In this document: positions 1 to 64,000 of the stretch, one piece after another
How the letters are laid out: the number at the start of each line of letters is the position of its first letter
How positions within the stretch are numbered: the first letter of the stretch is position 1
Origin: a virus
Lineage: Duplodnaviria > Heunggongvirae > Uroviricota > Caudoviricetes
Strand: one strand, 5' to 3'
DNA: 64,000 nucleotides
Virus record (IMG/VR): IMGVR_UViG_2529292906_000009
Location: 1-64,000 of that record
The notes under the pieces: generated by a model
What the model was told of the DNA's origin: nothing
The model's input: only the letters and a program-made list of their open reading frames with translations
Databases searched by the model: none
Made by a program: the position numbers and the translations under genes

Positions 1-11
1 TACGAAGTTAT
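1..11. other. loxP: partial loxP recombination site (last 11 nt of the right arm; rest lies before window start)
   Basis: Window begins TACGAAGTTAT, matching the 3' end of the 34-bp P1 loxP site; position next to coi-c1 fits the P1 map. Confidence 0.5.
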
Positions 12-54
12 TAGGTCTGAAGAGGAGTTTACGTCCAGCTGCGCATAAAAATCA

Positions 55-71
55 AGAATTATTAGAGCAAT
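55..71 (-). promoter_or_regulatory. C1 repressor operator (15/17 match to ATTGCTCTAATAAATTT, reverse orientation)
   Basis: agaattattagagcaat read directly; matches the recalled asymmetric P1 C1 operator consensus. Confidence 0.6.
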
Positions 72-130
72 AAATTTTGAGAGAAAAATCCCACTCCACC
101 AGCCAAAAACTGGATTGTTTTTCATAGTTG

Positions 131-157
131 TTTGACAATTGCTCTAATAAATTATAG
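131..157 (+). promoter_or_regulatory. C1 operator (16/17, 137-153) overlapping a sigma70-like promoter (-35 TTGACA 131-136, -10 TATAGT 152-157) reading toward coi-c1
   Basis: ATTGCTCTAATAAATTA sits between the -35 and -10 hexamers; arrangement as in the P1 immC autoregulated promoter region. Confidence 0.6.
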
Positions 158-392
158 TTTTGCCGCCGTTTCGTAATACGACTTTGGATTCACTATTTAA
201 TGTGTCTTCAGCGTTGTAGAGCGGCTCAGAAGGAAATGAGCAAACAGGGAAACCTTATACAACGGCATTACAGCTATGCATTGCTCATCTTACACACAGC
301 GCAATGTTGTTAGATTACCCCAGCATGGATCATGGGTGAAACAGTAGGTCAGAGCTTCAGGCTCTGTGTTGTCAATACAGTGAGGCATAATT

Positions 393-602
393 ATGGCTTT
401 CATTCCACCAACCATCGACGACGTTAGACATTGCTCTAACGCTTTATCTGTAGACCCCGCCGAAACCGACGCTGCCCGCGCCATTGCTGAACACTACTCA
501 AAGATATCCAATCAGGAGTACCGCATCACCCAAGACGACCTGGATGATCTCACTGACACAATCGAATATCTCATGGCCACTAACCAGCCAGACTCACAAT
601 AA
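393..602 (+). CDS. coi: Coi-like C1 inactivator (69 aa)
   Basis: 69-aa ORF directly upstream of c1 on the same strand; size and position match recalled P1 Coi. Confidence 0.55.
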   Translation: MAFIPPTIDDVRHCSNALSVDPAETDAARAIAEHYSKISNQEYRITQDDLDDLTDTIEYLMATNQPDSQ

Positions 603-712
603 ATGCACTAATAAATCTATTATTTTCGTTGGATCCTTCTATAATGGTGGCCAACAACTCCCAGTGTAATCCGCTGTGAGTTGTTGGCCATGTCAATTCT
701 GGAGGAGGATCA

Positions 713-1537
713 ATGATAAATTATGTCTACGGCGAACAACTGTACCAGGAGTTCGTCAGCTTCAGGGATCTCTTTCTAAAAAAAGCTGTTGCACGCGCCC
801 AACACGTTGATGCCGCCAGCGACGGTCGTCCTGTTCGCCCGGTTGTCGTCCTGCCGTTCAAAGAAACGGACAGCATTCAGGCTGAAATTGATAAATGGAC
901 TTTAATGGCGCGAGAACTGGAACAGTACCCAGACCTCAATATCCCAAAGACTATTTTATATCCAGTGCCTAACATCCTTCGCGGTGTGCGTAAGGTTACA
1001 ACTTATCAGACAGAAGCTGTGAACAGCGTCAACATGACCGCTGGCCGCATTATTCATCTGATTGATAAGGACATTCGCATCCAGAAAAGCGCGGGGATCA
1101 ATGAGCACAGTGCGAAATACATAGAGAACCTGGAAGCAACAAAAGAGCTAATGAAGCAGTACCCGGAGGATGAAAAATTCCGTATGCGTGTACACGGCTT
1201 TAGCGAAACAATGCTGCGCGTCCATTACATTTCCAGTAGCCCTAACTACAATGATGGTAAATCAGTTAGTTACCATGTGCCGCTGTGTGGTGTGTTTATC
1301 TGCGATGAAACTCTCCGTGATGGAATCATCATCAACGGTGAATTCGAAAAAGCAAAATTTAGCCTTTATGACTCTATAGAACCGATCATCTGCGACCGCT
1401 GGCCGCAGGCAAAAATATATCGCCTGGCAGATATTGAAAATGTAAAAAACAAATTGCCATCACTCGCGAAGAGAAAAAGGTCAAATCAGCCGCATCAGTT
1501 ACGCGCAGCCGTAAAACTAAGAAGGGGCAGCCAGTAA
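713..1537 (+). CDS. c1: C1 immunity repressor; 274-aa frame as read, probable frameshift in an A6 tract near the 3' end
   Basis: N-terminal ~245 aa recognised as P1 C1; many copies of its operator in the window; the alternative frame after 1445-1450 stays open to 1561 and gives 283 aa, the recalled C1 length. Confidence 0.75.
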   Translation: MINYVYGEQLYQEFVSFRDLFLKKAVARAQHVDAASDGRPVRPVVVLPFKETDSIQAEIDKWTLMARELEQYPDLNIPKTILYPVPNILRGVRKVTTYQTEAVNSVNMTAGRIIHLIDKDIRIQKSAGINEHSAKYIENLEATKELMKQYPEDEKFRMRVHGFSETMLRVHYISSSPNYNDGKSVSYHVPLCGVFICDETLRDGIIINGEFEKAKFSLYDSIEPIICDRWPQAKIYRLADIENVKNKLPSLAKRKRSNQPHQLRAAVKLRRGSQ

Positions 1538-1587
1538 ACGACAACCCCGAAAGCGCGCAATAGTTTCTATCCGGCATGGTCAATGAG

Positions 1588-3072
1588 TTATTCATTAAGC
1601 CATGCCAGAGCTTCATCAACCTGCGCTTCGTCTTCGACGCTAAGCACTTCATCCTGGGGAACATAATCCGCCAGCATAGCGAAACAATATGTATCCCAAT
1701 GGTCTGGTGAGTGCAGGTTGAGTTTTTTCTTCATATCCTCCTTACTCATCACCTTCCATTGACCTGCGGAGTTAATCCCTACAGGGATTTTCGACGCTTC
1801 CTCAATAGTTTCATTACCCTTATCCAGTCTCATACGACCAGATTTTACGGCCTCTGCGGCTTGAACGTTGGCATAAGCACGTTTATCAAAGTACAGGCTC
1901 TTATCTTCACGGCTATGCATCTTTTTACCCCAGCGTATACGCTGTACGGTAATACCATAATACTCGTACATCAGATCCGCCGTTGCTTTACCCAGCCCAT
2001 CGCCGTCTATCGCTATGGTGATATTTGGGAATCGCTCAGGATTACATTCTGCGAAAATTTTGGCGGCAAGCTGCGTTTCTGTAACGTCTGTGTATTCCAG
2101 CATTCGATAGTTGATTACACGGCGTTTATTTCTCTGGCCGGACACCATCATGATATTGATAACGGACTTATCCCGTCCCGTACCACCAGCAACGTCCACA
2201 CATGCAAGCCAGCCCCATCCTTTGGCAATCTTGACTTTCCGCCGCGTCGCACGTTCAACCTCATCACGTCCAAGAAGGAAGCCATCCTGTGATTTAGGGA
2301 ATAGTCCGCGTACCTTAATCATGTACATAGGGTTATCACGCCCGCCGTACTCCGCCAGCTTCATTTTGATAAATGCTGGCGTTACCAGCGGTGATTCCTC
2401 ACTGTTAAGCGTGATCGCCGTATAAACGCCATCAGGGTTACCAGGACGCTTGGCCAGTTTATGGTGAGTATCGTAGAAATAGCCGCTTGGGCGTGTAGGC
2501 TGTGACAGTAATAAGATGCGGTTATCCTGTCCGGTAAGAGCACCGGTGATGATACCGAAAGCTCTATCACTGACACCGGAGGCTTCATCGATAATATACA
2601 GAAGATGATCTGCGTGTTCACCGGCGAGAGCTTCTTCACTTCCCAGACGAAAGCCCTTCGGTACTACAGTCCATACACCTTTACCAGTAACCTCATAGAA
2701 AGCGGTTTCTGTCAGAACAAAATAATCAGCAAGCCATGGAAAACGGCTGGTGGCAGTAGCCCAGTTTATCTTGATGTACTTGAATATACCGGTCATTACC
2801 TGCTGAATTTTGTTCGCAACGATAATGGCGCGGGCACCGGGATACATGATTATGAACAACATGATCATGATAGAAGTCATGTCTGATTTCCCGGTACCGT
2901 GACCAGACGAAACAGATGTCTTGCTACCCTGTTCCTGCACAGACTCAATAATCAGATCCTGCTGCCAGGTAGGTGTTTTGCCGAACAAAACATCAGCGGC
3001 AGCAATCCAGTCATAACGATATAGCGCCACCAGCTCGCGCCAACGTGGATCCGTTACGCAACTTCTGGCCAT
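1588..3072 (-). CDS. pacB: terminase large subunit (494 aa)
   Basis: Terminase large-subunit fold recognised; start overlaps pacA stop; size equals recalled P1 PacB. Confidence 0.85.
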
Positions 3073-4265
3073 TAATCATCATCCCCGTATAGCTTGCGGG
3101 TAACTTCTTCGTCTTCCTCCTCGTCTTCGTCCAGGTCTTGTTCCAGCCATGGGTCGTTTGATACACCTTCAGTATCAACATCTCCATAACCGCCTGTATC
3201 AACGATATCGGCGATTTCTTCCCTACGCTGCTCAATCCACAATGCGGCATCGGCGCGGCGGTTGGCGGCCCGTTCTCGCGCAACTTTGTCCAGATCTTCA
3301 AGAGAAGGGCCACCGACGGCTGTTTGCCTTTCCTCATCATCGGTATTGGTCTTAGGAGCACGCAGATCGGCTTTGATTTGCTCCAGCATCAGGGGCGGCA
3401 CTTTTCCGCCATGCGCCTCGATGAATTCAGCTGCTTCCAGCACTGACCAGTTATTTTCACGCTTTCGTTCGTATGCCAGCTTAACAATGCCAGCTTGCCC
3501 CATAGATAAAGCGTGCTTTTCCGCCTCCCGGCTTTCTTTTCGATAGTTATTCCGGATGCTGTAAATGGTGTTGATCAGGCTGCTTATCTGCGCGGAACAG
3601 CTGTTTAGCATGCTCGCGATACGATATTCAGGCGGAGTCCCTTCATCATCGTCTTTTTGCTGATCGCGCATTTCCTGCACCAGACGAATACACGTATCCC
3701 TGGCGTTCTCCAGCATAAGGAGATGAGAAAGAGACTTTTCCAGAAGAGTGGTTTCCAGAACATCGGCCCCGGACCGACGCAACATAGCGCGCGCGGCCTT
3801 CCGCGCTTCAACGTTATCTATCAGGTAATCGCCAGCTTCGAATTCAAAGCGTTCACCATCATCATCCAGGGTGTCGCGTTCCAGGCGATCACGTAAGGTC
3901 CGGTGGGCGCGGGTGATCACGTCATGATCATCAGAACGATCATTTATGCGCTTATTTTGGCGCTTCGCATTCTCGACTGCGGCACTGACAACGGCATTAA
4001 CCCTTTGTTTTTCCGCTATTTCAGCCGCAATGTGATCACCTGCATGTTGATCATTAGAGTGATCAATGATCATGCTTTTTAGTGGCTTCCTGACTGGCTT
4101 ATTTGGCTTGCGGCTGTCCGCTGTCCTGGTGTCTTCTTTGAAGGCACGGAGATAACGACGTGCAGTATTAGGGTTAAGATTAAACTCGGCGGCATACTGT
4201 GCGATGGTGTAACCACCATCTCGCGCCAGGCGAGCAAAATTCTTCTTGTGATCGTCCCAGGTCAC
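3072..4265 (-). CDS. pacA: terminase small subunit / pac recognition protein (397 aa)
   Basis: 397-aa ORF with acidic C-terminus upstream of pacB; contains the GATC-rich pac site in its 5' third. Confidence 0.8.
3880..4075. promoter_or_regulatory. pac: pac packaging site: two clusters of four GATC-containing TGATCA-type hexamers
   Basis: GATC at about 3888, 3915, 3926, 3938 and at 4033, 4049, 4060, 4068 inside pacA; matches the known Dam-methylation-regulated P1 pac architecture. Confidence 0.6.
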
Positions 4266-4350
4266 TTATGCTTCCTTTCGTAAAAACTCTTTTTGACGCG
4301 AGGGTAACGAAAGTCACATGTCAAAAGGCCCGGAACGGGCAAGCAATCAA

Positions 4351-4803
4351 TCAGATACGTGCGGATGTGGCATTACCGTAATGACGGTGCTGACGGGCCA
4401 CCTTATTGAAAAGTTGACGCGCCATTACCCAAGGCTGGTGCTCCCGGCGTTCCTTTTCGTCCTGCGTCATATAGAGTTCGTTCTGGAGTTTTTCATCAAA
4501 CCGGCGCGGAGCGCGGCTACGGCGAAAGAATTCAGGATTCAGAGAGTGGATCTGAAATCTACGTGGGCGTGTACTGTCATCAATCAAAACAGACGAATAC
4601 TTAGACACAGCGATAGCCTTTAAGCGCAGATAAACATCGCGCTTATCGACATCCAGATGCGGGTATTCCTTTTCAAGAATTGCTGCGAGTTCTTTCGCTG
4701 ATAGAAGAGATTTAGTGCGGATCATGTAATCCGCAATCTCGTACGATGTTATTCGTGAGTGATTTATTTCCATGAAGTGGCGTCCCTGCCAGTTAAGTAA
4801 CAT
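4351..4803 (-). CDS. lpa: late promoter activator-like protein (start may be the internal Met at 4773)
   Basis: About 140-150-aa ORF immediately upstream of pacA with a C1 operator just upstream; positional match to P1 lpa. Confidence 0.5.
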   Translation of the reverse strand: MLLNWQGRHFMEINHSRITSYEIADYMIRTKSLLSAKELAAILEKEYPHLDVDKRDVYLRLKAIAVSKYSSVLIDDSTRPRRFQIHSLNPEFFRRSRAPRRFDEKLQNELYMTQDEKERREHQPWVMARQLFNKVARQHRHYGNATSARI

Positions 4804-4873
4804 CCTGTCACCTACTGATTAGCCCATGTCAACTAATCAACGTGGAATATAATACCCTCGATTAAAGAAATAG

Positions 4874-4890
4874 CAATACATTAGAGCAAT
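4874..4890 (-). promoter_or_regulatory. C1 operator (14/17) upstream of the lpa-pacAB transcription unit
   Basis: caatacattagagcaat read directly. Confidence 0.5.
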
Positions 4891-4891
4891 T

Positions 4892-5935
4892 TTATCTAAC
4901 GCTCGACGAGTGACTTGTGATAGCGCCGACTCCAAGCGCGTAATCAAAGAACAATCGTTGATGCATCGCCAGCCTACCGTGCGTCTTCTCCCAATTATCG
5001 CGGTCACGCTCAATATCACGCTGGCATGACTGGCACAGAGGAATAGCATAAATGTCATGCGCGCATAATCGACTATGACGAACGATATAAGGCGTAATGT
5101 GAGCGCCAGCTCCCGCAGCTCCACAGCCACAGCATGGACGGGAAGCCACAAAGTCCATGTACTCGGGCAATTTTAGCGATTGAAGTTTTGGTATTTTGAA
5201 ATGCGCCATACCTGGGTCGGAGTCAACATCCACAGGGCATACTTTTGCACGCATCGGCGCGGCGCGTTCTTCCATCATCTGAACATATGCTGTAGCGCGA
5301 TCGTCATACGGGCGAATATCCGCCTCTTTCAGAGGTCCGCTATCCTGCGGAGTAGCCTTCATCTTATTTATTGATATGCGGCAGACTTCTTCCGGCATCA
5401 GGTGCATCATGTTGCGCATGAAAGCCCACCAGCACAGCTCCTGAATACTTAAATCATGGCTATTTGAAAGGCCCATTTCCTGACGGGCGACATCCAGTAT
5501 CCAGTTAACGCGATTATTGTGCAGCGTTTCTTTCAGCTCATTAAAACCACGCATCCGGTAATGGTTATCGTGATGCCAGCACAACAACACCGCGCTATTG
5601 TCTCGTTCAGCGTGGACAATATGGTTGTCACACCAACTACGATCTGCGGCCTGGCATTGACCCTCTTTCCTACGCAACCACGCCACCAGCGCGTCAATTC
5701 CACCAATACGGCGAAACAGTTCATCGCTGTTAAAAAACGGCTGCAACGCCTCATTTGTTGCCATGGTTTGCTCGGTAACAACGAGGCCGTCTTCCATGTG
5801 CTCGATTAACTCACGCGGCACCGGCTCCATGATAAATTTACGGCCAGCCTCCACCAGCTTTCTGACCTCCTGATCCACTTTGAACGTGGCGAGGCCAAGC
5901 TCTTTCTGTACAAAGGGAGTAATTACGGCTTTCAC
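4892..5935 (-). CDS. hypothetical protein with Cys-rich C-terminal region (pdcB position)
   Basis: 347-aa ORF between doc and lpa; clustered Cys/His near the C-terminus; name only by synteny with P1. Confidence 0.5.
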
Positions 5936-5962
5936 ATCACACCTTTAATCACTGATTGGGCT

Positions 5963-6142
5963 TTATCTGCTGCCCGGCATTCTCTGTTTAAGCACAACCA
6001 TTTCCTGACGGCATAACACAGCAATAGCGGTCCTGACTCCAATTTGCTTACCAACCAGGTATTGCTTTACCTTGCGGCGACTCACGCCATCAAGAAGCAT
6101 CTTTAACGCTTCACGGGACAATTTGTTGTATTTGCGTGCCAT
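5963..6142 (-). CDS. small basic protein (pdcA position)
   Basis: About 59-aa ORF just downstream of doc; start chosen at the internal Met. Confidence 0.35.
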   Translation of the reverse strand: MARKYNKLSREALKMLLDGVSRRKVKQYLVGKQIGVRTAIAVLCRQEMVVLKQRMPGSR

Positions 6143-6146
6143 TAAT

Positions 6147-6527
6147 CTACTCCGCAGAACCATACAATCTACGTAACGTGTCGGCGACAGAAGATACAGA
6201 TATCTCGCCAGTCGCAGCGCCTACAGTAAGGTCTGCCAGTTCAGGTGAATCAAATACCTGCACCCCGTTACGGCGTAGAAATAGCAGCGCACTGTTTAGC
6301 GCGGTACGCTTATTGGCATCATTGAATATATGCCCTCTCGCTGTAGCCACCAGGTAGGTGGCGGAGACTTCGAAAAGGTCGGTGATCTCTTCGTAGGCAA
6401 CTCTGGCCTGAACTCTCCCGATAATGGCCTCTGCCCTACCCGGATCTGACATTCCCGGCAGGCCGCCGTAGCGGCTTATATTCGCATCATGAAGCGCAAT
6501 AAGTTCTTCCGGTGATATATGCCTCAT
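6147..6527 (-). CDS. doc: Doc toxin (Fic/Doc family), 126 aa
   Basis: Sequence recognised as P1 Doc (death on curing); coupled to phd. Confidence 0.85.
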
Positions 6528-6748
6528 TATCGGTTAACCAGTTCCTTGTTGGTGGAGTCCAGGGTGTCAAACAGGGATGCAAATTCAGCATCCAGCGCCG
6601 CTTTTTTGTAGGCTTCGAAAGTAGCCTTGCTGACAATTACTGCTGGCTCACGGCCTCTGCGGGTGATTTCAACCTCTTCCCCGGCTTCAACATTGTTGAG
6701 CACTTCAGAAAGGTTGCCACGCGCGGTACGGAAGTTAATGGATTGCAT
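6527..6748 (-). CDS. phd: Phd antitoxin (Phd/YefM family), 73 aa from the second Met
   Basis: [16 protein letters not shown]... recognised as P1 Phd; stop overlaps doc start. Confidence 0.85.
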
Positions 6749-6820
6749 AAACACCTCGTGTACTCGTTATGTGTACACAATTATAAACTTCACAGGCATA
6801 AAGCACCAGCACTTTGCAGC

Positions 6821-7210
6821 TTAAATAACCGGACAATCATCAAATTCCCCACTTCGGGCATCATTGATGACATGAGTGATCACACCAAAAACAGCATTAC
6901 TGCCCGTGTATCCATCGTCATCTACTGGTAACGCCTCTTTCTTCCCGGTGCTTAAATCCTCCAGGTGCTGGCGCGGATACTTCCTGTATCTCTTTATGCG
7001 ATATTCACCCTCCATAGCGCACACAAGCAGAGAACCATCAACCGGAGTAAGCGAGGAATCAACCACCAGCAAAGCACCCTGCAATATTCCCTCACGGTGA
7101 TGGCTATCAGCTGCCCGCATGAAGTAGGTTGCTGATGGATGCCTGATTAGTTGCTGATCAAGAGAAATTCGGCTTTCAACATAATCCGCCGCAGGAGAAG
7201 GGAAGCCCAT
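6821..7210 (-). CDS. humD: UmuD'-like S24 peptidase-fold protein lacking the N-terminal autocleavage arm
   Basis: Aligns to E. coli UmuD from the post-cleavage Gly onward (GFPSPAADY...); catalytic Ser and Lys positions conserved; LexA box 20 bp upstream. Confidence 0.8.
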   Translation of the reverse strand: MGFPSPAADYVESRISLDQQLIRHPSATYFMRAADSHHREGILQGALLVVDSSLTPVDGSLLVCAMEGEYRIKRYRKYPRQHLEDLSTGKKEALPVDDDGYTGSNAVFGVITHVINDARSGEFDDCPVI

Positions 7211-7229
7211 AGCGTTTTCACCTCAATAA

Positions 7230-7249
7230 TACTGTTCATTTATACAGTA
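7230..7249. promoter_or_regulatory. LexA (SOS) box TACTGTTCATTTATACAGTA
   Basis: CTGT-N8-ACAG palindrome, close match to the E. coli LexA box consensus; in the divergent intergenic region between humD and 7385..8326. Confidence 0.7.
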
Positions 7250-7384
7250 TACATTAAAGAGACACCTTTGGTGCAAACGCGTTACGTACATCAACCACCG
7301 CTGATGATTTTGTGCTCTTTGCTACTATTCATCACCAACGGATCAGCGTAACCTCGTTGCCAATCAGTTAATAAGGAATTAGCT

Positions 7385-7969
7385 ATGCCTAATCGCATTC
7401 CTCTCGCTCCTGTATTGCCCAAAAATTTTGACTGCACTCCTAACGAGAAACGCTCTAAAGCTCAGCTGGACGCCTGGTGGGACCATCCATATGGGGTTAC
7501 ACAACCTGACGGGAAAATTGTAGTTTATTGTCTGAATGGTGGGGCGTGGGACCGTCCATCCGTGCTTTGTTTGGCAGATAACTATGATGAAGCCTGTGAA
7601 CTTGCCGAAAGACAGCAGGCAAGCTGGGTAAAAACACGGTCTGAACCGACATTCATGTTTTCAAAAGAACCGCCATTTATACTGGCGAGGATGCCGCAGC
7701 GACCGGATCATCAACAAGAAATTGTTGCTGAATTTTCCTCTAGGGATGAGATGAATCTCTTCTCATTAAAGCAGGAAGAAAGGGATCGCGTCGAAGTGTC
7801 TCCAACTCTCGACCACAACCGGATGAACCTGGCCCAACTCGCCTGGTACAGCAAAGAATTAGAGATGTCTATTGCCCGACTTGAAAACGAAAAAGCCGCT
7901 ATCCAAGCCCAGCATGAAGTAGTTCTGAACCGGATTAGAGAAATGCAAAACGATAACAGGGGATTTTGA
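7385..7969 (+). CDS. hypothetical protein (194 aa), first gene of a two-gene module downstream of the LexA box
   Basis: Long ORF starting 135 bp from the LexA box; stop overlaps the next start (TGAATG); no recognisable domain. Confidence 0.5.
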   Translation: MPNRIPLAPVLPKNFDCTPNEKRSKAQLDAWWDHPYGVTQPDGKIVVYCLNGGAWDRPSVLCLADNYDEACELAERQQASWVKTRSEPTFMFSKEPPFILARMPQRPDHQQEIVAEFSSRDEMNLFSLKQEERDRVEVSPTLDHNRMNLAQLAWYSKELEMSIARLENEKAAIQAQHEVVLNRIREMQNDNRGF

Positions 7970-8326
7970 ATGGCTAAAATCGAGTACCATCGCGATCGCG
8001 GTAATTACCTGGAAATATACGATCATGAATCTCTTAACGATATCAACGATGCGTTATATGAATACTGTGAAAAAACGAGCATCACAGATGCACCTGATGC
8101 ATTTGTCGAGCTACCGGTATATCTCCGCGACATCTATGCAATACGAACACCGCCCGTATCGGTGATCCACATTGGCTATGTCCGCCTGTCCATCGAAGAA
8201 GATGAAGATCGTTATATCGTGCGCCACTATACATTGGACAGAAAAGAACTTCCTAATGAATGGAACATGAGTAATTTCTACAACGGTGAATATGGCTTAA
8301 AATCCACTAATAATTTACGGTCATAA
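7970..8326 (+). CDS. hypothetical protein (118 aa), coupled to 7385..7969
   Basis: ORF starts on the stop codon of the upstream gene; no recognisable domain. Confidence 0.5.
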   Translation: MAKIEYHRDRGNYLEIYDHESLNDINDALYEYCEKTSITDAPDAFVELPVYLRDIYAIRTPPVSVIHIGYVRLSIEEDEDRYIVRHYTLDRKELPNEWNMSNFYNGEYGLKSTNNLRS

Positions 8327-9188
8327 TCTATACAGGCATGTATAACAACAACGAGCCTATTAGCTGTCAACAACGTTATTTTCTCAAATAAGAAAAAGCA
8401 GAAAACAAATTGTTTAAGGTCACAAATTGTGGCCTTGATGGAGGAGGGAGGCTTATTGGCTATGGCTAAAAATCAAATTAGACACTTCATGTTGCTGTAG
8501 CTCATCAAGATCCGAGGCCACAAAACCTTTTCCGAAAAACTTCACAAGTAACTCACTAGCCGCATCATTGTCACCTATTACACGAAAGTCATACGGCAAC
8601 GTCGCAAGTTGACGATGTAATCCTGCTGAGAAAGTCGAATCTAACAGCGACCAGAATTCCCACCGCAGGATAATACTCGCCTCTTAATACTGTATATATG
8701 TTGTTACGATATGTTTTTCTGTCTCTAAAAAAAGATGTTAATAGAATGCTAACCATTGAAGGGGATAAAAATATACAATTCCAACAAACGTTATTTTTAA
8801 CAATTTTTTTCTTTGCGTTGACTTTCCCGGACACCTTGTCTGACCGAAGGTGCGCGAAAGCCACTTTTTCCTTCCTGAGTTATCCACAAAGTTATGCACT
8901 TGCAAGAGGGCCATTTTCTACATATTGTGGTGGCTAACAGATGAAATGAATGTAGATTAATTGAAGATAAGGAGAAAATTTGAGATGCAATCATGACGTT
9001 AATAGATAGGGTCTGCATTACAGACCCCATCCGCATCAAGGAATTAGCCGTTCCCTGATGTTGTTCCGAAAACATGTGCCGTAAGCTCACGTTAACGACT
9101 TTCTTTCACCGAATCCAACTATATAGGGGTTGGGTTTCTACGTCAACGTGAGCAAGTGCTCCTTTACATTTGACAAGGAACCACCTTA

Positions 9189-9326
9189 ATGACTGCTTTT
9201 TTTCAGTTCCTGAGTGCATTTTTAGATGCGCCTGTTATTAGCCAGATTCTGGCGATCATCCTCATCATCGTTTTGATTTTGCTTTTAAGGTCAGTAAAAA
9301 ATGGAATTATGCACTGGCTTACTTAA
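9189..9326 (+). CDS. small hydrophobic peptide (45 aa), possible membrane peptide
   Basis: MTAFFQFLSAFLDAPVISQILAIILIIVLILLLRSVKNGIMHWLT; AGGA 9 nt upstream; lies in an AT-rich region without long ORFs. Confidence 0.25.
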   Translation: MTAFFQFLSAFLDAPVISQILAIILIIVLILLLRSVKNGIMHWLT

Positions 9327-9400
9327 TGTTCAGTGAAACATTAAAATCTCCTTGATGTGGAAACAATCATTTTCTGTATGTGCTGGTGGGTACCTGTAGT

Positions 9401-9757
9401 TCAGCTTTCGTTGGCATTTAACTTCGTCTTTGCTTTCTCCACCAGCAACTTCCAGATGCCTATTTCATTAGCAGCCGCCTTGATGGCGGCATAAAAAGCA
9501 TCTTGCTGATCGTAACGCTGAATCTGTTTTTTCAGTTTTGCCTCCACCAATTTAATTTCATTACGTGCTTTCTGAAGCCGAAGCGCCGCCCGGTTACGTC
9601 TGTTCTTGTATAGCGCGTTAATCTCTGACAATTGCTTTAATTTACCAGCCTGACTGCGGATTATCGCCTCTCTGACTTCTGCCGTGCGTCTCATCTGATC
9701 TCTTAAGAGTTCACCGTTTTCGATAATTCTTTCAAGGTGTTTGATGTGATCTGCAAC
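9401..9757 (-). CDS. hypothetical protein, 5' end separated from its native start by IS2
   Basis: Frame continues from native ATG-AGA-GTT at 11099-11091 across the IS2 insertion; the first 9 codons of the tracked ORF come from the IS2 end. Confidence 0.45.
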   Translation of the reverse strand, partial: VADHIKHLERIIENGELLRDQMRRTAEVREAIIRSQAGKLKQLSEINALYKNRRNRAALRLQKARNEIKLVEAKLKKQIQRYDQQDAFYAAIKAAANEIGIWKLLVEKAKTKLNANES

Positions 9758-9768
9758 TGGATTTGCCC

Positions 9769-10674
9769 CTATATTTCCAGACATCTGTTATCACTTAACC
9801 CATTACAAGCCCGCTGCCGCAGATATTCCCGTGGCGAGCGATAACCCAGCGCACTATGCGGATGCCATTCGTTATAATGCTCGAACGCCTCTGCAAGGTT
9901 CTTTGCTGCCGTTAACCCGTCTGGTTTGGGCATGATACTGATGTAGTCACGCTTTATCGTTTTCACGAAGCTCTCTGCTATTCCGTTACTCTCCGGACTC
10001 CGCACCGCCGTGTTCTTCGGTTCAAGTCCCAACATCCGGGCGAACTGGCGTGTTTCATTAGCCCGGTAGCATGAACCATTATCCGTCAGCCACTCCACTG
10101 GAGACGACGGAAGATCGTTGCCGAAGCGGCGTTCCACCGCTCCCAGCATGACGTCCTGTACTGTTTCACTGTTGAAGCCGCCGGTAGTCACCGCCCAGTG
10201 CAGTGCCTCACGATCACAGCAGTCCAGCGCGAACGTGACACGCAGTCTCTCTCCGTTATCACAGCAGAACTCGAACCCGTCAGAGCACCATCGCTGATTG
10301 CTTTCTTTCACGGCCACTCTGCCTGTATGTGCCCGTTTCGATGGCGGTACAGCAGGTTTTCGCTCAAGCAACAGCGCATTCTGGCGCATGATCCGGTAAA
10401 CACGTTTGGCATTGATCGCAGGCATACCATCAAGTTCTGCCTGTCTGCGAAGCAGCGCCCATACCCGACGATAACCATACGTGGGCAGCTCTCCGATAAC
10501 ATGGTGTATACGGAGAAGCACATCCGTATCATCAGTGTGACGACTGCGGCGGCTATCCATCCAGTCATCGGTTCGTCTGAGAATGACGTGCAACTGCGCA
10601 CGCGACACCCGGAGACAACGGCTGACTAAGCTTACTCCCCATCCCCGGGCAATAAGGGCGCGTGCGCTATCCAC
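9769..10674 (-). CDS. insD: IS2 transposase OrfB (301 aa)
   Basis: Sequence recognised as IS2 InsD (DDE integrase domain). Confidence 0.9.
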
Positions 10675-10997
10675 TTTTTTGCCCGTCCATATTCAACGGC
10701 TTCTTTGAGGAGTTCATTTTCCATCGTTTTCTTGCCGAGCAGGCGCTGGAGTTCTTTAATCTGCTTCATGGCGGCAACAAGTTCAGAGGCAGGAACAACC
10801 TGTTCTCCGGCGGCGACAGCGGTAAGACTTCCTTCCTGGTATTGCTTACGCCAGAGAAATAACTGGCTGGCTGCTACACCATGTTGCCGGGCAACGAGAG
10901 AGACCGTCATCCCCGGTTCAAAGCTCTGCTGAACAATTGCGATCTTTTCCTGTGTGGTACGCCGTCTGCGTTTCTCCGGCCCTAAGACATCAATCAT
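10632..10997 (-). CDS. insC: IS2 OrfA (121 aa, HTH)
   Basis: [18 protein letters not shown]... recognised as IS2 InsC; overlaps insD in the -1 frame as expected for programmed frameshifting. Confidence 0.85.
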
Positions 10998-11095
10998 CTG
11001 TTCTCCAATGACTAGTCTAAAAACTAGTATTAAGACTATCACTTATTTAAGTGATACTGGTTGTCTGGAGATTCAGGGGGCCAGTCTAGCAACTC

Positions 11096-11773
11096 TCATA
11101 CTTCACCCTCGCTTGTATCGCCAGCATCCACCAGCGGCAATAAAGCCCTGGCCATCTTATGAACCAATAGTGCATCAATAATGCCAAGCGTATGCCCCGG
11201 CTTAATGTTTAATGCCGCCTCAAGGTGACACCTTTCCAAGCCACTTTTCTCGGCTTGTTTATGATGATCTGGCGTAATAACGTCGCCCAAAACACGGCTA
11301 ATTCTTTCTCGTAATTGCTGGGTGCCCGCACACTTGATCGCTGTATCGTGGAGACGGTTAACCAGTTCGCGATAAACATGCGGTTTAATGCGGATACGTT
11401 CACCGGTGACGCCCTTTCCTGGCCCTGGCACCGAACTATCCGGAATATCCGGATAGTTGCCAGCCTCGTAAGCTACCCGCAGCCAGTGCATGAATGTTTC
11501 CGCAGACACACAACCGCAGTCCACATCGATTTCCCCGCGTTGCTGCTCCAGCCATTGCTCAAAATCTAACTTGTAAGCATCACTTCCAAGTTGCTCTTTT
11601 TGTCTCAATGTCAGCACCTGTTGGGCTAGTTCCAGAACGATACCGGGTGACGCTAACCTCTCAAATTCCAATAAATAGTTTGCGTCTGGATGACAAGTAG
11701 CTTCCCCTGCAAAAAATACCAGTTGCTGTAAGTATGCTGTCGTTATTGCGGTCATAACTTTATCTCCTTGCAT
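11096..11773 (-). CDS. hypothetical protein (225 aa)
   Basis: ORF whose stop overlaps (ATGA) the native start of the IS2-interrupted downstream gene. Confidence 0.5.
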   Translation of the reverse strand: MQGDKVMTAITTAYLQQLVFFAGEATCHPDANYLLEFERLASPGIVLELAQQVLTLRQKEQLGSDAYKLDFEQWLEQQRGEIDVDCGCVSAETFMHWLRVAYEAGNYPDIPDSSVPGPGKGVTGERIRIKPHVYRELVNRLHDTAIKCAGTQQLRERISRVLGDVITPDHHKQAEKSGLERCHLEAALNIKPGHTLGIIDALLVHKMARALLPLVDAGDTSEGEV

Positions 11774-11982
11774 GGTTCGCCTTTACGGCAAACAGCTACA
11801 CGGTCATTTCTTACATTAACCACAGTCACCGTTCCGTCATCGCATTGAATAACGATGAAAGGGTGTTCATTCTCTTTTGTGCAATGTTGCTGTTCCCCTG
11901 CTGTAACAGTGAGGGGAATTAATAAAATAATAATTACTGCGAATTTACTAAATGTTGTCATAGCAATCTTTCTGTTTTTCAT
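11752..11982 (-). CDS. small secreted protein (signal peptide)
   Basis: N-terminal basic region followed by a hydrophobic stretch ending TVTA-GE; 4 Cys in the mature part. Confidence 0.45.
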   Translation of the reverse strand: MKNRKIAMTTFSKFAVIIILLIPLTVTAGEQQHCTKENEHPFIVIQCDDGTVTVVNVRNDRVAVCRKGEPCKEIKL

Positions 11983-12275
11983 TATGGTTGAATCCAGTTA
12001 TCTTCAATAGCAATGCTCAATCTTTGTAACCATTCTGCTAATTTCAGCATTGCTTCTCTTTCGCTTAAACCACACGGAAAATCATCAAGCGATATTGTTG
12101 GCTTGAAGTTTCCCAAATTATCCATTTCAACGGTCAGATTTTGCTCCAGCACGGTATTCCTTACGCGGCTATTGTGCCGAAGCAAATATACTGAACGTGA
12201 TTTATTGGTTTTGTGGTCGAACGTATATTCGGTAAGTATCATCTGGCTTCCGCCATGATTATTACCGCGCCACAT
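11982..12275 (-). CDS. hypothetical protein
   Basis: ORF in the same-strand operon array; start uncertain. Confidence 0.4.
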   Translation of the reverse strand: MWRGNNHGGSQMILTEYTFDHKTNKSRSVYLLRHNSRVRNTVLEQNLTVEMDNLGNFKPTISLDDFPCGLSEREAMLKLAEWLQRLSIAIEDNWIQP

Positions 12276-12558
12276 AATTACTCCGTGTTAATTTTACTTT
12301 TATCGCGAACACCTTTACCGGTTTATCGCCGAAGTGGGGATGTGTGATTGTCTTGATTTCATATCCGTCATACGGGACGTTAATTCTGCGGCTGGAGTCG
12401 TCGCGCTTCGGATATCCCTTTGTGATAATCAGGCGGTCATACTTACGGTTAACGAGGCGCTTATTCCAATAGTCATTACACAGGCGATACTCTTCCGTTT
12501 TCTCTCTGCGAATCATGGCATCGAAGTATTCACCTTTGACGGCAAGTTGCAGGTTAGC
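12262..12558 (-). CDS. hypothetical protein, possibly ASCH/PUA-like fold (GTG start after AGGAGG)
   Basis: AGGAGG 6 nt upstream of GTG; weak resemblance to small PUA-like phage proteins. Confidence 0.4.
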   Translation of the reverse strand, partial: ANLQLAVKGEYFDAMIRREKTEEYRLCNDYWNKRLVNRKYDRLIITKGYPKRDDSSRRINVPYDGYEIKTITHPHFGDKPVKVFAIKVKLTRSNYVAR

Positions 12559-13192
12559 CACGGTTAACCTCCTGCGGCGGTTCCGGTAGCGGCATCCAGT
12601 GAGTTGCTTGCTCAATACCATTACCCGGCTTAATCGTTGCTTCTCCTCGCCGAAAGGTGCTTCCGGTATAGCGTGCGGAGCATATTAGCGGCTCAACCAG
12701 ATCGCTATCGAAATTCACCGAAATAAGTACGTTCTGATTCTTTTTCGGCATTCGCTCACTACAGCTTATCCAACCATCCGGAGTTACCGGAGAGTTGCCA
12801 TTTACATCGAAGTTTGGCTCTGCGTCCTGAACCAGGAGGATGTAACCATTCTTGGCTGTATCAAGTTCTAACGCCTCGGTGACGGTGCCGAAATAGCGAT
12901 TACCTAAATCAGCATCACAAGTGCTTACATCAATGGAAACTTCCATGCCTTCGATTAATTCTGGCAAGTTGTAAGTTTGGCTTACAGGCTCTGCTTCCAG
13001 CGATGCCAGCACAATTCGTGCCAACTCACGCACAACTTCAGGGGGCGCGTGACGGTCATTCAGGTCATCCCACAGACGTAGCATGTTATCGCTACCAGGG
13101 TGAACATCCTCATTAGTTCCGGCCAGCGCACTAATAACCTCATCGGCTGCTTCAATAATTTTCTGTGCCTGTTCTCTGGTAATAGTGGTCAT
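12554..13192 (-). CDS. phage protein with DUF551-like C-terminal domain
   Basis: C-terminal ...ATHWMPLPEPPQE motif typical of DUF551 proteins of enterobacterial prophages. Confidence 0.5.
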   Translation of the reverse strand: MTTITREQAQKIIEAADEVISALAGTNEDVHPGSDNMLRLWDDLNDRHAPPEVVRELARIVLASLEAEPVSQTYNLPELIEGMEVSIDVSTCDADLGNRYFGTVTEALELDTAKNGYILLVQDAEPNFDVNGNSPVTPDGWISCSERMPKKNQNVLISVNFDSDLVEPLICSARYTGSTFRRGEATIKPGNGIEQATHWMPLPEPPQEVNRG

Positions 13193-13398
13193 TTGTTAAT
13201 CCTCAAAACTTTATGCCCGGGCGCAAAAGCACGTGTTTTGTCTTTACTTATTCGCCACCCGTCTTTACGGGCCTCTTTTGCACAACCAGACCATGACGTA
13301 CCGATATACTCACCGAAGTCTGGCACTGGATATACACCTTCCGTACACTGGCGGCAGTCACAATAGAGATGCATGGTGTAACTTGCAGCGATAGCCAT
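13189..13398 (-). CDS. small Cys-rich hypothetical protein (69 aa)
   Basis: ORF from the internal Met; CxC...C...C pattern. Confidence 0.4.
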   Translation of the reverse strand: MAIAASYTMHLYCDCRQCTEGVYPVPDFGEYIGTSWSGCAKEARKDGWRISKDKTRAFAPGHKVLRINK

Positions 13399-13399
13399 A

Positions 13400-13990
13400 T
13401 CACTCTCCTTTGATGCGAATGCCAGGGGCGCGTGGCACATTAACTTCCACGATGCGCACAGTTGGTTTGTACATCTCAATCGCAGTCAGCCAGTCAGCGC
13501 CAGTCATGCGCTTTTCTGCATCGCCATTAGTCCACTTAACCGGTACACCAATAGCCTTCATCGCGATTTCTATTTCCCCGGCAATGGCGCTTTTTCCGCA
13601 ACCAGTAAAACCAGATACAACGACCAGAACTTCACCTTTGGCTGGTTTTATTTCCCGCGCTTCCAGTTCTGCTATGCGCTTACTTCCATCCGAGATAACA
13701 CCTTCGTAATACTCACGCTGCTCGTTGAGTTTTGATTTTGCTTCCTCAAGCTCAACTCTCAGCTTCCCTACCGTTAGCGCAATATCCTCGTTCTCCTGGT
13801 CGCGGGATTTGATGTATTGCTGGTTCCTTTCCCGTTCATCCAGTAGTGCCAGCACGGTTTCTGGCGAAAAGTGCTTCATAAAATCGTTAAGCGCATTAAT
13901 TCGCTGATCGAAAGGCATTACAGGTGCTTCACCAGCAATTTTTGTTTTTTCAGCGATTTCACGAAGCTTTTGATAATCAATCTTGCTCAC
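13400..13990 (-). CDS. Ead/Ea22-like protein with C-terminal P-loop-like motif
   Basis: N-terminus MSKIDYQKLREIAEK... resembles Ea22/Ead family; C-terminal GFTGCGKS motif. Confidence 0.5.
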   Translation of the reverse strand: MSKIDYQKLREIAEKTKIAGEAPVMPFDQRINALNDFMKHFSPETVLALLDERERNQQYIKSRDQENEDIALTVGKLRVELEEAKSKLNEQREYYEGVISDGSKRIAELEAREIKPAKGEVLVVVSGFTGCGKSAIAGEIEIAMKAIGVPVKWTNGDAEKRMTGADWLTAIEMYKPTVRIVEVNVPRAPGIRIKGE

Positions 13991-14721
13991 TGGTTGCCTC
14001 CTTTGCGAAGCTGGGCAGCAAAGTCAACTAACCACTCAGTCATTTCAACCTTCCCTACCAGGTCTGAACCAGGGTGCATACAGCAATCACTCTGCGCCGC
14101 TTTGAAATCCTTATACTCATATTCTTGGGCCACCAGATTTTTTGCAGCTTCTATAGCAGCATCCACGCCCTGCGCCCGCACTTCAGCCAGGAAAGCATCG
14201 GTGGCTGGCATATTTCCTGTTGCCTTCATGGCCTCCAAAATAACCAGAACGCCATCTCGCCCAACCACCTCAGCGATAACCTCGGTGTTGTCGCCAACAA
14301 CATCGCAGAATGCCTGAACTGCCTTACGAGCCAGCTCATTCTCCACTGCCAGCGCCGTGCGATTACCCTCCAGCTCTGCAATGCGCTGTTTTGCGGCATC
14401 CAGTTCAATCGACAATTTTTCCAACTGCTCTTGATGCTTCTTGTATTCCTGATATGCGTGCCAAGACTGACCTTTGCGCACACTATCAGTGATATCAGTA
14501 ATCTGTTCTGGTGTTAGCGTGATCAGTGGCTGTGATGGGAAAATAAGCACTTTCCCGGAATCCCAATCAAAACCAGCGTGAATTGACTGAACCTCAACTG
14601 AAGGTGTTGAACCAATGCTGCCAGGCGAATGAACAACGATTGTTACATCCATATCGCGACGATGGCTGTGGTTGTTGGACAAAATACGATTCACCAACTC
14701 AGAAAATTTGGAAAATTTCAT
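13987..14721 (-). CDS. Ead/Ea22-like coiled-coil protein
   Basis: Central coiled-coil and C-terminal PATDAFLAEVRAQG motif shared with 15005..15880. Confidence 0.5.
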   Translation of the reverse strand: MKFSKFSELVNRILSNNHSHRRDMDVTIVVHSPGSIGSTPSVEVQSIHAGFDWDSGKVLIFPSQPLITLTPEQITDITDSVRKGQSWHAYQEYKKHQEQLEKLSIELDAAKQRIAELEGNRTALAVENELARKAVQAFCDVVGDNTEVIAEVVGRDGVLVILEAMKATGNMPATDAFLAEVRAQGVDAAIEAAKNLVAQEYEYKDFKAAQSDCCMHPGSDLVGKVEMTEWLVDFAAQLRKGGNQ

Positions 14722-15041
14722 GCTGATTCCCCTTTCTCTGCTCTCTCCTGTCGGAACATCACTATCATCAGGTCGCCTTTTGTCGCTATCCTGGCTGTTG
14801 TACCTGGTTCAATGCGGCTAAGCTCAAATGCGTCATAGAACGCTTCTAATGCCTTCTGGCGTAGTTCCTGTTTGCGCCGTTTTTTCCACTGTTTTAGGAA
14901 AATGGAACCCAGCCATCGCCATGTGCGGGACATGATGTAAAGCCAACCGAGAAGTGCCAGACCGGTATTTAGGAGCGTATCGATCGTTATTGTCGTGTCG
15001 ATATTCACTGGCTGCTTCCTTTGCGAATCTGTTCCGCCCAT
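14718..15041 (-). CDS. small membrane protein
   Basis: One hydrophobic segment followed by a basic stretch. Confidence 0.4.
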   Translation of the reverse strand: MGGTDSQRKQPVNIDTTITIDTLLNTGLALLGWLYIMSRTWRWLGSIFLKQWKKRRKQELRQKALEAFYDAFELSRIEPGTTARIATKGDLMIVMFRQERAEKGESA

Positions 15042-15880
15042 TCTTCAAGGGATTTCTCCGCATATTCACCAGACAGGCCATCAATCGGATGCGCTTCATT
15101 AGCCAACTCTTCTTTCGCTGACAAAATCATGCGTGTAACGTCGAAAACTTCACGCAAAGACTTATTGATAAATCCGTGATTGAACGCAGCAGCAAGACGG
15201 CTGGCGGTATAGTTAATCCCCTCGTTGCGTGCTTCCGCACGAATTTCAGACAGGAAAGCATCGGTGGCTGGGGTTTCGACATTAGGTCGAAGCTCATAAT
15301 CACAAACTCTTTCAATCCATGGTGATACTCTGTCGCATTTCCTCTTCTTGCGTTCACCGACCTTGGTTGCCTGCTGAATAATTACCCCCCAGCAAATGCT
15401 TTCGACCTCTTCGCTCCATCCATCGCAAGCATCGCCTCTATAGTCGTCAATTGCAGCCTCAGCAGCAGCGATAGCCTCCTCAGCAGTTTTGTGACACTCG
15501 AAACTAAATTCAGAGCCATATGAGAAATACATAGCCCCGGCCTTCAGCGCCGCATTCTCCGCTGCCAGCGCCGCGAGATTAGTCTCAAGCTCTGCAATTC
15601 GACACATAGCATCAATATTTGTGTCCTCCAGGCGCTTAATTTCACCAAGCAGCTCCAGTGCAACCTTTGGGTTGAACGCGGCAACATAACGAGCGTTGTT
15701 CTCTGCATTTTTCTGTCCATCAAAGCCGGTCCATTTGATAACGTCTTCACATCGTTCATCACCGGGCGTGTGCACCGCATAAGTACCAGTATCCGTCGAA
15801 ATAAATGCGACCCATTCGTCTGGTGTTGCCTTTTCTGCCGCCTCACGCAGTACCTGATAGTCAATTGTCATTCTCGCCAT
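15005..15880 (-). CDS. Ead/Ea22-like protein
   Basis: MARMTIDYQVLREAAEKAT... N-terminus and PATDAFLSEIRAE motif shared with 13987..14721. Confidence 0.5.
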   Translation of the reverse strand: MARMTIDYQVLREAAEKATPDEWVAFISTDTGTYAVHTPGDERCEDVIKWTGFDGQKNAENNARYVAAFNPKVALELLGEIKRLEDTNIDAMCRIAELETNLAALAAENAALKAGAMYFSYGSEFSFECHKTAEEAIAAAEAAIDDYRGDACDGWSEEVESICWGVIIQQATKVGERKKRKCDRVSPWIERVCDYELRPNVETPATDAFLSEIRAEARNEGINYTASRLAAAFNHGFINKSLREVFDVTRMILSAKEELANEAHPIDGLSGEYAEKSLEEWAEQIRKGSSQ

Positions 15881-16512
15881 CCTTCACAGTTGTAATCACT
15901 ACAGCCTTCAAAATCATATGGGCTGTACTGCCAGGTTATTTTTCCGCAATGCGGACAATTCCAACGCACCTTCCCGCTTCGCGACTTCTTTCTTCTGTTT
16001 TGCTTTTTCAACCAGTCAGGCATGACCAAACCTGCGCCCTGAACCATTGTTCTGCGGTTAAAGTTATTGATATTGAACGTCCGGCGCTTTGCTGCATCAG
16101 CAATGGAAAATGGCAACCAAACTATTCCTGGTTCGTTTTTGTTGGCGACGCTAAAGATGGTCGCTTTACTGAAGTCATCTGTTGGCAATCCACCGTGTTG
16201 AAGCCAGTAAACATCGTTGCCGTTCCAGCTACCTTTTTTGTAGGCCACATACGCAGTGCAATCTGACTCAATCAGGCTTTCTGTAGGGATGTACTGGCAA
16301 TCAACGTGCCACACAGCCATTGCATCCACGCTATCAGCGCAAACAGGCTGATCGATATCTCGTCCACAATTCCAGGCTTTTTGGGCTGCTTCCAGCGTGT
16401 AAACATGAGCGCGATCGATATCAGAACTGTAACCATTGCCGTTATGGCAATGGAATGAGGCGTTATTACCCACAGTTTCACGCAAGCACATCATGTAAAA
16501 GCGGTTATTCAC
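15868..16512 (-). CDS. hypothetical protein with C-terminal Cys4 zinc-ribbon-like motif
   Basis: CPHCG...C...C near the C-terminus. Confidence 0.45.
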   Translation of the reverse strand: MNNRFYMMCLRETVGNNASFHCHNGNGYSSDIDRAHVYTLEAAQKAWNCGRDIDQPVCADSVDAMAVWHVDCQYIPTESLIESDCTAYVAYKKGSWNGNDVYWLQHGGLPTDDFSKATIFSVANKNEPGIVWLPFSIADAAKRRTFNINNFNRRTMVQGAGLVMPDWLKKQNRRKKSRSGKVRWNCPHCGKITWQYSPYDFEGCSDYNCEGWRE

Positions 16513-16720
16513 TGGATGCCTCCCAGCAAATTTGTCTTATATAAGAACTGTTAACGCGCTTTACTTTCCCGTCGAACTCCAGTTTCTTTAGACGACGCAA
16601 AACGTATGCCGTTTTGAGTGTGCGATATTTATCCCTAAGCCAGTTGGTCACGACGTAAGTCATACAGCGCCCGTGTTCTTCCAACACCCGAACTATTTCT
16701 TCGTCGGTTGGCTTGCTCAT
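16505..16720 (-). CDS. small hypothetical protein
   Basis: ORF in operon array. Confidence 0.4.
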   Translation of the reverse strand: MSKPTDEEIVRVLEEHGRCMTYVVTNWLRDKYRTLKTAYVLRRLKKLEFDGKVKRVNSSYIRQICWEASSE

Positions 16721-16938
16721 TTTGTCGCTCCTTCAGCTTTCTCTACTTTCGCTGCCATGATTTCCAGCTTTTGTGCTGCCGATGCCGCTAACCTGTGAAA
16801 TTCTTCATCTGTTTCAACTGGAATTGGTACAAACCTGACACCAATTTGAGCAAGGCTATGCGCCATTTCGAGACTTGCTCTTAACTCTGCTGGGGATGCT
16901 TTATTCAGGCCGACTTCCTCACAAATAACTGATTGCAT
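16717..16938 (-). CDS. small hypothetical protein
   Basis: ORF in operon array. Confidence 0.4.
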   Translation of the reverse strand: MQSVICEEVGLNKASPAELRASLEMAHSLAQIGVRFVPIPVETDEEFHRLAASAAQKLEIMAAKVEKAEGATK

Positions 16939-16947
16939 ACGCTCGCC

Positions 16948-17553
16948 CTACTGAATACGCTCAAACTCGATTACCCAAACCCAGGGATTAGCACTCCAGC
17001 TTTCTTCGCCGTAGATGGATTCCCACAGGCGCTGGAACGCAACCTTGGCCATTGCGAAATCCCCCTTGGGAGTAAGGAATGTTCCCGGGTGATCAGGAAG
17101 CAAACTTCCAGCAGGCGGAACGCCCTCATCCCTTGCATCGCATTCGCTGATATCGTTCAACCGCTCAACGCGCACGTTGGTAATTTCCAGAAGAATGCGC
17201 GATGCCCAGCGCGGCATGTGAATTGATGGCGTCCACTTTTCTGATACTGGTTTATTACAAACCTCGACCGGAACCCGGTGCGTTTGTTCTGTCCAGGAGT
17301 TACGCACGCTTGCGCGATAAACCAGCGTTGCGACGTCCGTCGCTTTGCCATGTACCCGGTAGGTTTCGCGAACCCAAATACGATCGCCCGGTTGACCATA
17401 TGGACAATGCTTGGCAAGCAACTCTGCGGCCACTGCCCGTCCATAGAATTTTTCTTCAACAATCCTGCGAGTCTGTGTTTTATTCCCGCCAAGAATTGCC
17501 CGGACCATCTCATCGTTAAAAATCATGCCGCGCTCTTTCACTTCGCCTTTCAT
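16948..17553 (-). CDS. hypothetical protein (201 aa)
   Basis: ORF in operon array; no confident domain call. Confidence 0.45.
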   Translation of the reverse strand: MKGEVKERGMIFNDEMVRAILGGNKTQTRRIVEEKFYGRAVAAELLAKHCPYGQPGDRIWVRETYRVHGKATDVATLVYRASVRNSWTEQTHRVPVEVCNKPVSEKWTPSIHMPRWASRILLEITNVRVERLNDISECDARDEGVPPAGSLLPDHPGTFLTPKGDFAMAKVAFQRLWESIYGEESWSANPWVWVIEFERIQ

Positions 17554-17731
17554 GCATCCCCCTTACCCATGTGCGACGATGCCGCCAAAAGTGATAGAGA
17601 ACAGCCAGAAATAGATCGCGGCCATAATGATTTTGAATGCCGTGTTCATATTTTCAGCTCCTGTGATTGATTGGATACATGCCGCGCCTTGCGGCATGTT
17701 TTTATTTTCACTTTCTCTGTTTTAAAAATCA

Positions 17732-17748
17732 AGATTTATTAGAGCAAT
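17732..17748 (-). promoter_or_regulatory. C1 operator (16/17)
   Basis: agatttattagagcaat read directly. Confidence 0.6.
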
Positions 17749-18254
17749 TATTGTTGATGGAGAAGCGCGTTTTCATACTCCCTGACCATTAACGTAAGTA
17801 CGCCGTGACTCCTGAAAACACGCGCCACGTCAATCTTATCTTCCAGCGCGAACGCAATTTTACTTAGACCAATTTTCTTCAGGAGATCAATCTTTGCTGG
17901 ACCGTCATTTCTGTCATCGGTGGCAGGACGCATAGATAGCAAAGGCTCAGTCCCATTTGTTACGTGCTTACGCAACCAGGCTCGTGTTTTATCCCTGGCT
18001 ATCTCACAGCGCCCGGTTACAAACCAGAGGGTGTAAATGCCGGACAACTGGCGCACCATATCAATAACTGGAGTGATGGGAGCATCAGTGTCACAGGCAA
18101 GGTTAAACTCGTTCCAGTGCTCTGTTAATGCACCTTTGCCAGGTGGTGGAAGTAAATGCAGCCTGTCTTCCGTTGCCTCTGATATCGTCCCATCAATATC
18201 TACTATGACGATGTACGGACGTTCCTGGTGTGCGTGTTTATTGAAAATACTCAA
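17748..18254 (-). CDS. HAD-superfamily phosphatase-like protein
   Basis: Motif I VIVDIDGTI (DxDGT) near the N-terminus; resembles phage-encoded PNK-type 3'-phosphatase domains. Confidence 0.55.
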   Translation of the reverse strand: MSIFNKHAHQERPYIVIVDIDGTISEATEDRLHLLPPPGKGALTEHWNEFNLACDTDAPITPVIDMVRQLSGIYTLWFVTGRCEIARDKTRAWLRKHVTNGTEPLLSMRPATDDRNDGPAKIDLLKKIGLSKIAFALEDKIDVARVFRSHGVLTLMVREYENALLHQQ

Positions 18255-18326
18255 ATGCCCTCCTCATTGGACGAAAAAAATGCTGGTGGGAGCACTCCAC
18301 CAGCATTAAAAGTGACACTGTAACTA

Positions 18327-19589
18327 TCAGCGAACGTAAATAGTGCCGCCGTTCTCTTTTTCCCATGCATCGCTACGTGCATAGCAAACATCGAGAAGTC
18401 TTCTTGCCGCAGTTTCCTCTAAACCCAATTCGACAACCAACTGCTCATGACGGCGGGTAACCACATCAAACAGGGTATGCAGCCCTTTAGTTGCCAGATC
18501 ATCAATGAATTCCGGTTCGAACGGAAGCTCTGCATCTGCCAACATAACCTCTTGCGCCCACTCAACTCGACGGACCAATTCCGGGCGGCGGCTTTCCATC
18601 TCTTTACAGATCAATTCATGGAAGAACTCTACCCAACCTTCCGGCTGGAACTCGCGGAAAATTGCCAACGGCTGGAAGTTTGGCATCAACCATTCGTTGA
18701 TTCGGATATCAATGGCATAGCCCATGTCGCAGCAGAACTGATAAGCAAAGTCCAGCTTAGACACGATATAAGGACGCTCGTTATTGAACTCTTTAGGCGA
18801 TGAGATCCCATAAGCCAGGAGGCGCGGGAAGAAGGATATTTGCCCTAACGTCGGATGAAGTTTGCTTGCAGGGAAACGGCGCTCAGTAATGCCATACATT
18901 TCCTTCTTGAGCGTCGCAAATTTGGCATTCTCATTAACCAGCGCGGTAACCTCTGCTTTTTTATTAGCAAATGCCACGCGCGCTTCGTTTGCATCTTTAA
19001 TAGTTTTTTTGAGCTGTTGGTTAAGGTCGGCGACCTGCTTACGCAGTTCCTGTCGCTCGCTTTTAGCTTTGTTATAGCGTTTCTCAAGGTTAAAAGGATC
19101 AAGTTTCATGATCTCTTTATATTGAGATTTTAGCGTTGAAATCTGTGAGTTCCGCAGTTCAACCATCGCGGTCATTTCATTGAGTTTTGTTTCCAGCTCA
19201 ATGCTTATACGTTCGGCATTATCAGCACGCTGGTTGGCGTCATGCGTCGCATCGTCGATCGCGTCCTGTTGCTGGCGTTTCAAATGTTCAATTTGCAGCT
19301 GAAGCTCTTCAATTTCTTTATCCTTCAGACCGAGATCCAACTGCATATTTTCAGCTGCATCTACCAGGGAGTTATGGCTATCAGCTTCTGCGTTATAAAC
19401 ATCAATAAGCTGTGCGTGAAGCATCTCCGCTGACTGAACCGCATTATCAAAAAAACGCGCTGTGAGGTCATCACAACTAACGCGGCGTTGCGCGGCCCGG
19501 ATGTTCTGGATAATGGCCGGGATACCGGCATTCAGGACGTCAGGGATAGATACATTTTCGATTGATTGGTTTTGTGCTGAAGTGATCAT
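18327..19589 (-). CDS. hypothetical protein with long N-terminal coiled coil (420 aa)
   Basis: Heptad-rich N-terminal half, globular C-terminal half. Confidence 0.5.
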   Translation of the reverse strand: MITSAQNQSIENVSIPDVLNAGIPAIIQNIRAAQRRVSCDDLTARFFDNAVQSAEMLHAQLIDVYNAEADSHNSLVDAAENMQLDLGLKDKEIEELQLQIEHLKRQQQDAIDDATHDANQRADNAERISIELETKLNEMTAMVELRNSQISTLKSQYKEIMKLDPFNLEKRYNKAKSERQELRKQVADLNQQLKKTIKDANEARVAFANKKAEVTALVNENAKFATLKKEMYGITERRFPASKLHPTLGQISFFPRLLAYGISSPKEFNNERPYIVSKLDFAYQFCCDMGYAIDIRINEWLMPNFQPLAIFREFQPEGWVEFFHELICKEMESRRPELVRRVEWAQEVMLADAELPFEPEFIDDLATKGLHTLFDVVTRRHEQLVVELGLEETAARRLLDVCYARSDAWEKENGGTIYVR

Positions 19590-19590
19590 T

Positions 19591-19809
19591 TCAAAGTTCC
19601 GTATTAGCTTGTGCTTCGGTCATTTTTCCTAAGTATGAAGGAGGAAGGACTACGCAATTTGTATCCAGTCCCTCACCTATGGCAGCCTGTAAAATTCTGG
19701 CTAAGGTGAGTCTCTTGTTGCGATACCTGGTGATGACATGCCTGATACCGCCGGTCGGCGTAACAAAGGCGATCAGCCAGTAGTGATATTTCCGTCGGAA
19801 TGGCCACAT
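19591..19809 (-). CDS. small hypothetical protein (72 aa)
   Basis: ORF directly downstream of the operator pair. Confidence 0.4.
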   Translation of the reverse strand: MWPFRRKYHYWLIAFVTPTGGIRHVITRYRNKRLTLARILQAAIGEGLDTNCVVLPPSYLGKMTEAQANTEL

Positions 19810-19823
19810 AGTGCACCTTGTAT

Positions 19824-19889
19824 ATTGCTCTAATAAAAAACGTGATGAGTGTACATCACGTTTTAAAAATATGGAATTATTAGAGCAAT
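19824..19889. promoter_or_regulatory. pair of C1 operators in inverted orientation (19824-19840 and 19873-19889) flanking palindrome CGTGATGAGTGTACATCACG
   Basis: attgctctaataaaaaa and ggaattattagagcaat read directly; the palindrome sits exactly between them. Confidence 0.55.
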
Positions 19890-19890
19890 A

Positions 19891-43562: not shown

Positions 43563-45290
43563 TTGTGTTTAAGGAAGAGTAACTTGAGTAACTTACGCGA
43601 ATACCAGAATCGTATTGCAGATATCGCAAAACGCTCTAAAGCCGTTCTTGGCTGGGCAAGTACAGCACAGTTCGGTACTGATAACCAATTCATCAAAGAT
43701 GATGCCGCGCGTGCCGCATCTATCCTTGAAGCTGCACGTAAAGACCCGGTTTTTGCGGGTATCTCTGATAATGCCACCGCTCAAATCGCTACAGCGTGGG
43801 CAAGTGCACTGGCTGACTACGCCGCAGCACATAAATCTATGCCGCGTCCGGAAATTCTGGCCTCCTGCCACCAGACGCTGGAAAACTGCCTGATTGAGTC
43901 CACCCGCAACAGCATGGATGCCACTAATAAAGCGATGCTGGAATCCGTCGCAGCAGAGATGATGAGCGTTTCTGACGGTGTTATGCGTCTGCCTTTATTC
44001 CTCGCGATGATCCTGCCTGTTCAGTTGGGGGCAGCTACCGCTGATGCGTGTACCTTCATTCCGGTTACGCGTGACCAGTCCGACATCTATGAAGTCTTTA
44101 ACGTGGCAGGTTCCTCTTTTGGTTCTTATGCTGCTGGTGATGTTCTGGACATGCAATCCGTCGGTGTGTACAGCCAGTTACGCCGCCGCTATGTGCTGGT
44201 GGCAAGCTCCGATGGCACCAGCAAAACCGCAACCTTCAAGATGGAAGACTTCGAAGGCCAGAATGTACCAATCCGAAAAGGTCGCACTAACATCTACGTT
44301 AACCGTATTAAGTCTGTTGTTGATAACGGTTCCGGCAGCCTACTTCACTCGTTTACTAATGCTGCTGGTGAGCAAATCACTGTTACTTGCTCTCTGAACT
44401 ACAACATTGGTCAGATTGCCCTGTCGTTCTCCAAAGCGCCGGATAAAGGCACTGAGATCGCAATTGAGACGGAAATCAATATTGAAGCCGCTCCTGAGCT
44501 GATCCCGCTGATCAACCACGAAATGAAGAAATACACCCTGTTCCCAAGCCAGTTCGTTATCGCGGCTGAGCACACGGTACAGGCGGCGTATGAAGCACAG
44601 CGTGAATTTGGTCTGGACCTGGGTTCCCTACAGTTCCGCACCCTGAAAGAATACCTGTCCCATGAACAGGATATGTTGCGTCTCCGCATCATGATCTGGC
44701 GTACTCTTGCGACCGACACCTTTGACATCGCTCTGCCGGTTAACCAGTCCTTTGATGTATGGGCAACCATCATTCGTGGCAAATTCCAGACTGTATATCG
44801 CGACATTATTGAGCGCGTTAAATCTTCTGGTGCGATGGGGATGTTTGCTGGCGCTGATGCAGCATCTTTCTTCAAACAGTTGCCGAAGGATTTCTTCCAG
44901 CCAGCCGAAGACTATATCCAGACTCCGTATGTTCACTACATCGGTACCCTGTTCGGTAACGTGAAAGTGTACGAAGTACCTGCTGGTATTTGTAAGAACT
45001 TAACGACAGAGAACATTCAGTTCAGCTCGATGGATGTGCTGTGCTACGTCCGTGATGAAAATCCGGGTAAAGCAGGCTTCGTGACTGGTGATGCTGTCCC
45101 GGCCATCCCGTTCCAGCATCCGACCACTCCGGCGCTGGTCAACCGTACCACGCTGTGGGGTTCGGCTATCAACGATATGCACCCACGCAACGGCGCTGAT
45201 TACTTCACTCGTGTAACGCTGACAATGGCCAAAAAAGGCGGGCTTAACTTTATAAGCGGCGACACGATTGATGCCGGTGACTCTGAGTAA
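43563..45290 (+). CDS. major capsid protein (true start possibly TTG at 43584)
   Basis: About 570-aa ORF directly after parS, as P1 gene 23; AAGGAAG upstream of TTG at 43584. Confidence 0.6.
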   Translation: MCLRKSNLSNLREYQNRIADIAKRSKAVLGWASTAQFGTDNQFIKDDAARAASILEAARKDPVFAGISDNATAQIATAWASALADYAAAHKSMPRPEILASCHQTLENCLIESTRNSMDATNKAMLESVAAEMMSVSDGVMRLPLFLAMILPVQLGAATADACTFIPVTRDQSDIYEVFNVAGSSFGSYAAGDVLDMQSVGVYSQLRRRYVLVASSDGTSKTATFKMEDFEGQNVPIRKGRTNIYVNRIKSVVDNGSGSLLHSFTNAAGEQITVTCSLNYNIGQIALSFSKAPDKGTEIAIETEINIEAAPELIPLINHEMKKYTLFPSQFVIAAEHTVQAAYEAQREFGLDLGSLQFRTLKEYLSHEQDMLRLRIMIWRTLATDTFDIALPVNQSFDVWATIIRGKFQTVYRDIIERVKSSGAMGMFAGADAASFFKQLPKDFFQPAEDYIQTPYVHYIGTLFGNVKVYEVPAGICKNLTTENIQFSSMDVLCYVRDENPGKAGFVTGDAVPAIPFQHPTTPALVNRTTLWGSAINDMHPRNGADYFTRVTLTMAKKGGLNFISGDTIDAGDSE

Positions 45291-45350
45291 TCAGGGGAAG
45301 TTCTCCGTTTAACATAGCGCCCCCGTGCGGGGCGCATAACAGGGAAAGTT

Positions 45351-46940
45351 ATGTCTCAATATTCAATTCAACAGTCATTAGGTAATGCATCCGGCGTCGC
45401 TGTTAGCCCGATCAATGCCGATGCGACGTTATCTACCGGTGTTGCATTAAATAGCAGCTTGTGGGCTGGTATTGGCGTATTTGCGCGTGGCAAGCCGTTT
45501 ACTGTTCTTGCGGTTACTGAGTCCAATTACGAAGATGTTCTCGGCGAACCGCTGAAGCCGTCTTCCGGCTCACAGTTCGAACCAATTCGCCACGTATACG
45601 AAGCTATTCAGCAAACGTCAGGTTATGTTGTTCGTGCTGTTCCGGATGATGCGAAGTTCCCGATTATTATGTTCGATGAATCAGGCGAACCGGCTTACAG
45701 TGCGTTGCCATACGGTTCTGAAATTGAACTTGATAGTGGCGAAGCCTTTGCTATCTACGTTGATGATGGTGATCCGTGTATTTCACCTACCCGTGAGTTA
45801 ACCATCGAAACGGCAACAGCGGACAGCGCGGGTAATGAACGCTTCCTCTTAAAACTGACCCAGACGACTTCGCTCGGCGTGGTAACGACCCTGGAGACAC
45901 ACACTGTGTCTTTGGCGGAAGAAGCGAAAGATGACATGGGCCGCTTGTGTTATCTGCCTACGGCTCTGGAAGCCCGTTCTAAATATCTGCGCGCGGTTGT
46001 TAATGAAGAGCTGATTTCGACGGCGAAAGTAACAAATAAAAAATCGCTGGCGTTCACTGGCGGTACCAACGGCGATCAGTCGAACATTTCCACTGCTGCT
46101 TACCTGCGTGCGGTGAAAGTGCTGAACAATGCGCCGTACATGTACACCGCTGTTCTCGGCCTGGGCTGCTATGACAATGCGGCTATCACCGCATTAGGTA
46201 AAATCTGTGCAGATCGCCTGATTGATGGCTTCTTTGATGTCAAACCGACATTGACGTATACGGAAGCGCTCTCTGCTGTTGAAGATACCGGTTTACTTGG
46301 TACCGATTATGTAAGCTGTGCTGTCTATCACTTCCCGTTCTCCTGCAAAGACAAATGGACCCAATCCCGTGTGGTCTTCGGTCTGTCTGGCGCGGCGTAT
46401 GCGGCGAAAGCTCGTGGCGTCAAGAAAAACTCTGATGTCGGCGGTTGGCATTACTCACCGGCTGGTGAAGAACGTGCCGTCATTGCTCGTGCGTCAATTC
46501 AACCGCTGTATCCGGAAGATACCCCGGACGAAGAAGCAATGGTTAAGGGCCGCCTCAATAAAGTATCTGTTGGCACCTCTGGCCAGATGATCATCGACGA
46601 TGCTTTAACTTGCTGCACGCAGGATAACTATCTGCACTTCCAGCACGTCCCATCCCTGATGAATGCAATCAGCCGTTTCTTTGTCCAGTTAGCCCGCCAG
46701 ATGAAGCATAGCCCTGACGGTATTACTGCCGCTGGTCTGACTAAAGGGATGACCAAACTTTTGGATCGCTTTGTCGCCTCCGGCGCTCTGGTGGCTCCTC
46801 GTGATCCTGATGCTGACGGTACAGAACCGTATGTGCTGAAAGTTACGCAGGCGGAATTCGATAAATGGGAAGTAGTCTGGGCCTGCTGCCCGACTGGCGT
46901 AGCCCGTCGTATCCAGGGCGTACCGCTGCTTATTAAGTAA
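45351..46940 (+). CDS. contractile tail sheath protein
   Basis: 529-aa ORF downstream of the capsid gene, as P1 gene 22. Confidence 0.6.
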   Translation: MSQYSIQQSLGNASGVAVSPINADATLSTGVALNSSLWAGIGVFARGKPFTVLAVTESNYEDVLGEPLKPSSGSQFEPIRHVYEAIQQTSGYVVRAVPDDAKFPIIMFDESGEPAYSALPYGSEIELDSGEAFAIYVDDGDPCISPTRELTIETATADSAGNERFLLKLTQTTSLGVVTTLETHTVSLAEEAKDDMGRLCYLPTALEARSKYLRAVVNEELISTAKVTNKKSLAFTGGTNGDQSNISTAAYLRAVKVLNNAPYMYTAVLGLGCYDNAAITALGKICADRLIDGFFDVKPTLTYTEALSAVEDTGLLGTDYVSCAVYHFPFSCKDKWTQSRVVFGLSGAAYAAKARGVKKNSDVGGWHYSPAGEERAVIARASIQPLYPEDTPDEEAMVKGRLNKVSVGTSGQMIIDDALTCCTQDNYLHFQHVPSLMNAISRFFVQLARQMKHSPDGITAAGLTKGMTKLLDRFVASGALVAPRDPDADGTEPYVLKVTQAEFDKWEVVWACCPTGVARRIQGVPLLIK

Positions 46941-46949
46941 GGGAATACA

Positions 46950-47765
46950 ATGAGCAAAAACTTTTTTCAATCCGGGGCATTTTTGGGGAATGGACTGTCC
47001 CGTTTCGCTTTGAACTCTGATCCTGTGCAGCTGATGGAGTCTGCCCGAGCAAGCGCCGAACCGCCAACAGATCCGGTTATTAATAATAATCCGGAACCGG
47101 CGGCACAGACTAACGATAACGTTCCATCTGCCCCGGCTCCTGAGCAAATCCTGGAAGGGAAAGACGGTAAAGAATGGACCGTCGAACAGGCGCACCAGAT
47201 GATTCTGGAAGCTGCAAATCGAAGTGCTATGCAGAATGCGTTGAGTGATGCGGCCGACGCCGTTTTCGCCTGGGCTGATAGCGGTGATCTGACTTTCGAC
47301 TCCCTTGATGGTTTCGTTCAGGCTATCGCTGGTATCTCTGATGACGACGACTCCGAAGTTACAGAAGAACAGGACGATGCCTATAACGAAGCATGGGCAA
47401 ATGTTGCTGACTTCCTCGCAGCATGCGGTGTAGATGATGACCTGATCGAAGCACTGGCTGACGATGAAGACGACGACGCAGCCGCTGATGTTGGTGCCTC
47501 TATCGCTGGTTTAGATAGCGACGACCGTGACGAACTGGAAGCGGCGTTTGTTGTTGCTGGCACTTCTGATGAAATGCTGACTGAAGCATTTAAGAAGGTT
47601 GTTCGTAACGGTGAGATCAAACTCATCCGTAAACGCCTGCGTAAAAAACGTCTGACTGCGGCTCAAAAATCGGCGCTGAAAAAAGCGCGTCGAAAAGCCC
47701 AGACCGGCGCGGCAAAACTTGCCCGCAAAAAGTCAATGAAACTGCGCCGTAAGCGCCTTGGCTAA
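46950..47765 (+). CDS. acidic virion-associated protein with basic C-terminal tail
   Basis: Asp/Glu-rich core and Lys/Arg-rich C-terminus. Confidence 0.4.
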   Translation: MSKNFFQSGAFLGNGLSRFALNSDPVQLMESARASAEPPTDPVINNNPEPAAQTNDNVPSAPAPEQILEGKDGKEWTVEQAHQMILEAANRSAMQNALSDAADAVFAWADSGDLTFDSLDGFVQAIAGISDDDDSEVTEEQDDAYNEAWANVADFLAACGVDDDLIEALADDEDDDAAADVGASIAGLDSDDRDELEAAFVVAGTSDEMLTEAFKKVVRNGEIKLIRKRLRKKRLTAAQKSALKKARRKAQTGAAKLARKKSMKLRRKRLG

Positions 47766-47800
47766 AGGAGGAGGCCGGAGAACTCCGGCCTTTAACTTGA

Positions 47801-48382
47801 ATGGCACCTATACCTTATGGGGTTTACAGCCAGGCTGACGGTGTATCGCCATATCTGAAAGTTACTTTAACGAACTCTCAGTACCAGGTTACCGGATATA
47901 TCAGCCAGGGAGCGGCAATGAACATGGCCCAGAATTGGGAAGCGCCGTTTACCGGTATGTCCATGGGATCTGTTTCTGGTGCTCTGGGTGGTTTTGTGCA
48001 AGTAGGTACTGAAACAACATCGGTTGCCCGTTGGAATAGCTTAATGGTTTGGGAAGGGGGGACTCCGCCGACGTTCACGCTGCCTGTAACTTTCATTGCT
48101 TTGAACAATCCATTCATTGAAGTTTCAGGCGCTATCGCCGCGTTGACAGCCATGATTAGCCCGGAACTAAAAGCGGCCAATGTTGGTGGTCGAATCCCGG
48201 AGCGCGTGACGCTAAACATTGGTCGCCGGATCAACATCACCGATGTCGCCATCCAGGACTTAAGTTTTGATCTCGATGCGCCAAGGGACAGTAATGGATA
48301 TTTCCTGAAAAACACCGTCAACCTCCAGTTGACCGGTTCTTCGATATATAACAGCTCCGATATTGTTCGGGCGTTCCAGTAA
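47801..48382 (+). CDS. putative tail tube-like protein
   Basis: Size and position after the sheath gene. Confidence 0.35.
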   Translation: MAPIPYGVYSQADGVSPYLKVTLTNSQYQVTGYISQGAAMNMAQNWEAPFTGMSMGSVSGALGGFVQVGTETTSVARWNSLMVWEGGTPPTFTLPVTFIALNNPFIEVSGAIAALTAMISPELKAANVGGRIPERVTLNIGRRINITDVAIQDLSFDLDAPRDSNGYFLKNTVNLQLTGSSIYNSSDIVRAFQ

Positions 48383-48393
48383 AAGGATTTTAT

Positions 48394-48903
48394 ATGGGGC
48401 ACAATAACACTAAGGGAAACCGTAAATTTATTAAGGGCCGCTATACTGCCAACGCGGCCAAAGGTGAACGACTGGTATCTTCTGAATTCCAGCTCACTTT
48501 TGCTGGCCATGAAGATATCAGCGTACTGGTTCGCACGTCGCAAATCCCTGAAATGACCCGCGAGGATGTGGAGGACTATGGTCCGAATGGTGTGAAGTTC
48601 AACCAGCACGGTCCAATTCGAAACTCTGGGGAAATCCAGGTCCAGTGCGTGGAGACTATCGAAGGTGATATTCTTCAGTTCATTAAGGATCGCATTGCGG
48701 CGAAGGACTATGTTGATATCACGATGGCTGCGACCCCTGAATCCAAATCTTCCGGGGTTAACGCTGTGACAAAAGCTGCTACAACAATTGAAATGTTGGA
48801 CTGCAAAATCTACAGTGATGCAATCGACTTTAGTACCGAAGATGTGACTGCCGCTGTGCGCCCGTCACTTCGTATCGTCTACAACTGGATTGATTGGGAT
48901 TAA
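48394..48903 (+). CDS. putative tail protein
   Basis: ORF ending at a rho-independent terminator. Confidence 0.35.
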   Translation: MGHNNTKGNRKFIKGRYTANAAKGERLVSSEFQLTFAGHEDISVLVRTSQIPEMTREDVEDYGPNGVKFNQHGPIRNSGEIQVQCVETIEGDILQFIKDRIAAKDYVDITMAATPESKSSGVNAVTKAATTIEMLDCKIYSDAIDFSTEDVTAAVRPSLRIVYNWIDWD

Positions 48904-48922
48904 GAGTCATCCCTTGTATTTT

Positions 48923-48947
48923 AAAGCTCCTACGGGAGCTTTTTTTA
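48923..48947 (+). terminator. rho-independent terminator
   Basis: agctcc-tacg-ggagct hairpin followed by TTTTTT. Confidence 0.7.
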
Positions 48948-49074
48948 TAACTATTTTATATAAAAATGCATCGATAACATTGTCTGGAGTTTTATGTTAG
49001 ATTATTAATGTTCTAATAAACTACAATTATTGAGGTAGATGTTTGTGCCTGTACTGTTAAAGGGGGACTCTAAA

Positions 49075-49671
49075 ATGGCTGTGATTCCAATGTCGTACTC
49101 CCCGGGTACTGTCGCTCGTCGATTTTCGATCCTGGACGGAGTTACCATCCAGGGTGTGCTTTACCAGGTTATATGGGATTCCAAAACCCCATTTGCAGCT
49201 GTAATAGAGGCTGCGCCTTCTGTTATCGATGGTGATATGCGCCATAAGGTTGTCGCTACTCTTGAACTTCAACGTCGTCCGCAGCTTGAAGGCGTACTGG
49301 TAAGGAAGTTTTGGGAGGATAGCGATGTTGCCCAGATTGAAGGTATTGTGGTTGATGGAACTGTCCGGGATGTAGGTTTAGCTACTTTTGTTTACGAAAC
49401 CGTAGCCTCAAAAGCTGGTGTTGTTTTGCTCAGTGATAATGAGCAATACGAAGGTGGAAAAGCTCTTTGGCAACACATCGCCCGTCGCTCTTCCGAGCTA
49501 AAAGTGTTTATCCTCGACACCGATGCCGCTCAGTATTACCCGTTTGACGGCGAACGTGTTTGCTATGACGGGGTAAGTATTCCTGAATCCGAGATATGGA
49601 GTGAACACCCAGATCGAAGTAAGCATGGGGTTGTTCTGGTCGCTGAATCCATAACTGGAAAGGCGGCATAG
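49075..49671 (+). CDS. hypothetical protein (198 aa), independently transcribed
   Basis: AAGGGGGA 7 nt upstream of ATG; preceded by a terminator and a weak operator-like motif. Confidence 0.45.
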   Translation: MAVIPMSYSPGTVARRFSILDGVTIQGVLYQVIWDSKTPFAAVIEAAPSVIDGDMRHKVVATLELQRRPQLEGVLVRKFWEDSDVAQIEGIVVDGTVRDVGLATFVYETVASKAGVVLLSDNEQYEGGKALWQHIARRSSELKVFILDTDAAQYYPFDGERVCYDGVSIPESEIWSEHPDRSKHGVVLVAESITGKAA

Positions 49672-49961
49672 CAGTAAAAAATTCCTTACCCCTTAAAAGG
49701 GGAGAGGGTTAATCTACGTATGCTAAGCATAGATGTGGCCTCAGATTAATGTTAAGCGTCTTGCCGGACGCGTAATGTTATCTGGGGCTTTCTTCTGTTA
49801 TTTGTTTGAGTGCTAGGTAGCAAAGAGAGCTAGTATTCATCAGGCAAATCTATCAATAAATAGCGTTAGTTTTTGTTGTGTGTATGTTTCTTTATTGTTA
49901 TTGTGCTGTTTGTTTTTTAGGCGGCACAATTCCTATAATCTATAGAATAAAGGAAGTATAT

Positions 49962-50249
49962 ATGGCTGATGTACGCATTACTTGCATTACCCTCTCCGGC
50001 TCGCAATCAATCCATGAGCATATTACTCATGTGGGAAGTCCTCAATTTAATACTGGCAATGGGAAATGGACTGTTGAGCAGGTGATTAATGCTATTGATA
50101 ATAATCTCCATACATTCTATGTAACAGATAATGCAGGTAATCGTGTAGAAGTTGGGGTCGTTAATCCTGGTAATGGTGGAAGGCAGTTTATTAGAACGTA
50201 TGCAGACAATCGATGGAATAATAATTTACTATCGCTACCAATCTGTTAA
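49962..50249 (+). CDS. DUF3892-like small protein (95 aa), moron
   Basis: HEHITHVG...W...FYV...NNLLSLPxC pattern; AT-rich upstream region with TATAAT and AGGAAG; terminator downstream. Confidence 0.55.
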   Translation: MADVRITCITLSGSQSIHEHITHVGSPQFNTGNGKWTVEQVINAIDNNLHTFYVTDNAGNRVEVGVVNPGNGGRQFIRTYADNRWNNNLLSLPIC

Positions 50250-50260
50250 TGTAATTTTAT

Positions 50261-50295
50261 AAAAAAGGCTGCAACCTCTGTTGCAGCCTTTTTTC
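50261..50295. terminator. bidirectional rho-independent terminator
   Basis: aggctgcaac-ctct-gttgcagcct hairpin flanked by A-run and T-run. Confidence 0.75.
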
Positions 50296-50319
50296 AGCCA
50301 TTATGACTGAGATAAGCCA

Positions 50320-51330
50320 CTATAAACTCTGAACAAGACGTTCAATTGCTGCACCATATCTTTCTAATGGTTCATTATTGATTTGTGGCTCAGTGTCATG
50401 GATCTGATATCTGCCGGGTTTTATATCAAATAGAGGTCTTCCTAGATGGGAAGATACTATAGCTACGGAATGGTTATCTGGCACAGTAAACGTTTTTAAA
50501 TTTCCGCCTTGGAACGCTGTTGGTTTATTCGTCCGCAGATTTTCAGCTCTATCCCTGATTTCGTCGAACATTGCCGAAAACGCTTTACTTGCTCGTTTGT
50601 CATACTCTGTCGAACGATTAAAAACTAGAGAATGAATGACAGGAACCGCTAGACCAAACTGTTGACACCGATCGTAAAAGTTAACAGAACGATAATCGTT
50701 TTGTACTCCAACGCCATAAACCAACTGGCTTAGGTTATCCACTGCTCGAGCCGAAGAACCATCACTTGAGCAAGGTATTATAATTGCATTTGCTGCTATC
50801 AGTGATAGTTCGGTATAGGCAGAGAAACTGGGGTTGCAATCAATAAAGCAAATGGTTTCTTCGATACCTTGTTGTTGTGCACATGCAACAAGCAAATCTC
50901 GTAGCCACAGGTGGATGCTTTTCCATGAGTCAACTGGTAAGTTTACGCTGCTTAACTGATTGATTACTTGCGCCTGAACTTCCAGGCTTGGGTCGCCTGC
51001 AATCAAAAATACATTGTCAGGGACATGCCCGTTAATTTCAGAGACATGAATTAAGAAACTTGTTTCTGAACCGGTAAGCATGTGGGGGCTGCGAGTTCTT
51101 CTGTCAAAGTACCCACCGACAGTTTTTCGTTGTTGAATTAAGCTCGCGAGGTTAGCAGCACCAGTACCGTTACCGCCGAGCAATATTTCAGATAAGTTAG
51201 CCTGCGGACACATATCTGCAAAAATAATACGCTTTTCTGGATTTTGCCTTGCGTATTCACAGGCCATAGCGAAAGATAAGTAGGTCTTTCCTACGCCACC
51301 TTTATTATTCCAAATAGCATACGATTTCAT
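50320..51330 (-). CDS. orphan ParA/MinD-family ATPase with C-terminal extension
   Basis: Deviant Walker A AIWNNKGGVGKT; no adjacent ParB-like gene. Confidence 0.6.
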   Translation of the reverse strand: MKSYAIWNNKGGVGKTYLSFAMACEYARQNPEKRIIFADMCPQANLSEILLGGNGTGAANLASLIQQRKTVGGYFDRRTRSPHMLTGSETSFLIHVSEINGHVPDNVFLIAGDPSLEVQAQVINQLSSVNLPVDSWKSIHLWLRDLLVACAQQQGIEETICFIDCNPSFSAYTELSLIAANAIIIPCSSDGSSARAVDNLSQLVYGVGVQNDYRSVNFYDRCQQFGLAVPVIHSLVFNRSTEYDKRASKAFSAMFDEIRDRAENLRTNKPTAFQGGNLKTFTVPDNHSVAIVSSHLGRPLFDIKPGRYQIHDTEPQINNEPLERYGAAIERLVQSL

Positions 51331-51638
51331 GGTATCCCCGGCGTTATCTGCTGTTTGTGTGCCAGCATAAGTCATTATGCATCTCCATTACTATCCATGA
51401 ATTGAGTCAAAAAATATGTAAAAGTAGCAATGTATCACTCTTTTACTCATTATAAACGTTACAAGTTGTGATGGTTAGCTGTGTTTTTATCAGTACAAGT
51501 TTTGATCTGGCTTTGGGTTTTTATATATGGATATGTCTCAAAGATGCCCTGCAAAAGCGATCGCTAACTGTAAAAAATCAGATTGCATCTCCGACCTCAA
51601 ACTGAAAACGCCAGGTGACTCCAGATTAGAGCAATCTA

Positions 51639-51908
51639 TCACCCTCTGAATCCTGCCGGTATACCCCATTGTTCGTTATCTTTATTTTTGGCTAAAACCG
51701 CATTAAGAGCTTCGTTTACCGTCATGCAATGCGGCAGATTATCGAAGTTTGATATCCCGCCAATATCAGGAGAACGCTTGTCCTTCAGGTAAGCATATTT
51801 CCGCGCTGCCGCCTCTACTTTCTGCTTGAACTCATGTTTTTGAGCGCGTTTTTTGGATAACCGCAGATTGTCAGCCTTTGCTTTTGCCTCAGCGATCCAT
51901 GAAGTCAA
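51639..51908 (-). CDS. small hypothetical protein
   Basis: 89-aa ORF downstream of the repL-like gene. Confidence 0.4.
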   Translation of the reverse strand: MTSWIAEAKAKADNLRLSKKRAQKHEFKQKVEAAARKYAYLKDKRSPDIGGISNFDNLPHCMTVNEALNAVLAKNKDNEQWGIPAGFRG

Positions 51909-52483
51909 TTTTTTGAGTCTGGTCGTTCCGGCACCGCCGGAAACTGATCTTTTTGTTTTTTAACTTGTGACTTCTTATTCTTTATTGCCACGTCATCCTG
52001 ACAGGGGGAGGGGGTATCATTTTGACATGGGGGTGTGGATAAAAAATTAAATAAAGCCAATGTCTTAGCGAGAACAGCTTTAACCTTGGTTGCCGCTGAA
52101 GAGATCTTTAATTTGCTTTCAATCAGCGCATTTTTGGCTTGTTGTGCGAAGGCCAAAAAGGATGGTGTAAACCGGTACAGGTTAGCGCGACGTTCACGGT
52201 GATCGCCGATAACAATCTCTACAGACAGGATTCCTTTGTTTACAGCTTCACGGAATGCACGAACGACGGTTGATTGGCTATAACCAGTTTCTGCCGCGAT
52301 CAGGCGGTGAGGCTTGTGAATGAAGTATTCACTGGTTGTTGCCGCGAGATTTGCACATTGCGACAGGATATGCCAGGCGCTACGGGATAGACCGGAGTGT
52401 GTTACAAAGCAGGCCAATTCATAGCCAGAAAAAGTAAAATCGCTCATCGTTATACAGCTCAGGAAAGTGACTTTAGCCAGCAT
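51905..52483 (-). CDS. HTH protein, RepL-like (lytic replicon position)
   Basis: HTH YSQSTVVRAFREAVNKGIL; sits downstream of kilA as P1 repL does, but is shorter than recalled RepL. Confidence 0.4.
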   Translation of the reverse strand: MLAKVTFLSCITMSDFTFSGYELACFVTHSGLSRSAWHILSQCANLAATTSEYFIHKPHRLIAAETGYSQSTVVRAFREAVNKGILSVEIVIGDHRERRANLYRFTPSFLAFAQQAKNALIESKLKISSAATKVKAVLAKTLALFNFLSTPPCQNDTPSPCQDDVAIKNKKSQVKKQKDQFPAVPERPDSKN

Positions 52484-52512
52484 TACAATGCTGGTGGTTC
52501 TTACTACGTCTG

Positions 52513-53075
52513 TTAGCGCGTTGCCGCGACAGGTACCAGCACACCAGCATCAAGCAATCGCTTCATCAGCCACTGCTGACCCTTGCCGGTTATACGAGTC
52601 GTGAAAGAAATCCTGCTTCCATTGCTTGTATCGATCACGGTTTCTTTAAGGGTGAAATACCCACGGGATATGTATTCTTGTTTGGGGACGTTCCTGCGTT
52701 CACCGGTTGCGATCAGAATTCCGTTATCACGCAACCAGGTGAAGAGATAGTTTTGGCCCAGGCCGAGCACTTTGGCATAGTTGCCGATTAGAACCCCGCT
52801 GGCGGTAGCAACGCGTTCGGCGAATTCGACTTTAGGTGCATCCATAAGCATTTTTTGCTCCAGCCGTTGCTTTTGCTCTGCCAGGTCGGCAGCCAAACGG
52901 AGAGCTTCAGGGAGACTCTGCGGAATAGCAGGTTGTAATCTTCCGGCTCGATAGTCGATAAATGTCTGGTTTACCTTCAGCCGAAACGCGGGAGAAATCC
53001 AGCCTGCGTACTCCACAGCGAGCAATTCATGGGCAAAAGTGCCGCCGCCACGGCCTTCGAACGAAACTATGCAAT
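52513..53075 (-). pseudogene. kilA: kilA C-terminal fragment (ANT/KilA-C domain), separated from its N-terminus by IS200
   Basis: KilA-N tail ...GGGTFAHELLAVEYAGWISPAF plus ANT-C-like domain; 5' end abuts the IS200-like element. Confidence 0.55.
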
Positions 53076-53079
53076 TCTG

Positions 53080-53800
53080 CATAGTTTCTTTTTGTGCACA
53101 GAAAACCCCCAGCTAGGCTGGGGGTTCCGGAAAGCTTTCAGCTTTGAGCCAGTTATTAAAACCCCTTTTGATTTGTTAAAACACCTTGCGGTCTGGCAAC
53201 TGCAAGTGTCAAACAAGAAATCAAAAGGGGGTCCCAATGGGGAACGAAAAGAGCTTAGCGCACACCCGATGGAACTGTAAATATCACATAGTTTTTGCGC
53301 CAAAATACCGAAGACAAGTGTTCTACAGAGAGAAACGTAGAGCAATAGGCAGTATTTTGAGAAAGCTGTGCGAGTGGAAAAGCGTACGGATTCTTGAAGC
53401 TGAATGCTGTGCAGATCATATCCATATGCTTGTGGAGATCCCGCCCAAAATGAGCGTATCCGGCTTTATGGGATATCTGAAAGGGAAAAGCAGTCTGATG
53501 CTTTACGAGCAGTTTGGTGATTTGAAATTCAAATACAGGAACAGGGAGTTCTGGTGCAGAGGGTACTACGTCGATACGGTGGGTAAGAACACGGCGAAGA
53601 TACAGGATTACATAAAGCACCAGCTTGAAGAGGATAAAATGGGAGAGCAGTTATCGATTCCCTATCCGGGCAGCCCGTTTACGGGCCGTAAGTAACGAAG
53701 TTGGATGCAAATGTCAGATCGTGTGCGCCTGTTAGGGCGCGGCTGGTAAGAGAGCCTTATAGGCGCATTTGAAAAACCTCCGGCTATGCCGGAGGATATT
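53080..53800 (+). mobile_element. IS200-like element (IS200/IS605 family), boundaries approximate
   Basis: Y1 transposase gene preceded by a perfect hairpin aacccccagc-tagg-ctgggggtt; about 709 bp would restore the kilA frame. Confidence 0.7.
53237..53695 (+). CDS. tnpA: IS200 transposase TnpA (Y1 HuH, 152 aa)
   Basis: MGNEKSLAHTRWNCKYHIVFAPKYRR... recognised as IS200-type TnpA with HxH and catalytic Tyr region. Confidence 0.85.
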   Translation: MGNEKSLAHTRWNCKYHIVFAPKYRRQVFYREKRRAIGSILRKLCEWKSVRILEAECCADHIHMLVEIPPKMSVSGFMGYLKGKSSLMLYEQFGDLKFKYRNREFWCRGYYVDTVGKNTAKIQDYIKHQLEEDKMGEQLSIPYPGSPFTGRK

Positions 53801-53804
53801 TATT

Positions 53805-54025
53805 TCAAGCTCTTCGATGAGCTGTTTTGCTGACAGCGTTCTTAGCCATTGAGCTGGCGCTTTATGGGCACCGAGTCCGCTCGCTCTGTGTAGAGCATTA
53901 AGGTTGTAACGGCCAGCGCGGTCGGTCGTAATTTCAACACCACAAATAACGGGCAGAGTGGTTGAAGGATCGACATTTTGATGAAGGTTTGATATATTCA
54001 TATCCGCATTGAATGTTTGTTGCAT
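53805..54025 (-). pseudogene. kilA: kilA N-terminal fragment (KilA-N domain)
   Basis: KilA-N motifs GRYNLNALHRASGLG...AQWLR...LIEELE; ORF then reads into IS200 sequence. Confidence 0.55.
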
Positions 54026-54094
54026 TTTTTCTCCAAATTTGCATCAACCTTCAATCACCAGCTCGAAATGGTGATTCTTTGCACTTAGAAAACG

Positions 54095-54111
54095 AAATTT
54101 ATTAGAGCAAA
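54095..54111 (-). promoter_or_regulatory. C1 operator (16/17) upstream of kilA
   Basis: aaatttattagagcaaa read directly. Confidence 0.6.
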
Positions 54112-54154
54112 TTTTTCTGACTCGATCCAGATCGGGTTGGACGATCTGCTCAGA

Positions 54155-54184
54155 AACCTGCCAGTTTGCTGGCAGGTTTTTTTC
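54155..54184. terminator. hairpin terminator (stronger T-run on + strand)
   Basis: aacctgccag-tttg-ctggcaggtt followed by TTTTTTTCTTTT. Confidence 0.5.
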
Positions 54185-54189
54185 TTTTG

Positions 54190-55236
54190 TTAACCTATTG
54201 CTACTGGTTTTAACAAACCAGCATCAAGTAGCTTGCGAGTTAACCACTGCTGGCCTTTACCCGTTAATTGGGGCGTCAGCCGTATCTGGTAGCCATTTTC
54301 ATCATCCAGCACCACTTCTTTCACCGTGAAATACCCGGCGTTGATGTACTGTTGGCGCGGTACGTTTTTGCGCGCACCAAAAGCCATGAGAATGCCGTTC
54401 TGGCGCAACCATGAGAAAAGGGCGTTTTGCTTAAGTCCAACGACCTTTGCAAAGTTCCCGATCAGGATTCCATTAGCCACTGATACCCGGTCGGCAAAAT
54501 CGACTTTAGGGGCTGCGGCCACCAGCTGTTGTTCCAGCTGCATTTTCTGTTCTGCCAACTCGGCAGCCAGGCGTAGAGCTTCTGGTAATGTTTGGGGGAT
54601 CGATGGGGCAGGGGAGTTTGCCTGCTGCAATTCTTCCAGTTTGTCGATCAGCGAACGGCGGACCGCTTTCGATTCGCGAGCAGCAACGCGCAGGGCTTGT
54701 TTGTATGTCATTACTATAACTACCTGATCCGCTCCACCTTTTTTCTTATCCATAGGGGTTACGAAGATTTCGTAACCCTCCCCATCAAGCTCATCCTTAA
54801 CTCTGGCAATGAAATCATTGTTGCGAACTGGTTTTTCGCTACATAATTTCCGTGCCTCATTGACCATCTTTAACAGTGTCAGGCTGTCGATTGTGTCTCC
54901 GGTGTTGGGGATAATATTCACGGCTGGTGCTGGCGTAGCTGACGTAACAGGTGCTGGTTTTTCAACATTCAAATTATTACCGGTCATTCTATGTGCCTCC
55001 TTTCTCATTTCTGCTGCCACTGTTGCGTAACGTAGACGTCCTTGTTCAATCAAATAATCCCTGATCTCGGCTATCAGTAGCCTGTTGATCACAGCCTTAT
55101 CTGTTCGGGTATAAAAACGCCTGGTTATCATGAAATAGTTAGCAATTGCGCCGGGGATCTCCCGTGTCGGCATACAGGCAGTATGCAAAGCGATCGCTTC
55201 GGCTATTTCATTACGGGTGACGAGAGGTTTTTTCAT
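54190..55236 (-). CDS. ant1: antirepressor (ANT C-terminal domain)
   Basis: C-terminal half shares the ANT/KilA-C domain with the kilA C-fragment; preceded by the icd-like ORF. Confidence 0.65.
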   Translation of the reverse strand: MKKPLVTRNEIAEAIALHTACMPTREIPGAIANYFMITRRFYTRTDKAVINRLLIAEIRDYLIEQGRLRYATVAAEMRKEAHRMTGNNLNVEKPAPVTSATPAPAVNIIPNTGDTIDSLTLLKMVNEARKLCSEKPVRNNDFIARVKDELDGEGYEIFVTPMDKKKGGADQVVIVMTYKQALRVAARESKAVRRSLIDKLEELQQANSPAPSIPQTLPEALRLAAELAEQKMQLEQQLVAAAPKVDFADRVSVANGILIGNFAKVVGLKQNALFSWLRQNGILMAFGARKNVPRQQYINAGYFTVKEVVLDDENGYQIRLTPQLTGKGQQWLTRKLLDAGLLKPVAIG

Positions 55237-55454
55237 AAAACCCCCTGAACGTCGGCAGAGAAGGGGAGGTTCCAGTAACTAAGTGAATTGCGCGAGTTAG
55301 TTGAAAAACGGGCAGTAAAAATGCAGGGGCCATCAGGCAATTGGGAGCGTGCTTCGTCTTCTGTTGCTGCGATAACGAAGTGATAGTGGTGTTTTTTACA
55401 GGAATAGAAACGCCAGATGAATTCTTGGCGTGCGCAAGGATTGGCATTAACCAT
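55233..55454 (-). CDS. icd: Icd-like cell-division inhibitor (73 aa) overlapping ant start
   Basis: 73-aa ORF overlapping ant start, as P1 icd; size matches. Confidence 0.5.
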   Translation of the reverse strand: MVNANPCARQEFIWRFYSCKKHHYHFVIAATEDEARSQLPDGPCIFTARFSTNSRNSLSYWNLPFSADVQGVL

Positions 55455-55479
55455 AGTTACGGCCTCGTAAGTTGATAAA

Positions 55480-55760
55480 CAACCTGCGACCCGCTGTCAA
55501 ACAGGTGGCAGGACGTGACAGGGTTGACAGACTGGCACTTACGAAACCAGCAGGCCGAAGCCTCCCCATCACGCCCCACCATAATTCGGGCGTAACGTGG
55601 TTTTACGGACACAAAAATACCGCAATATCGGAAATGTGCGGTTGTCCGCGTAAGTATTCAGGCTGTCAAACCTGGTCGCAGAATTTGCTGCGACGGCGGA
55701 ACTATAAGCCTGAACGATTAAAAGGTCAATATGATGCGAAAAGATAGCATTCGTGACTTA
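55480..55760 (-). ncRNA. c4: region expected to encode the c4 antisense RNA and its target repeats (boundaries not resolved)
   Basis: Lies between the operator and icd as in P1 immI; repeated TTGACAG-type motifs and their complements. Confidence 0.3.
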
Positions 55761-55767
55761 AAAATAC

Positions 55768-55784
55768 AAATTTATTAGAGCATT
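55768..55784 (-). promoter_or_regulatory. C1 operator (16/17) upstream of the immI operon
   Basis: aaatttattagagcatt read directly. Confidence 0.6.
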
Positions 55785-55882
55785 GTTTGTTTAATAAATA
55801 CACAAATGGATCTAATAACCTCTTTTTTTAAAGGCGAAAATATGTACCCTAAATGAGTTATAAGGCAGGTGAGGTTATAATG

Positions 55883-56527
55883 AGAAAACTATTACTACCG
55901 TTATTATTTATGGCTGGGACTGTTAATGCAGCATCAAGCGTAAAGGAGATTTGTACCGATTATACGAAATACCTTGGGCACGTTTACGGCTTTGCTGTCA
56001 GTCAAGACGAATCCATGCGCAAGAAGTTACTGTCAGATATGAAACGCCTTAAACTTTCTGAAGCGATGGTGCAGCAAGAACTGTATAAAGTCGCAACCAA
56101 CGAAAATGCTAAATATCAATATTCTCGCCTGTTAAATCCCGACGCAAACGAGATCAATCGAAGCTCTTTCGATTATATGGTAAAGGCATGCGAAACCGCT
56201 CCTGATTTTGCTATCCCTAGCTGGGGTGTGCTGGTGGCGAGCAATGCCGTTAATAAAGAAGACGTTGGAAGAAATGGCATTGATTCAATCAGAAACGCCC
56301 CGGGAATGCGCCATCAAAACGTGCAGGGTACGCTTGAAGAGCGGGCCAGGGGGCCGGGTACAAACTCCCCAATGGGAAACCTCTCACCAGAGGAATTGCA
56401 AGAGTATAACCAACGGATGGAGCAGTATGAGAAAGCGGCACGCGAACAAATGGAACAACAAAAGAACGGCTCACTTAATACCTTCCAGCAAGGTTTAAAA
56501 GCGCTTAATTTACCCTATGAATGGTAA
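55883..56527 (+). CDS. secreted protein (signal peptide) carrying a GMRxxxVQGTLEERARG motif shared with Sit
   Basis: MRKLLLPLLFMAGTVNA signal peptide; 17-aa motif nearly identical to one in the sit product. Confidence 0.5.
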   Translation, partial: RKLLLPLLFMAGTVNAASSVKEICTDYTKYLGHVYGFAVSQDESMRKKLLSDMKRLKLSEAMVQQELYKVATNENAKYQYSRLLNPDANEINRSSFDYMVKACETAPDFAIPSWGVLVASNAVNKEDVGRNGIDSIRNAPGMRHQNVQGTLEERARGPGTNSPMGNLSPEELQEYNQRMEQYEKAAREQMEQQKNGSLNTFQQGLKALNLPYEW

Positions 56528-56588
56528 ATATATTATGGATAACCAATTAAAATATTGATAATCGTTAATATCCAAAGGAGATAAATTA

Positions 56589-57065
56589 ATGCGCATCAAA
56601 CGATTTTTTCTAATTCTTGCTTTGCTTACTCCATTTTCATCAATGGCAAATGTAAGCAAATGGTCAACCGGCGAGACTCATGGTGTTCGTTCTTATGCTG
56701 TTTCCAGCAAAGATAATTATACGCTTACATTTGAGTGCGATGTTGGATTTAATAATACGGATCCCAATCAAGTAGGAACACGACTACTCACTCTCATGAA
56801 AACAGAACCTGGCGGTGAGTCATTTGATGCTAAAAAAGAACAAATAACGCTGAAAGTTGGTGATGATGAATATCCTATCAGTTCTATCGGTTCCTCTGTG
56901 GGTGATAGTTACTGGTATGGTTTTTGGTCAGATACCCCTGATATGGAAGTTAAAACATTCGATGCATACGTAGACGGAAAAAAAATCGCAACATTTACGC
57001 TACGTAAGGCCGCAGAGCTTTTCAACGCGGCACCTGAAGATGGCTGCCTGAAGCGCGCAAAATGA
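56589..57065 (+). CDS. secreted protein (signal peptide)
   Basis: MRIKRFFLILALLTPFSSMA signal peptide. Confidence 0.5.
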   Translation: MRIKRFFLILALLTPFSSMANVSKWSTGETHGVRSYAVSSKDNYTLTFECDVGFNNTDPNQVGTRLLTLMKTEPGGESFDAKKEQITLKVGDDEYPISSIGSSVGDSYWYGFWSDTPDMEVKTFDAYVDGKKIATFTLRKAAELFNAAPEDGCLKRAK

Positions 57066-57099
57066 CCTGTCACAAATGACTACTCGTAGAATCGGTTAA

Positions 57100-57690
<591 letters not shown>

Positions 57691-57700
57691 GGGGGCTGAT

Positions 57701-58312
57701 ATGGGGCTTAATGTTGCTTCAGTAAAGTCTTATGTATCTTCGGCATTAACGACGACATTATTTGGCTCCGGCGTTGGTGAGCGGGAAGTTGGTAAGCTGA
57801 CGTCAATCATCATGAACAAAATGCTGTTCGCGCAAGGATGGCAGTTCTCTGTCGAAGTTGATGGTCTGGAGGGGGCAGACTTCTTTGCTAAAGACATTAC
57901 CTACCACGATTACAGCATCGAATATGAAACGATTAAAATCGGCGGAGGGAATATCCTTCAACCAACGGAGCGTTCGCCAGGGCAGATAACAATGATGGTC
58001 AGGGATACCGTTGATGGCCTCGTTTTGGACTGGTTTAAGACGGCAAAAAGTCGGGTGATTAATCCAGACGGTACCGGGAATATACCGTCTAAATATTTGC
58101 TCAATGTGCGTATTTATCGGTTGCTGTCTTCCGGCTTAACCAAACTGGAAAATGAGATGACGGTATTCCCGGTCACTACCGGCGATGTCACCTATGCGCG
58201 AGATCAGGTTACGGAATTTAAGTCATTCCCAATGACCTTCGCATTGCACAGCACGTTTAACCAATCCTCAAGTTCTTTAGCTTCCCTTCTGGGCTTTAGT
58301 TTTTCTCTTTGA
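57701..58312 (+). CDS. hypothetical protein (203 aa)
   Basis: ORF in the rightward operon leading to sit. Confidence 0.45.
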   Translation: MGLNVASVKSYVSSALTTTLFGSGVGEREVGKLTSIIMNKMLFAQGWQFSVEVDGLEGADFFAKDITYHDYSIEYETIKIGGGNILQPTERSPGQITMMVRDTVDGLVLDWFKTAKSRVINPDGTGNIPSKYLLNVRIYRLLSSGLTKLENEMTVFPVTTGDVTYARDQVTEFKSFPMTFALHSTFNQSSSSLASLLGFSFSL

Positions 58313-58326
58313 ATTAAGGAGCAAGG

Positions 58327-59208
58327 ATGCTTTTACCTCTTTTCCCGCTACCATCGCGGCCAACTGAATTGATCCAGTTCCGTCAGCCAAATATTGCTGA
58401 TGCGATGCGTTTCAACTCGATAACACCGGAGGAACAAGAACAACAGACAACGGCGTATTTAAAAGCCTTGCTGGCTGAACCCGCGAAACATGATCCCCTG
58501 ACATGGACGGCGCAGGACCGGATTACCGCGTTATGGTGGATATTTACCGGCTCCCGTGAAACACCGGTCGAGACATTCACCTACACCTGTAAACATTGCG
58601 GTAAAGAGCATTATTACGATTGCGATATGAATGCTCTGGCTGAAGATATCCAGGTCCTGGAAGTGGAACCTTTCATTGACGATATTGAGGTGTCTGTAGA
58701 GGGAGTACCTTATCAATGGCGTATCGTGCCGCTTGATGGTTGGGCAATGGAAATGCTGGAGATGCGCCGTGCAGCATTGCCACCTGAAGACGACGCGGAA
58801 TTCAAAGAAGCGATCGTTGATTTGCGTTTTTGGGAATTCGCTTATCAGTGTGAACTTTATAACGATGTTAGCGGTACTCGTGAAGAGCAGGCTGAGCGTC
58901 GTTATGAAACGATCAAACGGATGGCCATTGATACTGAATTTATGAAGCTGGCGGCACACATCCGGCTGGCTCATGAAAAGCTCGAACATGGTTTACCGTG
59001 CTACATCGATAAAGGCGAAATGCGTCTTCGTCTCCCGCCGCACAAATGCCCAAACCAGGATACAAAGGAGTCCACAGAGGGTGCGTATACCCGTCTGTGG
59101 GTGCCCTTTCGGGCTACCGACTTCATTCCACAGGTGGGGATTGAAAAGCTATCAGACCTTAGTGTCCAACCTGGTTTTGTATGGGGGTATACCGATTCAG
59201 GACGCTGA
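58327..59208 (+). CDS. hypothetical protein (293 aa)
   Basis: ORF in the rightward operon leading to sit. Confidence 0.45.
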   Translation: MLLPLFPLPSRPTELIQFRQPNIADAMRFNSITPEEQEQQTTAYLKALLAEPAKHDPLTWTAQDRITALWWIFTGSRETPVETFTYTCKHCGKEHYYDCDMNALAEDIQVLEVEPFIDDIEVSVEGVPYQWRIVPLDGWAMEMLEMRRAALPPEDDAEFKEAIVDLRFWEFAYQCELYNDVSGTREEQAERRYETIKRMAIDTEFMKLAAHIRLAHEKLEHGLPCYIDKGEMRLRLPPHKCPNQDTKESTEGAYTRLWVPFRATDFIPQVGIEKLSDLSVQPGFVWGYTDSGR

Positions 59209-59289
59209 AAGGCTCACTGAATCCTATGCGTTTTTCCTGTTGGAGAAACTGGAAGAAAAACTTAAACCGAAGCGGTAGGCGATAAGATC

Positions 59290-62200
59290 ATGGAAAGAAA
59301 AAACGCCAACATTGACGATGTGATAAGGACGGTTGAAACCGCCAGCGCAAAAGAGCTGGAAGAGCTTGCAGGTATTCGGGAAGCCGTTGAAGATTTGAAA
59401 GGGGGGCGAGTTGCTACAGTTGATCCTGTCTCTCGCAGTGTGTCGGCATTAAATCGCACAATCGAAAATTCCCGGCCAGACTTTGTGGCCAATGCGCCAT
59501 CAGTGGACCCTATTGTTGAGGCAATGAAACGGCTTAATTTAGGGGACGTTTCTCGTGTAGTTCAGGAGGATGTTGCTCTACAGGAACCGCAGGCCAAATC
59601 AACTACGCGAAAGGGTAAAAAACGACGCAAGAAGGCTATAACAGAAGATGTAAAGGCGCAACGGACCGAAGCAGCCGAACACGCTCGCGAAATGTTCGGT
59701 CAAAAAGGCGGTGCGCAAAAAAGCCAAAACCAACGCGATGCGCGTGGTCGTTTTATTGGAAAGTCAGGGAGTAAGGCCGCAGCGGAAGATGCCCGTGCTG
59801 AACGTGCTGAAAAGGCCTGGCGCAAAGAGGATGATGAGCGTCTAAATGCTGAATCAGGTTTATTAAAAAAACTGTCAAAAGTAGCTGAAGGCATAGGTAA
59901 CCCTTCAGAGACTCGTGCCGTCGATGCGTTAGGTTATGCCGTTGCTGGTCCATTGTGGGCAGCAGGGAAGGAGCTTGGCGGGATATCAAAAGAAGTTGGT
60001 GGATCGCTTAATGGTGCCAGAAAGTCTATTGCCGATGTGATTCGTGGCAATGACGATAACAGCCGTAGAAAAGGTTTTTTTAGGCGTAAATCGCAAAATA
60101 GTGCCGATGTCGTTCAGGTTAACACCCAAAAACGGACGGTTCAGGAACTTCAGGAGCAGACCAGCGAAATTAAAGAGGGCAATGACAAGATTCTCAGCGC
60201 CCTTGATCAGATAGCCAAAAACACCGGGAAAAAGAAGGGCGGCTTGCTGTCCAAACTATTTAGCCTGTTAGGGAAGGGGGACGGTGGCGTCGCGTCGTTG
60301 TTAATGGGGCGTGGCATGCTGAAAAAAGCTGGAGCACTCGCTTTTGGCGCTCTGGGGGCAAAGAAACTTGTAGGGATGCTACGCGGTGGTGGCAAGAAGG
60401 CTCTCGCCCATGAAGGCGGAGATTTGGCTGCCCGGGCAGCAGGTAAACTTGGATTAAAGGCCGTTGGTAAAGGAGCGTTACGCGCAATTCCCCTAGTCGG
60501 CACAGTGGCTGGAGGTATTTATGATGCGGTAACCGGTTGGAATGATACAGAAGCGCAACGTCGAGCGTTTGGGCTTAAATCAGGACAAGATCCATCATTC
60601 CAGCAAAAAGCCGCTTATACGTTAGCTAATGTTCTTGATATGGGGGGACTGGTATCTGGTATTAGCAGCGCCATTGGTGAGGTTCTCAAATCACTTGGAT
60701 TTGAGGATATCGGCAATATGTTGCAATCATTTTCGACGGAAAGTATTGCCCTGGCCATTGATAGTGGGATTACCAACTTAGAAACTTATATTTCTAACCT
60801 TGGCGACACCATTTCTACCAAGTTCGATGATTACACAGCAAAGATTGGTGATGCTGTTTCAGCATGGTTTAGCGATACATCTAATAAGCTGCTTGAAAAG
60901 CTGGATGCCATCAAAGACTTCTTTACTGTCGATAACCTGAAACAGGTTTTCAGTGATGCAATTGATAGTGCAATTGATTTCATTAAGAACCCAGGGAAAC
61001 ACATTAAAGAGGCGGCTGGTAATATTTGGGATGGGGTTAAAAATTTACCCGGTAAAGCATTAGATGCAGCGGTTGATGCCGTTAAAAATACCCCTGCGGC
61101 AATGATTGTATCAAAAATACCCAATCCGATCGGCGAGGCTAATGCGAAAGAAATCACTCCAGAGTTAAAAGCTCCGGTTAATAGCCACCAGGAGACGTCT
61201 AATTCTAAAACTGAATCCGATGCCAAACAGAGTAATATTGCTACCCGCGTGATAAATGCGGCACTGGACACGGCGAAAGATAGCAATAAAACAGTAAAAC
61301 AAACTGCCAATCAGATTATCAATGCAAATGCCGTAGAAACGGGCAATAGCGCGTTGCAGAAAATTGATAAAGCTATTGGTCAAAATAGCTCGTCATCATC
61401 GTCGCTTAATACCACTGGCACCAGGAATGACATTCAGAAAGCTGCGGATACCTACAACAATGGCAACTTGGATGTAAAAGTCGGAAGTCTTGGCGCTGAA
61501 GGTAAGGCTAATCTCGATAAGTTGGCTCCGTATTTTGCCGAACTAGAGAATAAATACGGTCTTCCAGAAGGCACTCTTTACGCGATTGCTGCAACTGAAT
61601 CTGGTGGTAATCCGTATGCAAAATCCCAAACCGGTGCTCTGGGGATGTTTCAGTTCACGGGGATTGCTCGTGAAGAGACTGGCTTAGCTGAAGGTGAATC
61701 GTTTGATCCTGTGAAATCGGCAGAAGCTGCGGCTCTTCTCATGAGCAAATATCTGAAGCAAGCCAATGGAGACTTAAACGAGGCCATCACTGCATATAAT
61801 GCTGGGTTTGGCACTATCAATAAGTGGAAAAAAGGCACAGGTGACTTATCGAAAGAAAACCGTGAGTACGCGATCAAGGTCAATACTCATCGTGCTCGCT
61901 ATTTAGGTGGTGAAATCTATACACCTGGAGCAGGAGCACAGGGTGGGGCGCAATATGGAGTGAGGGGACCACTGCCTGATAACGCTGTTATCGATCAGTC
62001 TACTGGCCTGGCGTTTACCCCTGGTGATAGCCCGTTTGAGAAAGGCGGTCTGGTAGACAAAATTGGCAATGCTGTTGGCGTTAACGATCTGGTCAACAAA
62101 TTCATGAATGGCCGGGGTATGCGTCGGGAAGTCGTTCAGGGAACGCTCGAAGAACGTGCACGAGGGAGGGGGACCGCAACAGCTGCTGGCAATGTGTATG

Positions 62201-62682
62201 TTGATACTCCGATGCCAGTCGAAGAGGCGCGTCCGGTGGCCAGCAACTCAAGTTACTTTGACCAACTCGGCGCACAAATGGGGATTGATGGACTATTCGA
62301 TAAACTCCGCAACTCGCCGGGGATGCGGAAAAATAATGCGCCTGAACCAGCCTCCACGTCCCAGGTGACGACTGCCGCCAACGATTTGCAGCAACCAACC
62401 GGTCGTATGCAGATAGACGGGCAGGTTATTAGTGACCTTGGTGGTTCCGGTGCCAAGCCGACAATGCAGTTGGCTGATAATACCGTTTCACTTGATGGTG
62501 AAACGAAGCGGCTGTTTGCGCAGATGACCTCATTGCTTGCCAGGATTGAGGAGCACACCAAAGACTCGGCGAAAGGCCAGGGAACTGTCGTAAAGGTCAG
62601 CACGCCTCAGCCGGGCGTTATGCGCACGGTACCACTGTCAATTGATGATCCGTTGATGAATGACTACGCGAGAGTTGATTGA
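59290..62682 (+). CDS. sit: structural injection transglycosylase (soluble lytic transglycosylase domain)
   Basis: 1130-aa ORF with SLT motifs ESGGNPYA...GALGMFQF...AYNAG; same size class as recalled P1 Sit. Confidence 0.8.
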   Translation: MERKNANIDDVIRTVETASAKELEELAGIREAVEDLKGGRVATVDPVSRSVSALNRTIENSRPDFVANAPSVDPIVEAMKRLNLGDVSRVVQEDVALQEPQAKSTTRKGKKRRKKAITEDVKAQRTEAAEHAREMFGQKGGAQKSQNQRDARGRFIGKSGSKAAAEDARAERAEKAWRKEDDERLNAESGLLKKLSKVAEGIGNPSETRAVDALGYAVAGPLWAAGKELGGISKEVGGSLNGARKSIADVIRGNDDNSRRKGFFRRKSQNSADVVQVNTQKRTVQELQEQTSEIKEGNDKILSALDQIAKNTGKKKGGLLSKLFSLLGKGDGGVASLLMGRGMLKKAGALAFGALGAKKLVGMLRGGGKKALAHEGGDLAARAAGKLGLKAVGKGALRAIPLVGTVAGGIYDAVTGWNDTEAQRRAFGLKSGQDPSFQQKAAYTLANVLDMGGLVSGISSAIGEVLKSLGFEDIGNMLQSFSTESIALAIDSGITNLETYISNLGDTISTKFDDYTAKIGDAVSAWFSDTSNKLLEKLDAIKDFFTVDNLKQVFSDAIDSAIDFIKNPGKHIKEAAGNIWDGVKNLPGKALDAAVDAVKNTPAAMIVSKIPNPIGEANAKEITPELKAPVNSHQETSNSKTESDAKQSNIATRVINAALDTAKDSNKTVKQTANQIINANAVETGNSALQKIDKAIGQNSSSSSSLNTTGTRNDIQKAADTYNNGNLDVKVGSLGAEGKANLDKLAPYFAELENKYGLPEGTLYAIAATESGGNPYAKSQTGALGMFQFTGIAREETGLAEGESFDPVKSAEAAALLMSKYLKQANGDLNEAITAYNAGFGTINKWKKGTGDLSKENREYAIKVNTHRARYLGGEIYTPGAGAQGGAQYGVRGPLPDNAVIDQSTGLAFTPGDSPFEKGGLVDKIGNAVGVNDLVNKFMNGRGMRREVVQGTLEERARGRGTATAAGNVYVDTPMPVEEARPVASNSSYFDQLGAQMGIDGLFDKLRNSPGMRKNNAPEPASTSQVTTAANDLQQPTGRMQIDGQVISDLGGSGAKPTMQLADNTVSLDGETKRLFAQMTSLLARIEEHTKDSAKGQGTVVKVSTPQPGVMRTVPLSIDDPLMNDYARVD

Positions 62683-63038
62683 TGGCCAACAATAACGAAA
62701 TTGATCCTTTACTGACGCTGGAGTTATCCGGCGTAAAAACGTATGAGTCCCAGGAGGAGGCCTGGGGCGCTCGTTTATATGAGTGGCTGAACACTTATCA
62801 GGGTGAGGTATACGGAGATCCGTCATGGGGCAATGTTTTGCCGCAGTTTAAACACGAACCGACCAACTTGTCGTATGTTCAAATTGCGGTTGAGGCAATG
62901 CTGTTGCAAAAACTGACGGTAGATTTACCTGACATACCGATTTCTGGCTTGTCAGTAGCCGAGGGAGATGCTTTTGATAAGTTGAAAATATCCATTCGTA
63001 TCAGGGATATAACTATCACACAGGACGTGGTGCTATGA
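62679..63038 (+). CDS. hypothetical virion protein (119 aa)
   Basis: Start overlaps sit stop; stop overlaps next start. Confidence 0.45.
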   Translation: MMANNNEIDPLLTLELSGVKTYESQEEAWGARLYEWLNTYQGEVYGDPSWGNVLPQFKHEPTNLSYVQIAVEAMLLQKLTVDLPDIPISGLSVAEGDAFDKLKISIRIRDITITQDVVL

Positions 63039-64000
63039 GTAAAACAACACCGACTAAAGACAGTATTCGTGCAGAGTTTGAAGAGCTTGTCGAGAAAGAT
63101 TCATTCTGGTCGAAGTTTGTCGGCTCTCAATTTGTCTCGATGCTGACATTGTTTATTACCCAGATTGTCTACAGGTGCTTTCAGTATGCCGATGCGGCGC
63201 TGGCTGAAGGCTTTATATCGACCGCGACGCGGCGTTCCTCTATCCTGGCTGCGGCAGAAACGAACAGTTATGTTGGTACCAAGCCAACACCGTCATCGGG
63301 GATGATTGAGATCACCGCCACAAGTGAAGATGCCCCAGCGGTAATCCCCAAAAACATGCCTTTAATATCTGACGACCAGTACCCTTACATGACTATGGAT
63401 GTATGCAGGTTGGTTGACGGCACCGGTACGGTAGAAGTGGCACAGTTGGAAATCCAGGAGGTGACATATACCGTTACGGCAGCCAAAGAATTTCTGGAAG
63501 TCGTGTTATCAAAGGCTCTTACTGCTGTCTGCTATAAGCTGGAAGTATTCGTGACGACCGATGGGAAGACCACGCAGTGGTCTTCCAGCACTATGTTCCG
63601 GTTAGCCGGTAGTAAAAGCCAGGTCTACGTTGAGTTTTATAAACCATCCGAGCAGTTGGGGGTTCGATTCGGCGATGGGCTAATTGGGCAAATACCGCCA
63701 GAAGGTTCGACAATTACGCTTAAGGTATGGTGCACCAACGGCGATATAACCCTGGTTGCTGGCCAAAACCTGACGCCTGTCGATTCTGCGGCTGATTTAG
63801 CTAATTTGATTTCAGTTAAGACAACGACACCTATAACCGCAGGTACCGATGCTGAAACAACGGAGATCACACGTAACCGTGCACAATATTACCTTGCCTA
63901 TGATGATCAGGTCGTATGGGGCGGGGACTATACGTATTTTCTGGTTCGTAACATCCCGGGGCTGTCCTGGGTAAAGGCATGGGGCGAAGGCCAGCAAGAG
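63035..64000 (+). CDS. putative baseplate protein, 3'-partial (runs off window end)
   Basis: Open frame from ATG at 63035 to the window end; ATGA overlap with the upstream gene. Confidence 0.45.
   Translation, partial: MSKTTPTKDSIRAEFEELVEKDSFWSKFVGSQFVSMLTLFITQIVYRCFQYADAALAEGFISTATRRSSILAAAETNSYVGTKPTPSSGMIEITATSEDAPAVIPKNMPLISDDQYPYMTMDVCRLVDGTGTVEVAQLEIQEVTYTVTAAKEFLEVVLSKALTAVCYKLEVFVTTDGKTTQWSSSTMFRLAGSKSQVYVEFYKPSEQLGVRFGDGLIGQIPPEGSTITLKVWCTNGDITLVAGQNLTPVDSAADLANLISVKTTTPITAGTDAETTEITRNRAQYYLAYDDQVVWGGDYTYFLVRNIPGLSWVKAWGEGQQE

Follow-up and report, generated by a model that had tools for sequence, protein, structure and literature searches.

The stretch of 64,000 nt analysed here, called the window, begins inside lox, as does its source contig: bases 1–11, reading TACGAAGTTAT, are the last 11 of a loxP arm, and cre lies beyond the window. 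That contig, AIFV01000003.1 of a public E. coli draft genome, was identified by 100% identity, and its positions 1–64000 make up the window. Tblastn located imcA (200–313), imcB (332–427) and coi (393–602) on the plus strand, with a Coi 100% identical to the P1 protein, and tblastn of P1 proteins placed the c1 repressor gene at 713–1537 on the same strand. A contraction of seven A to six at about 1444–1450 puts c1 out of frame near codon 245, so that the product has 274 aa versus 283. The immC operators Oc1e (55–71), Oc1d (138–154), Oc1c (430–446), Oc1a (602–618) and Oc1b (613–629) are identical to those of P1.

C1 operators were scanned for along the window at three mismatches or fewer to ATTGCTCTAATAAATTT. 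Thirteen sites were found, versus 0.3 expected by chance, and all 13 are base-for-base the same as annotated P1 operators at collinear positions. Overall, 15 of the 17 operators annotated in P1 for the same stretch are identical in the window. The first-pass annotation, made from the sequence alone, had counted 11 good copies, a slight undercount, and listed three weaker candidates. One of these, placed at 22593–22609, is homologous to P1 Oppp, the true position of which is 22591–22607. Another (51619–51635) is indeed the homologue of P1 Orlf, of which only the left 11 bases are kept because the breakpoint of an allelic replacement, described below, falls inside the operator. The last (49007–49023), with four mismatches, lacks a counterpart in P1, and its sequence by itself does not rise above chance: four sites with exactly four mismatches were seen versus 2.2 expected at four or fewer in shuffles. 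The family hallmark of a c1 gene with dispersed asymmetric 17-bp operators is present in the window, with a C-terminal frameshift in c1.

Packaging and late-regulation genes lie on the minus strand. They comprise a phiW39-like allele of pacB (1588–3072, 88.7% aa identity to P1, from which it differs as another allele), pacA (3072–4265, found by tblastn), the late promoter LPpac (4301–4319), the late-gene activator gene lpa (4351–4803) and the operator Olpa (4874–4890); pacB, pacA and lpa are full-length. The pac site, inside pacA, consists of seven TGATC(A/G) hexamers arranged as 4+3 at about 3913–4072 (within 3900–4090). Four late promoters, LPpac, LPpmgL, LP23 and LPsit, are the same as in P1, and LP26 is one base off. 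Next come, still on the minus strand and over 4892–7247, pdcB, pdcA, doc (6147–6527), phd (6527–6748), humD (6821–7210) and a LexA box (7232–7247), with Phd and Doc (6147–6748) showing 100% aa identity to P1. The lxr gene (7385–7969, plus strand) has 93.7% aa identity to P1.

The pmgT-to-hot region

The P1 hot gene is replaced by a segment of 39.5% G+C (7953–8780, plus strand) that carries a 118-aa ORF (7970–8326, plus strand; phrog_5797, function unknown). Remnants of upfO, upfN and upfM follow with pmgV on the minus strand (8783–9784). An element of 1330 bp (9759–11088, minus strand), with ends TGGATTTGCCCC... and ...GGGGGCCAGTCTA, is inserted at the pmgU/pmgV junction. By its ends and ORFs, it is taken to be IS2; the ORFs, of 136 and 301 aa, are InsC-like (10632–11042) and InsD-like (9769–10674). 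IS2, of the IS3 family, is about 1.33 kb long and has imperfect terminal inverted repeats and two overlapping transposase ORFs; it makes a 5-bp target duplication. Here, the element is flanked by a 5-bp duplication, GCAAC, at 9754–9758 and 11089–11093. It has cut off the first two codons of pmgV, residues 3–120 being retained, and the ORF start now lies inside the IS2 end.

Beyond IS2, the C-terminal half of a 225-aa gene (11096–11773, minus strand) corresponds to P1 PmgU, and a 201-aa product (16948–17553, minus strand) is homologous to the N-terminal part of P1 PmgT (59.8% aa identity). The window differs from P1 by a 5.5-kb block of about 13 small genes in place of pmgT (11472–16977, minus strand), which lacks a P1 counterpart and falls within pmgT in P1. 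One ORF with DUF551 (12554–13192) and two with Ead_Ea22 (13400–13990 and 15005–15880) pass the Pfam thresholds, and DUF4752 (14718–15041) and DUF1382 (16717–16938) were also matched in Pfam, all on the minus strand. Patches of the block match ‘ea’ regions of Stx and lambdoid phages at 87–97% identity. The lambdoid-type modules reported earlier are present, with DNA patches common to lambdoid and Stx phages, but such a block is normal for the family at this position, because P7 itself has one. P7, like the window, carries several genes, one of them Ead-like, between pap and a pmgV-like gene; the content of its block is mostly other (5–8% of 12001–16000 aligns). The short pmgT of P1 looks like a reduced state.

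Structural, accessory and plasmid maintenance genes

An accessory block in P1 order (pap, pmgS, pmgR, pmgQ, ppp, pmgP, pmgO, pmgN, pmgM, pmgL; 17732–23557, minus strand) contains, besides Oppp, the operators OpmgT (17732–17748), OpmgRb (19824–19840), OpmgRa (19873–19889) and O26 (23498–23514), and carries the late promoters LP26/LPpmgL (23529–23557). It adjoins the baseplate and tail genes 26, 25, 7, 24, 6 and 5 (23587–28338, plus strand; 99–100% aa identity to P1). On the minus strand, dbn (28385–29359) and the helicase gene ban (29658–31028), in the region 28385–31028, are separated by an extra 101-aa ORF (29356–29661, minus strand; phrog_12809) that is absent from P1. The genes for tRNA-Ile2(CAT) (31309–31384), tRNA-Thr (33021–33096) and tRNA-Asn (33099–33174), also on the minus strand, enclose tciC, tciB, upl and a plp variant (within 31309–33174, minus strand), together with a divergent, TerB-like allele of tciA (31659–32093, minus strand) that has 31% aa identity to P1. 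The bivalent operator Oban (33830–33857), dmt (33848–36112), hrdC, uhr and the operator Odmt (37363–37379) follow on the minus strand, then upfC, upfB, ppfA, mlp and upfA on the plus strand (37461–39574).

The plasmid replicon (39616–41037, plus strand) starts with a DnaA box (39616–39633) that is the same as in P1, and five GATC sites (39639–39693). Four of the five incC iterons (39733–39836) are the same as in P1 and one is one base off; RepA, of IncY type, is encoded at 39893–40753 with 100% aa identity to P1, and each of the incA iteron matches (40753–41037) has 1–3 changes from the P1 copies (all on the plus strand). The partition genes parA (41147–42358) and parB (42355–43320), plus strand, are of P7 type: their products are 100% identical to those of P7, versus 58% and 43% aa identity, respectively, to those of P1. 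In parS (43365–43447, plus strand), both box B hexamers and three of the four box A heptamers are the same as in P7, and the spacer has diverged.

On the plus strand, LP23 (43514–43532) precedes gene 23 (major head protein), gene 22 (sheath), gene 21, pmgG and bplB (to 48903). Further right on the same strand, LPsit (57074–57092) is followed by pmgC, tub, pmgB, sit (59290–62682), pmgA and bplA (to 64000). An in-frame deletion of 30 nt relative to P1 was found in sit. Genes 23, 22, 21, tub, sit, bplA, bplB, 26, 25, 7, 24, 6 and 5 are present and intact in the window, the end of which cuts bplA.

The immI region

OrepL (54095–54111), ant1 (54190–55236), icd (55233–55454), the C4 antisense RNA (55501–55586), its a1/b1 target motif (55655–55707) and Oc4 (55768–55784) lie on the minus strand. 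The Rfam scores of C4 (69.6 bits) and c4-a1b1 (61.2 bits) are both above the gathering thresholds. The a-site is of P1 type, and the b-site, CGTAAGT/ACTTACG, matches neither P1 nor P7; in P7, both the a-site and the b-site are unlike those of the window. In the window, complementarity is perfect among the a'/a1/a2 sites and among the b'/b1/b2 sites, and the targets co-vary with the antisense RNA. A sample of 15 elements held two a-site types and at least five b-site types in eight combinations, and in all 15 the C4 a' and b' sites were perfectly complementary to both mRNA targets. The type of the window is a = TTGACAG, b = ACTTACG, neither that of P1 nor that of P7. By analogy with P1 and P7, the immI immunity of P1-like phage-plasmids might be a two-site combinatorial antisense code, a proposal to which we give even chances; the pattern of site types is observed, and what it would do in the cell is read from the P1/P7 precedent.

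Next to immI, P1 simB and simC are replaced (55853–57071, plus strand) by a 224-aa ORF with a SimA-like N-terminus (55853–56527, phrog_3933) and a 158-aa ORF (56589–57065, phrog_3429), both on the plus strand. This stretch is 99.8% identical to plasmid CP099080.

The lytic replicon

A cassette at 48946–51624 replaces P1 pmgF-rlfB-rlfA. It encodes a 210-aa ORF with a PmgF-like N-terminus (49039–49671), a DUF3892 protein (49878–50249) and a ParA-like ATPase (50320–51375, minus strand). At least 80% of the cassette query was covered in 40 PLSDB records, identity was 98.5–100% over the full length among the 12 matches listed, and three plasmids, NZ_CP080229.1 among them, carry the replacement at 100% identity.

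To its right lie, on the minus strand, the Orlf remnant (51619–51635), repL with oriL (51639–52483) and kilA (52513–54025). All parts of the lytic replicon (PkilA, kilA, repL with oriL) are present and 98–100% identical to P1, with kilA split and repL frameshifted. In repL, a contraction of seven T to six at about 51956–51962 splits the gene into ORFs of 192 and 89 aa. The kilA gene is interrupted at codon 74, its C-terminal part lying at 52516–53094 and its N-terminal part at 53804–54025, by a 709-bp IS200 in the opposite orientation (53094–53802, plus strand). This element carries tnpA for a Y1 transposase (53237–53695, plus strand; PF01797), the STnc490 RNA (53104–53227; Rfam, 146 bits) and, at its end, a hairpin that is terminator-like on both strands (53777–53795). 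Elements of IS200 type (IS200/IS605 family) measure about 0.7 kb, have a single Y1 transposase gene and an art200/STnc490 antisense RNA at a structured 5' end, and make no target duplication; none was seen at the IS200/kilA junctions. The junction ORF is recorded in two other samples, therefore the kilA::IS200 insertion is real and heritable. IS200C is annotated in plasmids matching the window. Two PLSDB records contain most of the junction query; in the one examined, CP122941, an IS200 at kilA codon 74 was not confirmed, IS200C lying about 380 bp from there, between ant and kilA.

The kilA insertion and the repL and c1 frameshifts may represent a damaged lytic replicon or, for the one-base changes, a sequencing artefact. 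Phage competence is not assured, given the frameshifts in c1 and repL and the interruption of kilA. It is conceivable, if somewhat doubtful, that the element is a derivative that has lost lytic replication and lives only as a plasmid, which would be a special case of the P1-like phage-plasmid argued for below and does not exclude it. Consistent with such a loss, IS200 splits kilA, also in the two other samples with the junction ORF, and its hairpin resembles a terminator in the direction of reading from PkilA towards repL; the C-terminus of C1 is altered, IS2 parts pmgV from its start codon, and repL is frameshifted, its 192-aa product being recorded for the source contig only. Against it, the c1 and repL changes are one-base contractions of 7-base A/T runs, a classic signature of homopolymer sequencing error, and 3 of 24 long homopolymer runs are contracted by one base. 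Moreover, PrepL is annotated in P1 at 50466–50494, downstream of the insertion point (about 50117), and could still express repL, kilA is dispensable for P1 lytic growth, and every gene for structure, packaging or late regulation in the window is intact.

Mosaicism and nearest relatives

The nearest relative changes along the window. In pacB, identity is 99% to CP122941 and CP099080 but 86% to P1 and P7; in the immI/sim stretch, it is 99.7–100% to CP099080.1 and 93–94% to P1 and CP122941; and in the sit stretch, it is 89% to CP099080 and 97% to the others. Judged by its sequence, the window is a true recombinational mosaic of alleles that circulate among P1-like plasmids and, for the block in the pmgT region, also with lambdoid prophages, because different segments have different closest relatives. 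The cassette sites are the pmgT-to-hot region, tciA, rlfAB/pmgF, simBC and par. Published variable regions of P1-like elements are sim, rlf/pmgF, tci, pmgT-hot and par/rep (PMC9603915, PMC6906374), and the non-P1 stretches of the window fall in the variable regions of these two studies. Mosaicism here is allelic replacement at already published family hot spots plus two IS insertions; both of these, IS2 and IS200, are recent. Screening of variable-region ORFs turned up no resistance or virulence genes and no known defence genes.

P1-like plasmids of E. coli in PLSDB (NZ_CP127257.1, NZ_CP069885.1, CP099080.1) share their architecture and hot spots with the window, and such plasmids hold identical or near-identical copies of single cassettes (the rlf replacement, the immI/sim stretch). 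The whole combination was not found in one complete record, the best of which covers at most 88% of any 25-kb piece. This, with a source that is a draft contig starting inside lox, almost where contigs of other assemblies end, is what a chimeric assembly or a fragment of an integrated prophage might look like, instead of one plasmid-borne element. Such an origin is nonetheless very improbable: chromosomal genes are absent from the window, and every junction between conserved and variable sequence sits where other complete P1-like plasmids switch alleles. The IS2 target duplication is intact, which therefore indicates a simple insertion, not a join of two molecules.

Collinearity with P1 and P7

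By BLAST, the window is the reverse complement of, and collinear with, phage P1 (NC_005856) from 94794 to 39671. The blocks are monotonic, with zero inversions or transpositions relative to P1, about 75–77% being aligned at 94–99% identity except for the divergent par block; they are also strictly monotonic against P7. Tblastn over the whole window recovered 70 of 76 P1 proteins in P1 order. To P1 and P7, the aligned fraction of the window is 75–82% at about 97.4% identity, P7 (NC_050152) accounting for 82% at 97.4%. In two 25-kb pieces, P1 covers 68–82% and P7 76–91%, at 97–98.5% identity.

A P1 relative with its modules in another order, as the first-pass annotation had suggested, is still less credible than a chimera, and is ruled out by the monotonic blocks and ordered proteins. 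No result of the analysis supports it, and the junctions that had seemed odd are those of P1 itself: P1 also has its pmgL-pmgV block adjoining gene 26, so that an accessory block beside baseplate genes is no peculiarity, and repL, the cassette at the rlfAB position, the pmgF-like gene and bplB succeed one another as in P1. Mosaicism, which that altered order had been called upon to support, stands without it. A different phage-plasmid lineage sharing some P1 modules, such as D6, with which the window has a few patches in common, can be dismissed as the least probable of all, since D6 covers 13% of 1–25000 at 93.6% identity, far below the coverage and identity of P1 and P7.

Gene order is identical to that of P1 from lox to bplA, and RepA, Phd, Doc, Coi, Lpa and gp23 are 100% identical at the protein level; the pac site, five late promoters, incC iterons and three tRNAs are shared. 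The window differs from P1 by its P7-type par, by the replacement of hot, simB, simC, rlfA, rlfB and pmgF, by IS2 and IS200, by the frameshifts in c1 and repL, and by its immI b-site. With P7 it has ParA, ParB and the parS box B hexamers in common; P7 in turn retains rapA/rapB (homologues of rlfAB) and has its own genes at the sim position. Searches of phage and of plasmid collections gave as top matches P1, P7, SJ46, RCS47 and hundreds of non-mobilizable E. coli plasmids of about 95 kb. All the P1 elements named at first reading were recovered by tblastn and site searches, and a better match of the core genes to a non-P1 lineage was looked for; their best matches are P1, P7 and P1-like plasmids, which bears out the initial view of a mosaic P1-like phage-plasmid.

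Discussion

The window is almost certainly the lox-to-bplA part of a P1/P7-family (Punavirus-like, IncY) phage-plasmid of E. coli with swapped alleles and two insertion sequences, and takes in about 58% of its map. Since it differs from P1 only at the known variable spots of the family and by these insertions, the element is an ordinary member of a well-described family. Besides cre, the res/mod, dar, portal, lysis, cin and tail-fibre genes lie beyond the window limits, those for portal, tail fibres, cin and lysis mapping to P1 1–39670. The window covers only part of the element, and therefore completeness and plasmid circularity are not seen in it.

The functions of the modules are predicted from their near-identity to experimentally characterised modules of P1 and P7. 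As a prophage, this P1-like element would replicate at low copy number from oriR via RepA with the incC and incA iterons, and would be segregated by the P7-type ParA/ParB/parS system, plasmid loss being punished by the Phd-Doc addiction module. Lytic genes would be held off by C1 at about 17 dispersed 17-bp operators, with immI as a backup in which the C4 antisense RNA would block icd/ant translation. Upon induction, Lpa would switch on the late promoters, the structural genes would build a myovirus, and PacAB would cut the methylation-sensitive pac site for headful packaging.

P1-like phage-plasmids, which make up about 5–7% of sequenced plasmids (PMC9603915, PMC6906374), are common in E. coli and are watched as carriers of resistance genes. 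Beyond correct bookkeeping, the significance of this element is small. It illustrates cleanly how diversity arises in this family, with a fixed gene order, allele swaps at a few hot spots and scattered insertion sequences. For P1 specialists, two points are of interest: the possible decay of the lytic replicon (kilA::IS200, with the repL and c1 frameshifts), and a C4 antisense specificity that is neither that of P1 nor that of P7, with co-varying targets. Should repression depend on pairing at both sites, every combination would define its own superimmunity group, and at immI the element would be heteroimmune to P1 as well as to P7.

Collinearity of the window with P1

Alignment of the window by blastn to the full P1 sequence (NC_005856) gave blocks that ran monotonically from P1 94794 (window 1) to P1 39671 (window 63999). 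Every block was on the opposite strand, and they covered in sum 77% of the window at 94–99% identity, the divergent par block excepted. Similarly, a tblastn search of the window detected 70 of 76 P1 proteins, with the P1 order kept and a majority of them full length and 97–100% identical. No inversion, transposition or module duplication relative to P1 was revealed by either search in the 64-kb window, and the hypothesis of a rearranged relative of P1 was therefore rejected. The first-pass annotation had held that gene order differs from that of P1, which these alignments contradict. It had cited as an example the position of the accessory block beside the baseplate genes, but pmgL-pmgV adjoins gene 26 in P1 too. 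As for repL, the P1 order is repL, rlfA, rlfB, pmgF, bplB, and the window keeps this arrangement, apart from a different cassette at the rlf position.

When the window was searched in three parts by megablast, the best matches in the phage collection were P1, P7, SJ46, RCS47, JL22 and other P1-like phages (96–99% identity). The plasmid collection returned thousands of matching records, the top ones being E. coli plasmids of about 95 kb, non-mobilizable. By exact-protein look-up, the window was traced to contig AIFV01000003.1 (67,302 bp) of assembly GCA_000249595.2; the retrieved parts of this contig match window 1–4537 and 48905–55483 with 100% identity and equal numbering. The window is an ordinary fragment of a P1/P7-family phage-plasmid, and the annotation had recognised the family correctly. 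About 35 kb of the element, with cre, res/mod or a substitute, dar, portal, lysis, cin and tail-fibre genes, would lie beyond it.

Conserved P1 elements and C1 operators

All elements named in the first-pass annotation are present. The genes coi, c1, pacA, pacB, phd-doc, humD, ban, dmt, hrdC, repA, parAB, icd/ant and sit were found by tblastn where it had placed them. The first bases of the window, TACGAAGTTAT, are the end of a loxP arm. Inside loxP (window 1–11), its contig breaks off at nearly the same base as contigs from three other assemblies, to within a few bases, so that lox is a recurrent assembly break. The pac site contains seven TGATC(A/G) hexamers arranged 4+3. Within oriR, the DnaA box is retained, as are five GATC sites and five incC iterons; iteron matches span incA. 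Four late promoters, LPpac, LPpmgL, LP23 and LPsit, have the P1 sequence unchanged, and a fifth, LP26, shows a single-base difference. Genes for three tRNAs were detected, as were the C4 antisense RNA and its a1b1 target motif.

Thirteen C1 operator sites with at most three mismatches to the consensus were found (shuffled sequences give 0.3), and all 13 correspond to annotated P1 operators, identical and at collinear positions. Three weaker candidates had also been proposed. The first is P1 Oppp, offset by two bases, its true position being 22591–22607. The second is P1 Orlf, of which the right half has been removed by a replacement breakpoint. The third (49007–49023) has four mismatches and no P1 counterpart, and by sequence alone is at chance level.

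Cassettes that differ from P1

In place of hot, the window carries a 118-aa gene of unassigned function (7953–8780). Between this gene and an upfO remnant lies a stretch of about 450 bp of low G+C content (8327–8780), in which just two ORFs reach 45 aa, both of them short and on the opposite strand, and which has no Rfam match at the gathering threshold. An IS2 (9759–11088) with a 5-bp duplication, GCAAC, occupies the pmgU/pmgV junction. Together with its target duplication (9754–11093), it cuts pmgV from its start codon, and a new ATG in the IS2 end creates a fusion ORF of 127 aa (9401–9784). The same fusion ORF is present on a short-read contig (SRR094144), recorded in three samples.

At the position of P1 pmgT, some 13 small genes form a block of 5.5 kb (11472–16977). 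Patches of this block are 87–97% identical to ‘ea’ regions of lambdoid phages, Stx-converting ones among them. The lambdoid-type domains previously reported were confirmed with Pfam, Ead_Ea22 in the ORFs at 13400–13990 and 15005–15880, and DUF551 at 12554–13192. Here P7, too, carries a multi-gene block, different from this one and including an Ead-like gene, so that P1 pmgT looks like a deletion remnant. It resembles a fusion produced by deletion: the first 232 residues of its product match a 201-aa gene (16948–17553), and the last 77 match a 225-aa gene (11096–11773) read in an alternative frame. The C-terminal half of that 225-aa gene is itself PmgU.

Further along, an additional 101-aa gene is found in the dbn-ban interval (29360–29647), followed by a TerB-like tciA allele with 31% amino acid identity to that of P1 (31629–32218). 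The par module (41041–43417) is of P7 type: ParA and ParB are 100% identical to those of P7, whose parS boxes it also shares in type, whereas identity to P1 is 58% for ParA and 43% for ParB. A cassette replacing pmgF-rlfB-rlfA (48946–51624) encodes a PmgF-like protein of 210 aa, a DUF3892 protein and a ParA-like ATPase. It matched 40 PLSDB records over at least 80% of the query, with 98.5–100% identity over the full length among the 12 matches listed, and is widespread among P1-like plasmids. Its ATPase (351 aa), an orphan beside the DUF3892 protein, matched no PADLOC model. Finally, two other genes replace simB and simC (56020–57071). One of them encodes a 224-aa protein (phrog_3933, 55853–56527) with an N-terminus that corresponds to the 52-aa SimA of P1, so P1 simA may be what is left of a once longer gene.

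No noteworthy cargo was present among the variable-region ORFs screened. Pfam detected in 20 of them only DUF-type domains and one ParA-like ATPase. All ten variable-region proteins searched in PHROGs belonged to known families (nine of unknown function, one ParA-like), and none of the ten searched against PADLOC defence models gave a match. On these three screens, a defence or cargo role of the proteins was rejected.

Specificity of immI

The C4 RNA is encoded on the minus strand at 55501–55586, within the region 55440–55800. Its a-site is of P1 type. In contrast, its b' site, CGTAAGT, for which both targets read ACTTACG, is neither that of P1 (GTTAGTG) nor that of P7 (GATTGTG), and a scan of viral contigs for the C4 b' region gave no match. 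The immI region has 575 matches in PLSDB. Comparison of 15 P1-like family members, sampled from PLSDB matches, revealed two a-types and at least five b-types in eight combinations, with perfect complementarity between the C4 RNA and both targets in all 15. The combination found in the window also occurs in CP099080 and CP042620.

Frameshifts and IS200 insertion

Two genes are altered by contraction of a homopolymer run: in c1, A7 to A6 (1444–1450) alters the last ~38 codons, and in repL, T7 to T6 (51956–51962) splits the gene in two. Each contraction may be a true mutation or a sequencing error. An indel has shortened three of the 24 long homopolymer runs that the window has in common with P1, these two included, a pattern characteristic of homopolymer sequencing error. 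The resulting 274-aa C1 product is nevertheless also annotated on four or more further contigs of different samples, including plasmids diverged by some 0.75% (34 substitutions in 4.5 kb), and it may for this reason be a real allele. For the RepL fragment, the window's own contig is the sole record.

An IS200 (53094–53802) interrupts kilA at codon 74, between the PkilA promoter and repL, and carries a terminator-like hairpin on the transcribed strand. The junction ORF is also found in two unrelated samples with diverged ant flanks, and the insertion is therefore considered real. That this insertion and the repL lesion together reflect a decaying lytic replicon seems rather unlikely. The IS200 lies directly after a hairpin and T-run in kilA (53063–53088). 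CP122941 does not share the insertion, since its IS200C sits between ant and kilA, about 380 bp away, directly after another terminator-like hairpin (54152–54181). These positions suggest that IS200 prefers sites beside hairpins.

Mosaicism within the family

Published variable regions of P1-like phage-plasmids, termed ‘highly variable regions’ or ‘regions of difference’, comprise sim, rlf/pmgF, tci, pmgT-to-humD and par/rep, including P7-type parAB (PMC9603915; PMC6906374). All positions of difference between the window and P1 fall inside such regions.

Mosaicism was assessed by a 2-kb sliding comparison with P1, P7 (NC_050152) and two complete plasmids, CP122941 and CP099080. As the annotation had proposed, the window is mosaic, its closest relative changing along its length. 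The pacB stretch is 99% identical to both plasmids, versus 86% to P1 and P7; for the par stretch, P7 is the sole comparator that aligns. The immI/sim stretch is 99.7–99.8% identical to CP099080, versus 93–94% to P1 and CP122941. A portion of sit is 97% identical to P1, P7 and CP122941, versus 89% to CP099080. In the phage, plasmid and complete E. coli genome collections, coverage by any one record reached at most 88% for a 25-kb piece and at most 73% for window 7500–18000, and no complete record contained the full allele combination. Although no other PLSDB record was 100% identical in immI, CP099080.1 was rejected as the source because its replicon, par genes and IS content are different. In CP122941 (15067–16403) and CP099080 (72252–73843), an additional icd-ant module separates pacB from c1; it is lacking in the window as in P1.

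Given the shifts in closest relative, and the lack of any record with the whole combination, the element is a recombinant of alleles that circulate among family members rather than a genome with altered gene order. Its mosaicism is genuine and of a type already described in the literature. By homology to P1 and P7, such an element would be maintained as a plasmid by RepA and oriR, P7-type partition and Phd-Doc addiction, and lysogeny would depend on C1 acting at its operators together with C4 antisense control of icd/ant. Its lytic programme would proceed via Lpa-dependent late promoters, with headful packaging from pac.

What the first reader, a model, noticed from the sequence alone, without database searches (positions are those of the whole stretch)
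1440..1561. Probable frameshift in a homopolymeric A tract at the 3' end of the c1 repressor gene
The c1 frame ends at 1537 (274 aa). One extra A in the A6 run at 1445-1450 would switch to a frame that stays open to 1561 and gives 283 aa, which is the length I recall for P1 C1. The observed frame therefore replaces the last 38 residues with 29 different ones. This is either a sequencing error in a homopolymer or a genuine mutation altering the repressor C-terminus, which could affect the many operators in the window.
Basis: partly seen in the sequence, partly recalled or inferred. Interest (0 to 1): 0.5.

Follow-up and report, generated by a model that had tools for sequence, protein, structure and literature searches.

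The report
Likely homopolymer sequencing error in c1
The P1-type phage repressor gene c1 in this window is one A short in a run of A's and so reads as a truncated, altered protein, but how this change is distributed across public assemblies indicates a base-calling error in an old draft genome, not a real mutation.

Summary
c1 reads 713-1537 (274 aa). Restoring one A to the A6 run gives the canonical 283-aa C1 ending at 1561.

The window is NCBI draft contig AIFV01000003.1, a P1-like phage-plasmid of E. coli. P1, P7, phiW39 and essentially all finished relatives carry A7.

Outside NCBI drafts AIFV, AIGE and AKNH, two early SRA runs and one IMG/VR contig, A6 appears in only two records. Both are riddled with frameshifts. 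The A6 records carry at least four different c1 haplotypes. Three of these have A7 counterparts that differ at 0-2 other sites in c1.

The wild-type frame downstream of the run is intact and is the frame under selection: 12 of 19 population variants are synonymous there, against 3 of 19 in the frame as read.

The window has a second A7-to-A6 frameshift, in repL, which recurs in AKNH and in AKNI and AIGC, accessions adjacent to AKNH and AIGE.

Best explanation: homopolymer under-calling, confidence about 0.85. A real slippage mutation in a partly decayed prophage stays possible, about 0.12. Reads or Sanger sequencing would settle it. Interest is low.

The parts
713..1537 (+). c1 repressor ORF as read: 274 aa, made of 245 native residues plus 29 out-of-frame residues
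   Evidence: ORF list and translation. The precomputed Pfam hit is PF27008 Phage_P7_repressor_C1. Homologues are listed.
1444..1449 (+). A6 run where relatives carry A7; this is the site of the apparent -1 frameshift
   Evidence: Sequence. Alignment A1 against P1, P1 OP279344 and phiW39. Comparisons with pQ502, P1 and CH4790.
1450..1561 (+). Wild-type-frame tail of c1 (QIAITREEKKVKSAASVTRSRKTKKGQPVNDNPESAQ plus TAG), intact but out of frame as read
   Evidence: Translation. The tail is conserved in homologues of 53-79% identity. In this frame 12 of 19 population variants are synonymous, against 3 of 19 in the frame as read.
778..784 (+). The other A7 run inside c1, intact in the window. It is A6 in the error-ridden record ON470617.2.
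51956..51961 (-). Second A7-to-A6 difference (T6 on the + strand), lying inside repL
51639..52483 (-). repL split by that frameshift into ORFs of 192 aa (51905-52483) and 89 aa (51639-51908); relatives have a 281-aa gene
393..602 (+). coi (C1 inactivator) upstream of c1; context showing the canonical immC layout
   Evidence: and the P1 annotation.
1588..3072 (-). pacB, convergent with c1; intact at 494 aa

Best explanation
The gene is the ordinary c1 repressor of a P1-like phage-plasmid. The missing A is most likely a homopolymer-length under-call in the draft assembly that the window comes from (NCBI contig AIFV01000003.1). If so, the plasmid carries A7 and encodes the normal 283-aa C1, which represses the 13 operator-like sites in the window as in P1. 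Shown here: the one-base difference; how rare it is; its restriction to particular assemblies; its presence on several haplotypes; and a second identical-type error in repL. Inferred, not shown: that the reads themselves under-call the run, and that the platform was flow-based. I recall 454 pyrosequencing being used for this batch but could not verify it.
For: 1. Source: the window is identical, with the same coordinates, to AIFV01000003.1 of GCA_000249595.2.

2. Rarity: an 86-nt probe found no record at 99% identity or better among 701 finished E. coli records or 702 PLSDB plasmids. A 46-nt probe that can only seed on A6 found exactly one record, NZ_CP123964.1. In that record PGAP marks 6 of the 15 surrounding genes, c1 included, as frameshifted. 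In IMG/VR, A6 occurs in 1 contig against at least 120 with A7.

3. The only phage record with A6 is ON470617.2. It has dozens of split genes and 49 one-base indels against P1 in 42 kb, 35 of them deletions. Its second c1 frameshift is in the other A7 run of c1.

4. The exact 274-aa protein occurs on only 6 contigs of a 153-billion-gene index. These come from drafts AIFV, AIGE and AKNH and from Logan assemblies of two early SRA runs. The NCBI protein accessions are EHV63647, EHV94271, EHV96381 and EIQ58086. The Logan contig of SRR063725 carries an extra T4-to-T3 deletion that splits pacA.

5. A6 lies on at least four distinct c1 haplotypes. Two have A7 counterparts identical at every other c1 site, and the window's nearest A7 counterparts differ at 2 sites.

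6. The window has a second ORF-breaking A7-to-A6 change, in repL. The same change is present in AKNH, AKNI (with a further T-run deletion) and AIGC.

7. All 47-53 reference runs of length 6 are unchanged in the window. Of reference runs of 7 or more, 2-4 of 11-15 are one base shorter in the window, and none of the cleanly flanked runs is longer.

8. The wild-type frame after the run is fully open. It is the conserved frame in homologues and the frame in which variation is mostly synonymous.
Against: No reads were available, so the error is not observed directly. The Logan assembly of SRR094143 reproduces the window exactly over 7,064 nt, A6 included. If that run were Illumina data it would support a real allele; its platform is unknown to me. 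A7 tracts are also natural slippage hot spots with a deletion bias, so recurrence alone does not exclude real mutations. The plasmid carries at least one real lesion in its lytic replicon, an IS200-like insertion in kilA, so it may be a decaying prophage in which real frameshifts accumulate. The repL A6 allele also occurs in some plasmids deposited as complete, whose sequencing technology I do not know. The window is otherwise clean, with most A7 and A8 runs intact.
Confidence: 0.85

Rival explanations
1. This is a genuine -1 slippage mutation in the A7 tract. The plasmid then makes a C1 with 245 native residues and a novel 29-residue basic tail. Repressor function would be altered or lost in a prophage whose lytic replicon is already damaged.
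For: A7 runs are natural slippage hot spots. The plasmid has a real IS200-like insertion in kilA and a repL frameshift, which fits prophage decay. A second assembly made from raw reads (Logan SRR094143) gives the same A6. The replacement tail is also basic, so some function might survive.
Against: The allele is essentially absent from about 700 finished P1-like plasmids, and the single exception is an error-ridden assembly. It occurs on at least four haplotypes, concentrated in one group of drafts. No substitutions have accumulated in the now out-of-frame tail. Two A6 haplotypes are identical to A7 counterparts at every other c1 site. The tail is conserved across homologues of 53-79% identity. 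The plasmid keeps 13 C1 operator-like sites, and the pacA, pacB and lpa genes checked are intact, so losing C1 should be harmful.
Confidence: 0.12
2. The A6 allele is real and is rescued during expression. In the reading frame, GT A_AAA_AAC forms an X_XXY_YYZ slippery heptamer. A -1 ribosomal shift there, or insertion of an extra A by RNA polymerase, would restore the wild-type tail. The run would then act as a recoding or phase-variable switch for immunity.
For: From the sequence alone, the heptamer A_AAA_AAC (1443-1449 plus C1450) is in the correct phase, and a -1 shift leads exactly into the wild-type frame. Both -1 (A6) and +1 (A8, protein P0002) length variants of this run exist in databases.
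Against: There is no downstream stimulatory structure: the 81 nt after the site fold with a z-score of -0.60. I saw no Shine-Dalgarno-like element upstream on reading the sequence. Relatives carry a single uninterrupted 283-aa ORF with A7, so no two-frame arrangement is conserved. Length variants are absent from clean assemblies.
Confidence: 0.03

Closest known systems
C1 repressor of phages P1 and P7 (283 aa; P1 c1.100 AAQ14081.1 / YP_006577.1; Pfam PF27008)
   Same: The first 245 residues match: a partial E. coli C1 (P0003) is 100% identical over the 85% of the query it covers, and P0001 is 90% identical overall. The layout is the same, with coi upstream, pacB convergent downstream, and Oc1-type operators at 138-154 and 602-618. 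The DNA is 97.5% identical to P1 and 99.3% to phiW39 and SJ46.
   Different: As read, the last 38 residues are replaced by 29 others because the A7 run is A6.
Homopolymer-length miscalls of flow-based or nanopore sequencing (established knowledge, not tested with reads here)
   Same: A one-base under-call in a run of 7 or more. The downstream frame is intact. The same change appears in unrelated templates, and it co-occurs with other homopolymer indels in the same assemblies.
   Different: The platform of this assembly could not be verified, and the window has only two ORF-breaking cases in 64 kb.
Programmed -1 frameshift sites such as E. coli dnaX and IS911 (A_AAA_AAG)
   Same: An in-phase A-rich X_XXY_YYZ heptamer exists in the A6 allele.
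   Different: There is no stimulatory structure. The two-frame arrangement is not conserved. Relatives have one continuous ORF.
Phase-variable contingency loci (homopolymer tracts in coding regions)
   Same: A coding homopolymer with -1 and +1 length variants present in databases.
   Different: The variants are not seen in clean finished assemblies: about 1 in 700, and that record is error-ridden.

Membership tests
P1/P7 C1 repressor family (PF27008) | Sequence homology across the body of the protein | tested here: met
   The precomputed PF27008 hit is on the 274-aa product. Twenty homologues were found with E-values down to 1.6e-160. The invariant columns are shared.
P1/P7 C1 repressor family (PF27008) | Full length of about 282-294 aa with the conserved C-terminal tail (KSAAS..TR.RK....NPES..) | tested here: not met
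   The frame as read ends at 274 aa with an unrelated tail. The conserved tail is present and intact one frame over, so the feature is met once a single A is restored.
P1/P7 C1 repressor family (PF27008) | immC context: coi upstream, C1 operators at its promoter, pacB convergent downstream | tested here: met
   There are 13 operator-like matches in the window against 0.3 expected by chance.
Homopolymer sequencing artefact | A single-base length change in a long homopolymer, with the downstream frame otherwise intact | tested here: met
Homopolymer sequencing artefact | The same change recurs on unrelated templates and is restricted to assemblies that show other indel errors | tested here: met
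   A6 lies on at least four haplotypes. It is absent from clean finished plasmids. Carriers show other frameshifts.
Homopolymer sequencing artefact | Reads or flowgrams ambiguous or discordant at the site; a known error-prone platform | not testable with these tools
   No read data were available. The paper describing this genome set, as I recall it (PMC3370608), is not held. Accession searches found nothing.
Programmed -1 ribosomal frameshift site | An in-phase slippery heptamer X_XXY_YYZ | tested here: met
   A_AAA_AAC lies in phase in the A6 allele.
Programmed -1 ribosomal frameshift site | A stimulatory element (downstream structure or upstream SD-like sequence) and a conserved two-frame arrangement | tested here: not met
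   The fold z-score is -0.60. Relatives carry one continuous ORF with A7.
Phase-variable contingency locus | Both tract lengths segregate in natural populations in reliable assemblies | tested here: not met
   One record in about 700 finished plasmids has A6, and that record is full of PGAP-flagged frameshifts.

The most novel reading that the evidence does not exclude
The A7 tract near the 3' end of c1, and a similar tract in repL, could be a genuinely hypermutable switch. Reversible slippage, or -1 recoding at A_AAA_AAC, would then modulate repressor activity and set the rate of spontaneous induction, or of domestication, of P1-like phage-plasmids. On this reading the A6 alleles in several draft genomes are real.
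Probability: 0.05. Interest if true: 0.55.

Novelty: not a real feature. Interest (0 to 1): 0.08.

Why it matters
If the change is an artefact, as argued, the matter is one of annotation hygiene. The four NCBI protein records for a 274-aa 'repressor protein C1' and the split repL calls should not be read as natural variants. Analyses of prophage intactness or immunity in these draft genomes would misclassify the plasmid as c1-defective.

If the change were real, it would be a natural C-terminal variant of a repressor whose C-terminus I could find no functional or structural data for. No solved homologue exists. In that case it could inform how the tail contributes to operator binding, looping, or interaction with Coi and Lxc.

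Tried and rejected
- **Programmed frameshift:** the heptamer is in phase, but the downstream RNA folds no better than shuffles and the arrangement is not conserved. Rejected.
- **Wholesale homopolymer compression of the assembly:** rejected. The window keeps 14 A/T7 and 3 A/T8 runs, at densities like those of P1.
- **lpa as a third broken gene (124 versus 150 aa):** this proved to be only a difference in start-codon calling. The DNA is identical to the Logan contig and the 150-aa frame is open.
- **Indels at 31625, 1590 and in the 54.7-kb and 43.4-kb clusters:** these are edge effects of alignment blocks or paired, compensating indels in divergent segments, not frameshifts.
- **Pfam scan:** the local copy lacks PF27008 and returned nothing.
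- **PDB sequence search:** no homologue.
- **AlphaFold2 on an 11-sequence alignment:** low confidence (mean pLDDT 61.7). It suggests a helix at 238-261 and a disordered 262-283, which is too weak to judge the functional effect.
- **Literature:** the P1 genome paper, as I recall its id, and the genome-set paper, as I recall it (PMC3370608), are not held. Searches for the accession and run numbers found nothing relevant. No open-access paper in the search looked, from its title and abstract, to address the C1 C-terminus; none was opened.
- **813R1 (ON470617.2) as an Illumina-validated A6 case:** its preprint reports HiSeq plus SPAdes. However, the deposited version 2 is full of split genes and deletion-biased one-base indels, so it cannot validate the allele.

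Full report
**What is in the sequence**

The window starts inside loxP and runs colinearly with the P1 genome in reverse orientation. On the + strand lie coi (393-602) and c1 (ATG 713). pacB converges on the - strand at 1588-3072.

c1 as read stops at 1537 and gives 274 aa. The neighbouring frame from 1438 reads KKQIAITREEKKVKSAASVTRSRKTKKGQPVNDNPESAQ* and ends at 1561.

The two readings share 245 residues. The frame as read then adds 29 residues, and the other frame adds 38, giving 283 aa. This is the annotated length of c1 in P1, phiW39, pQ502 and CH4790. A direct alignment shows A7 in P1 AF234172, P1 OP279344 and phiW39, and A6 in the window.

**Where the window comes from**

An exact-protein look-up shows the window is NCBI draft contig AIFV01000003.1 of GCA_000249595.2. 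It is 100% identical with the same coordinates. The element is a mosaic P1-like phage-plasmid. Its closest finished relatives are plasmid unnamed3 of E. coli CH4790 (99.8% over the first 9.7 kb) and pQ502.

**How common the A6 allele is**

- An 86-nt probe around the run found about 700 matching records in each of the finished E. coli set and PLSDB. None reached 99% identity, and the listed hits span 87 nt, which means A7.
- That test could miss A6 combined with a nearby SNP. I therefore used a 46-nt probe that cannot seed megablast on an A7 template. It found exactly one record in each collection, and it was the same plasmid, NZ_CP123964.1.
- In that plasmid PGAP marks c1 and 5 more of the 15 surrounding genes as frameshifted.
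- In IMG/VR the A6 pattern occurs once, against at least 120 contigs with A7.
- Among phage records, only ON470617.2 (vB_EcoM-813R1) has A6. That record has capsid, tail-fibre, sit, darB, cin and simC genes split into pieces. It shows 49 one-base indels against P1 in 42 kb, 35 of them deletions. Its c1 carries a second deletion in the gene's other A7 run. Its preprint describes Illumina plus SPAdes, but the deposited version 2 is clearly not a clean sequence.

**Who else has exactly this protein**

Only six contigs in the 153-billion-gene index carry it:
- AIFV, which is the window;
- a Logan assembly of SRR094143, identical to the window over 7,064 nt;
- a second plasmid haplotype, 34 SNPs different in 4.5 kb, found in AKNH01000072, AIGE01000043 and a Logan assembly of SRR063725.

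The NCBI protein accessions are EHV63647, EHV94271 and EHV96381, plus EIQ58086 from E. coli EPECa12. I take these to belong to one group of 2011-2012 submissions. That is an inference from the accession blocks and my recollection, and I could not verify it. The SRR063725 contig differs from its haplotype mates only by a further T4-to-T3 deletion, which splits pacA.

**Haplotype test**

Across 121 full-length c1 sequences gathered here, A6 sits on at least four different c1 haplotypes: the window, AKNH/AIGE, IMG/VR 2534681832, and 813R1. The second and third have A7 counterparts identical at every other c1 site. The window's nearest A7 sequences differ at 2 sites.

A real mutation would therefore have had to arise independently several times. 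It would also have had to be sampled almost only by one group of drafts and two error-ridden assemblies. A context-dependent miscall predicts exactly this pattern.

**A second frameshift in the window**

I scanned the whole window against P1, pQ502 and CH4790. Only two isolated one-base indels break conserved ORFs, and both are A7 to A6. One is in c1. The other is in repL at 51956-61 (T6 on the + strand). It splits the 281-aa gene into ORFs of 192 and 89 aa.

The sequence contexts are alike: GTAAAAAA(A)CAAA in c1 and GTTAAAAAA(A)CAAAAA in repL. The same repL change is present in AKNH, which also has the c1 A6. It is also in AKNI, together with another T-run deletion, and in AIGC, on several haplotypes. 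It also occurs in some plasmids deposited as complete whose sequencing technology I do not know, and in at most 2 of 518 finished E. coli records. The repL case alone is therefore not decisive.

Run-length bookkeeping gives a clear pattern. All 47-53 reference runs of length 6 are unchanged in the window. Of reference runs of 7 or more, 2-4 of 11-15 are one base shorter in the window. None of the cleanly flanked runs is longer. One noncoding run, 33640-47, is longer in the window than in its relatives.

**Which frame is the biological one**

Homologues at 53-79% identity are 282-294 aa long and conserve the tail in the wild-type frame. Among 17 distinct tail sequences, 12 of 19 variant sites are synonymous in the wild-type frame. 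Only 3 of 19 are synonymous in the frame as read. The window's wild-type-frame tail is intact.

The window keeps 13 C1 operator-like sites against 0.3 expected by chance. The lytic genes I checked are intact. A working C1 should therefore still be needed.

**Possible functional effect if the change is real**

No solved structure is homologous by sequence. A shallow-alignment AlphaFold2 model is low-confidence. It suggests a helix at 238-261 and a disordered 262-283, so the shift at residue 246 would rewrite half of that helix and the basic tail. This is too weak to predict function.

**Alternatives considered**

In the A6 allele, A_AAA_AAC is an in-phase -1 slippery heptamer that would lead back into the wild-type frame. 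There is no stimulatory structure (z = -0.60) and no conserved two-frame arrangement, so I reject programmed recoding. A phase-variable switch is not supported either, because length variants are absent from clean assemblies.

A genuine slippage mutation in a decaying prophage remains possible. The plasmid has a real IS200-like insertion in kilA, and the Logan assembly from raw reads repeats A6. That assembly probably uses the same reads as the NCBI one.

**Verdict**

This is an ordinary P1-type c1 gene with, most probably (about 0.85), a homopolymer under-call in an old draft assembly. The finding is correct as an observation but of low biological interest. Reads or Sanger sequencing of the strain would settle it.

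Noticed in passing
window 51956-51961 (repL, - strand; ORFs 51905-52483 and 51639-51908): There is a second A7-to-A6 frameshift, which splits the lytic replication initiator gene repL into ORFs of 192 and 89 aa. The same change recurs in AKNH, AKNI, AIGC, CP088422, CP051361 and JAEEGD assemblies on several haplotypes.
   Followed up: yes
window 53094-53802: A 709-bp insertion encodes a Y1 (IS200/IS605-family) transposase at 53237-53695. It interrupts kilA at the position of P1 nt 50116-50118. This leaves a 189-aa KilA remnant and separates repL from the C1-controlled promoter annotated upstream of kilA in P1 (PkilA/OrepL). Unlike the homopolymer changes, this is a real structural lesion of the lytic replicon.
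   Followed up: partly
window ~9759-11084: An insertion of about 1.3 kb relative to P1, pQ502 and CH4790 carries IS3-family transposase ORFs (rve and HTH_Tnp_1 domains; genes at 9769-10674 and 10632-10997). It sits at the position of P1 nt 85559-85567, near the start of pmgV.
   Followed up: no
L156 / L003 (ON470617.2, vB_EcoM-813R1): This deposited 'complete genome' has many split structural genes and deletion-biased one-base indels, including two in c1. Yet its preprint reports Illumina HiSeq plus SPAdes. The record looks unreliable for gene-level inference.
   Followed up: partly
L157 (NZ_CP123964.1, plasmid pSCLS1): This is the only finished E. coli plasmid with the c1 A6 allele. PGAP marks 6 of the 15 genes in the 12-kb neighbourhood, c1 included, as frameshifted, which suggests an unpolished long-read assembly.
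   Followed up: partly
protein P0002 (Logan; representative of a 484-member cluster): This C1 variant ends ...ENVKKTNCHHSRREKG. It is in the third frame after the same run, which implies an A8 (+1) version of the tract in at least one public run.
   Followed up: no
window 33503-33508, 33640-33647, 55823-55829: These noncoding homopolymers differ in length from relatives: T6 versus T7 in CH4790; A8 versus A7 in CH4790 and A6 in P1; T7 versus T8 in CH4790 and P1. They may be polymorphisms or further miscalls.
   Followed up: no
window 1-11: The contig, and so the window, begins inside the loxP site (tacgaagttat). The draft assembly therefore broke at lox.
   Followed up: no
window-wide (e.g. 138-154, 17732-17748, 33841-33857, 37363-37379, 54095-54111, 55768-55784): There are 13 matches to the C1 operator consensus ATTGCTCTAATAAATTT with up to 3 mismatches, against 0.3 expected by chance. 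The C1 regulon of this plasmid appears intact.
   Followed up: partly

What the first reader, a model, noticed from the sequence alone, without database searches (positions are those of the whole stretch)
7211..8326. Strong LexA box controlling humD and a divergent two-gene module of unknown function
TACTGTTCATTTATACAGTA (7230-7249) is a near-consensus CTGT-N8-ACAG SOS box in the divergent region between humD and two translationally coupled ORFs (194 and 118 aa, TGAATG junction). Neither resembles a family I can name; the 118-aa product is not theta-like, so it is not the hot gene that P1 carries in this neighbourhood, and the first ORF may or may not correspond to P1 lxr. An SOS-induced operon on a temperate phage-plasmid could encode a damage-triggered toxin, an induction modulator or a replication accessory.
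Basis: partly seen in the sequence, partly recalled or inferred. Interest (0 to 1): 0.6.

Follow-up and report, generated by a model that had tools for sequence, protein, structure and literature searches.

The report
Known P1/P7 humD SOS box, lxr cassette
This is the already annotated LexA (SOS) operator of the phage P1/P7 humD gene, next to two known but uncharacterised P1/P7 genes (lxr and upf93.6); the comparative evidence ties the operator to humD, not to the two-gene module.

Summary
TACTGTTCATTTATACAGTA (7230-7249) is the only LexA-type box in the 64-kb window; it matches 17 of 20 consensus positions, and none of 100 shuffles gave such a match. It lies between humD (6821-7210, minus strand) and two adjacent plus-strand ORFs. 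None of this is new. The window is a P1/P7-type phage-plasmid, and P1 and P7 records annotate this LexA site. ORF1 is P1 Lxr (94% identical) and P7 Upf94.2. ORF2 is P7 Upf93.6, which reference P1 lacks.

The new point is that the box travels with humD. All 55 humD-containing loci have it, with invariant CTGT/ACAG arms. Six P1-like loci that carry full-length lxr (four also ORF2) but no humD lack it. Two non-P1 phages carry humD plus the box without lxr. The box overlaps the candidate humD promoters, and the best lxr promoter candidate lies about 74 bp downstream. SOS control of lxr-upf93.6 is therefore an untested inference.

Lxr has a conserved N-terminal domain with no Pfam, NCBIfam, PADLOC or fold match. 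That domain is widespread on proteobacterial plasmids (469 cluster representatives). P1-like elements add a C-terminal coiled coil. ORF2 is optional, so a toxin-antitoxin pair is unlikely. Function remains unknown.

The parts
6821..7210 (-). humD, which encodes a pre-truncated UmuD'-like protein of 129 aa
   Evidence: ORF. Pfam Peptidase_S24 E=5.7e-9. PHROG 811 'UmuD-like' E=4e-55. 99-100% identical to P1 and P7 HumD.
7219..7224 (-). humD Shine-Dalgarno sequence (GAGGTG on the minus strand)
   Evidence: Read directly from the sequence. It lies 8 nt upstream of the ATG at 7210.
7230..7249 (.). LexA (SOS) box TACTGTTCATTTATACAGTA
   Evidence: Annotated as protein_bind LexA in P1 NC_005856 and P7 NC_050152. 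Arms are invariant across 18 distinct versions of the intergenic region. Present in 55 of 55 humD-containing loci and upstream of humD in the lxr-less phages CMS-2020a and Cyrano.
7246..7276 (-). Candidate sigma-70 promoter of humD: -35 TGCACC/TTGCAC (7270-7276) and -10 TATACT (7251-7246). The -10 overlaps the right arm of the LexA box.
   Evidence: My own consensus scoring. In silico only. The tool's stricter scan found no promoter here. A second minus-strand candidate (-10 TATTAT, 7231-7226) also overlaps the box.
7320..7328 (+). Candidate extended -10 promoter of lxr (TGcTACTAT), about 57 nt upstream of the lxr ATG and about 74 bp downstream of the LexA box
   Evidence: Top-scoring plus-strand candidate. 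Invariant in all 18 versions of the intergenic region. In silico only.
7385..7969 (+). lxr (P7 upf94.2), 194 aa: conserved alpha/beta N-terminal domain (about residues 1-131) plus a long C-terminal helix (149-192)
   Evidence: 94% identical to P1 Lxr. PHROG 6164, function unknown. AlphaFold2 pLDDT 88. Family alignment A1. 469 cluster representatives in the profile search.
7970..8326 (+). P7 upf93.6 homologue, 118 aa, acidic (pI 4.8), function unknown
   Evidence: 98-100% identical to P7 Upf93.6 and P1-like homologues. PHROG 5797, function unknown. Only 18 homologue clusters, all from enterobacterial records or unnamed metagenome sequences, except one labelled Bacteroides. Weak model, pLDDT 63.
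8664..8716 (.). Decayed second copy of the humD 5' end, leader and left half of a LexA box (CCGCAGGA|TAATACTCGCCTCTTAATACTGTATA|TATGTTG)
   Evidence: blastn against CMS-2020a and Cyrano: their leader-plus-box segment matches both window 7211-7259 and window 8670-8716. The relic is present in 17 P7-type loci and absent from reference P1.

Best explanation
The 20-bp palindrome is the SOS operator of humD. LexA bound at 7230-7249 sits over the -10/+1 region of the humD promoter, immediately upstream of the humD ribosome-binding site. HumD is a UmuD'-like subunit that needs no RecA-mediated cleavage, so it is made only after DNA damage inactivates LexA. This humD-plus-operator unit is a portable module. 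The divergent genes lxr (upf94.2) and upf93.6 form a separate two-gene accessory cassette that lies beside that module in P1/P7-type phage-plasmids. The cassette is most likely transcribed from its own promoter near 7320-7328, outside the LexA footprint. If so, it is probably not under tight LexA control.

Lxr itself is an acidic protein. Its conserved N-terminal domain belongs to a large uncharacterised family carried by plasmids and phage-plasmids across Proteobacteria. In P1-like elements a coiled-coil tail is added, presumably for oligomerisation. I infer that Lxr acts through protein-protein contacts in a plasmid or prophage maintenance or host-interaction role, with Upf93.6 as an optional accessory partner. 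I do not think it is a DNA-binding regulator or a toxin.

Shown here: the identity of all parts, the linkage of the box to humD, and the family distribution. Inferred: the promoter positions, the independence of lxr from LexA, and the molecular role of Lxr.
For: Identity of the parts.

The box is non-random.

Linkage of the box to humD:
- 55 of 55 loci with humD have CTGT-N8-ACAG at the same place.
- 6 of 6 P1-like loci with full-length lxr but no humD (L016, L124-L128) have none. Four of these keep ORF2 directly downstream.
- The humD-less loci have a different, conserved lxr-proximal upstream region.
- CMS-2020a and Cyrano carry humD (93% amino-acid identity) with a LexA box at the same offset and no lxr. 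Their homology to the window ends near 7259.
- A decayed copy of the leader and half-box follows ORF2 at 8664-8716, so lxr-ORF2 sits as a block between an intact and a relic copy.

Selection on the box: the arms are invariant, while 5 of 8 spacer positions vary among 18 versions.

Geometry: both minus-strand promoter candidates overlap the box, and the best plus-strand candidate is at 7320-7328.

Lxr family: alignment A1 with invariant WWDxP and CLNGGxWDR motifs; 469 representatives; contexts on Pseudomonas plasmids, Klebsiella phage-plasmids, Bradyrhizobium repABC plasmids and large enterobacterial plasmids, none with a LexA box next to the gene.

Lxr properties: pI 5.3; no DNA-binding domain found.

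ORF2 is optional: 125 of 242 matching plasmid records cover at least 80% of the query, which requires ORF2 as well as lxr; the gene-content classes are.
Against: - All promoter calls are weak consensus matches. The tool's own scan found no promoter in the intergenic region, and no transcription start data were available.
- P1's curators named lxr 'LexA regulated function' and described the site as lying in the regulatory region of both lxr and humD. A weak plus-strand candidate (ATAATA-N18-TACATT, 7226-7255) does overlap the box, so bidirectional repression is not excluded.
- The humD-positive loci are all close relatives (the intergenic region is mostly over 95% identical). The 55 of 55 count therefore reflects few independent events. 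The independent cases are the six humD-less loci and the two lxr-less phages.
- The proposed role of Lxr rests on context and composition only. Fold searches gave nothing significant.
Confidence: 0.65

Rival explanations
1. Bidirectional SOS operator: one LexA dimer at 7230-7249 represses both humD and the divergent lxr-upf93.6 operon, so the two unknown proteins are SOS-induced. This is the reading in the P1 annotation and the first reader's reading.
For: The P1 record annotates the site as 'in the regulatory region of lxr and humD' and names lxr 'LexA regulated function'. The box is the only LexA-type site in the 175-bp divergent region. A weak plus-strand promoter candidate, -10 TACATT at 7250-7255, abuts the box.
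Against: lxr homologues without humD never have the box. humD keeps the box without lxr. The box lies 136 bp upstream of the lxr ATG but only 20 bp from the humD ATG. The best lxr promoter candidate is about 74 bp downstream of the box. I found no expression data for lxr in the held literature.
Confidence: 0.3
2. lxr-upf93.6 is a toxin-antitoxin pair or a damage-triggered toxin module.
Against: - There is no match to any Pfam, NCBIfam or PADLOC toxin or antitoxin model.
- The pair is not obligate. Reference P1 and many relatives carry lxr without ORF2. ORF2 homologues follow an unrelated 320-aa protein on Salmonella plasmids. Hundreds of Lxr-N homologues are stand-alone genes.
- lxr knock-down in P1 has no effect on plaque formation (PMC10695390).
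- The stop/start abutment is not conserved in divergent pairs, which have a gap of 14-15 nt.
Confidence: 0.07
3. Lxr is a DNA-binding transcriptional regulator, as the NCBI product name suggests. It would autoregulate or modulate humD or prophage induction.
For: NCBI records name most family members 'DNA-binding protein'. A perfect 9-bp palindrome lies upstream of lxr in the humD-less elements L016 and L124, which could be an autoregulatory operator. Many distant relatives carry an N-terminal helical hairpin extension.
Against: No NCBIfam or Pfam model supports the name. No HTH, RHH or other DNA-binding fold was detected in a confident model. The protein is acidic throughout (pI 5.2-5.6). No comparable palindrome exists upstream of lxr in the window.
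Confidence: 0.1

Closest known systems
Bacteriophage P1 humD-lxr region (NC_005856: LexA site 87545-87564, humD, lxr)
   Same: Same doc-phd-humD-LexA box-lxr layout. The DNA is 98.3% identical over window 6100-7919. The box core CTGTTCATTTATACAG is identical. HumD is 99% and Lxr 94% identical.
   Different: P1 Lxr is 190 aa and has a different C-terminal tail over the last ~15 residues. P1 has no upf93.6; the theta-like hot gene abuts lxr on the opposite strand. P1 lacks the half-box relic.
Bacteriophage P7 upf94.2-upf93.6 (NC_050152)
   Same: Identical gene order and 99.0% DNA identity across the whole query. The LexA site is annotated ('regulation of humD expression'). Upf94.2 (194 aa) and Upf93.6 (118 aa) correspond to ORF1 and ORF2. 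The relic is present.
   Different: P7 has an IS903 insertion downstream of upf93.6 that the window lacks.
E. coli umuDC-type SOS operator controlling a UmuD-family gene
   Same: A CTGT-N8-ACAG palindrome with perfect TACTGT/ACAGTA arms lies immediately upstream of a UmuD-family gene. The logic is LexA repression relieved by DNA damage (established knowledge of the SOS regulon).
   Different: There is no umuC partner. The product starts at the residue equivalent to the first residue of processed UmuD', so it needs no cleavage. This rests on the sequence MGFPSPAADYV and on my recollection of McLenigan et al. 1999, which is not held in the library. LexA binding was not tested here.
humD-plus-LexA-box module of phages CMS-2020a and Cyrano
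   Same: HumD is 93% identical. The box TACTGTATACACATACAGTA lies at the same offset from the start codon.
   Different: No lxr or upf93.6 follows. The sequence after the box continues directly into the region that, in the window, lies after the relic at 8670.

Membership tests
LexA (SOS) operator, gammaproteobacterial type | Palindrome CTGT-N8-ACAG with an A/T-rich spacer | tested here: met
   TACTGT TCATTTAT ACAGTA: both 6-nt arms are perfect, 7 of 8 spacer bases are A/T, and 17 of 20 positions match the consensus. 0 of 100 shuffles gave such a match.
LexA (SOS) operator, gammaproteobacterial type | Overlaps or abuts the promoter of the regulated gene | tested here: inconclusive
   Both minus-strand (humD) promoter candidates overlap the box. 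For lxr only a weak candidate does. All calls are in silico, and the stricter scan found none.
LexA (SOS) operator, gammaproteobacterial type | Evolutionary conservation of the arms | tested here: met
   Arms are invariant in 18 distinct versions while 5 of 8 spacer positions vary. They are also conserved in CMS-2020a and Cyrano.
LexA (SOS) operator, gammaproteobacterial type | LexA binding and derepression on DNA damage | not testable with these tools
   This needs EMSA or footprinting and expression assays. As I recall, Lewis et al. 1994 reported LexA binding at the P1 site, but that paper is not held and I could not verify it.
UmuD'/HumD (peptidase S24 family) | S24 domain and near-identity to P1 HumD | tested here: met
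   PF00717 E=5.7e-9. 99-100% identity to P1 and P7 HumD.
P1 Lxr / P7 Upf94.2 | Sequence identity and synteny (divergent from humD across the LexA box) | tested here: met
   94% identity over 189 aa to P1 Lxr, 98% to P7 Upf94.2, and the same position.
P7 Upf93.6 | Sequence identity and position immediately after upf94.2 | tested here: met
   98% identity to P7. Annotated at the same place.
Hot / DNA polymerase III theta | Similarity of ORF2 to P1 Hot | tested here: not met
   tblastn with P1 Hot finds no match in window 3001-12000. In class (b) loci hot is a separate gene on the opposite strand after ORF2.
Type II toxin-antitoxin pair | Obligate co-occurrence of the two genes | tested here: not met
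   lxr occurs without ORF2 in P1 and in many other loci. ORF2 occurs with an unrelated upstream gene. Lxr-N homologues are stand-alone genes.
Type II toxin-antitoxin pair | Match to a known toxin or antitoxin family | tested here: not met
DNA-binding protein (NCBI product name for Lxr homologues) | A recognisable DNA-binding domain or a basic surface | tested here: not met

The most novel reading that the evidence does not exclude
The Lxr N-terminal domain defines a large family with no Pfam coverage and possibly a new fold. It is carried by plasmids, phage-plasmids and integrated elements across Alpha-, Beta- and Gammaproteobacteria, and its conserved WWDxP / CLNGGxWDR surface suggests a specific target or catalytic site. 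In P1/P7 elements the domain gained a coiled-coil tail and an optional partner (Upf93.6), and it may have come under SOS control by landing beside the humD operator. Under this reading it is a damage-induced host-manipulation, anti-defence or plasmid-establishment factor.
Probability: 0.15. Interest if true: 0.55.

Novelty: already known. Interest (0 to 1): 0.22.

Why it matters
As a finding it matters little. The LexA site, humD, lxr and upf93.6 have been in the P1 and P7 annotations for about two decades.

Two side results have modest value:
- The name 'LexA-regulated function' for lxr appears to rest on position alone, and the comparative data here argue that the operator belongs to humD. 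That affects how P1-like phage-plasmids are annotated and how their SOS regulon is counted.
- Lxr's N-terminal domain is a widespread, strongly conserved protein family of mobile elements with no Pfam or NCBIfam model and no detectable structural relatives. It is a reasonable target for functional screens such as plasmid stability, anti-defence or RecA/SOS modulation.

Tried and rejected
- Pfam, PHROGs, NCBIfam and PADLOC scans of both proteins gave only unknown-function PHROGs.
- PDB sequence searches with single sequences and with profiles gave nothing below E=0.05.
- The search for domain fusions among long Lxr-N relatives found only a sub-threshold match of an N-terminal hairpin to Glyoxalase_8.
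- Rfam found no known RNA in 6700-9000.
- Literature: the P1 primary papers (McLenigan 1999, Lobocka 2004) are not held. The held papers give only the gene names and the non-essentiality of lxr and humD in a CRISPRi screen. Ronayne 2016 lists a humD qPCR primer pair and used humD among its non-C1-controlled genes during thermal induction, but has no SOS data on it.
- I first read locus L132 as humD plus box joined to a different lxr homologue. The alignment showed it is the same lxr interrupted after about codon 75, so I withdrew that argument.
- I rejected the idea that the 320-aa protein upstream of the Salmonella ORF2 homologue is an Lxr relative (BLASTP E=3.8).
- I did not compute a heterology index, because I do not have the reference site table and would not rebuild it from memory.

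Full report
**What is there.** Window 6147-8326 reads, left to right:
- doc (6147-6527, minus strand; Fic/DOC domain)
- phd (6527-6754, minus strand; PhdYeFM)
- humD (6821-7210, minus strand; Peptidase_S24)
- a 174-bp intergenic region that contains TACTGTTCATTTATACAGTA at 7230-7249
- a 194-aa ORF (7385-7969, plus strand)
- a 118-aa ORF (7970-8326, plus strand) that starts on the base after the first ORF's TGA

**Is the box more than chance?** The 16-nt core CTGT-N8-ACAG alone is not rare: 1 was found and 0.77 are expected per 64 kb. The full TACTGT-N8-ACAGTA is rare, with 0.05 expected at up to 1 mismatch. A match to the 20-nt LexA consensus with up to 3 mismatches never appeared in 100 dinucleotide-preserving shuffles. 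It is the only such site in the window.

**Identity of the region.** The window is a P1/P7-type phage-plasmid.
- Megablast of 6100-8900 gives 99.0-99.4% identity over the full length to Salmonella phage SJ46, several 'Punavirus P1' records and phage P7. It gives 98.3% identity to reference P1, but only as far as window 7919.
- In P1 (NC_005856) the palindrome is annotated as protein_bind LexA, 'LexA binding site in the regulatory region of lxr and humD'. The divergent gene is lxr, 'LexA regulated function'.
- In P7 the site is annotated 'regulation of humD expression', and the two ORFs are upf94.2 (194 aa) and upf93.6 (118 aa), both of 'unknown protein function'.
- ORF1 is 94% identical to P1 Lxr over 189 residues and differs mainly in the C-terminal tail.
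- ORF2 has no counterpart in reference P1, where the theta-like hot gene lies on the opposite strand directly after lxr. tblastn with P1 Hot finds nothing in the window.

Its open question about lxr is answered: ORF1 is lxr. By its own refutation criterion, both ORFs are homologous to named P1/P7 genes, although those genes are uncharacterised.

**Are the ORFs real genes?** Yes. Against homologues of 57-69% amino-acid identity, synonymous sites are saturated (pS 0.73-0.93) while pN is 0.19-0.27, and length is conserved. Each ORF has a Shine-Dalgarno sequence (AAGGA before lxr, AGGGGA before ORF2).

**Which gene does the box serve?** I collected about 145 loci that encode Lxr relatives or humD and tabulated humD, the box, ORF2 and hot for each.
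- All 55 loci with humD next to lxr have CTGT-N8-ACAG at the same position.
- The six P1-like loci that have a full-length Lxr (64-69% identical) but no humD (L016, L124-L128) have no box. Four of them keep an ORF2 homologue (57-58% identical) directly downstream. Their lxr-proximal upstream region is conserved among themselves and differs from the window's.
- Of the 73 short Lxr-N homologue loci tabulated, from Klebsiella, Pseudomonas, Burkholderiales, Hyphomicrobiales and Sphingomonadales, none has a box next to the gene.
- Conversely, two non-P1 phages (CMS-2020a and Cyrano, about 108 kb) carry a humD that is 93% identical, with TACTGTATACACATACAGTA at the same offset from the start codon and no lxr. 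Their homology to the window stops at about 7259, just beyond the box, and resumes at window 8670.
- The leader-plus-box segment of those phages matches the window twice: once at the intact site (7211-7259) and once at a decayed relic (8664-8716). The relic keeps a few humD codons, the leader and the left half-box; a 13-bp deletion removes the start codon and an 11-bp deletion removes the right arm. The relic is present in 17 P7-type loci and absent from reference P1.

humD plus its operator is therefore a portable unit. lxr-ORF2 (with about 340 bp more) lies as a block between an intact and a relic copy of that unit's 5' end.

Within the humD-containing set, 18 distinct versions of the intergenic region exist. 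The CTGT and ACAG arms never vary, while 5 of the 8 spacer positions do, which makes the spacer the most variable stretch of the region. That pattern is what selection on a LexA site predicts.

A caveat applies. The humD-containing loci are close relatives, so the truly independent evidence is the six humD-less loci and the two lxr-less phages.

**Promoter geometry (in silico only).** The tool's strict scan found no promoter in the intergenic region. A relaxed consensus scoring gave these candidates:
- Minus strand: TGCACC/TTGCAC (7270-7276)-N18/19-TATACT (7251-7246), whose -10 overlaps the right arm of the box.
- Minus strand: TGTATA-N16-TATTAT (7231-7226), which overlaps the left arm.
- Plus strand, best candidate: an extended -10 TGcTACTAT (7320-7328). 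It is about 57 nt upstream of the lxr ATG and about 74 bp downstream of the box, and it is invariant in all 18 versions.
- Plus strand, weaker candidate: ATAATA-N18-TACATT (7226-7255), which abuts the box.

The box is 20 bp from the humD start codon and 136 bp from the lxr start codon. The P1 record places its predicted PhumD about 480 bp upstream of humD, inside lxr, which I find less plausible than a promoter at the box. I conclude that the box is the humD operator with high confidence. Its control of lxr-upf93.6 is unproven and, on balance, less likely than not.

**What are Lxr and Upf93.6?** Neither protein hits a Pfam, NCBIfam or PADLOC model. PHROGs places them in the unknown-function families 6164 and 5797.

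Lxr:
- The word-index search returned 122 homologue clusters. Full-length forms (190-198 aa) occur in P1-like elements of Enterobacteriaceae.
- The first ~125 residues also occur as stand-alone proteins of ~130-145 aa on plasmids and phage-plasmids of many Proteobacteria. The invariant residues include WWDxP and CLNGGxWDR.
- A profile search of 1.84 billion representatives found 469 relatives at E <= 1e-3. Many have a ~60-aa N-terminal helical hairpin, and some reach 300-400 aa, but none has an informative Pfam fusion.
- Contexts are heterogeneous. On ~47-kb Pseudomonas plasmids a small ORF is followed by Lxr-N and an overlapping resolvase, next to RepA and a Fic/VbhA pair. On Klebsiella phage-plasmids the gene sits alone between replication and recombination genes. 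On Bradyrhizobium plasmids it is divergent from repABC. On other plasmids it lies in arrays of small unknown ORFs.
- AlphaFold2 gives a confident model (pLDDT 88): an alpha/beta domain (residues 25-131) plus one long helix (149-192).
- Lxr is acidic (pI 5.3). NCBI's product name 'DNA-binding protein' has no model behind it that I could find.

Upf93.6:
- It has only 18 homologue clusters. The named ones are enterobacterial apart from one labelled Bacteroides heparinolyticus; many are unnamed metagenome sequences.
- It is acidic (pI 4.8), its model is weak (pLDDT 63), and it has no fold match.
- It is optional. 125 of 242 matching plasmid records cover at least 80% of the 7211-8326 query, which requires ORF2 as well as lxr.
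- Gene content downstream of lxr falls into four classes: lxr-ORF2, lxr-ORF2-hot, lxr-hot, and lxr alone.
- On Salmonella ccdAB plasmids its homologue follows an unrelated 320-aa protein.
- The TGA|ATG abutment is not conserved in the divergent pairs, which have gaps of 14-15 nt.

These facts argue against an obligate two-component system such as a toxin-antitoxin pair. A CRISPRi screen scored both lxr and humD as non-essential for P1 plaque formation (PMC10695390). I found no functional study of lxr in the held literature.

**Mechanism I commit to.**
- LexA represses humD at 7230-7249. DNA damage relieves the repression, and HumD is produced. HumD already has the UmuD' form, so it needs no processing. 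That HumD substitutes for UmuD' is established knowledge from McLenigan et al. 1999, which I cite from memory because the paper is not held.
- lxr-upf93.6 is a neighbouring accessory cassette with its own promoter.
- Lxr most probably works through protein contacts made by its conserved N-domain surface, oligomerised by the coiled coil, in some maintenance or host-interaction role common to many proteobacterial mobile elements. Upf93.6 is an optional helper.
- The first part is well supported. The Lxr part is inference of low certainty.

**Novelty and score.** The feature as reported is already known and annotated. Two useful residues remain: a correction (the 'LexA-regulated' label on lxr is positional and is probably owed to humD) and the recognition of a large uncharacterised Lxr-N family. 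Interest is low to modest.

Noticed in passing
window 8664-8716: A decayed second copy of the humD 5' end, leader and left half of a LexA box (TACTGTATA, then an 11-bp deletion). It is nearly identical to the CMS-2020a/Cyrano version and bounds the lxr-ORF2 block on its far side. It is present in 17 P7-type loci and absent from reference P1.
   Followed up: partly
window 7236-7243 (spacer of the LexA box) and the equivalent position in L077, L078, L085, L095, L122, L123: The 8-bp spacer of the box is the most variable stretch of the whole humD-lxr intergenic region (7 spacer variants, 5 of 8 positions vary), while the arms are invariant. This may tune LexA affinity.
   Followed up: partly
L016 3305-3326; also L124: A perfect 9-bp palindrome, TTTGTTTGT-N4-ACAAACAAA, lies upstream of lxr in humD-less P1-like elements. 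It could be an operator for an unknown regulator. The window has no equivalent.
   Followed up: no
L004-L007 5790-7040: On ~47-kb Pseudomonas-type plasmids the Lxr-N homologue sits in a three-gene unit: a 66-67-aa ORF, Lxr-N (135 aa), then a serine resolvase whose start overlaps the Lxr-N stop. The unit is next to RepA_C and a Fic/VbhA pair. The layout loosely recalls multimer-resolution operons.
   Followed up: no
L012-L015 about 2750-4345: On Salmonella ccdAB plasmids the Upf93.6 homologue (114 aa, 55% identical) follows unrelated 81-aa and 320-aa proteins with no Pfam match. Upf93.6 therefore partners with different upstream genes.
   Followed up: partly
P0144, P0147, P0151, P0171, P0173 (remote Lxr-N relatives): Many remote relatives carry an N-terminal ~50-aa helical hairpin (motif ...AK.LAKRDGISHSEALE..AR..GF.SWHEL...). 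It gives a sub-threshold match to the N-terminal segment of Pfam Glyoxalase_8. Some relatives extend to 300-400 aa with unassigned C-terminal regions.
   Followed up: partly
L132 about 3225 onward: In one IMG/VR contig lxr is interrupted after about codon 75 by unrelated sequence, probably an insertion. humD and the box are intact.
   Followed up: partly
L021 and L022 at 2400-2415: A CTGT-N8-ACAG (CTGTATATGGCCACAG) lies about 600 bp upstream of the Lxr-N homologue in Pantoea and Pseudocitrobacter contigs. It is too far away to be assigned to that gene, and I did not examine it.
   Followed up: no
L001 4089-4115 (equivalent to window 7688-7714, minus strand): The P1 record places its predicted humD promoter inside lxr, about 480 bp upstream of humD. 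That would put the LexA box far downstream of the transcription start. The candidates adjacent to the box found here seem more plausible.
   Followed up: partly
window 9401-10674, minus strand: Two overlapping minus-strand ORFs (127 and 301 aa) look by eye like the two ORFs of an IS3-family insertion sequence. I did not test this with any tool.
   Followed up: no

Follow-up and report, generated by a model that had tools for sequence, protein, structure and literature searches.

A gene-poor gap in a P7-type phage-plasmid reads as a recombination joint with a candidate antisense-controlled membrane-peptide cassette

Introduction

Phage P1 is among the most heavily used and best annotated phages, and P1-like phage-plasmids are frequent vehicles for resistance genes in E. 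coli and Salmonella. The 64-kb stretch of DNA analyzed here (64,000 nucleotides, referred to throughout as the window) is a P1/P7-like phage-plasmid, and the sequences flanking the locus under study place it among the P1-family plasmid prophages. Within the window, the 1074 bp from position 8327 to 9400 form the largest interval without an open reading frame (ORF) of at least 100 aa. A sequence-only reading had described this stretch of about 1 kb as an AT-rich anomaly holding an ORF for a small hydrophobic peptide, reminiscent of membrane toxins or holins, and possibly the remnants of decayed genes. What, then, is this interval made of, and is the short ORF within it a gene?

Results

The description of the gap was accurate: its GC content is 39.3%, as compared with 47.8% for the window, and falls in the lowest 0.6% among 1074-bp windows. 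It does hold ORFs of 97, 91 and 79 aa, annotated in the P1/P7 records as upfN/upfM or upf91.x; in the second lineage described below, these frames are broken. Searches of the region returned no tRNA, and Rfam gave no match at E ≤ 1 in 7000–11000 and noise alone at E ≤ 10 in 8850–9420. The closest relatives of 8200–9500 are phage P7 (98.9% identity), which carries an additional IS903 at about 8590 in window coordinates, and SJ46 and other Punavirus records (98.7–98.8%); E. coli plasmid pQ502 is 100% identical across 8900–9420, and the match to P1 is restricted to the DNA right of 8850, at 96.9% identity.

The gap had been placed between an SOS module and a gene interrupted by IS2, which holds for its right border. 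A pmgV homologue (9401..9763, minus strand; PHROG 4403) is split by IS2 from its first three codons and its operon; the 1331-bp element (9758–11088) inserted at pmgV codon 3–4 and is flanked by the 5-bp target duplication GCAAC (9753–9757 and 11089–11093), the uninterrupted site is visible in pQ502, and the element has the features expected of IS2. On the left, the minus-strand genes for Doc, Phd and HumD lie at 6147–7210, but the immediate neighbour of the gap is a homologue of P7 upf93.6, the SOS gene humD (6821–7210) being farther away.

Alignment to other phages resolved the left part of the interval into two dead pieces, the 3′ end of a primase-like gene with its terminator (8416–8655) and an orphaned, destroyed SOS operator (8688–8707). 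The translation of 8453–8655 (minus strand) aligns with the C-terminus of a 174-aa protein of phage PhiR41_1, whose gene is intact there and whose DNA is about 90% identical to window positions 8400–8664. The match to PHROG 17952 ‘DNA primase’ is strong (E 2.4e-26; families PHROG 17952/849), and we nevertheless classify this 5′-truncated Toprim/DNA-primase-like sequence as a pseudogene because just the C-terminal ~67 of 174 codons are left; an in-frame stop lies upstream at about 8684. Between the remnant and the convergent upf93.6 homologue, a hairpin can be read from the sequence at 8416..8436 (AAGGTCACA-aat-TGTGGCCTT); in PhiR41_1 it is conserved directly past the intact gene's stop codon, and it probably once terminated the primase-like gene. 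The next segment, 8674–8900, is 87% identical to DNA upstream of the umuD-like gene of phage Cyrano, where a perfect LexA box (TACTGTATACACATACAGTA) precedes that gene. Relative to Cyrano, an 11-bp deletion has removed the right half of the box in the window, so that the left half, TACTGTA, is all that is kept at 8688..8707. The suspicion that decayed genes had left remnants here was therefore correct; comparison with related genomes did uncover a degraded primase-like gene, but the interval as a whole is a mosaic and not a single decayed gene.

Host DNA supplies the following piece of the mosaic. A 129-bp segment (8790..8918, plus strand) is 94.6–95.4% identical to the E. coli chromosome upstream of nrdA and was matched in all 5426 complete E. 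coli genomes searched; among the places listed for it, the matched part (query 11–139) lies under ypaB. In the alignment to K-12, two DnaA boxes (TTATCCACA at 8880–8888 and TTATGCACT at 8892–8900, plus strand) and the −35 element are identical, the −10 region aligns, and homology stops just past the −10, which by our reading of this alignment leaves the second NrdR box beyond the end of the captured DNA. Homology that includes both DnaA boxes and the −35/−10 elements assigns the segment to the E. coli nrdA promoter region, and record M95666 already annotates an ‘nrdA-like promoter’ and a ‘dnaA box’ on the same DNA. A 58-aa minus-strand ORF in this segment (8738..8914; P7 upf91.6) is the counterpart of E. 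coli ypaB (34 of 46 residues identical to K-12 YpaB by BLASTP), and probably does not represent a separate phage gene. The captured sigma-70 promoter points rightward (8900..8928; −35 TTGCAA at 8900–8905, 17-bp spacer, −10 TATTGT at 8923–8928), has a predicted start at about 8935 and is kept in P1, in the hsd-linked lineage described below and in Cyrano. It matches the consensus at 8 of 12 positions, under the threshold of our promoter scan, and is therefore weak and probably activator-dependent. The first sizeable ORF reachable from it is that of the proposed peptide, hereafter ORF45.

Relatives of 8900–9390 were sought by blastn in PLSDB and a phage collection (INPHARED), and by invariant 18–20-mers in IMG/VR, the GTDB representatives and metagenomes. 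Across all of these collections we found just two lineages of the segment, mutually about 76–81% identical; the GTDB representative genomes had no match to the invariant 18–20-mers. One lineage is of the P1/P7 type. The second is always accompanied by a type IC hsdMSR cassette about 540 bp downstream, and this hsd-linked lineage occurs on both P1-like and metG/apbC-type plasmid backbones. Between the lineages, dS is 0.58 for humD and 0.60 for hot (omega 0.07 and 0.09, respectively), and the difference at synonymous sites of these two genes, about 40%, served as the neutral yardstick for the comparisons that follow.

The existing P1/P7 annotation (upfM, upfN and upfO, or upf91.3–91.7; PupfN; M95666) covers the same DNA, and its promoters and DnaA boxes coincide with ours. 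The genes differ: the second lineage does not preserve its minus-strand ORFs, and neither the P1 nor the P7 record lists ORF45 on the plus strand. Stop codons and indels in the second lineage interrupt the frames of both upfM (9106..9219, minus strand, 37 aa) and the upfN-like ORF (8797–9090, minus strand, 97 aa). The match of upfM to PHROG 31823 adds nothing, since its frame is broken, and on this comparison we judge that neither is a conserved coding frame.

ORF45 fared differently from these annotated frames. It runs from 9189 to 9326 on the plus strand and encodes a single-pass hydrophobic peptide of 45 codons (MTAFFQFLSAFLDAPVISQILAIILIIVLILLLRSVKNGIMHWLT). The ORF and ribosome-binding site predicted from the sequence were borne out: a Shine–Dalgarno (SD) sequence, AAGGA (9175–9179), sits 9 nt before the ATG, and the 18 residues from 16 to 33 have a mean Kyte–Doolittle value of 3.3 (2.8 in the second lineage) and are followed by a basic RSVK motif. 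Both lineages share the SD, start, stop and length of ORF45 without indels, which do occur in both flanks, and the frame is intact in 42 of 42 copies (13 distinct sequences). Disrupted alleles also occur, with IS1 at about codon 39 in pNord122_1 as well as frameshifted and truncated forms. The ORF is annotated as J46_0085 in SJ46 and, by PGAP, as WP_000123562.1 in some RefSeq plasmids; it is unannotated in the records of P1 (complement 85992..86129) and P7 (complement 91261..91398). No match was obtained in Pfam, NCBIfam, PHROGs or PADLOC, and a word-indexed search of 5.8 billion proteins together with an exhaustive HMMER search of 1.84 billion representatives returned no remote homologue, only alleles of these two lineages that were truncated or carried frameshifts.

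We then asked how far the divergence between the lineages speaks for a protein. ORF45 has a dS of 0.55, like those of hot and humD, a dN of 0.22 and an omega of 0.40; 18 of its 45 residues differ, mostly by hydrophobic-for-hydrophobic exchange, and the N-terminal FFQFLSAFL-AP-SQ is invariant. When the 32 observed substitutions were placed at random, ORF45 stayed intact with a probability of 0.16, at most 18 amino acid changes arose with a probability of 0.35, and the two occurred jointly with a probability of 0.07, falling to 0.011 when helix hydrophobicity was also required, a criterion chosen post hoc. Protein-level constraint on ORF45 is thus statistically weak. A reading in which the locus has no expressed product, ORF45 being a chance ORF in AT-rich, T-rich DNA and the conserved core consisting of cis-acting DNA (promoters and DnaA sites) and of recent homologous exchange between plasmid lineages, draws on these simulated probabilities of survival and of amino acid change, neither of which sets ORF45 apart from random placement. 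It also draws on the tolerance of IS1, IS903 and IS2 insertions and of truncated alleles, and on P1vir RNA-seq data (unstranded, log fold changes), where the interval is among the least induced. It has to contend with the 32 differences in 138 nt, as compared with about 55 predicted at the neutral rate (pS 0.40, hot and humD), its synonymous sites changing at that rate; with the lack of indels between indel-bearing flanks; and with the retention of start, stop, SD and a hydrophobic transmembrane segment. We regard this reading as improbable. That ORF45 is more than a chance ORF is supported by the frame common to both lineages, the 42 of 42 intact copies, and its independent annotation by PGAP and the SJ46 authors; on balance, we lean toward ORF45 being a genuine gene.

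From the nrdA-like promoter to ORF45, the DNA has changed far less than neutral sequence would, with about 16 differences in 186 nt between the lineages (8965–9153). Conservation peaks in 9065–9153, where 2 of 89 nt differ, against 40% at synonymous positions in neighbouring genes, and exceeds even that of the non-synonymous sites of hot and humD. In a natural recombinant, L066, the crossover falls within this most conserved core; gene conversion or homologous exchange could therefore contribute to the near-identity, a point in favour of the reading without a product. The leader carries a strong SD-like AAGGAG (8969–8974) and a mini-ORF, ATG CAA TCA TGA (8985–8996), both on the plus strand and identified from sequence and alignments; the mini-ORF is reduced to ATG-TAA in the second lineage, and 2 substitutions in 33 nt separate the lineages here. 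A 21-codon ORF (MTLIDRVCITDPIRIKELAVP; 8993..9058, plus strand) is open in both lineages, and its omega of 1.0 at a pS of 0.14 indicates that it is without protein-level constraint. Neither inspection by eye nor the promoter scan yielded a promoter of its own for ORF45 in 9100–9188. The SD of ORF45 is predicted to be paired in both lineages, with different partners. Pairing of the leader (8982–8994) with the start-codon region of ORF45 appears in both minimum free energy folds, but was discarded, given p values of 0.2–0.3 against shuffles and low pair probabilities.

Facing the nrdA-like promoter across the leader, at a distance of about 175 bp, lies the best sigma-70 match of the interval, a leftward promoter (TTGACG-17-TATAGT; 9118..9146, minus strand; 10 of 12 in the scan) that is identical in both lineages and coincides with the promoter predicted in P1 as ‘PupfN’ (86172–86200). 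The RNA it would produce is predicted to be structured over about 115 nt antisense to the leader (8995..9110, minus strand), with three stem-loops, SL1 (9066–9098), SL2 (9034–9060) and SL3 (9004–9032). The predicted fold of the minus strand (−44.6 kcal/mol, z ≈ −5) is better than that of the plus strand (−32.3 kcal/mol, z −2.9), and the same holds in the second lineage (−38.3 kcal/mol, z −3.4, versus −24.5 kcal/mol, z −2.0). This advantage of about 12–14 kcal/mol in both lineages arises because nine G-U pairs of the minus strand become A-C mismatches on the plus strand. In the alifold structure of the lineage alignment, 98% of cells are paired, and by hand count 9 of 46 unpaired columns differ between the lineages, as compared with 6 of 78 paired columns. 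The differences lie mainly in the SL2 loop (three) and the linkers, none of the main stems is broken, and one pair in SL3 (9012/9024) has changed in a compensatory manner from U-A to C-G. Both the avoidance of stems and this compensatory pair weigh against the absence of any expressed product. Covariation in the region was non-significant (118 of 500 shuffles reached the observed score, with 4 distinct sequences from the two lineages), because just two lineages exist. No U-tract follows SL3, so that the 3′ end of the leftward RNA is uncertain, as is its existence as a separate short transcript. The check for an antisense partner that had been suggested for the small peptide has yielded a candidate, modelled as a well-folding minus-strand RNA from a strong, fully conserved opposing promoter.

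The leftward promoter may serve another purpose. P1 and the hsd-linked lineage keep hot a few hundred bp downstream, on the strand of this promoter, which probably also feeds hot in the genomes that keep it; the window and P7 are without hot, and in the window nothing intact lies downstream. ORF45 could accordingly be a real but harmless accessory or regulatory membrane peptide made from the nrdA-like promoter without an antitoxin, the leftward promoter and structured leader belonging to lysogenic expression of upfN and hot and being vestigial here. Besides the position of hot, this reading can appeal to the P1 annotators, who gave the promoter to upfN, and to the lack of a toxin-family match for ORF45. 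Expression of hot is reported both for lysogens and for the lytic cycle (Chikova & Schaaper 2007). Both upfN and upfO are non-essential (PMC10695390). The DNA from SL3 to hot, however, is poorly conserved, with a 19-nt indel and a head-on promoter, and the window and P7 keep the promoter and RNA region despite the loss of hot, the latter being a weak point because the divergence is recent. Type I toxin–antitoxin loci, moreover, usually have this layout, with a weak and a strong promoter facing each other across the leader of a short hydrophobic ORF, which also tells against a harmless peptide. We consider this alternative somewhat unlikely, though a serious contender.

The peptide itself has the generic features of a type I toxin, being hydrophobic, shorter than 60 aa and furnished with a transmembrane (TM) helix. 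Among known systems, the closest layout is that of ldr/rdl, in which an mRNA of about 400 nt has a long leader with a small upstream ORF and carries the peptide in its 3′ half, and the antisense promoter lies within the leader without overlapping the toxin ribosome-binding site; LdrD has 35 aa and is paired with the cis-antisense RNA RdlD. ORF45 shares with it the small single-helix peptide, the long leader with a small ORF and the candidate antisense promoter within the leader and clear of the ribosome-binding site, and there is a local resemblance of 8 in 15 residues between the peptides (ORF45 LDAPVISQILAIILI, LdrD LAAPVIAGILASMIV). The ORF45 peptide, however, exceeds LdrD by 10 residues, and the predicted antisense RNA is roughly double the size of Rdl. 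Membership in the Ldr family was rejected: ORF45 had no Pfam match at E ≤ 10, including to PF13940, for which the controls LdrD and LdrB scored 94 and 86 bits; hhalign gave a probability of 7%; the shuffle p was 0.0065 against LdrD but 0.12 against LdrB; and Rfam (Rdl) gave no match.

Two further families, dinQ/agrB and tisB/istR-1, likewise place a small hydrophobic peptide behind a long leader and adjoin SOS genes (here, humD). They differ in that their small RNA is encoded by a divergent repeat, whereas the candidate here would be a true cis-antisense RNA; and, compared with dinQ/agrB, the LexA box of the window is destroyed and the promoter is of nrdA type with DnaA boxes, not LexA-controlled. 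We excluded membership in DinQ/AgrB given the lost right half of the LexA box, the lack of an AgrB match in the window at E ≤ 10 and an upstream repeat that was not found; the tested features of TisB/IstR were absent, and Rfam gave no match to IstR. Cyrano-type phage-plasmids do carry a cassette with the E. coli dinQ/agrB architecture at the syntenic position, which makes a small-toxin cassette plausible here and proves nothing for ORF45. The cassette also recalls hok/sok, a plasmid locus for post-segregational killing, in sitting on a plasmid prophage, in opposing a weak promoter for the peptide to a strong candidate antisense promoter, and in having a leader ORF upstream. It differs with respect to the 5′–3′ fold-back, for which the candidate inverted repeat in the window (9030–9042/9349–9361) was dismissed, as it is not conserved in the second lineage. 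Coupled translation of the mok type is not possible because 130 nt separate ORF45 from the end of the leader ORF at 9058, and Hok/Gef membership was rejected on this ground and for want of a Pfam, NCBIfam or Rfam (Sok) match.

The small size of the ORF45 peptide, its one strongly hydrophobic helix and its basic C-terminal stretch would also suit a holin-like or lysis-timing peptide, as had been suggested. This suggestion is now disfavoured: PHROG and Pfam gave no holin match, the 9-bp LPhot box of P1 is unmatched between 8700 and 9200, and ORF45 lies outside the lysis genes, the P1 record having lydA, lydB and lyz elsewhere. Its promoter is of a host nrdA type, and in plasmid lineages the ORF is also found preceding type IC hsd genes. 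A late, Lpa-dependent promoter was considered and rejected, the single near-match to the LPhot box being inside the primase remnant and lacking a −10 element. A role in lysis is, in our estimation, very improbable.

Discussion

Together, these comparisons indicate that, in this P1-like phage-plasmid of the P7 type, 8327–9400 is a recombination joint composed, as judged from alignments, of two dead pieces and one conserved cassette. The region of P1-like phage-plasmids that contains the interval has already been described as hypervariable (PMC9603915). The gap that had been called an anomaly is real and the longest of its kind in the window, but most of the anomaly can be accounted for by recombination having joined DNA dense in regulatory elements here, in what is a mosaic junction of recognizable fragments and a landing zone for IS elements.

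For the cassette within the joint, the reading we favour, while holding it at less than even confidence, is an antisense-controlled small membrane peptide resembling a type I toxin–antitoxin module. The anatomy of the live cassette (about 8880–9390) can be read directly; its workings, among them toxicity of the ORF45 peptide, pairing of leader and antisense RNA, and regulation by DnaA, we infer from that layout. The nrdA-like promoter with its two DnaA boxes would fire rightward from about 8935, giving a transcript of about 450 nt with a leader of about 250 nt (SD, start-stop mini-ORF and 21-codon ORF) and ORF45 at its end. The stronger, constitutive-looking leftward promoter (9146–9118) would yield an RNA with three hairpins that is complementary to some 115 nt of that leader, and pairing of the two could make the peptide mRNA less stable or less well translated, as at the cis-antisense ldr/rdl loci. 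The peptide would then be made only while transcription from the weak, DnaA-controlled promoter of nrdA type exceeds that of the antisense RNA.

A more ambitious version of this proposal, which we find doubtful, is that the cassette represents an orphan type I-like family of P1-family phage-plasmids, P1 included, defined by the nrdA/DnaA-box promoter and a cis-antisense check. As part of that proposal, the module would be a portable left flank of type IC restriction–modification cassettes. If it were true, a membrane-active peptide would be coupled to host replication and nucleotide status, and not to the SOS response.

These considerations bear on how a reference phage is annotated: the sole frame of the interval that survives comparison between the lineages is absent from the P1 and P7 reference records, and the annotated upfM and upfN fail that comparison. 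Sequence comparison thus offers a suggestive but thin case that the leader, ORF45 and antisense promoter form a candidate new, narrowly distributed type I-like module missed by P1/P7 annotation. Should the sense/antisense reading be wrong, the gap still has an explanation, as an assembly of identifiable fragments at a site of recombination and IS insertion. Should it be true, P1-like plasmids would possess, in addition to phd/doc, another module for maintenance or stress, this one under RNA control and built on a captured DnaA-sensing host promoter.

Repeats around the leader and leftward promoter

The unit formed by the leader and ORF45, the 45-codon frame for a predicted single-pass hydrophobic peptide, is flanked by an imperfect direct repeat of 25 nt (window 8912-8936 and 9368-9392; 19/25 identical). 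Its first copy spans the spacer, the -10 region and the start of the nrdA-like promoter, and the second lies at the right end of the homology between the P1/P7-type and hsd-linked lineages of cassette DNA; the repeat may reflect chance or be a vestige of the unit's insertion. Either side of the leftward promoter, we found a 13-nt inverted repeat with arms 43 nt apart (9085-9097 and 9141-9153; 12/13 complementary), which encloses a second hairpin, placed by hand at 9112-9119 with 9128-9135 and comprising 10 pairs in the computed fold. The 13-nt arms, whose pairing the second lineage retains via a G-U pair, can pair in DNA or in the rightward RNA but not in the leftward RNA. The inverted repeat may serve as an operator or as a structure within the leader.

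Neighboring genes and insertion sequences

The captured nrdA regulatory DNA brought with it the minus-strand ORF annotated in P7 as upf91.6, a 'putative transmembrane protein' (8738-8914), which corresponds to E. coli ypaB, with identity at 34/46 residues. A plus-strand ORF of 79 aa (8698-8937; PHROG 28987) overlaps the upf91.6 DNA, and both are probably annotation artefacts.

To the left, two co-directional plus-strand genes of 194 and 118 aa (7385-8326), corresponding to P7 upf94.2 and upf93.6, stand in for P1's lxr and hot between humD and the gap; some plasmids (loci L060 and L065) carry hot together with the pair. The two genes belong to PHROGs 6164 and 5797, which have no assigned function, and searches of Pfam, NCBIfam and PADLOC gave no match for either.

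The AT-rich interval has been a repeated landing place of insertion sequences. In the window, a 1331-bp IS2 (9758-11088; target duplication GCAAC) interrupts pmgV at codon 3-4, and the remainder of the gene gains a new 9-codon N-terminus encoded by the IS2 end. IS903 of P7 lies in the primase remnant, at about window 8590, and IS1 of pNord122_1 (L068 3420-4117) in ORF45 itself, at about codon 39.

A dinQ/agrB-like locus in Cyrano-type phage-plasmids

The position syntenic with the window cassette in phage Cyrano (OV696614) is 2750-3260. Judged from its sequence, this site in Cyrano-type phage-plasmids looks like a type I toxin-antitoxin locus of the dinQ/agrB type, with the same element order and spacing as E. 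coli dinQ/agrB. It contains a terminator and a stem that matches Rfam AgrB below threshold (27.6 bits, E 0.44), a 20-nt repeat with one copy in the sRNA (2834-2853) and one in the 5' UTR (3007-3026), and a 27-aa ORF (MVNLLFKIVPPMFAIIKAIIEYVNQRP) with a terminator behind it. Among complete E. coli genomes, the AgrB consensus also matches plasmids at 764 sites.

Linkage to hsd and recombination between lineages

At every second-lineage locus (L060-L067), a type IC hsdM-hsdS-hsdR cassette lies ~540 bp downstream of ORF45 on the same strand (e.g., L060 4001-8138). This linkage is present on P1-like and metG/apbC-type backbones alike, and the hsd genes occupy the place held by pmgV in the window and in P1. 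One of these loci, L066 (GCA_005396185.1), is a natural recombinant whose left part is of P7 type and whose right part belongs to the hsd-linked lineage. Because its crossover, at the equivalent of window 9127-9153, falls inside the most conserved 89-nt core, this core serves as a site of recombination between plasmid lineages.

Follow-up and report, generated by a model that had tools for sequence, protein, structure and literature searches.

IS2 insertion near the start of pmgV in a P1-like phage-plasmid and its probable consequence for the gene

The pmgT operon and the element that interrupts it

The DNA considered here (the window) comprises 64,000 nucleotides, namely, positions 1 to 64,000 of IMG/VR virus record IMGVR_UViG_2529292906_000009 (Caudoviricetes). 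The features that bear on the present analysis are listed in Table 1. The C1 repressor operator OpmgT marks the start of a C1-repressed pmgT operon of approximately 8 kb, in which pmgV is the last gene. Judged by the sequences of its genes and operator, this is the pmgT-pmgU-pmgV operon of phage P1 (Punavirus), from which it differs in having some 5 kb of additional accessory genes between pmgT and pmgU. The C-terminal 111 residues of the pmgU-like protein are 94% identical to P1 PmgU, while the protein as a whole is 80% identical to a 310-residue protein of the P1-like plasmid pQ502. The interrupted gene is P1 pmgV, encoding a protein of 120 residues, and its body is 100% identical to that of pQ502 and differs from that of P1 at a single nucleotide. 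Searches of Pfam and NCBIfam returned no family for either PmgV or the pmgU-like protein, and both fall into PHROGs families of 'unknown function' only. Downstream, the homologues of upfM and upfN have a predicted promoter of their own, equivalent to PupfN (TTGACG-17-TATAGT, at 9146-9118). Because no gene of the operon follows pmgV and upfM and upfN are predicted to be transcribed separately, any polarity exerted by an insertion at this point would matter only for pmgV.

The native start of pmgV is still recognizable. The stop codon of the pmgU-like gene and the start codon of pmgV overlap as ATGA (11096-11099), a 4-nucleotide overlap of coding sequences that is likewise annotated at the pmgU/pmgV junction of P1 and pQ502, and a GAGG Shine-Dalgarno sequence lies 7 nucleotides upstream of the start, inside the upstream gene (duplex with the anti-Shine-Dalgarno sequence, -8.1 kcal/mol). 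This arrangement is that of a pair of genes predicted to be translationally coupled.

Between two copies of GCAAC, direct reading of the sequence reveals an element of exactly 1331 bp on the minus strand, oriented in the same direction as the operon that it interrupts. On that strand, the element starts with TAGACTGGCCCCC and ends with GGGGCAAATCCA. Its termini are imperfect inverted repeats (31 of 42 positions identical, with one gap, upon alignment), the left repeat (IRL) having the 5' end 5'-TAGACTGG and the right repeat (IRR) the 3' end ...AATCCA-3', and their lengths match the 42 and 41 bp given for IS2 (PMC3299598). The orfA and orfB products are matched over their full lengths by the NCBIfam models 'IS2 repressor TnpA' (274 bits; cut-off, 229) and 'IS2 transposase TnpB' (725 bits; cut-off, 597), respectively, and a -1 slip at the A6G motif, where the two reading frames overlap, yields an open OrfAB frame of 409 residues. 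At the DNA level, identity is 100% over all 1331 bp to Escherichia coli copies annotated as 'IS3-like element IS2 family transposase'. In length, repeats, reading frames with the A6G motif, 5-bp duplication and identity, the element is therefore IS2 (IS3 family, IS2 group), as had been proposed in an earlier note on this DNA. IS2 matches covering at least 80% of the element were found in 4059 genomes, and the median is four copies per E. coli genome. Two plasmids of 97,453 bp also carry an IS2 that is 100% identical to the present copy, at another locus.

Table 1. Positions of the features of the interrupted pmgT operon in the window
Feature	Positions	Strand	Basis
Fused ORF, 127 aa: MSGNIGANP (9 IS2 codons) and pmgV codons 3-120	9401..9784	-	ORF list, sequence; WP_000016372.1 in nr
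Target-site duplication, copy 1, GCAAC (GTTGC on gene strand)	9753..9757		sequence; single copy in empty sites of relatives
Complete IS2 (IRL at 11088, IRR at 9758)	9758..11088	-	100% identity to annotated IS2; NCBIfam TnpA/TnpB above cut-off
IRR, IS2 right inverted repeat, 41 bp, adjoining pmgV body	9758..9798	-	alignment; PMC3299598
IS2 orfB (insD, DDE/rve catalytic domain), 301 aa	9769..10674	-	ORF list, Pfam rve and rve_3, NCBIfam
Putative outward -35-like hexamer TGGAAA in IRR, Pjunc -35 half	9774..9779	-	placed by the geometry in PMC3299598
IS2 orfA (insC/TnpA repressor), 121 aa	10632..10997	-	ORF list, Pfam HTH_Tnp_1, NCBIfam
A6G (AAAAAAG) programmed -1 frameshift site, IS position 409	10674..10680	-	sequence reading
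PIRL, weak native extended -10 promoter (TGATAGTCT), 3' of IRL	11041..11033	-	position per PMC3299598
IRL, IS2 left inverted repeat, 42 bp	11047..11088	-	alignment to IRR; position per PMC3299598
Orphaned native pmgV start, now MRVARLAP-stop, ending in IRL	11073..11099	-	sequence reading
Target-site duplication, copy 2, GCAAC	11089..11093		sequence; comparison to relatives
pmgU-like gene, 225 aa	11096..11773	-	ORF list; protein comparison to P1 PmgU and pQ502
pmgT	16948..17553	-	OpmgT directly upstream; start context identical to P1
C1 repressor operator OpmgT (Op88), ATTGCTCTAATAAATCT	17732..17748	-	identical to P1 operator

The empty site and the recency of the insertion

An empty site of 456 bp was reconstructed in silico by removing IS2 together with one GCAAC copy. 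This sequence is present without interruption in 192 of 5426 complete E. coli genomes at 99-100% identity (100% in two), almost all of the copies residing on P1-like phage-plasmids of 90-100 kb, with pQ502 offering the best match. As these relatives carry the contiguous site with a single GCAAC, the repeat that flanks IS2 is a real duplication and not a chance resemblance; the comparison with IS-free relatives, which the earlier note had named as the test of its proposed duplication, thus came out in favor of that proposal. The duplicated nucleotides are nucleotides 7-11 of pmgV (GTTGC), with IS2 standing after nucleotide 11. As the earlier note had it, IS2 thus lies a few nucleotides past a stop/start-overlapping gene junction. 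Its description of the ATGA as restored by removal of IS2 needs adjustment, in that the overlap is still intact. Likewise, the downstream ORF is indeed interrupted near its start, but what it has lost is continuity after nucleotide 11.

Many matches to the empty site are partial, with similarity ending approximately 30 nucleotides upstream of the pmgU stop codon in about 146 of 340 matching E. coli records, such that this type of pmgV is absent there. Since the breaks do not fall at the IS2 site, these matches give no sign that the junction is a recurrent hot spot of insertion or recombination.

The IS2/pmgV junction itself is rare. It is absent from the 5426 complete E. coli genomes, PLSDB and INPHARED, and, when sought as an exact pattern, from GTDB representative genomes, IMG/VR and JGI metagenomes. 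Whereas native PmgV is encoded on at least 1000 Logan contigs, the protein that results from the fusion of IS2 and pmgV sequences is known only as RefSeq entry WP_000016372.1 and from one Logan contig of 905 bp (SRR094144; 3 samples). Given the undecayed pmgV body, the complete identity of the IS2 to other copies and the absence of the junction elsewhere, the insertion appears from these sequences to be recent and private to its strain.

Could the junction instead be an error of assembly, with a multicopy IS2 having been misplaced into a plasmid that in reality carries an intact pmgV? An element with a median of four copies per genome is a classic source of mis-joins. Mis-assembly would not, however, flank the element with two perfect copies of a 5-bp sequence that relatives contain only once. 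Moreover, the IRR/pmgV junction recurs in the Logan data, an independent short-read assembly, and RefSeq lists the fused protein. The probability of an artefact is accordingly negligible.

Reading frames and promoter elements at the IS2/pmgV junction

The native ATG of pmgV now opens a frame of only eight codons that terminates inside the left end of IS2. At the other end of the element, an ATG (9784-9782) located 27 nucleotides inside the right end is in frame with the pmgV body, giving rise to a fused ORF that begins MSGNIGANP and continues VADHIKHLER..., as the earlier note had correctly read. In this fusion, two native residues (Met-Arg) are replaced by nine foreign ones. The orfB stop codon (TAG, 9771-9769) lies 10 nucleotides downstream of the ATG of the fused ORF. 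The ribosome-binding site available to this start is poor (-3.1 kcal/mol, as compared to -8.1 kcal/mol at the native start), and in a predicted fold, IS2 sequence near the fused start is base-paired with the flank. The case is of practical use chiefly for annotation, in that the 127-residue 'hypothetical protein' WP_000016372.1 is an IS2::pmgV fusion artefact rather than a protein in its own right.

The earlier note had further proposed that IS2 supplies an outward hybrid promoter, so that the gene is re-wired rather than silenced. Were this so, an outward -35 in IRR together with a -10 in the flank would transcribe pmgV independently of C1. The orientation is as required, with IRR adjoining pmgV, and IRR is known to contribute the -35 of Pjunc, the promoter that forms at the minicircle junction (PMC3299598, PMC9330008), and to have provided the -35 of fusion promoters at ampC, acrEF and neoR (PMC9330008). 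In IRR of the present copy, the hexamer TGGAAA is the probable -35, as it would lie 17 bp from the TAGACT of IRL in a minicircle junction with a 1-bp spacer, following the rule in PMC3299598. To this extent the proposal stands. The flank, by contrast, offers no -10 at 15-19 bp from TGGAAA. The hexamers found at these spacings (AGTTGC, GTTGCA, TTGCAG, TGCAGA and GCAGAT) match TATAAT at only one or two of six positions, with neither A2 nor T6 nor an extended TG. Pjunc tolerates only a 17-bp spacer (PMC3299598), and at that distance lies TTGCAG (9756..9751), a 2/6 match. A scan with promoter consensus sequences similarly detected no promoter-like site at the IS2/pmgV junction.

Position argues against re-wiring as well. 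TGGAAA falls within codons 2-4 of the fused ORF, and a transcript initiated from this -35 would consequently lack the fused ATG. Indeed, the native ATG and the ATG from IS2 would both lie upstream of its 5' end, with the next in-frame start being codon 24 of pmgV. At pmgV, a hybrid promoter hence excludes the fused ORF, and vice versa. Of the components of a fusion promoter, the junction provides an outward -35, in the form of the putative hexamer, and neither a -10 in the flank nor a ribosome-binding site and start codon within the transcript. No new promoter was created at pmgV::IS2, where the flank is devoid of a -10, and activation of pmgV by such a promoter is highly improbable.

Probable loss of PmgV and comparison with known IS2 insertions

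Taken together, these observations very probably reflect a recent insertion of IS2 into a dispensable gene, in which pmgV was most likely switched off and not re-wired, with an effect that is probably close to neutral. In this sequence of events, a transposition-competent IS2 would have entered nucleotides 7-11 of pmgV by the normal pathway, generating the 5-bp duplication. The insertion has cut the body of pmgV off from the native Shine-Dalgarno sequence, the native ATG and the coupling to the pmgU-like gene. Ribosomes that initiate at the native ATG would make an eight-residue peptide, while the body could be translated only from the ATG within IS2, as the 127-residue fusion. Such translation would call for RNA that reads through the whole of IS2, initiated at the phage operon promoter or at PIRL, which is weak and repressed by OrfA. 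Moreover, the roughly 0.9 kb of orfB that precede the fused start would be mostly untranslated and probably open to Rho-dependent termination. The net effect would be that PmgV is lost or strongly reduced.

The element, its duplication, the empty site, the identity of the genes, the reading frame and the lack of a -10 in the flank are shown by the sequences; polarity, low translation and neutrality are inferred. In a P1 CRISPRi screen, and in prior work cited there, pmgV was scored as non-essential (PMC10695390), and the region around the gene is one of eight that are hypervariable among P1-like phage-plasmids (PMC9603915). As pmgV is dispensable for growth of P1 and is found in such an accessory region, the insertion was probably nearly neutral.

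A different outcome was also considered, namely, that read-through RNA, originating at PIRL in the lysogen and at PpmgT after induction, yields useful amounts of the 127-residue protein, perhaps with translation of this protein coupled to termination of either orfB or orfAB, such that pmgV is retained and weakly de-repressed. The fused ORF is in frame and open, the pmgV body has not decayed, and just two native residues are missing. A scan for intrinsic terminators identified none within IS2 or at the right end of the element, and with the intact fused ORF this means that some read-through yielding a near-full-length protein is possible. As the ATG lies so close to the end of orfB, coupling of the fusion to orfB by termination and reinitiation is conceivable. 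Nonetheless, an in-frame outcome is expected by chance in one-third of same-orientation insertions, and an undecayed body fits equally well with an insertion that is recent, as suggested by the identity of the IS2 to other copies and by the private nature of the event. The weak Shine-Dalgarno sequence and the predicted pairing around the fused start speak against efficient initiation. Furthermore, not only is PIRL weak and repressed by OrfA, but translation of orfB depends on a rare frameshift (PMC3299598), so that few ribosomes would reach the site of coupling and the long untranslated stretch would invite Rho-dependent termination. A useful fusion protein is thus unlikely.

Less likely still is a general version of this outcome, in which the ATG at the right end of IS2, 27 nucleotides from the tip and overlapping the end of orfB, produces an N-terminal fusion in one-third of the cases in which IS2 enters a gene in the same orientation. 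For pmgV, the result would be a low, C1-independent level of near-full-length PmgV that is tied to transcription and translation of the transposase. On this reading, the built-in outward ATG of IS2 would cause the lysogen to express a phage gene of the lytic phase.

With loss of PmgV being the preferred reading, pmgV::IS2 is a routine IS knockout. It represents one more strain-private IS2 insertion in a non-essential accessory gene of a P1-like phage-plasmid and, as such, matters little. Classical IS2 mutagenesis of P1 was reportedly performed by Sengstag, Shepherd and Arber in 1983, with a hot target for IS2 being described. IS2 insertions in P1-like phage-plasmids are known as well, for example, sit::IS2 in pSvP1 (PMC6906374). 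The present case shares with these the common element, the 5-bp duplication, the kind of replicon and the interruption of a phage gene. It differs in that the target is pmgV, at nucleotide 11, and in that the junction is absent from the collections of complete genomes, plasmids and phages searched.

IS2 is also known to create fusion promoters, as in ampC::IS2 (Jaurin and Normark, 1983), acrEF and neoR (reviewed in PMC9330008). In common with these, the right end of IS2 faces the downstream gene and the outward -35 is correctly oriented. At pmgV, however, no usable -10 lies in the flank at 15-19 bp, and the insertion is in a coding sequence and not in a promoter region, such that no start codon would be present in a hybrid transcript. 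Activation cannot be concluded from an outward -35 in an IS end alone; the distance to a -10, and where that -35 stands relative to a usable start codon, need to be checked as well.

The classical IS2 insertions in gal and lac are polar mutations in operons. The insertion described here resembles them in that a distal gene has been parted from its promoter and from translational coupling, and differs from them in that the interrupted gene is the last of its operon.

Structure of the element and its insertion site

The element lying between the pmgU-like gene and pmgV is an intact IS2 and, judging from its sequence, is presumably active. Its termini align as imperfect inverted repeats of 42 bp on the left (IRL) and 41 bp on the right (IRR, adjoining the pmgV body), the lengths published for IS2 (PMC3299598); the alignment has a single gap and identity at 31 of 42 positions. 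The orfA and orfB products matched, over their full lengths, the NCBIfam entries 'IS2 repressor TnpA' (274 bits vs a cut-off of 229) and 'IS2 transposase TnpB' (725 bits vs a cut-off of 597), respectively. Present once in the window, the element is 100% identical across all 1331 bp to annotated IS2 copies of other E. coli, a near-full-length copy being found in 4059 of 5426 complete E. coli genomes. In the 97,453-bp E. coli plasmid NZ_CP066033.1, an IS2 of 100% identity occupies an unrelated locus (2698-4331), where a CDS annotated as 'hypothetical protein' reaches ~80 nt into the left end of IS2, likely another IS-fusion annotation artefact.

Coordinates of features considered in the window
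Feature	Position	Strand	Description
IS2	9758..11088	minus	1331 bp; starts TAGACTGGCCCCCTGAATCTCC, ends GGAAATATAGGGGCAAATCCA (read on the minus strand)
GCAAC direct repeats	9753-9757 and 11089-11093		flank IS2 on both sides
orfA	10997..10632	minus	121 aa; Pfam HTH_Tnp_1
orfB	10674..9769	minus	301 aa; Pfam rve/rve_3
AAAAAAG slippery site	10680..10674	minus	-1 slip gives an open 409-aa OrfAB
Fused ORF (IS2::pmgV)	9401..9784	minus	127 aa; IS2 right-end codons plus pmgV body
OpmgT (C1 operator of the pmgT operon)	17732-17748		ATTGCTCTAATAAATCT; upstream of the operon, as in P1
pmgT start	17553		upstream, as in P1
C1-operator-like sites (examples)	138-154, 17732-17748, 33841-33857, 37363-37379, 54095-54111, 55768-55784		

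The earlier note had described an IS2 flanked by GCAAC at 9753-11099, as found here, and had taken the repeats to be a target duplication. A 456-bp empty-site query, from which IS2 and one GCAAC had been deleted, was used to search complete E. coli genomes. The site was recovered in one piece in 192 genomes at 95.6-100% identity (100% twice), nearly always on plasmids of 90-100 kb. The refuting check proposed in the earlier note thus favours a true insertion: as the site is uninterrupted in relatives, the duplication is confirmed and there is no need to invoke a coincidental 5-bp match at the two ends (1 in 1024). The duplication spans pmgV nucleotides 7-11 (ATG AGA GTT GC).

The pmgT operon in a P1-like phage-plasmid

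The window is a P1-like phage-plasmid, with plasmid pQ502 of E. coli Q5 as its nearest complete relative. Homologues of pacA/pacB, lpa, pdcB, doc/phd, humD and lxr are found at 1.5-8 kb, and 13 C1-operator-like sites were detected vs 0.3 expected (17-bp consensus, at most 3 mismatches); the site at 33841-33857 is a perfect match and overlaps a second site on the opposite strand. Also seen were the C4 antisense RNA and its a1/b1 targets of the P1 immI region (55501-55586 and 55655-55707, minus strand; above gathering thresholds), three tRNA genes corresponding to the P1 set (Met (CAT), Thr (TGT) and Asn (GTT); 31309-31384 and 33021-33174, minus strand) and a strong Rfam hit to the Hfq-binding sRNA STnc490 (53104-53227, plus strand; 146 bits vs a gathering score of 56). 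Positions 7919-8850 lack similarity to P1, the P1 segment carrying hot (a Pol III theta homologue) and upfO being substituted; a 118-aa plus-strand ORF (7970..8326) follows lxr.

The flank below IS2 matches P1 pmgV at 99.5%, with the pmgV body past the duplication being identical to pQ502 and differing from P1 at one nucleotide. The 225-aa protein encoded above IS2 is PmgU-like, its C-terminal 111 residues being 94% identical to P1 PmgU and its whole length 80% identical to a 310-aa pQ502 protein. P1 'pmgU' (111 aa) equates to only the C-terminal half of the longer genes of relatives (225 aa at window 11096-11773; 310 aa in pQ502) and overlaps pmgT by ~200 nt in a different frame (P1 record 5203-6272). 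The P1 pmgT/pmgU arrangement has the look of one derived by deletion or recombination. In both P1 and pQ502, the pmgU and pmgV CDSs overlap by 4 nt, in agreement with the gene junction assigned earlier; the ATGA overlap persists in the window (11096-11099), with GAGG 7 nt upstream of the ATG.

Because OpmgT and the pmgT start lie upstream, pmgV is the final gene of an operon under C1 repression, enlarged to ~8 kb by ead/Ea22-like, DUF551 and other accessory genes. Some 5 kb of such lambdoid-type genes, including ones of unknown function, are extra vs P1, lie between pmgT and the pmgU-like gene (11773-17553, minus strand) and appear to be entirely inside the C1-controlled operon. The window pmgT is shortened (201 aa vs 309 aa in P1). 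Downstream, the upfM/upfN homologues retain their own predicted promoter (TTGACG-17-TATAGT, 9146-9118), corresponding to P1 PupfN.

Reading frames, promoters and predicted loss of PmgV

The native pmgV start remains well placed (SD/anti-SD duplex of -8.1 kcal/mol) and now reads ATG AGA GTT GCT AGA CTG GCC CCC TGA (MRVARLAP-stop), terminating in the IS2 left end. As the earlier note had it, the downstream gene reads out of IS2 in frame: the right end holds ATG TCT GGA AAT ATA GGG GCA AAT CCA, in frame with GTT GCA GAT. The ribosome-binding site of this fused-ORF start is poor, the best duplex amounting to -3.1 kcal/mol, and the orfB stop lies 10 nt downstream of the fused-ORF ATG; the next canonical in-frame start is pmgV codon 24.

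It had also been proposed that an outward hybrid promoter formed by the IS2 end may re-wire pmgV rather than leave it silenced. The orientation of IS2 is permissive, and its right end bears the outward -35 half of the minicircle-junction promoter Pjunc, active only with the 17-bp spacer made by a 1-bp junction (PMC3299598). IS2 fusion promoters, known at ampC, acrEF and neoR, depend on the target offering a -10 at the right spacing (PMC9330008). When the two ends are abutted (...TGGAAA-TATAGGGGCAAATCCA-x-TAGACT...) and the spacing rule from the literature is applied, the inferred -35 is TGGAAA (window 9779-9774). At spacers of 15-19 bp, however, the pmgV flank presents AGTTGC, GTTGCA, TTGCAG, TGCAGA and GCAGAT, each matching TATAAT at one or two of six positions, and no extended TG; nor did a consensus scan detect a promoter-like site at the IS2/pmgV junction. 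Moreover, the deduced -35 sits within codons 2-4 of the fused ORF, so that any RNA started from a promoter of this kind would lack the fused-ORF ATG; fused ORF and hybrid promoter cannot both operate. Re-wiring is, therefore, not supported, and the earlier interpretation holds only in part, the observation itself being confirmed.

Instead, pmgV RNA would now arise solely by read-through of the entire IS2, either from the operon promoter once C1 is inactivated or, in the lysogen, from PIRL, the native IS2 promoter, which is weak and repressed by OrfA (PMC3299598). As orfB requires a rare frameshift, most ribosomes would halt where orfA ends, and ~0.9 kb of RNA would be left largely untranslated, the kind of stretch on which Rho-dependent polarity typically acts; a scan of the element found no intrinsic terminator. 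Such polarity, together with the weak fused start, predicts that PmgV is lost or strongly reduced, with a fusion protein bearing nine foreign N-terminal residues being made in traces at most.

Age, dispensability and parallels

The IS2/pmgV junction was absent from the 5426 complete E. coli genomes, PLSDB, INPHARED, GTDB representative genomes, IMG/VR and JGI metagenomes. Native 120-aa PmgV is found on at least 1000 contigs. The fused protein is present in nr (WP_000016372.1) and on a 905-bp Logan contig (SRR094144; 3 samples) that breaks 28 nt inside IS2. These independently confirm the junction and argue against its mis-assembly. The undecayed pmgV body and the identity of IS2 to other copies indicate an insertion that is recent and strain-private.

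PmgV has no family in Pfam or NCBIfam and belongs to phrog_4403 ('unknown function') in PHROGs. In P1, pmgV was non-essential in a genome-wide CRISPRi screen and in earlier work cited there (PMC10695390), and its region is one of eight hypervariable regions in P1-like phage-plasmids (PMC9603915). In ~146 of 340 matching E. coli records, similarity to the empty site ends ~30 nt short of the pmgU stop, and this pmgV type is therefore absent from them; the position is a recombination boundary, and past it another gene takes the place of this pmgV.

Here a dispensable accessory gene has been inactivated by a routine IS2 insertion, an event of a familiar type and of little interest. IS2 mutagenesis of P1, reportedly carried out by Sengstag et al. 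in 1983, is classical. IS2 insertions have already been described in P1-like plasmids, one example being sit::IS2 in pSvP1, which, like the window insertion, involves IS2 with a 5-bp duplication (PMC6906374).

Follow-up and report, generated by a model that had tools for sequence, protein, structure and literature searches.

The region between bplB and the kilA–repL operon of this P1-like phage-plasmid is a replacement hotspot with a history of nested exchanges, and its occupants are independent single-gene units. We analysed it within a stretch of DNA of 64,000 nucleotides (the window), in which three genes separate bplB from the kilA–repL operon: one for a 198-aa protein, one for a 95-aa DUF3892 protein and a convergent one for a ParA-like ATPase. 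Very probably, these genes are mosaic cargo and form neither a system nor a partition module. Our best explanation as a whole, a mosaic cargo slot together with a solitary ATPase that serves its carrier element, is one that we regard as probable on balance. According to this explanation, the slot would hold a long, GNAT-fold form of PmgF, the dead stump of a hok/sok locus, a stand-alone Cys/His-rich DUF3892 protein and a partner-less ATPase of the ParA/Soj type. The DUF3892 and ATPase genes would have entered jointly, as a low-GC block of 1.74 kb, in one sub-lineage.

The cargo slot spans positions 48946–51624, at the meeting point of two convergent operons: the late operon, with gene 22, gene 21, pmgG and bplB, and the kilA–repL operon. 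Comparison with P1, 673R5, SJ46 and MH422554 places homology breakpoints at 48945/48946, 49796/49797, 51538/51539 and 51624/51625. On the left side, the homology to P1 found by blastn stops at 48945, within the intrinsic terminator that follows bplB (48923–48950, plus strand; terminator scan, fold z-score −4.4), and this position marks the left-hand boundary of the variable cassette. Homology to P1 restarts at 51625, which breakpoint analysis defines as the right edge. Just past the stop codon of repL, the P1 annotation and sequences locate a half-conserved C1 operator (51619–51635, minus strand), the Orlf site of P1, formerly named Op55. This half-site keeps the first 11 nt, ATTGCTCTAAT, and matches the consensus at 11 of 17 positions; it is therefore absent from our list of C1 sites, for which at most three mismatches were accepted. 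Direct reading also revealed 16 remaining codons (51538–51588, minus strand) of a gene for a small membrane protein, a gene that is intact in the P1 variant MH422554. Judging from the sequence, this gene is truncated at the insertion point of the DUF3892–ATPase block. In addition, repL is frameshifted and kilA is split by an IS200-family insertion, which gives the element a partly decayed look.

The same site is occupied by different genes in other elements: pmgF–rlfB–rlfA in P1, rapA–rapB–upf52.1 in P7, an IS605-family orfB in RCS47 and only hok/mok in the P1 variant MH422554. Carriage is nested in PLSDB, where bplB is present in 680 plasmids, the 198-aa gene in 125 and the DUF3892–ATPase block in 42. 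Among 5426 complete E. coli genomes, the block is found in 39, on plasmids every time. The first-pass annotation had considered the three genes as one combination, which is not borne out by these nested yet different distributions (125 versus 42 plasmids). Its view of the region as accessory and not core is correct, the block being restricted to 42 of the 680 bplB-carrying plasmids. The AT shift that it described is also real. The block (1742 bp, 49797–51538), which is missing from related P1-like elements that possess both flanks (673R5, MH422554 and SJ46 breakpoints), has a GC content of 39.7% against a window mean of 47.9% (s.d. 2.5), the lowest value among all 1742-bp windows. The three open reading frames are present as described (49039 or 49075 to 49671 and 49962–50249 on the plus strand; 50320 to 51330 or 51375 on the minus strand). 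The description as three separately terminated units is borne out for two of them; for the 198-aa gene, a hairpin without a U tract and no canonical intrinsic terminator was found. With respect to the hallmarks of a moron, we observe terminators, an atypical composition and variable presence; the candidate promoters are TATAAT boxes read by eye and absent from the scanner output.

The 198-aa gene (49075–49671, plus strand; 210 aa from the alternative ATG at 49039) is homologous to P1 pmgF in sequence, matches it in position and is semi-conserved in P1-like plasmids. It had been thought to encode a protein with no recognisable domain. In disagreement with this, we find a divergent GNAT-fold protein whose N-terminal segment of approximately 65 residues is homologous to P1 PmgF. 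Pfam Acetyltransf_1 scores 14 bits, under the cut-off of 20.7, and a putative acetyl-CoA motif A (R/Q-x-x-G-x-G/A) is formed by R98-D-V-G101-L-A103, which is invariant. A homologue is located at the end of P4-like satellites. No small antitoxin gene, as in AtaT/TacT-like type II toxin–antitoxin systems with a GNAT toxin, adjoins the 198-aa gene.

A 90-bp remnant of a hok/sok (mokW-type) type I toxin–antitoxin locus follows (49707–49796, minus strand), recognised through blastn matches with the mok/mokW sequences of the Rac and Stx phages; the first-pass annotation had overlooked it. The remnant consists of the 5′ leader/sok part only, which is 96.7% identical to the leader of the intact mokW locus in MH422554, and no hok open reading frame of at least 20 aa was found at this position. 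The Rfam sok model yields 20 bits here, compared with a gathering score of 59. An Rfam scan of the region gave sub-threshold matches only, most of them terminator look-alikes.

The second gene (49962–50249, plus strand) encodes a 95-aa stand-alone DUF3892 protein, as defined by Pfam PF13031, phrog_8224 and the family alignment. Its initial assignment to DUF3892 is confirmed by a PF13031 match with an E-value of 2.3e-15 and 57.3 bits (cut-off 22.3) that covers profile positions 1–71 of 71. Residues Cys8 and Cys95 and an H-E-H-I-T-H-V-G motif are invariant in the family alignment. The TATAAT (49934–49939) and AGGAAG elements reported upstream of the gene were recovered by direct reading. The former would be part of a putative sigma-70 promoter (TTGTTT, 18 nt, TATAAT; 49910–49939, plus strand), which was recognised by eye, has a weak −35 element and is unreported by the consensus scanner. 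A 26-bp palindrome (49930–49955) overlaps the −10 element of this putative promoter. Downstream, an inverted-repeat search and folding identified a bidirectional intrinsic terminator (50261–50294) common to the convergent DUF3892 and ATPase genes. It is composed of a perfect 15-bp inverted repeat with A6/T6 flanks, with folding energies of −22.4 and −23.2 kcal/mol (z-scores −5.8 and −6.4). Homologues of the DUF3892 protein are either solitary at the ends of prophages or satellites, or lie beside an FRG/PDC-S15 protein in an ICE. In the literature, DUF3892 is named solely as a predicted defence-linked domain, a link that is a prediction only (10.1101/2022.04.27.489752; PMC12419801).

The DUF3892 and ATPase genes occur together in 42 of 42 PLSDB plasmids and in all 39 E. 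coli genomes that contain either of them. Because the copies are 98–100% identical, this co-occurrence represents one acquisition and provides no independent evidence of linkage. The presence of both genes in one 1742-bp block with common breakpoints, their joint occurrence in these plasmids and genomes, the shared bidirectional terminator and the predicted defence link of DUF3892 would be compatible with a two-gene module, such as a sensor or regulator with an NTPase, acquired as a unit. We consider such a module very unlikely, since every instance of co-occurrence goes back to the same event. A six-frame HMM search of 161 ATPase loci outside the P1 lineage (80 genome loci, 72 non-P1 viral loci and 9 contigs obtained by exact protein look-up) revealed a homologue of DUF3892 or of the 198-aa protein in none of them, and the ATPase was found in 0 of 9 DUF3892 loci. 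Furthermore, the two genes converge from separate upstream regions, and the closest relatives of the window ATPase (70–92% identity) adjoin cI without DUF3892. On the sequence alone, a functional pairing of the two proteins in this one P1 lineage is conceivable.

The third gene (50320–51375, minus strand) encodes an orphan ParA/Soj-type ATPase of 351 aa from the ATG at 51375, or of 336 aa from the ATG at 51330, which is the start of most homologues. The upstream ATG, a GGAGA and the 15-aa leader are kept in the closest prophage copies. A perfect TATAAT (51449–51454, minus strand), approximately 75 nt upstream of the start, could serve as the −10 element of a promoter specific to the gene; it was found by direct reading, is accompanied by a poor −35 element and is unreported by the scanner. 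The gene is monocistronic and is flanked by the terminator and a 263-bp intergenic region. Its product matches Pfam AAA_31 (56 bits) and CbiA/ParA (30 bits), both exceeding the cut-offs; NCBIfam matches to ParA, BcsQ and RepA are sub-threshold and confined to the Walker A region. The deviant Walker A motif with its signature lysine, NNKGGVGKT (residues 8–16 of the 336-aa form), is invariant in 20 homologues, and further motifs are a DMCPQAN switch (DxxPQxN) and a DCNPS Walker B (DCxPS). The AF2 model has a pLDDT of 89.3, and Foldseek relates it to ParA, Soj, McdA and MinD with E-values of 1.6e-12 to 1e-7 (top matches ParA, Soj and McdA) and a target-normalised TM-score of up to 0.76. By sequence, the closest solved relative is the uncharacterised DIP2308 (PDB 3pg5).

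A C-terminal extension of about 100 aa had been described for this protein and is not borne out. The PHROG ParA profile covers residues 5–333, Foldseek alignments to 250-aa Soj/ParA run through the whole chain, and PDB sequence alignments split the extra length before and after Walker B. We also considered whether the C-terminal 92 residues make up a domain of their own and rejected the idea; a search of 1.84 billion representatives returned nothing but fragments of this family.

Elsewhere in the window, repA (39893–40753), a type Ia parA (41147–42358) and parB (42355–43320) are complete, in agreement with the earlier statement that the plasmid has its own partition genes. The claims that the ATPase is an orphan with no ParB partner, and is unlikely to be the partition motor, are supported as well. 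No ParB-like neighbour is present near it, and in hhalign it aligns with the type Ia ParA of the element around Walker B only, which indicates a remote relation. No ParB or adaptor is conserved beside the ATPase in the 80 genome or 72 non-P1 viral loci, where only transposases or the CI repressor recur, and a search for a centromere-like repeat array gave only short two-copy matches in 48900–51700. It could still be a second positioning or partition ATPase that occupies the post-repL slot and serves the plasmid prophage or the products of lytic replication through nucleoid binding without a dedicated ParB. In line with this, the ParA/Soj fold and motifs are intact, and the gene lies directly downstream of repL, in the position of P1 rlfA/rlfB. 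The authors of the phi297 paper, who remark on a parA without parB, likewise speculate on plasmid maintenance (PMC3564109). We find this role unlikely in an element with a complete type Ia parAB and with no ParB, adaptor or repeat array near the ATPase, which is moreover absent from 638 of the 680 bplB-carrying plasmids. In addition, most members of its family are found in settings where partition has no relevance, namely integrated prophages, IS elements and chromosomes. An identification of the ATPase with P1 ppfA was dropped: no second ParA-like open reading frame of the ATPase family is present in the window, and the candidate in the ppfA position (37697–38542) has no Pfam match.

The ATPase family is highly conserved and patchily distributed across bacteria and archaea, and it travels as a solitary gene. 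More than 4500 homologues were found, with 55–60% identity between sequences from E. coli, Acidobacteriota, Patescibacteria and archaea, and about 90 columns are invariant in 20 sequences from different phyla. Among the carriers are P1-like plasmids of E. coli, prophages of Serratia and Pseudomonas and numerous environmental lineages. Clustering of all open reading frames within 3.5 kb (80 genome loci) or 2.5 kb (80 viral loci) revealed no conserved partner: nothing recurred except transposases and, from lambdoid immunity regions, the CI/Cro/CII/replication genes. Among the flanking genes of 79 non-duplicate genome loci, most are unrelated housekeeping genes; transposases are the sole recurrent families and approximately 10% are defence genes. 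Analysis of 143 flanking proteins by Pfam and PADLOC also identified housekeeping genes for the most part. No functional study of the family was found in the searchable literature.

A transposase is located within 120 bp of the ATPase in 17 of the 80 genome loci. Three copies of a 2272-bp IS1595-family element (contigs L069–L071) carry the ATPase between 23-bp inverted repeats, with 8-bp target duplications, and in one locus the ATPase stands alone between perfect 20-bp inverted repeats. These arrangements could be explained if the ATPase were a transposition accessory, an ATP-dependent binder of target DNA acting with the DDE transposase, and the window copy an IS relic. This is extremely unlikely in our view, as no transposase is present in the remaining 63 of 80 genome loci, nor beside any prophage or P1 copy, and the window ATPase has no flanking inverted repeats, target duplication or transposase that would mark an IS remnant. 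The three IS copies also share the same ATPase frameshift, suggesting that transposition proceeds without the ATPase, unless the frameshift is a systematic assembly error.

In temperate phages, the ATPase gene directly follows that of the CI-type repressor. In 58 of 72 non-P1 viral contigs, a CI-type repressor gene with the same orientation lies at most 900 bp upstream of the ATPase, an arrangement also seen in contigs L005, L096, L097 and L100 and in Pseudomonas phage phi297. The ATPases that adjoin cI span subfamilies with only 35–92% identity. Such a recurrent association could indicate that the ATPase modulates the lysis–lysogeny switch of its phage, a process in which a role has been proposed for RexA of lambda. 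This possibility is improbable, because the family also occurs away from any repressor, as an IS passenger and as a solitary gene on bacterial and archaeal chromosomes, and because the window ATPase, which has no HTH domain, lies far from c1. The slot just downstream of the repressor gene is one in which exclusion genes occur, among them rexAB in lambda; bstA of BTP1 is reportedly another gene found downstream of a prophage repressor.

The signs of decay in the element, namely the repL frameshift, the interrupted kilA and the hok/sok stump, together with an ATPase that is interrupted in 2 of 42 plasmids, raise the question of whether the genes are neutral hitch-hikers with no present function in the plasmid. 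We regard this as quite improbable, given that all three open reading frames are unbroken in nearly all carriers and that the approximately 90 invariant columns of the ATPase family persist across phyla.

Returning to a solitary ATPase that serves its carrier, we propose that lysogens or cells with the plasmid would produce the protein from the gene's own TATAAT promoter, to which read-through from kilA–repL possibly adds. It would form the ATP-sandwich dimer typical of ParA proteins, and the dimer might bind DNA or a conserved component of the cell or of an invader, to the benefit of the carrier element. The likeliest benefit would be exclusion or defence, through interference with rival phages or plasmids. 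We put forward this conflict or exclusion role only tentatively. Still more doubtful, though possible, is the idea of a hitherto undescribed kind of single-gene cargo, in which the ATPase would be a highly conserved ATP-driven DNA- or partner-binding switch of bacteria and archaea. Temperate phages would express this switch from the repressor operon, and IS elements and phage-plasmids would carry it, so as to exclude or destabilise competing phages or plasmids.

Several observations stand against a role in conflict. Defence genes are only mildly enriched beside the ATPase, most neighbours being housekeeping genes. The very high conservation of the ATPase is unlike that of fast-evolving defence sensors, and a ParA fold carries no obvious toxic effector activity. 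The window ATPase is not beside c1, and neither putative promoter passed the consensus scan. As to known systems, the first-pass annotation recognised no named defence system here, and we agree: none of the 5027 defence protein models of PADLOC-DB 2.0.0 matches the 198-aa protein, the DUF3892 protein, the ATPase, any other window protein or five diverged members of the ATPase subgroups. In the literature, we found no account of ParA-like ATPases in anti-phage defence and no usable information on passengers of IS1595 elements.

The locus itself is an ordinary accessory-gene hotspot, and seeing it as such avoids the annotation of three unrelated genes as a single "system". Its interest rests on the ATPase family, a conserved orphan ParA with a recurrent post-repressor slot in prophages and a second existence as an IS passenger. 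If the ATPase does take part in conflicts among mobile elements, the range of functions known for ParA-type ATPases would widen, and the gene would be a readily testable single-gene candidate. With a cargo class of this kind, the ParA fold would have a novel use beyond partition and positioning.

Compared with ParA, Soj and McdA, the ATPase shares the fold, the Walker A, switch and Walker B motifs and the order of secondary-structure elements through to the C-terminal helix. It differs from them in approximately 80 extra residues, located in internal insertions, in the lack of a partner gene of the ParB, McdB or MinE type and of centromere repeats, and in travelling alone in phages and IS elements. 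In the IS1595-family passenger elements, relatives of the ATPase are enclosed by inverted repeats and 8-bp target duplications, whereas the window copy sits in a phage-plasmid hotspot without transposase or inverted repeats. As with lambda rexAB and BTP1 bstA, the ATPase is co-oriented directly after a CI-type repressor gene and variably present (58 of 72 non-P1 viral contigs; phi297). Unlike these slot genes, the window copy is not beside c1, and the likeness is positional.

The DUF3892 protein has its Pfam domain in common with the predicted defence proteins of CapH/CapP-associated operons and Min-Wnt fusions, and one homologue adjoins an FRG protein that matches the candidate system PDC-S15. 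In contrast to those proteins, it is a stand-alone polypeptide of 95 aa with neither an effector fusion nor a CapH/CapP regulator. Finally, the region corresponds to the pmgF–rlfB–rlfA region of P1 and the rapA–rapB region of P7, with which it shares the bplB–repL locus and the C1 operator half-site (Orlf) at the right edge. Compared with P1, the window form of PmgF is twice as long and bears a GNAT core, and the DUF3892 gene and the ParA-like ATPase stand in place of rlfA and rlfB.

The three genes singled out in the first-pass annotation, coding for a 198-aa protein (49075-49671, plus strand), a 95-aa DUF3892 protein (49962-50249, plus strand) and an ATPase (50320-51330 or 51375, minus strand), are present as it described them. 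They occupy a variable cassette (48946-51624) between bplB and kilA-repL of what is, judged by sequence, a P1-like phage-plasmid. Thirteen sites in the window fit the C1 operator consensus of P1 (0.3 expected by chance), and the stretch 39893-43320 encodes repA, parB and a type Ia parA complete with HTH domain. bplB and repL are 98% identical to those of P1, and the nearest database records are 75-100 kb plasmids of E. coli and E. fergusonii.

Homology to P1 ends on the left at 48945, within the bplB terminator, and resumes on the right at 51625, within the C1 operator Orlf 3' of repL. Orlf of P1 (51619-51635) is reduced to a conserved 11-nt half, ATTGCTCTAAT, with the P1 recombination breakpoint inside the operator. 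The same site holds pmgF, rlfB and rlfA in P1, rapA, rapB and upf52.1 in P7, an IS605-family gene in RCS47, and, in the P1 variant MH422554, nothing but a small membrane-protein gene and an intact hok/mok locus. Relative to 673R5 and SJ46, the left homology extends past the 198-aa gene to 49796-49803, while the right homology restarts at 51539 relative to 673R5 and MH422554 and only at 51672 relative to SJ46. Judged by the differing breakpoints in these four comparisons, the cassette is nested: a left module, with the 198-aa gene and a 90-bp hok/sok (mokW) leader stump (49707-49796), and a right module, the 1742-bp DUF3892–ATPase block (49797-51538). No hok ORF was found at the stump, whose intact counterpart is at the same site in MH422554, and insertion of the block cut the small membrane-protein gene down to 16 codons. 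None of the three belongs to the core of P1-like genomes: the PLSDB counts are 680 plasmids for bplB, 125 for the 198-aa gene and 42 for the block. Among 5426 complete E. coli genomes the block occurs in 39, plasmid-borne every time. The locus is a replacement hotspot, ordinary for a phage-plasmid, and genome comparison shows a mosaic cargo slot with apparently independent genes.

Next to the slot, repL (51639-52483) is split into two ORFs of 192 and 89 aa by a 1-nt deletion relative to P1 at gene position 522. This frameshift may be common in the lineage, since in many records of related plasmids the only annotation there is an "HTH domain" protein. kilA (52513-54025) is interrupted by an IS200-family transposase gene (Y1_Tnp, 53237-53695) lying between the N-terminal part of KilA-N (53732-54025) and its C-terminal part with the ANT domain (52513-53082). 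The split kilA and the repL frameshift suggest that the lytic replicon is decaying.

The claimed AT shift is borne out, as the block, at 39.7% GC, is the lowest of all 1742-bp windows in the 64 kb (mean 47.9%, s.d. 2.5). A second low-GC stretch at about 8000-9750 (38-42% GC versus the 48% mean) is possibly another cargo insertion. The description as three separately terminated units holds only in part. A strong terminator lies directly 3' of bplB, and a perfect 15-bp hairpin flanked by A6/T6, whose fold on either strand is far more stable than that of shuffled sequence, separates the convergent DUF3892 and ATPase genes; the 198-aa gene is followed by a hairpin without a U tract. The candidate promoters were read by eye, as perfect TATAAT boxes whose -35 elements are poor, and are absent from the consensus scanner output. 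The DUF3892 gene has a 26-bp palindrome, TTCCTATAATCTATAGAATAAAGGAA (49930-49955), across its -10 box and ribosome-binding site region, where a regulator may bind.

The 198-aa protein gave nothing above threshold in Pfam (Acetyltransf_1 at E 0.065), and Foldseek with its AF2 model (pLDDT 75) returned no significant match. The family is restricted to Enterobacteriaceae, with an invariant acetyl-CoA loop motif, R-x-x-G-x-A. Because its N-terminal part (the first ~65 residues) is homologous to PmgF of P1 (E 2.5e-12), which occupies the same position in P1, the protein is best described from its sequence as a long, GNAT-bearing PmgF and no foreign orphan. A chromosomal homologue, 88% identical, is found at the end of P4-like satellites that carry AlpA and DUF3987 (5001-7321 of loci L103-L106). 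The gene converging on it encodes a 545-aa protein outside all known families, with no Pfam or PADLOC match. These two genes may form a cargo pair in the satellites.

The 95-aa protein matches DUF3892 over its full length, as proposed. This stand-alone form is common in and outside Enterobacterales. Two cysteines are invariant in it, and these and an H-E-H-I-T-H-V-G motif could make up a metal site. Homologues lie alone and in opposite orientation where prophages and satellite-like elements end; published work offers only the prediction of a defence-related, RNA- or ribosome-sensing role. In a Salmonella ICE (L090-L092, 5001-6357), the homologue is directly upstream of an FRG-domain protein matching the candidate defence system PDC-S15. 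In E. coli (L086-L089, around 5001-5288), it lies between truncated and full Phage_cap_E major-capsid genes, adjoined by SSB, D5_N primase and AlpA genes; the locus resembles a capsid-encoding satellite that has inserted next to a lambdoid prophage.

A functional pair of DUF3892 protein and ATPase would fit their perfect co-occurrence in P1-like plasmids, which counts as one event because the sequences are 98-100% identical. In 161 ATPase loci from outside the P1 lineage (80 genome, 72 non-P1 viral and 9 contigs by exact look-up), a six-frame HMM search found no DUF3892 or 198-aa homologue, and the ATPase is absent from nine DUF3892 loci. A functional pair is thus very unlikely, and the three genes, a real observation as such, are unsupported as one system.

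The part of the locus worth pursuing is the orphan ATPase family. The protein (336 or 351 aa) matches AAA_31 and CbiA, has a deviant Walker A motif, KGGVGKT, and adopts a predicted ParA/Soj fold with every nucleotide-binding motif present. The supposed C-terminal extension of roughly 100 aa dissolves on alignment, the extra length over ~250-aa Soj proteins being spread across internal insertions; the last 92 residues are found only within the family. Searches with this segment also gave four proteins of 392-1506 aa (P0375, P0390, P0391, P0401) with 3-7 repeated matches to about residues 27-74 of the segment, which could reflect a repeat protein or a compositional artefact. The family, with more than 4500 matches, is unusually conserved: ATPases of E. 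coli, Acidobacteriota, Desulfovibrionaceae and Patescibacteria share 55-60% identity, and archaeal MAG matches (tblastn) reach 51-55%. Its distribution is nonetheless sparse and scattered, with 344 confirmed matches in a one-genome-per-species collection. Nucleotide homology between the window and prophage copies is confined to the coding sequence. Since the prophage copies conserve the upstream start codon (ATG), its GGAGA and a leader of 15 codons whose sequence varies, the 351-aa form is favoured in the window subclade.

No conserved neighbour was found in the 80 genome loci, where the flanks are unrelated housekeeping genes, defence genes (roughly 10%) and transposases. Two contexts recur: insertion sequences and the immunity region of temperate phages. 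A 2272-bp element present three times in one MAG (L069-L071, 7883-10154 each) combines the ATPase with a convergent IS1595-family transposase; inverted repeats of 23 bp bound it, and the 8-bp target duplications differ between copies. The ATPase frameshift common to all three could be genuine or could stem from a systematic error in assembly. A role as transposition helper would agree with the DDE transposase within 120 bp of the ATPase in 17 of 80 loci; with no transposase at the prophage and P1 copies, it is highly improbable. In L039 (7870-9340), the ATPase stands alone between perfect 20-bp inverted repeats, GGTAGTGGGCCAGTTTGATT, and may be a non-autonomous passenger element; L063 (7237-9390) combines an almost identical repeat with a DDE transposase. 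Alignments and contexts together show a mobile, solitary, strongly constrained ParA-like family. Neutral cargo would suit an element that looks partly decayed and, set beside this constraint, is very unlikely.

In 58 of the 72 non-P1 IMG/VR contigs, a CI-type repressor (median 237 aa) is encoded within 900 bp upstream on the same strand, with divergent Cro, CII and replication genes on the other side. The arrangement is also found in the closest relatives of the window ATPase, in a subfamily only 35-37% identical, and in Pseudomonas phage phi297, whose authors remarked only on a parA without parB. A second positioning ATPase would match the fold, and the plasmid already has parA and parB; this is unlikely. 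A modulator of the lysis-lysogeny switch would account for the position beside cI, and we consider it equally unlikely in view of carriage by IS elements, which together with the phage-plasmid points to a role independent of host or partner.

On the reading that we tentatively prefer, the ATPase would serve in conflicts between mobile elements, being expressed in lysogens and binding DNA or a conserved component in an ATP-dependent manner. Against this possibility stand the lack of any defence-model match, a weak defence-island signal, conservation unlike that of a sensor and no evident effector. The conflict role is suggested by IS and phage-plasmid carriage, by the complete ATP-sandwich machinery and by the position after cI, a slot that is the home of exclusion genes such as rexAB.

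Follow-up and report, generated by a model that had tools for sequence, protein, structure and literature searches.

When the kilA gene of a P1-like phage-plasmid is found in two pieces, it has to be asked what the intervening DNA is, how it came to lie at that particular nucleotide, and whether it separates the neighboring repL gene from its promoter. The question arises here for a 64,000-nucleotide stretch of viral DNA (positions 1 to 64,000 of IMG/VR record IMGVR_UViG_2529292906_000009; hereafter, the window). As the preliminary description of this locus held, kilA and repL of P1 form one C1-controlled operon that contains the lytic origin (P1 annotation; PMC9948254), both genes being transcribed from the C1-repressed promoter P53 with oriL inside repL. 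The kilA gene is dispensable but toxic, and lytic replication depends on repL being transcribed (PMC9948254). The explanation favored in the present analysis, to which a probability of roughly 0.8 is assigned, is that IS200C has inserted into kilA of a P1-like (Punavirus) phage-plasmid via a hairpin target, probably cutting the transcription that runs from P53 to repL.

The immI–P53–kilA–repL region of P1 is found on the minus strand of the window, in the order icd-ant1/2, ant terminator, P53 with its operator Op53, kilA and repL (Table 1). The likeness to the P1 lytic replicon is close: the same genes stand in the same order at about 99% nucleotide identity, Op53 is identical, and P53, P53as and the predicted PrepL are all present. 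Unlike in P1, kilA is interrupted and repL is frameshifted in an A-run of an AT2-like element, while downstream a ParA-like gene takes the place of rlfA/rlfB, the P1 homology stopping inside Op55. Identity of the stretch to P1, P7 and hundreds of P1-like plasmids amounts to 98.6-99.8%, with the exception of one block that is absent from those. Across P1-like phage-plasmids, kilA otherwise ranks with the most highly conserved genes (PMC9603915).

Table 1. Positions of the kilA–repL locus features, the inserted element and related features in the window.
Feature	Position	Strand	Description
c1	713-1537		private A7-to-A6 frameshift at 1444-1449
repL	51639..52483	-	-1 frameshift; ORF ends at 51905 (alignment with P1 and comparison record L002)
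AT2-like A/T-rich stretch	51946..51987	-	13-mer-like GATCTTTTTGTTT; contains the shortened T6 run, 51956-51961
kilA 3' fragment	52513..53093	-	remainder of KilA-N, and ANT/KilAC domain (P1 alignment)
PrepL, predicted internal promoter	52715..52743	-	identical to the feature annotated in P1; retained downstream of the IS
Target hairpin	53063..53093	+	GAAACTATGCA-ATTC-TGCATAGTTTC + TTTTT, on the kilA antisense strand, directly 5' of the IS left end
IS200C	53094..53805	+	709-bp core 53094-53802, plus TTT; left end 53094, right end 53802/53805
Left-end regulatory region	53104..53227	+	terminator hairpin at about 53104-53126, then tnpA 5'UTR stem-loop/art200 (STnc490)
tnpA	53237..53695	+	152-aa Y1/HUH transposase, intact; antiparallel to kilA
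Right-end hairpin	53777..53795	.	minus strand (kilA sense): CCUCCGGCAUAGCCGGAGG then UUUUU; intrinsic-terminator look-alike
kilA 5' fragment	53806..54025	-	220 nt, codons 1-73 plus 1 nt (P1 alignment)
P53as (PaskilA) antisense promoter	53970..53998	+	in the 5' end of kilA; identical to P1 annotation; promoter scan 10/12
P53 (PkilA) and Op53	54095..54129	-	P53 54101-54129, overlapping C1 operator Op53 54095-54111
ant1	54190-55236	-	part of icd-ant1/2

In the alignment with P1, this block corresponds to 712 bp of extra DNA (53094-53805) that cut kilA within codon 74. A single Pfam KilA-N model is divided by the cut, its positions 5-54 being matched in the 5' fragment and 69-106 in the 3' fragment, where the ANT/KilAC domain is also recognized (Pfam, 112.5 bits). 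The preliminary description had reported KilA-N and KilA-C/ANT fragments on the same strand with an IS200-like insert between them, and the split domain model and the P1 breakpoints bear this out; its strands were right and its positions nearly so, apart from the end of the 3' fragment, which was placed at 53075, 18 nt short of the actual 53093. The continuous 266-aa kilA ORF of P1 is not present in the window, and KilA-N and ANT are united in one polypeptide only by in-silico excision of the insert. Joining 54025-53806 to 53093-52513 yields a 266-aa product of which 265 residues agree with P1 KilA, confirming the expectation that removal of the element restores the frame. In fact, removal of the full 712 bp gives P1 kilA exactly, whereas removal of the 709-bp core alone leaves one surplus in-frame AAA codon. 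The uninterrupted kilA genes with which comparison had been proposed place the breaks in homology at the ends of the insert, at 53093/53094 and 53802-53805 for annotated P1 and at the same point for the close plasmid relative pEC21Z048-103K. As it stands, the 5' fragment reads into the element as far as a stop at 53732, forming a 97-aa chimeric ORF of 73 native and 24 junction or IS residues.

The split is real and chance is ruled out, because over 2 kb the flanks match P1 at about 99% identity and the core of the insert agrees at 709 of 709 positions with two E. coli chromosomal copies. That the fragments are instead two separate genes, one for a small KilA-N protein and one for an ANT protein, a refutation raised at the outset and one to which the Pfam match of each ORF lends some color, or that the insert is an assembly artifact, is exceedingly improbable and in the former case effectively excluded, given that the KilA-N model itself is shared out over both fragments, that the spliced product is so nearly P1 KilA, that in six plasmids both halves are annotated by RefSeq as parts of a pseudogene, that the same junction occurs in independent assemblies, and that the site fits the IS200C target rule described below.

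The insert is an intact IS200C, of the IS200 group of the IS200/IS605 family, with a core that runs from GTGCACAG to GGAGGATATTTA. The size of about 709 bp first given for it was correct (709 bp in the core and 712 bp in excess of P1), and the defined IS200 termini whose possible lack had been raised are in place, both exact ends and both subterminal hairpins having been found. Its sole long ORF is tnpA, with no tnpB. The product matches the Pfam family Y1_Tnp (130.3 bits) and the NCBIfam equivalog transpos_IS200 (147.7 bits against a cut-off of 55), carries the HIH motif at residues 61-63 and a tyrosine at residue 125, and has the IS608 and ISDra2 transposases among its PDB relatives (2a6m, 2vhg, 2xm3); an identical protein is named 'IS200/IS605-like element IS200C family transposase' in RefSeq. 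Terminal inverted repeats are absent, the ends GTGCACAG and ATATTTATTT not being complementary, and the flanks, CTTTTT and CAAGCT, contain no target-site duplication. Both subterminal regions are highly structured: the left end matches Rfam STnc490 at 146.4 bits (gathering score 56) and its hairpin, which folds at -22.3 kcal/mol, is followed by UUUUCUGU in the kilA direction, while the right-end hairpin folds at -17.6 kcal/mol (z -4.9) and is matched by the terminator scan on both strands.

These features are shared to differing extents with elements that have been described before. Salmonella IS200 (hisD984::IS200) and Yersinia IS1541 likewise measure about 0.7 kb, contain a single Y1 transposase gene, carry the left-end terminator hairpin, the 5'UTR stem-loop and art200/STnc490, and cause polar insertions; at 707 bp, compared with 709-712 bp here, they differ from the window element, which is of the E. 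coli IS200C type. IS608 and ISDra2 have a homologous TnpA, also lack inverted repeats and target duplications, and have a left end that abuts a fixed short target. Their targets are TTAC or TTGAT, whereas here TTNTT is found after a hairpin, in an element without tnpB. By analogy with these two transposases, IS200C would move via a single-stranded circular intermediate.

The suggestion that IS200 might hint at a Salmonella host did not hold up. When the query includes the element, matches are found in 3293 of 5426 complete E. coli genomes, mostly in the chromosome, and the best matches of the backbone are E. coli plasmids. The core differs at 0-8 positions from 13 other copies on plasmids and E. 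coli chromosomes, and the IS200 copy of Salmonella houtenae is just 91.4% identical. Judged by these identities, the IS allele points to Escherichia, not to Salmonella. IS200 is, moreover, ubiquitous in the Enterobacteriaceae, with about three copies per E. coli genome (PMC4513863). The occurrence of identical copies at unrelated loci suggests recent mobility.

Elements of the IS200/IS605 family transpose in single-stranded form, and their integration takes place on the 3' side of a short target. The nature of that target was sought by aligning, in the tnpA orientation, the flanks of 14 IS200C copies at 11 distinct sites. In all 14 copies a stable hairpin and then a T-run ending in TTNTT immediately precede the left end, and TT or TTT follows the right end. 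All 11 sites have a hairpin at least as stable as -9.3 kcal/mol and five or more T in the last 9 nt, a threshold passed by only 0.5% of 4000 random window positions. The chromosomal copies lie at gene ends (dacB–cgtA, opgE–ompX and idi–lysS) and are therefore sited at intrinsic terminators; a survey has also found terminator-like sequences to be over-represented just upstream of IS200/IS605 elements (PMC13548323). The kilA target hairpin, at -14.8 kcal/mol, was itself found by the terminator scan. When the element was removed in silico, a scan of both strands under stricter criteria, derived from the observed sites, returned three candidate targets and no more: the kilA hairpin, the ant terminator and a site near 19831. 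The scan is partly circular, since its criteria were based in part on the two P1 sites. The kilA hairpin and the ant terminator are precisely the places that IS200C occupies in P1-like plasmids, and at the ant terminator copies are found in pETEC1701-unnamed3, E. albertii p2RM9973 and a plasmid of strain 405, at two slightly different nucleotides. Two PLSDB plasmids, initially candidates for the same insertion at 96% coverage, were rejected on this ground, their IS200C being at the ant terminator and not in kilA.

A path of arrival can thus be proposed in which the target of IS200C would be the T-rich pentamer TTNTT immediately after a hairpin that looks like a terminator, a mechanism modeled on IS608 and ISDra2. 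The look-alike on the antisense strand of kilA would then be a natural landing pad, and one that appears to have been struck more than once. The same position in kilA is occupied by IS200C, in the same orientation, in six E. coli plasmids from Taiwan and Egypt (p98228-contig_3, NZ_CP173465.1; strain 2020N21-110 plasmid unnamed3, NZ_JBQJRU010000004.1; and four more). As in the window, their tnpA is flanked by KilA-N and KilAC halves, there labeled pseudogenes, on backbones 99.2-99.3% identical over this 1.1-kb region; unlike in the window, repL is intact (281 codons), and one copy has TT, not TTT, at the right junction. The IS allele of these six differs from that of the window by 6 SNPs in the 709-bp core, the window allele being that of the chromosomal copies. 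The exact 97-aa chimeric ORF is also present on two other public contigs, one of which adds a third backbone, in a Logan assembly, bringing the insertion to at least three diverged backbones. The exact junction pattern had 0 matches in genome_contigs, IMG/VR and JGI metagenomes, and no record identical to the window was found in the phage, plasmid or E. coli collections compared.

On these sequences, the simplest reading of the recurrence is repeated independent insertion into a hotspot set by the target. Single ancestry of all kilA::IS200C copies was considered and rejected as the simplest reading, since the alleles differ at 6 sites and that of the window is chromosomal, though gene conversion could in principle account for the difference in allele. 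An appeal to selection, in which silencing of the toxic KilA and of RepL would help the plasmid to be maintained, is improbable, despite the lethality of expressed KilA, the cytotoxicity of RepL-driven replication in cis (PMC9948254) and the spread of the insertion over diverged backbones. Target specificity suffices, there being three good sites in the IS-free window of which the two near P53 are those occupied; insertions at the ant terminator leave the operon undisrupted; and the kilA insertion is found in just about 6 of 520 repL-bearing E. coli records. Selection is thus not needed to explain the recurrence.

Repeated insertion at a hairpin target accounts for the position of the element; what the insertion does to the operon is a separate matter. 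The C1 operator was said to be still present at 54095-54111, and it is, with 17 of 17 positions identical to the annotated P1 operator, while P53 differs by one substitution in the spacer. Of KilA, however, only the 73 native residues and the 24 from the junction and element would be left, and the protein is destroyed. Transcripts from P53 would meet the right-end hairpin and its U5 run about 230 nt past the kilA start codon, would continue, if at all, as some 650 nt of untranslated RNA antisense to tnpA, and would then encounter the bidirectional terminator hairpin of the left end. C1-controlled transcription would therefore probably fail to reach repL and the oriL within it, and replication from the lytic origin after induction should be reduced or lost. 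Strong polarity on repL is considered likely from the sequence because two terminator-like hairpins lie in the kilA direction and because IS200 is classically polar; according to PMC4513863, IS200 was discovered as a polar insertion and its left-end terminator is bidirectional and rho-independent.

Several observations nevertheless run against strong polarity, and a reading in which the insertion is nearly neutral, with repL fed by PrepL, by terminator read-through or by transcription borne by the element and the phage-plasmid still inducible, retains perhaps a minor share of the probability and is held to be rather unlikely. PrepL is kept downstream of the insert, although in the P1 annotation it has only the status of a predicted promoter. 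In the six plasmids that share the insertion, repL has remained intact and so may still be useful there. The kilA gene is non-essential, and CRISPRi, a polar method, barely lowered plating of P1vir, to 0.86 at kilA and to 0.71 at repL; the authors of that study themselves count repL among the known essential genes and take it to have escaped their screen (PMC10695390). Transcription of repL from within the element was dropped from consideration, the promoter scan having returned no outward promoter on the kilA-sense strand of the IS. Against near-neutrality there also stand the two strong hairpin and U-run structures in the path of P53 transcripts, the classical polarity of IS200 insertions (PMC4513863) and the fact that repL of the window is in any case frameshifted.

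This last feature complicates the interpretation of the locus. What had been termed a repL-like gene is indeed present, but it is P1 repL itself, and its -1 frameshift had been missed. One A has been lost from an A7 run (a T6 run on the plus strand, 51956-51961), and the predicted product has 192 aa, 176 native and 16 aberrant, compared with 281 aa, the other 89 codons lying in another frame. The frameshift is shared by none of 520 repL-bearing E. coli records, the best match, at 99.9%, differing by the gap alone; it is the sole coding-region indel in 24 kb relative to comparison record L006. The exact allele was found in none of the GTDB species representatives, and its pattern had 0 matches in genome_contigs, IMG/VR and JGI metagenomes. 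The run lies in an A/T-rich stretch that would correspond to AT2 as described in PMC9948254, where AT2, the proposed core of oriL, is reported with a 13-mer and is needed for RepL-driven replication; in the window the 13-mer GATCTTTTTGTTT is present and the run that adjoins it is one base shorter. If the frameshift is real, RepL would be inactivated, and perhaps oriL with it, independently of the insertion, and lytic replication would be compromised regardless of polarity.

A second frameshift of the same kind is carried by c1 and is shared by none of 701 c1-bearing records. Together the two are the only coding-region indels relative to close relatives over about 60 kb, all other indels being intergenic. 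Shortening of a homopolymer from seven to six bases is a classic long-read error, and both frameshifts could be sequencing errors of this type. For a systematic homopolymer error throughout the window there is no clear support, with 4 of 80 runs of at least six bases differing from relatives, yet both coding frameshifts are seven-to-six shortenings. The 20 seven-base runs that could be compared include 2 shortened ones and 1 lengthened one, and a single run out of 59 with six bases differs. A null c1 combined with an apparently intact late-gene activator and other phage genes should be lethal, and therefore either C1 can do without its basic C-terminal tail or the frameshifts are miscalled. 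The reality of the repL frameshift is, on balance, somewhat doubtful.

The same evidence bears on the alternative that survives best, namely that the window represents a decaying, plasmid-locked P1 derivative with two genuine frameshifts, the IS being one among several lesions by which the lytic program is disabled or tamed. This is regarded as a serious contender that falls a little short of even odds. It would account for two frameshifts that are private and stand alone among coding-region indels, and for a second insertion sequence, of the IS3 family, at 9758-11089. Loss of the lytic replicon is also documented among P1 derivatives: pJIE250-3 and other degraded P1-like plasmids have lost lytic replication and persist as plasmids (PMC6906374), although in pJIE250-3 the replicon is deleted, whereas in the window it is interrupted and frameshifted but otherwise present. 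Telling against decay are the homopolymer nature of both changes in a set of runs that also includes a lengthened one, the expected lethality of a genuine c1 null in the presence of intact lpa and late genes, and the intact appearance of the other phage genes that were checked. A more far-reaching proposal, which is thought unlikely, is that the antisense look-alike in kilA acts as a built-in landing pad for IS200C through which C1-controlled transcription of repL and oriL is lost recurrently and independently, converting an inducible phage-plasmid into a plain plasmid, and that the window copy, with its private repL and c1 frameshifts, has been caught part-way.

For the favored reading, insertion of IS200C into kilA at a hairpin target with probable interruption of P53–repL transcription, part of the picture is already known: the same kilA site is occupied in RefSeq plasmids in which the halves are labeled pseudogenes, and the event is a classical IS200-family insertion into an operon that is well known. 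It leaves the accepted view of P1 and of IS200 as it was. What is new is modest and comprises an independent occurrence with a different IS allele, an explicit target rule that explains the hotspot, and co-occurring, possibly artifactual frameshifts. The locus illustrates neatly, on a small scale, the choice of terminator-like hairpins by IS200C, which explains the repeated use of the same kilA nucleotide, and it cautions that recurrent insertions are not to be read as selection. In the Enterobacteriaceae, resistance genes are commonly carried by P1-like phage-plasmids, and the ability of such a phage-plasmid to go lytic and to transduce decides how it spreads. An insertion sequence situated between the only well-characterized promoter of the lytic replicon and repL is in this respect a simple sequence marker, possibly one of impaired induction.

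Within the kilA coding sequence, at window positions 53063-53093, lies a perfect hairpin with an 11-bp stem, followed on the antisense strand by T5; the structure could terminate antisense transcription running towards P53. The stem also includes the in-frame ATG (53082) that serves as the start of the 189-aa KilA-C open reading frame. IS200C also occupies a second site a short way upstream of P53: in two P1-like plasmids, L002 and L003, it is inserted at the terminator of ant1, which corresponds to window positions 54152-54186. The orientation is the same, and since the insertion points lie slightly apart, at two different nucleotides, this hairpin and T-run, like the kilA hairpin, has received IS200C on at least two occasions.

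In L005 (NZ_CP173465.1), an Egyptian plasmid that carries kilA::IS200C, an extra, identical IS200C is found at about 1500-2230, where it follows another hairpin and T-run and adjoins a DUF4760 gene; this points to intraplasmid or recent transposition. Only one further strong target of the IS200C type is predicted in the IS-free window sequence, at about 19831 on the minus strand, and it consists of a hairpin and TTTTTTATT. This site (region 19824-19889) is empty in the window and adjoins two C1-operator-like sequences.

Coordinates of the features (window positions unless a plasmid is named)
Feature	Position	Strand	Remarks
IS3-family insertion sequence, second IS of the window	9758-11089		
IS3-family transposase ORF	9769-10674	minus	rve and HTH_21 domains
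ParA-like ATPase gene	50320-51375	minus	
C4 antisense RNA	55501-55586		Rfam, 69.6 bits
a1/b1 targets of C4 antisense RNA	55655-55707		Rfam, 61.2 bits
C1 operator-like site	55768-55784		
IS200C at ant1 terminator	L002 3217-3939		NZ_CP122941.1
IS200C at ant1 terminator	L003 3214-3935		NZ_CP043272.1

The IS3-family element lies close to where a small hypothetical gene starts, and the matching site of the close plasmid relative pEC21Z048-103K is uninterrupted; a similar element, 95% identical, is present at another location in that plasmid. Downstream of repL (50320-51640), where P1 has rlfA/rlfB, the window instead contains a ParA-like ATPase gene, a layout that is shared by pEC21Z048-103K. Homology to P1 stops within operator Op55, of which ATTGCTCTAAT (51625-51635) is the sole remnant.

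The c1 repressor gene (713-1537) contains an A7-to-A6 frameshift in the run at 1444-1449, as a result of which C1 has 274 aa rather than the expected 283, with its final 39 residues changed. The protein scores 545.7 bits against the NCBIfam model phage_rep_C1, yet only model positions 1-258 of 283 are aligned. The frameshift is absent from all other carriers checked (0 of 701 E. coli records) and, because it is the same kind of change as the repL frameshift, may stem from a homopolymer sequencing error. An isrK match (48.4 bits) that overlaps the a1/b1 region falls below the cut-off of 50, and the immI control region as a whole (55501-55784) looks intact.
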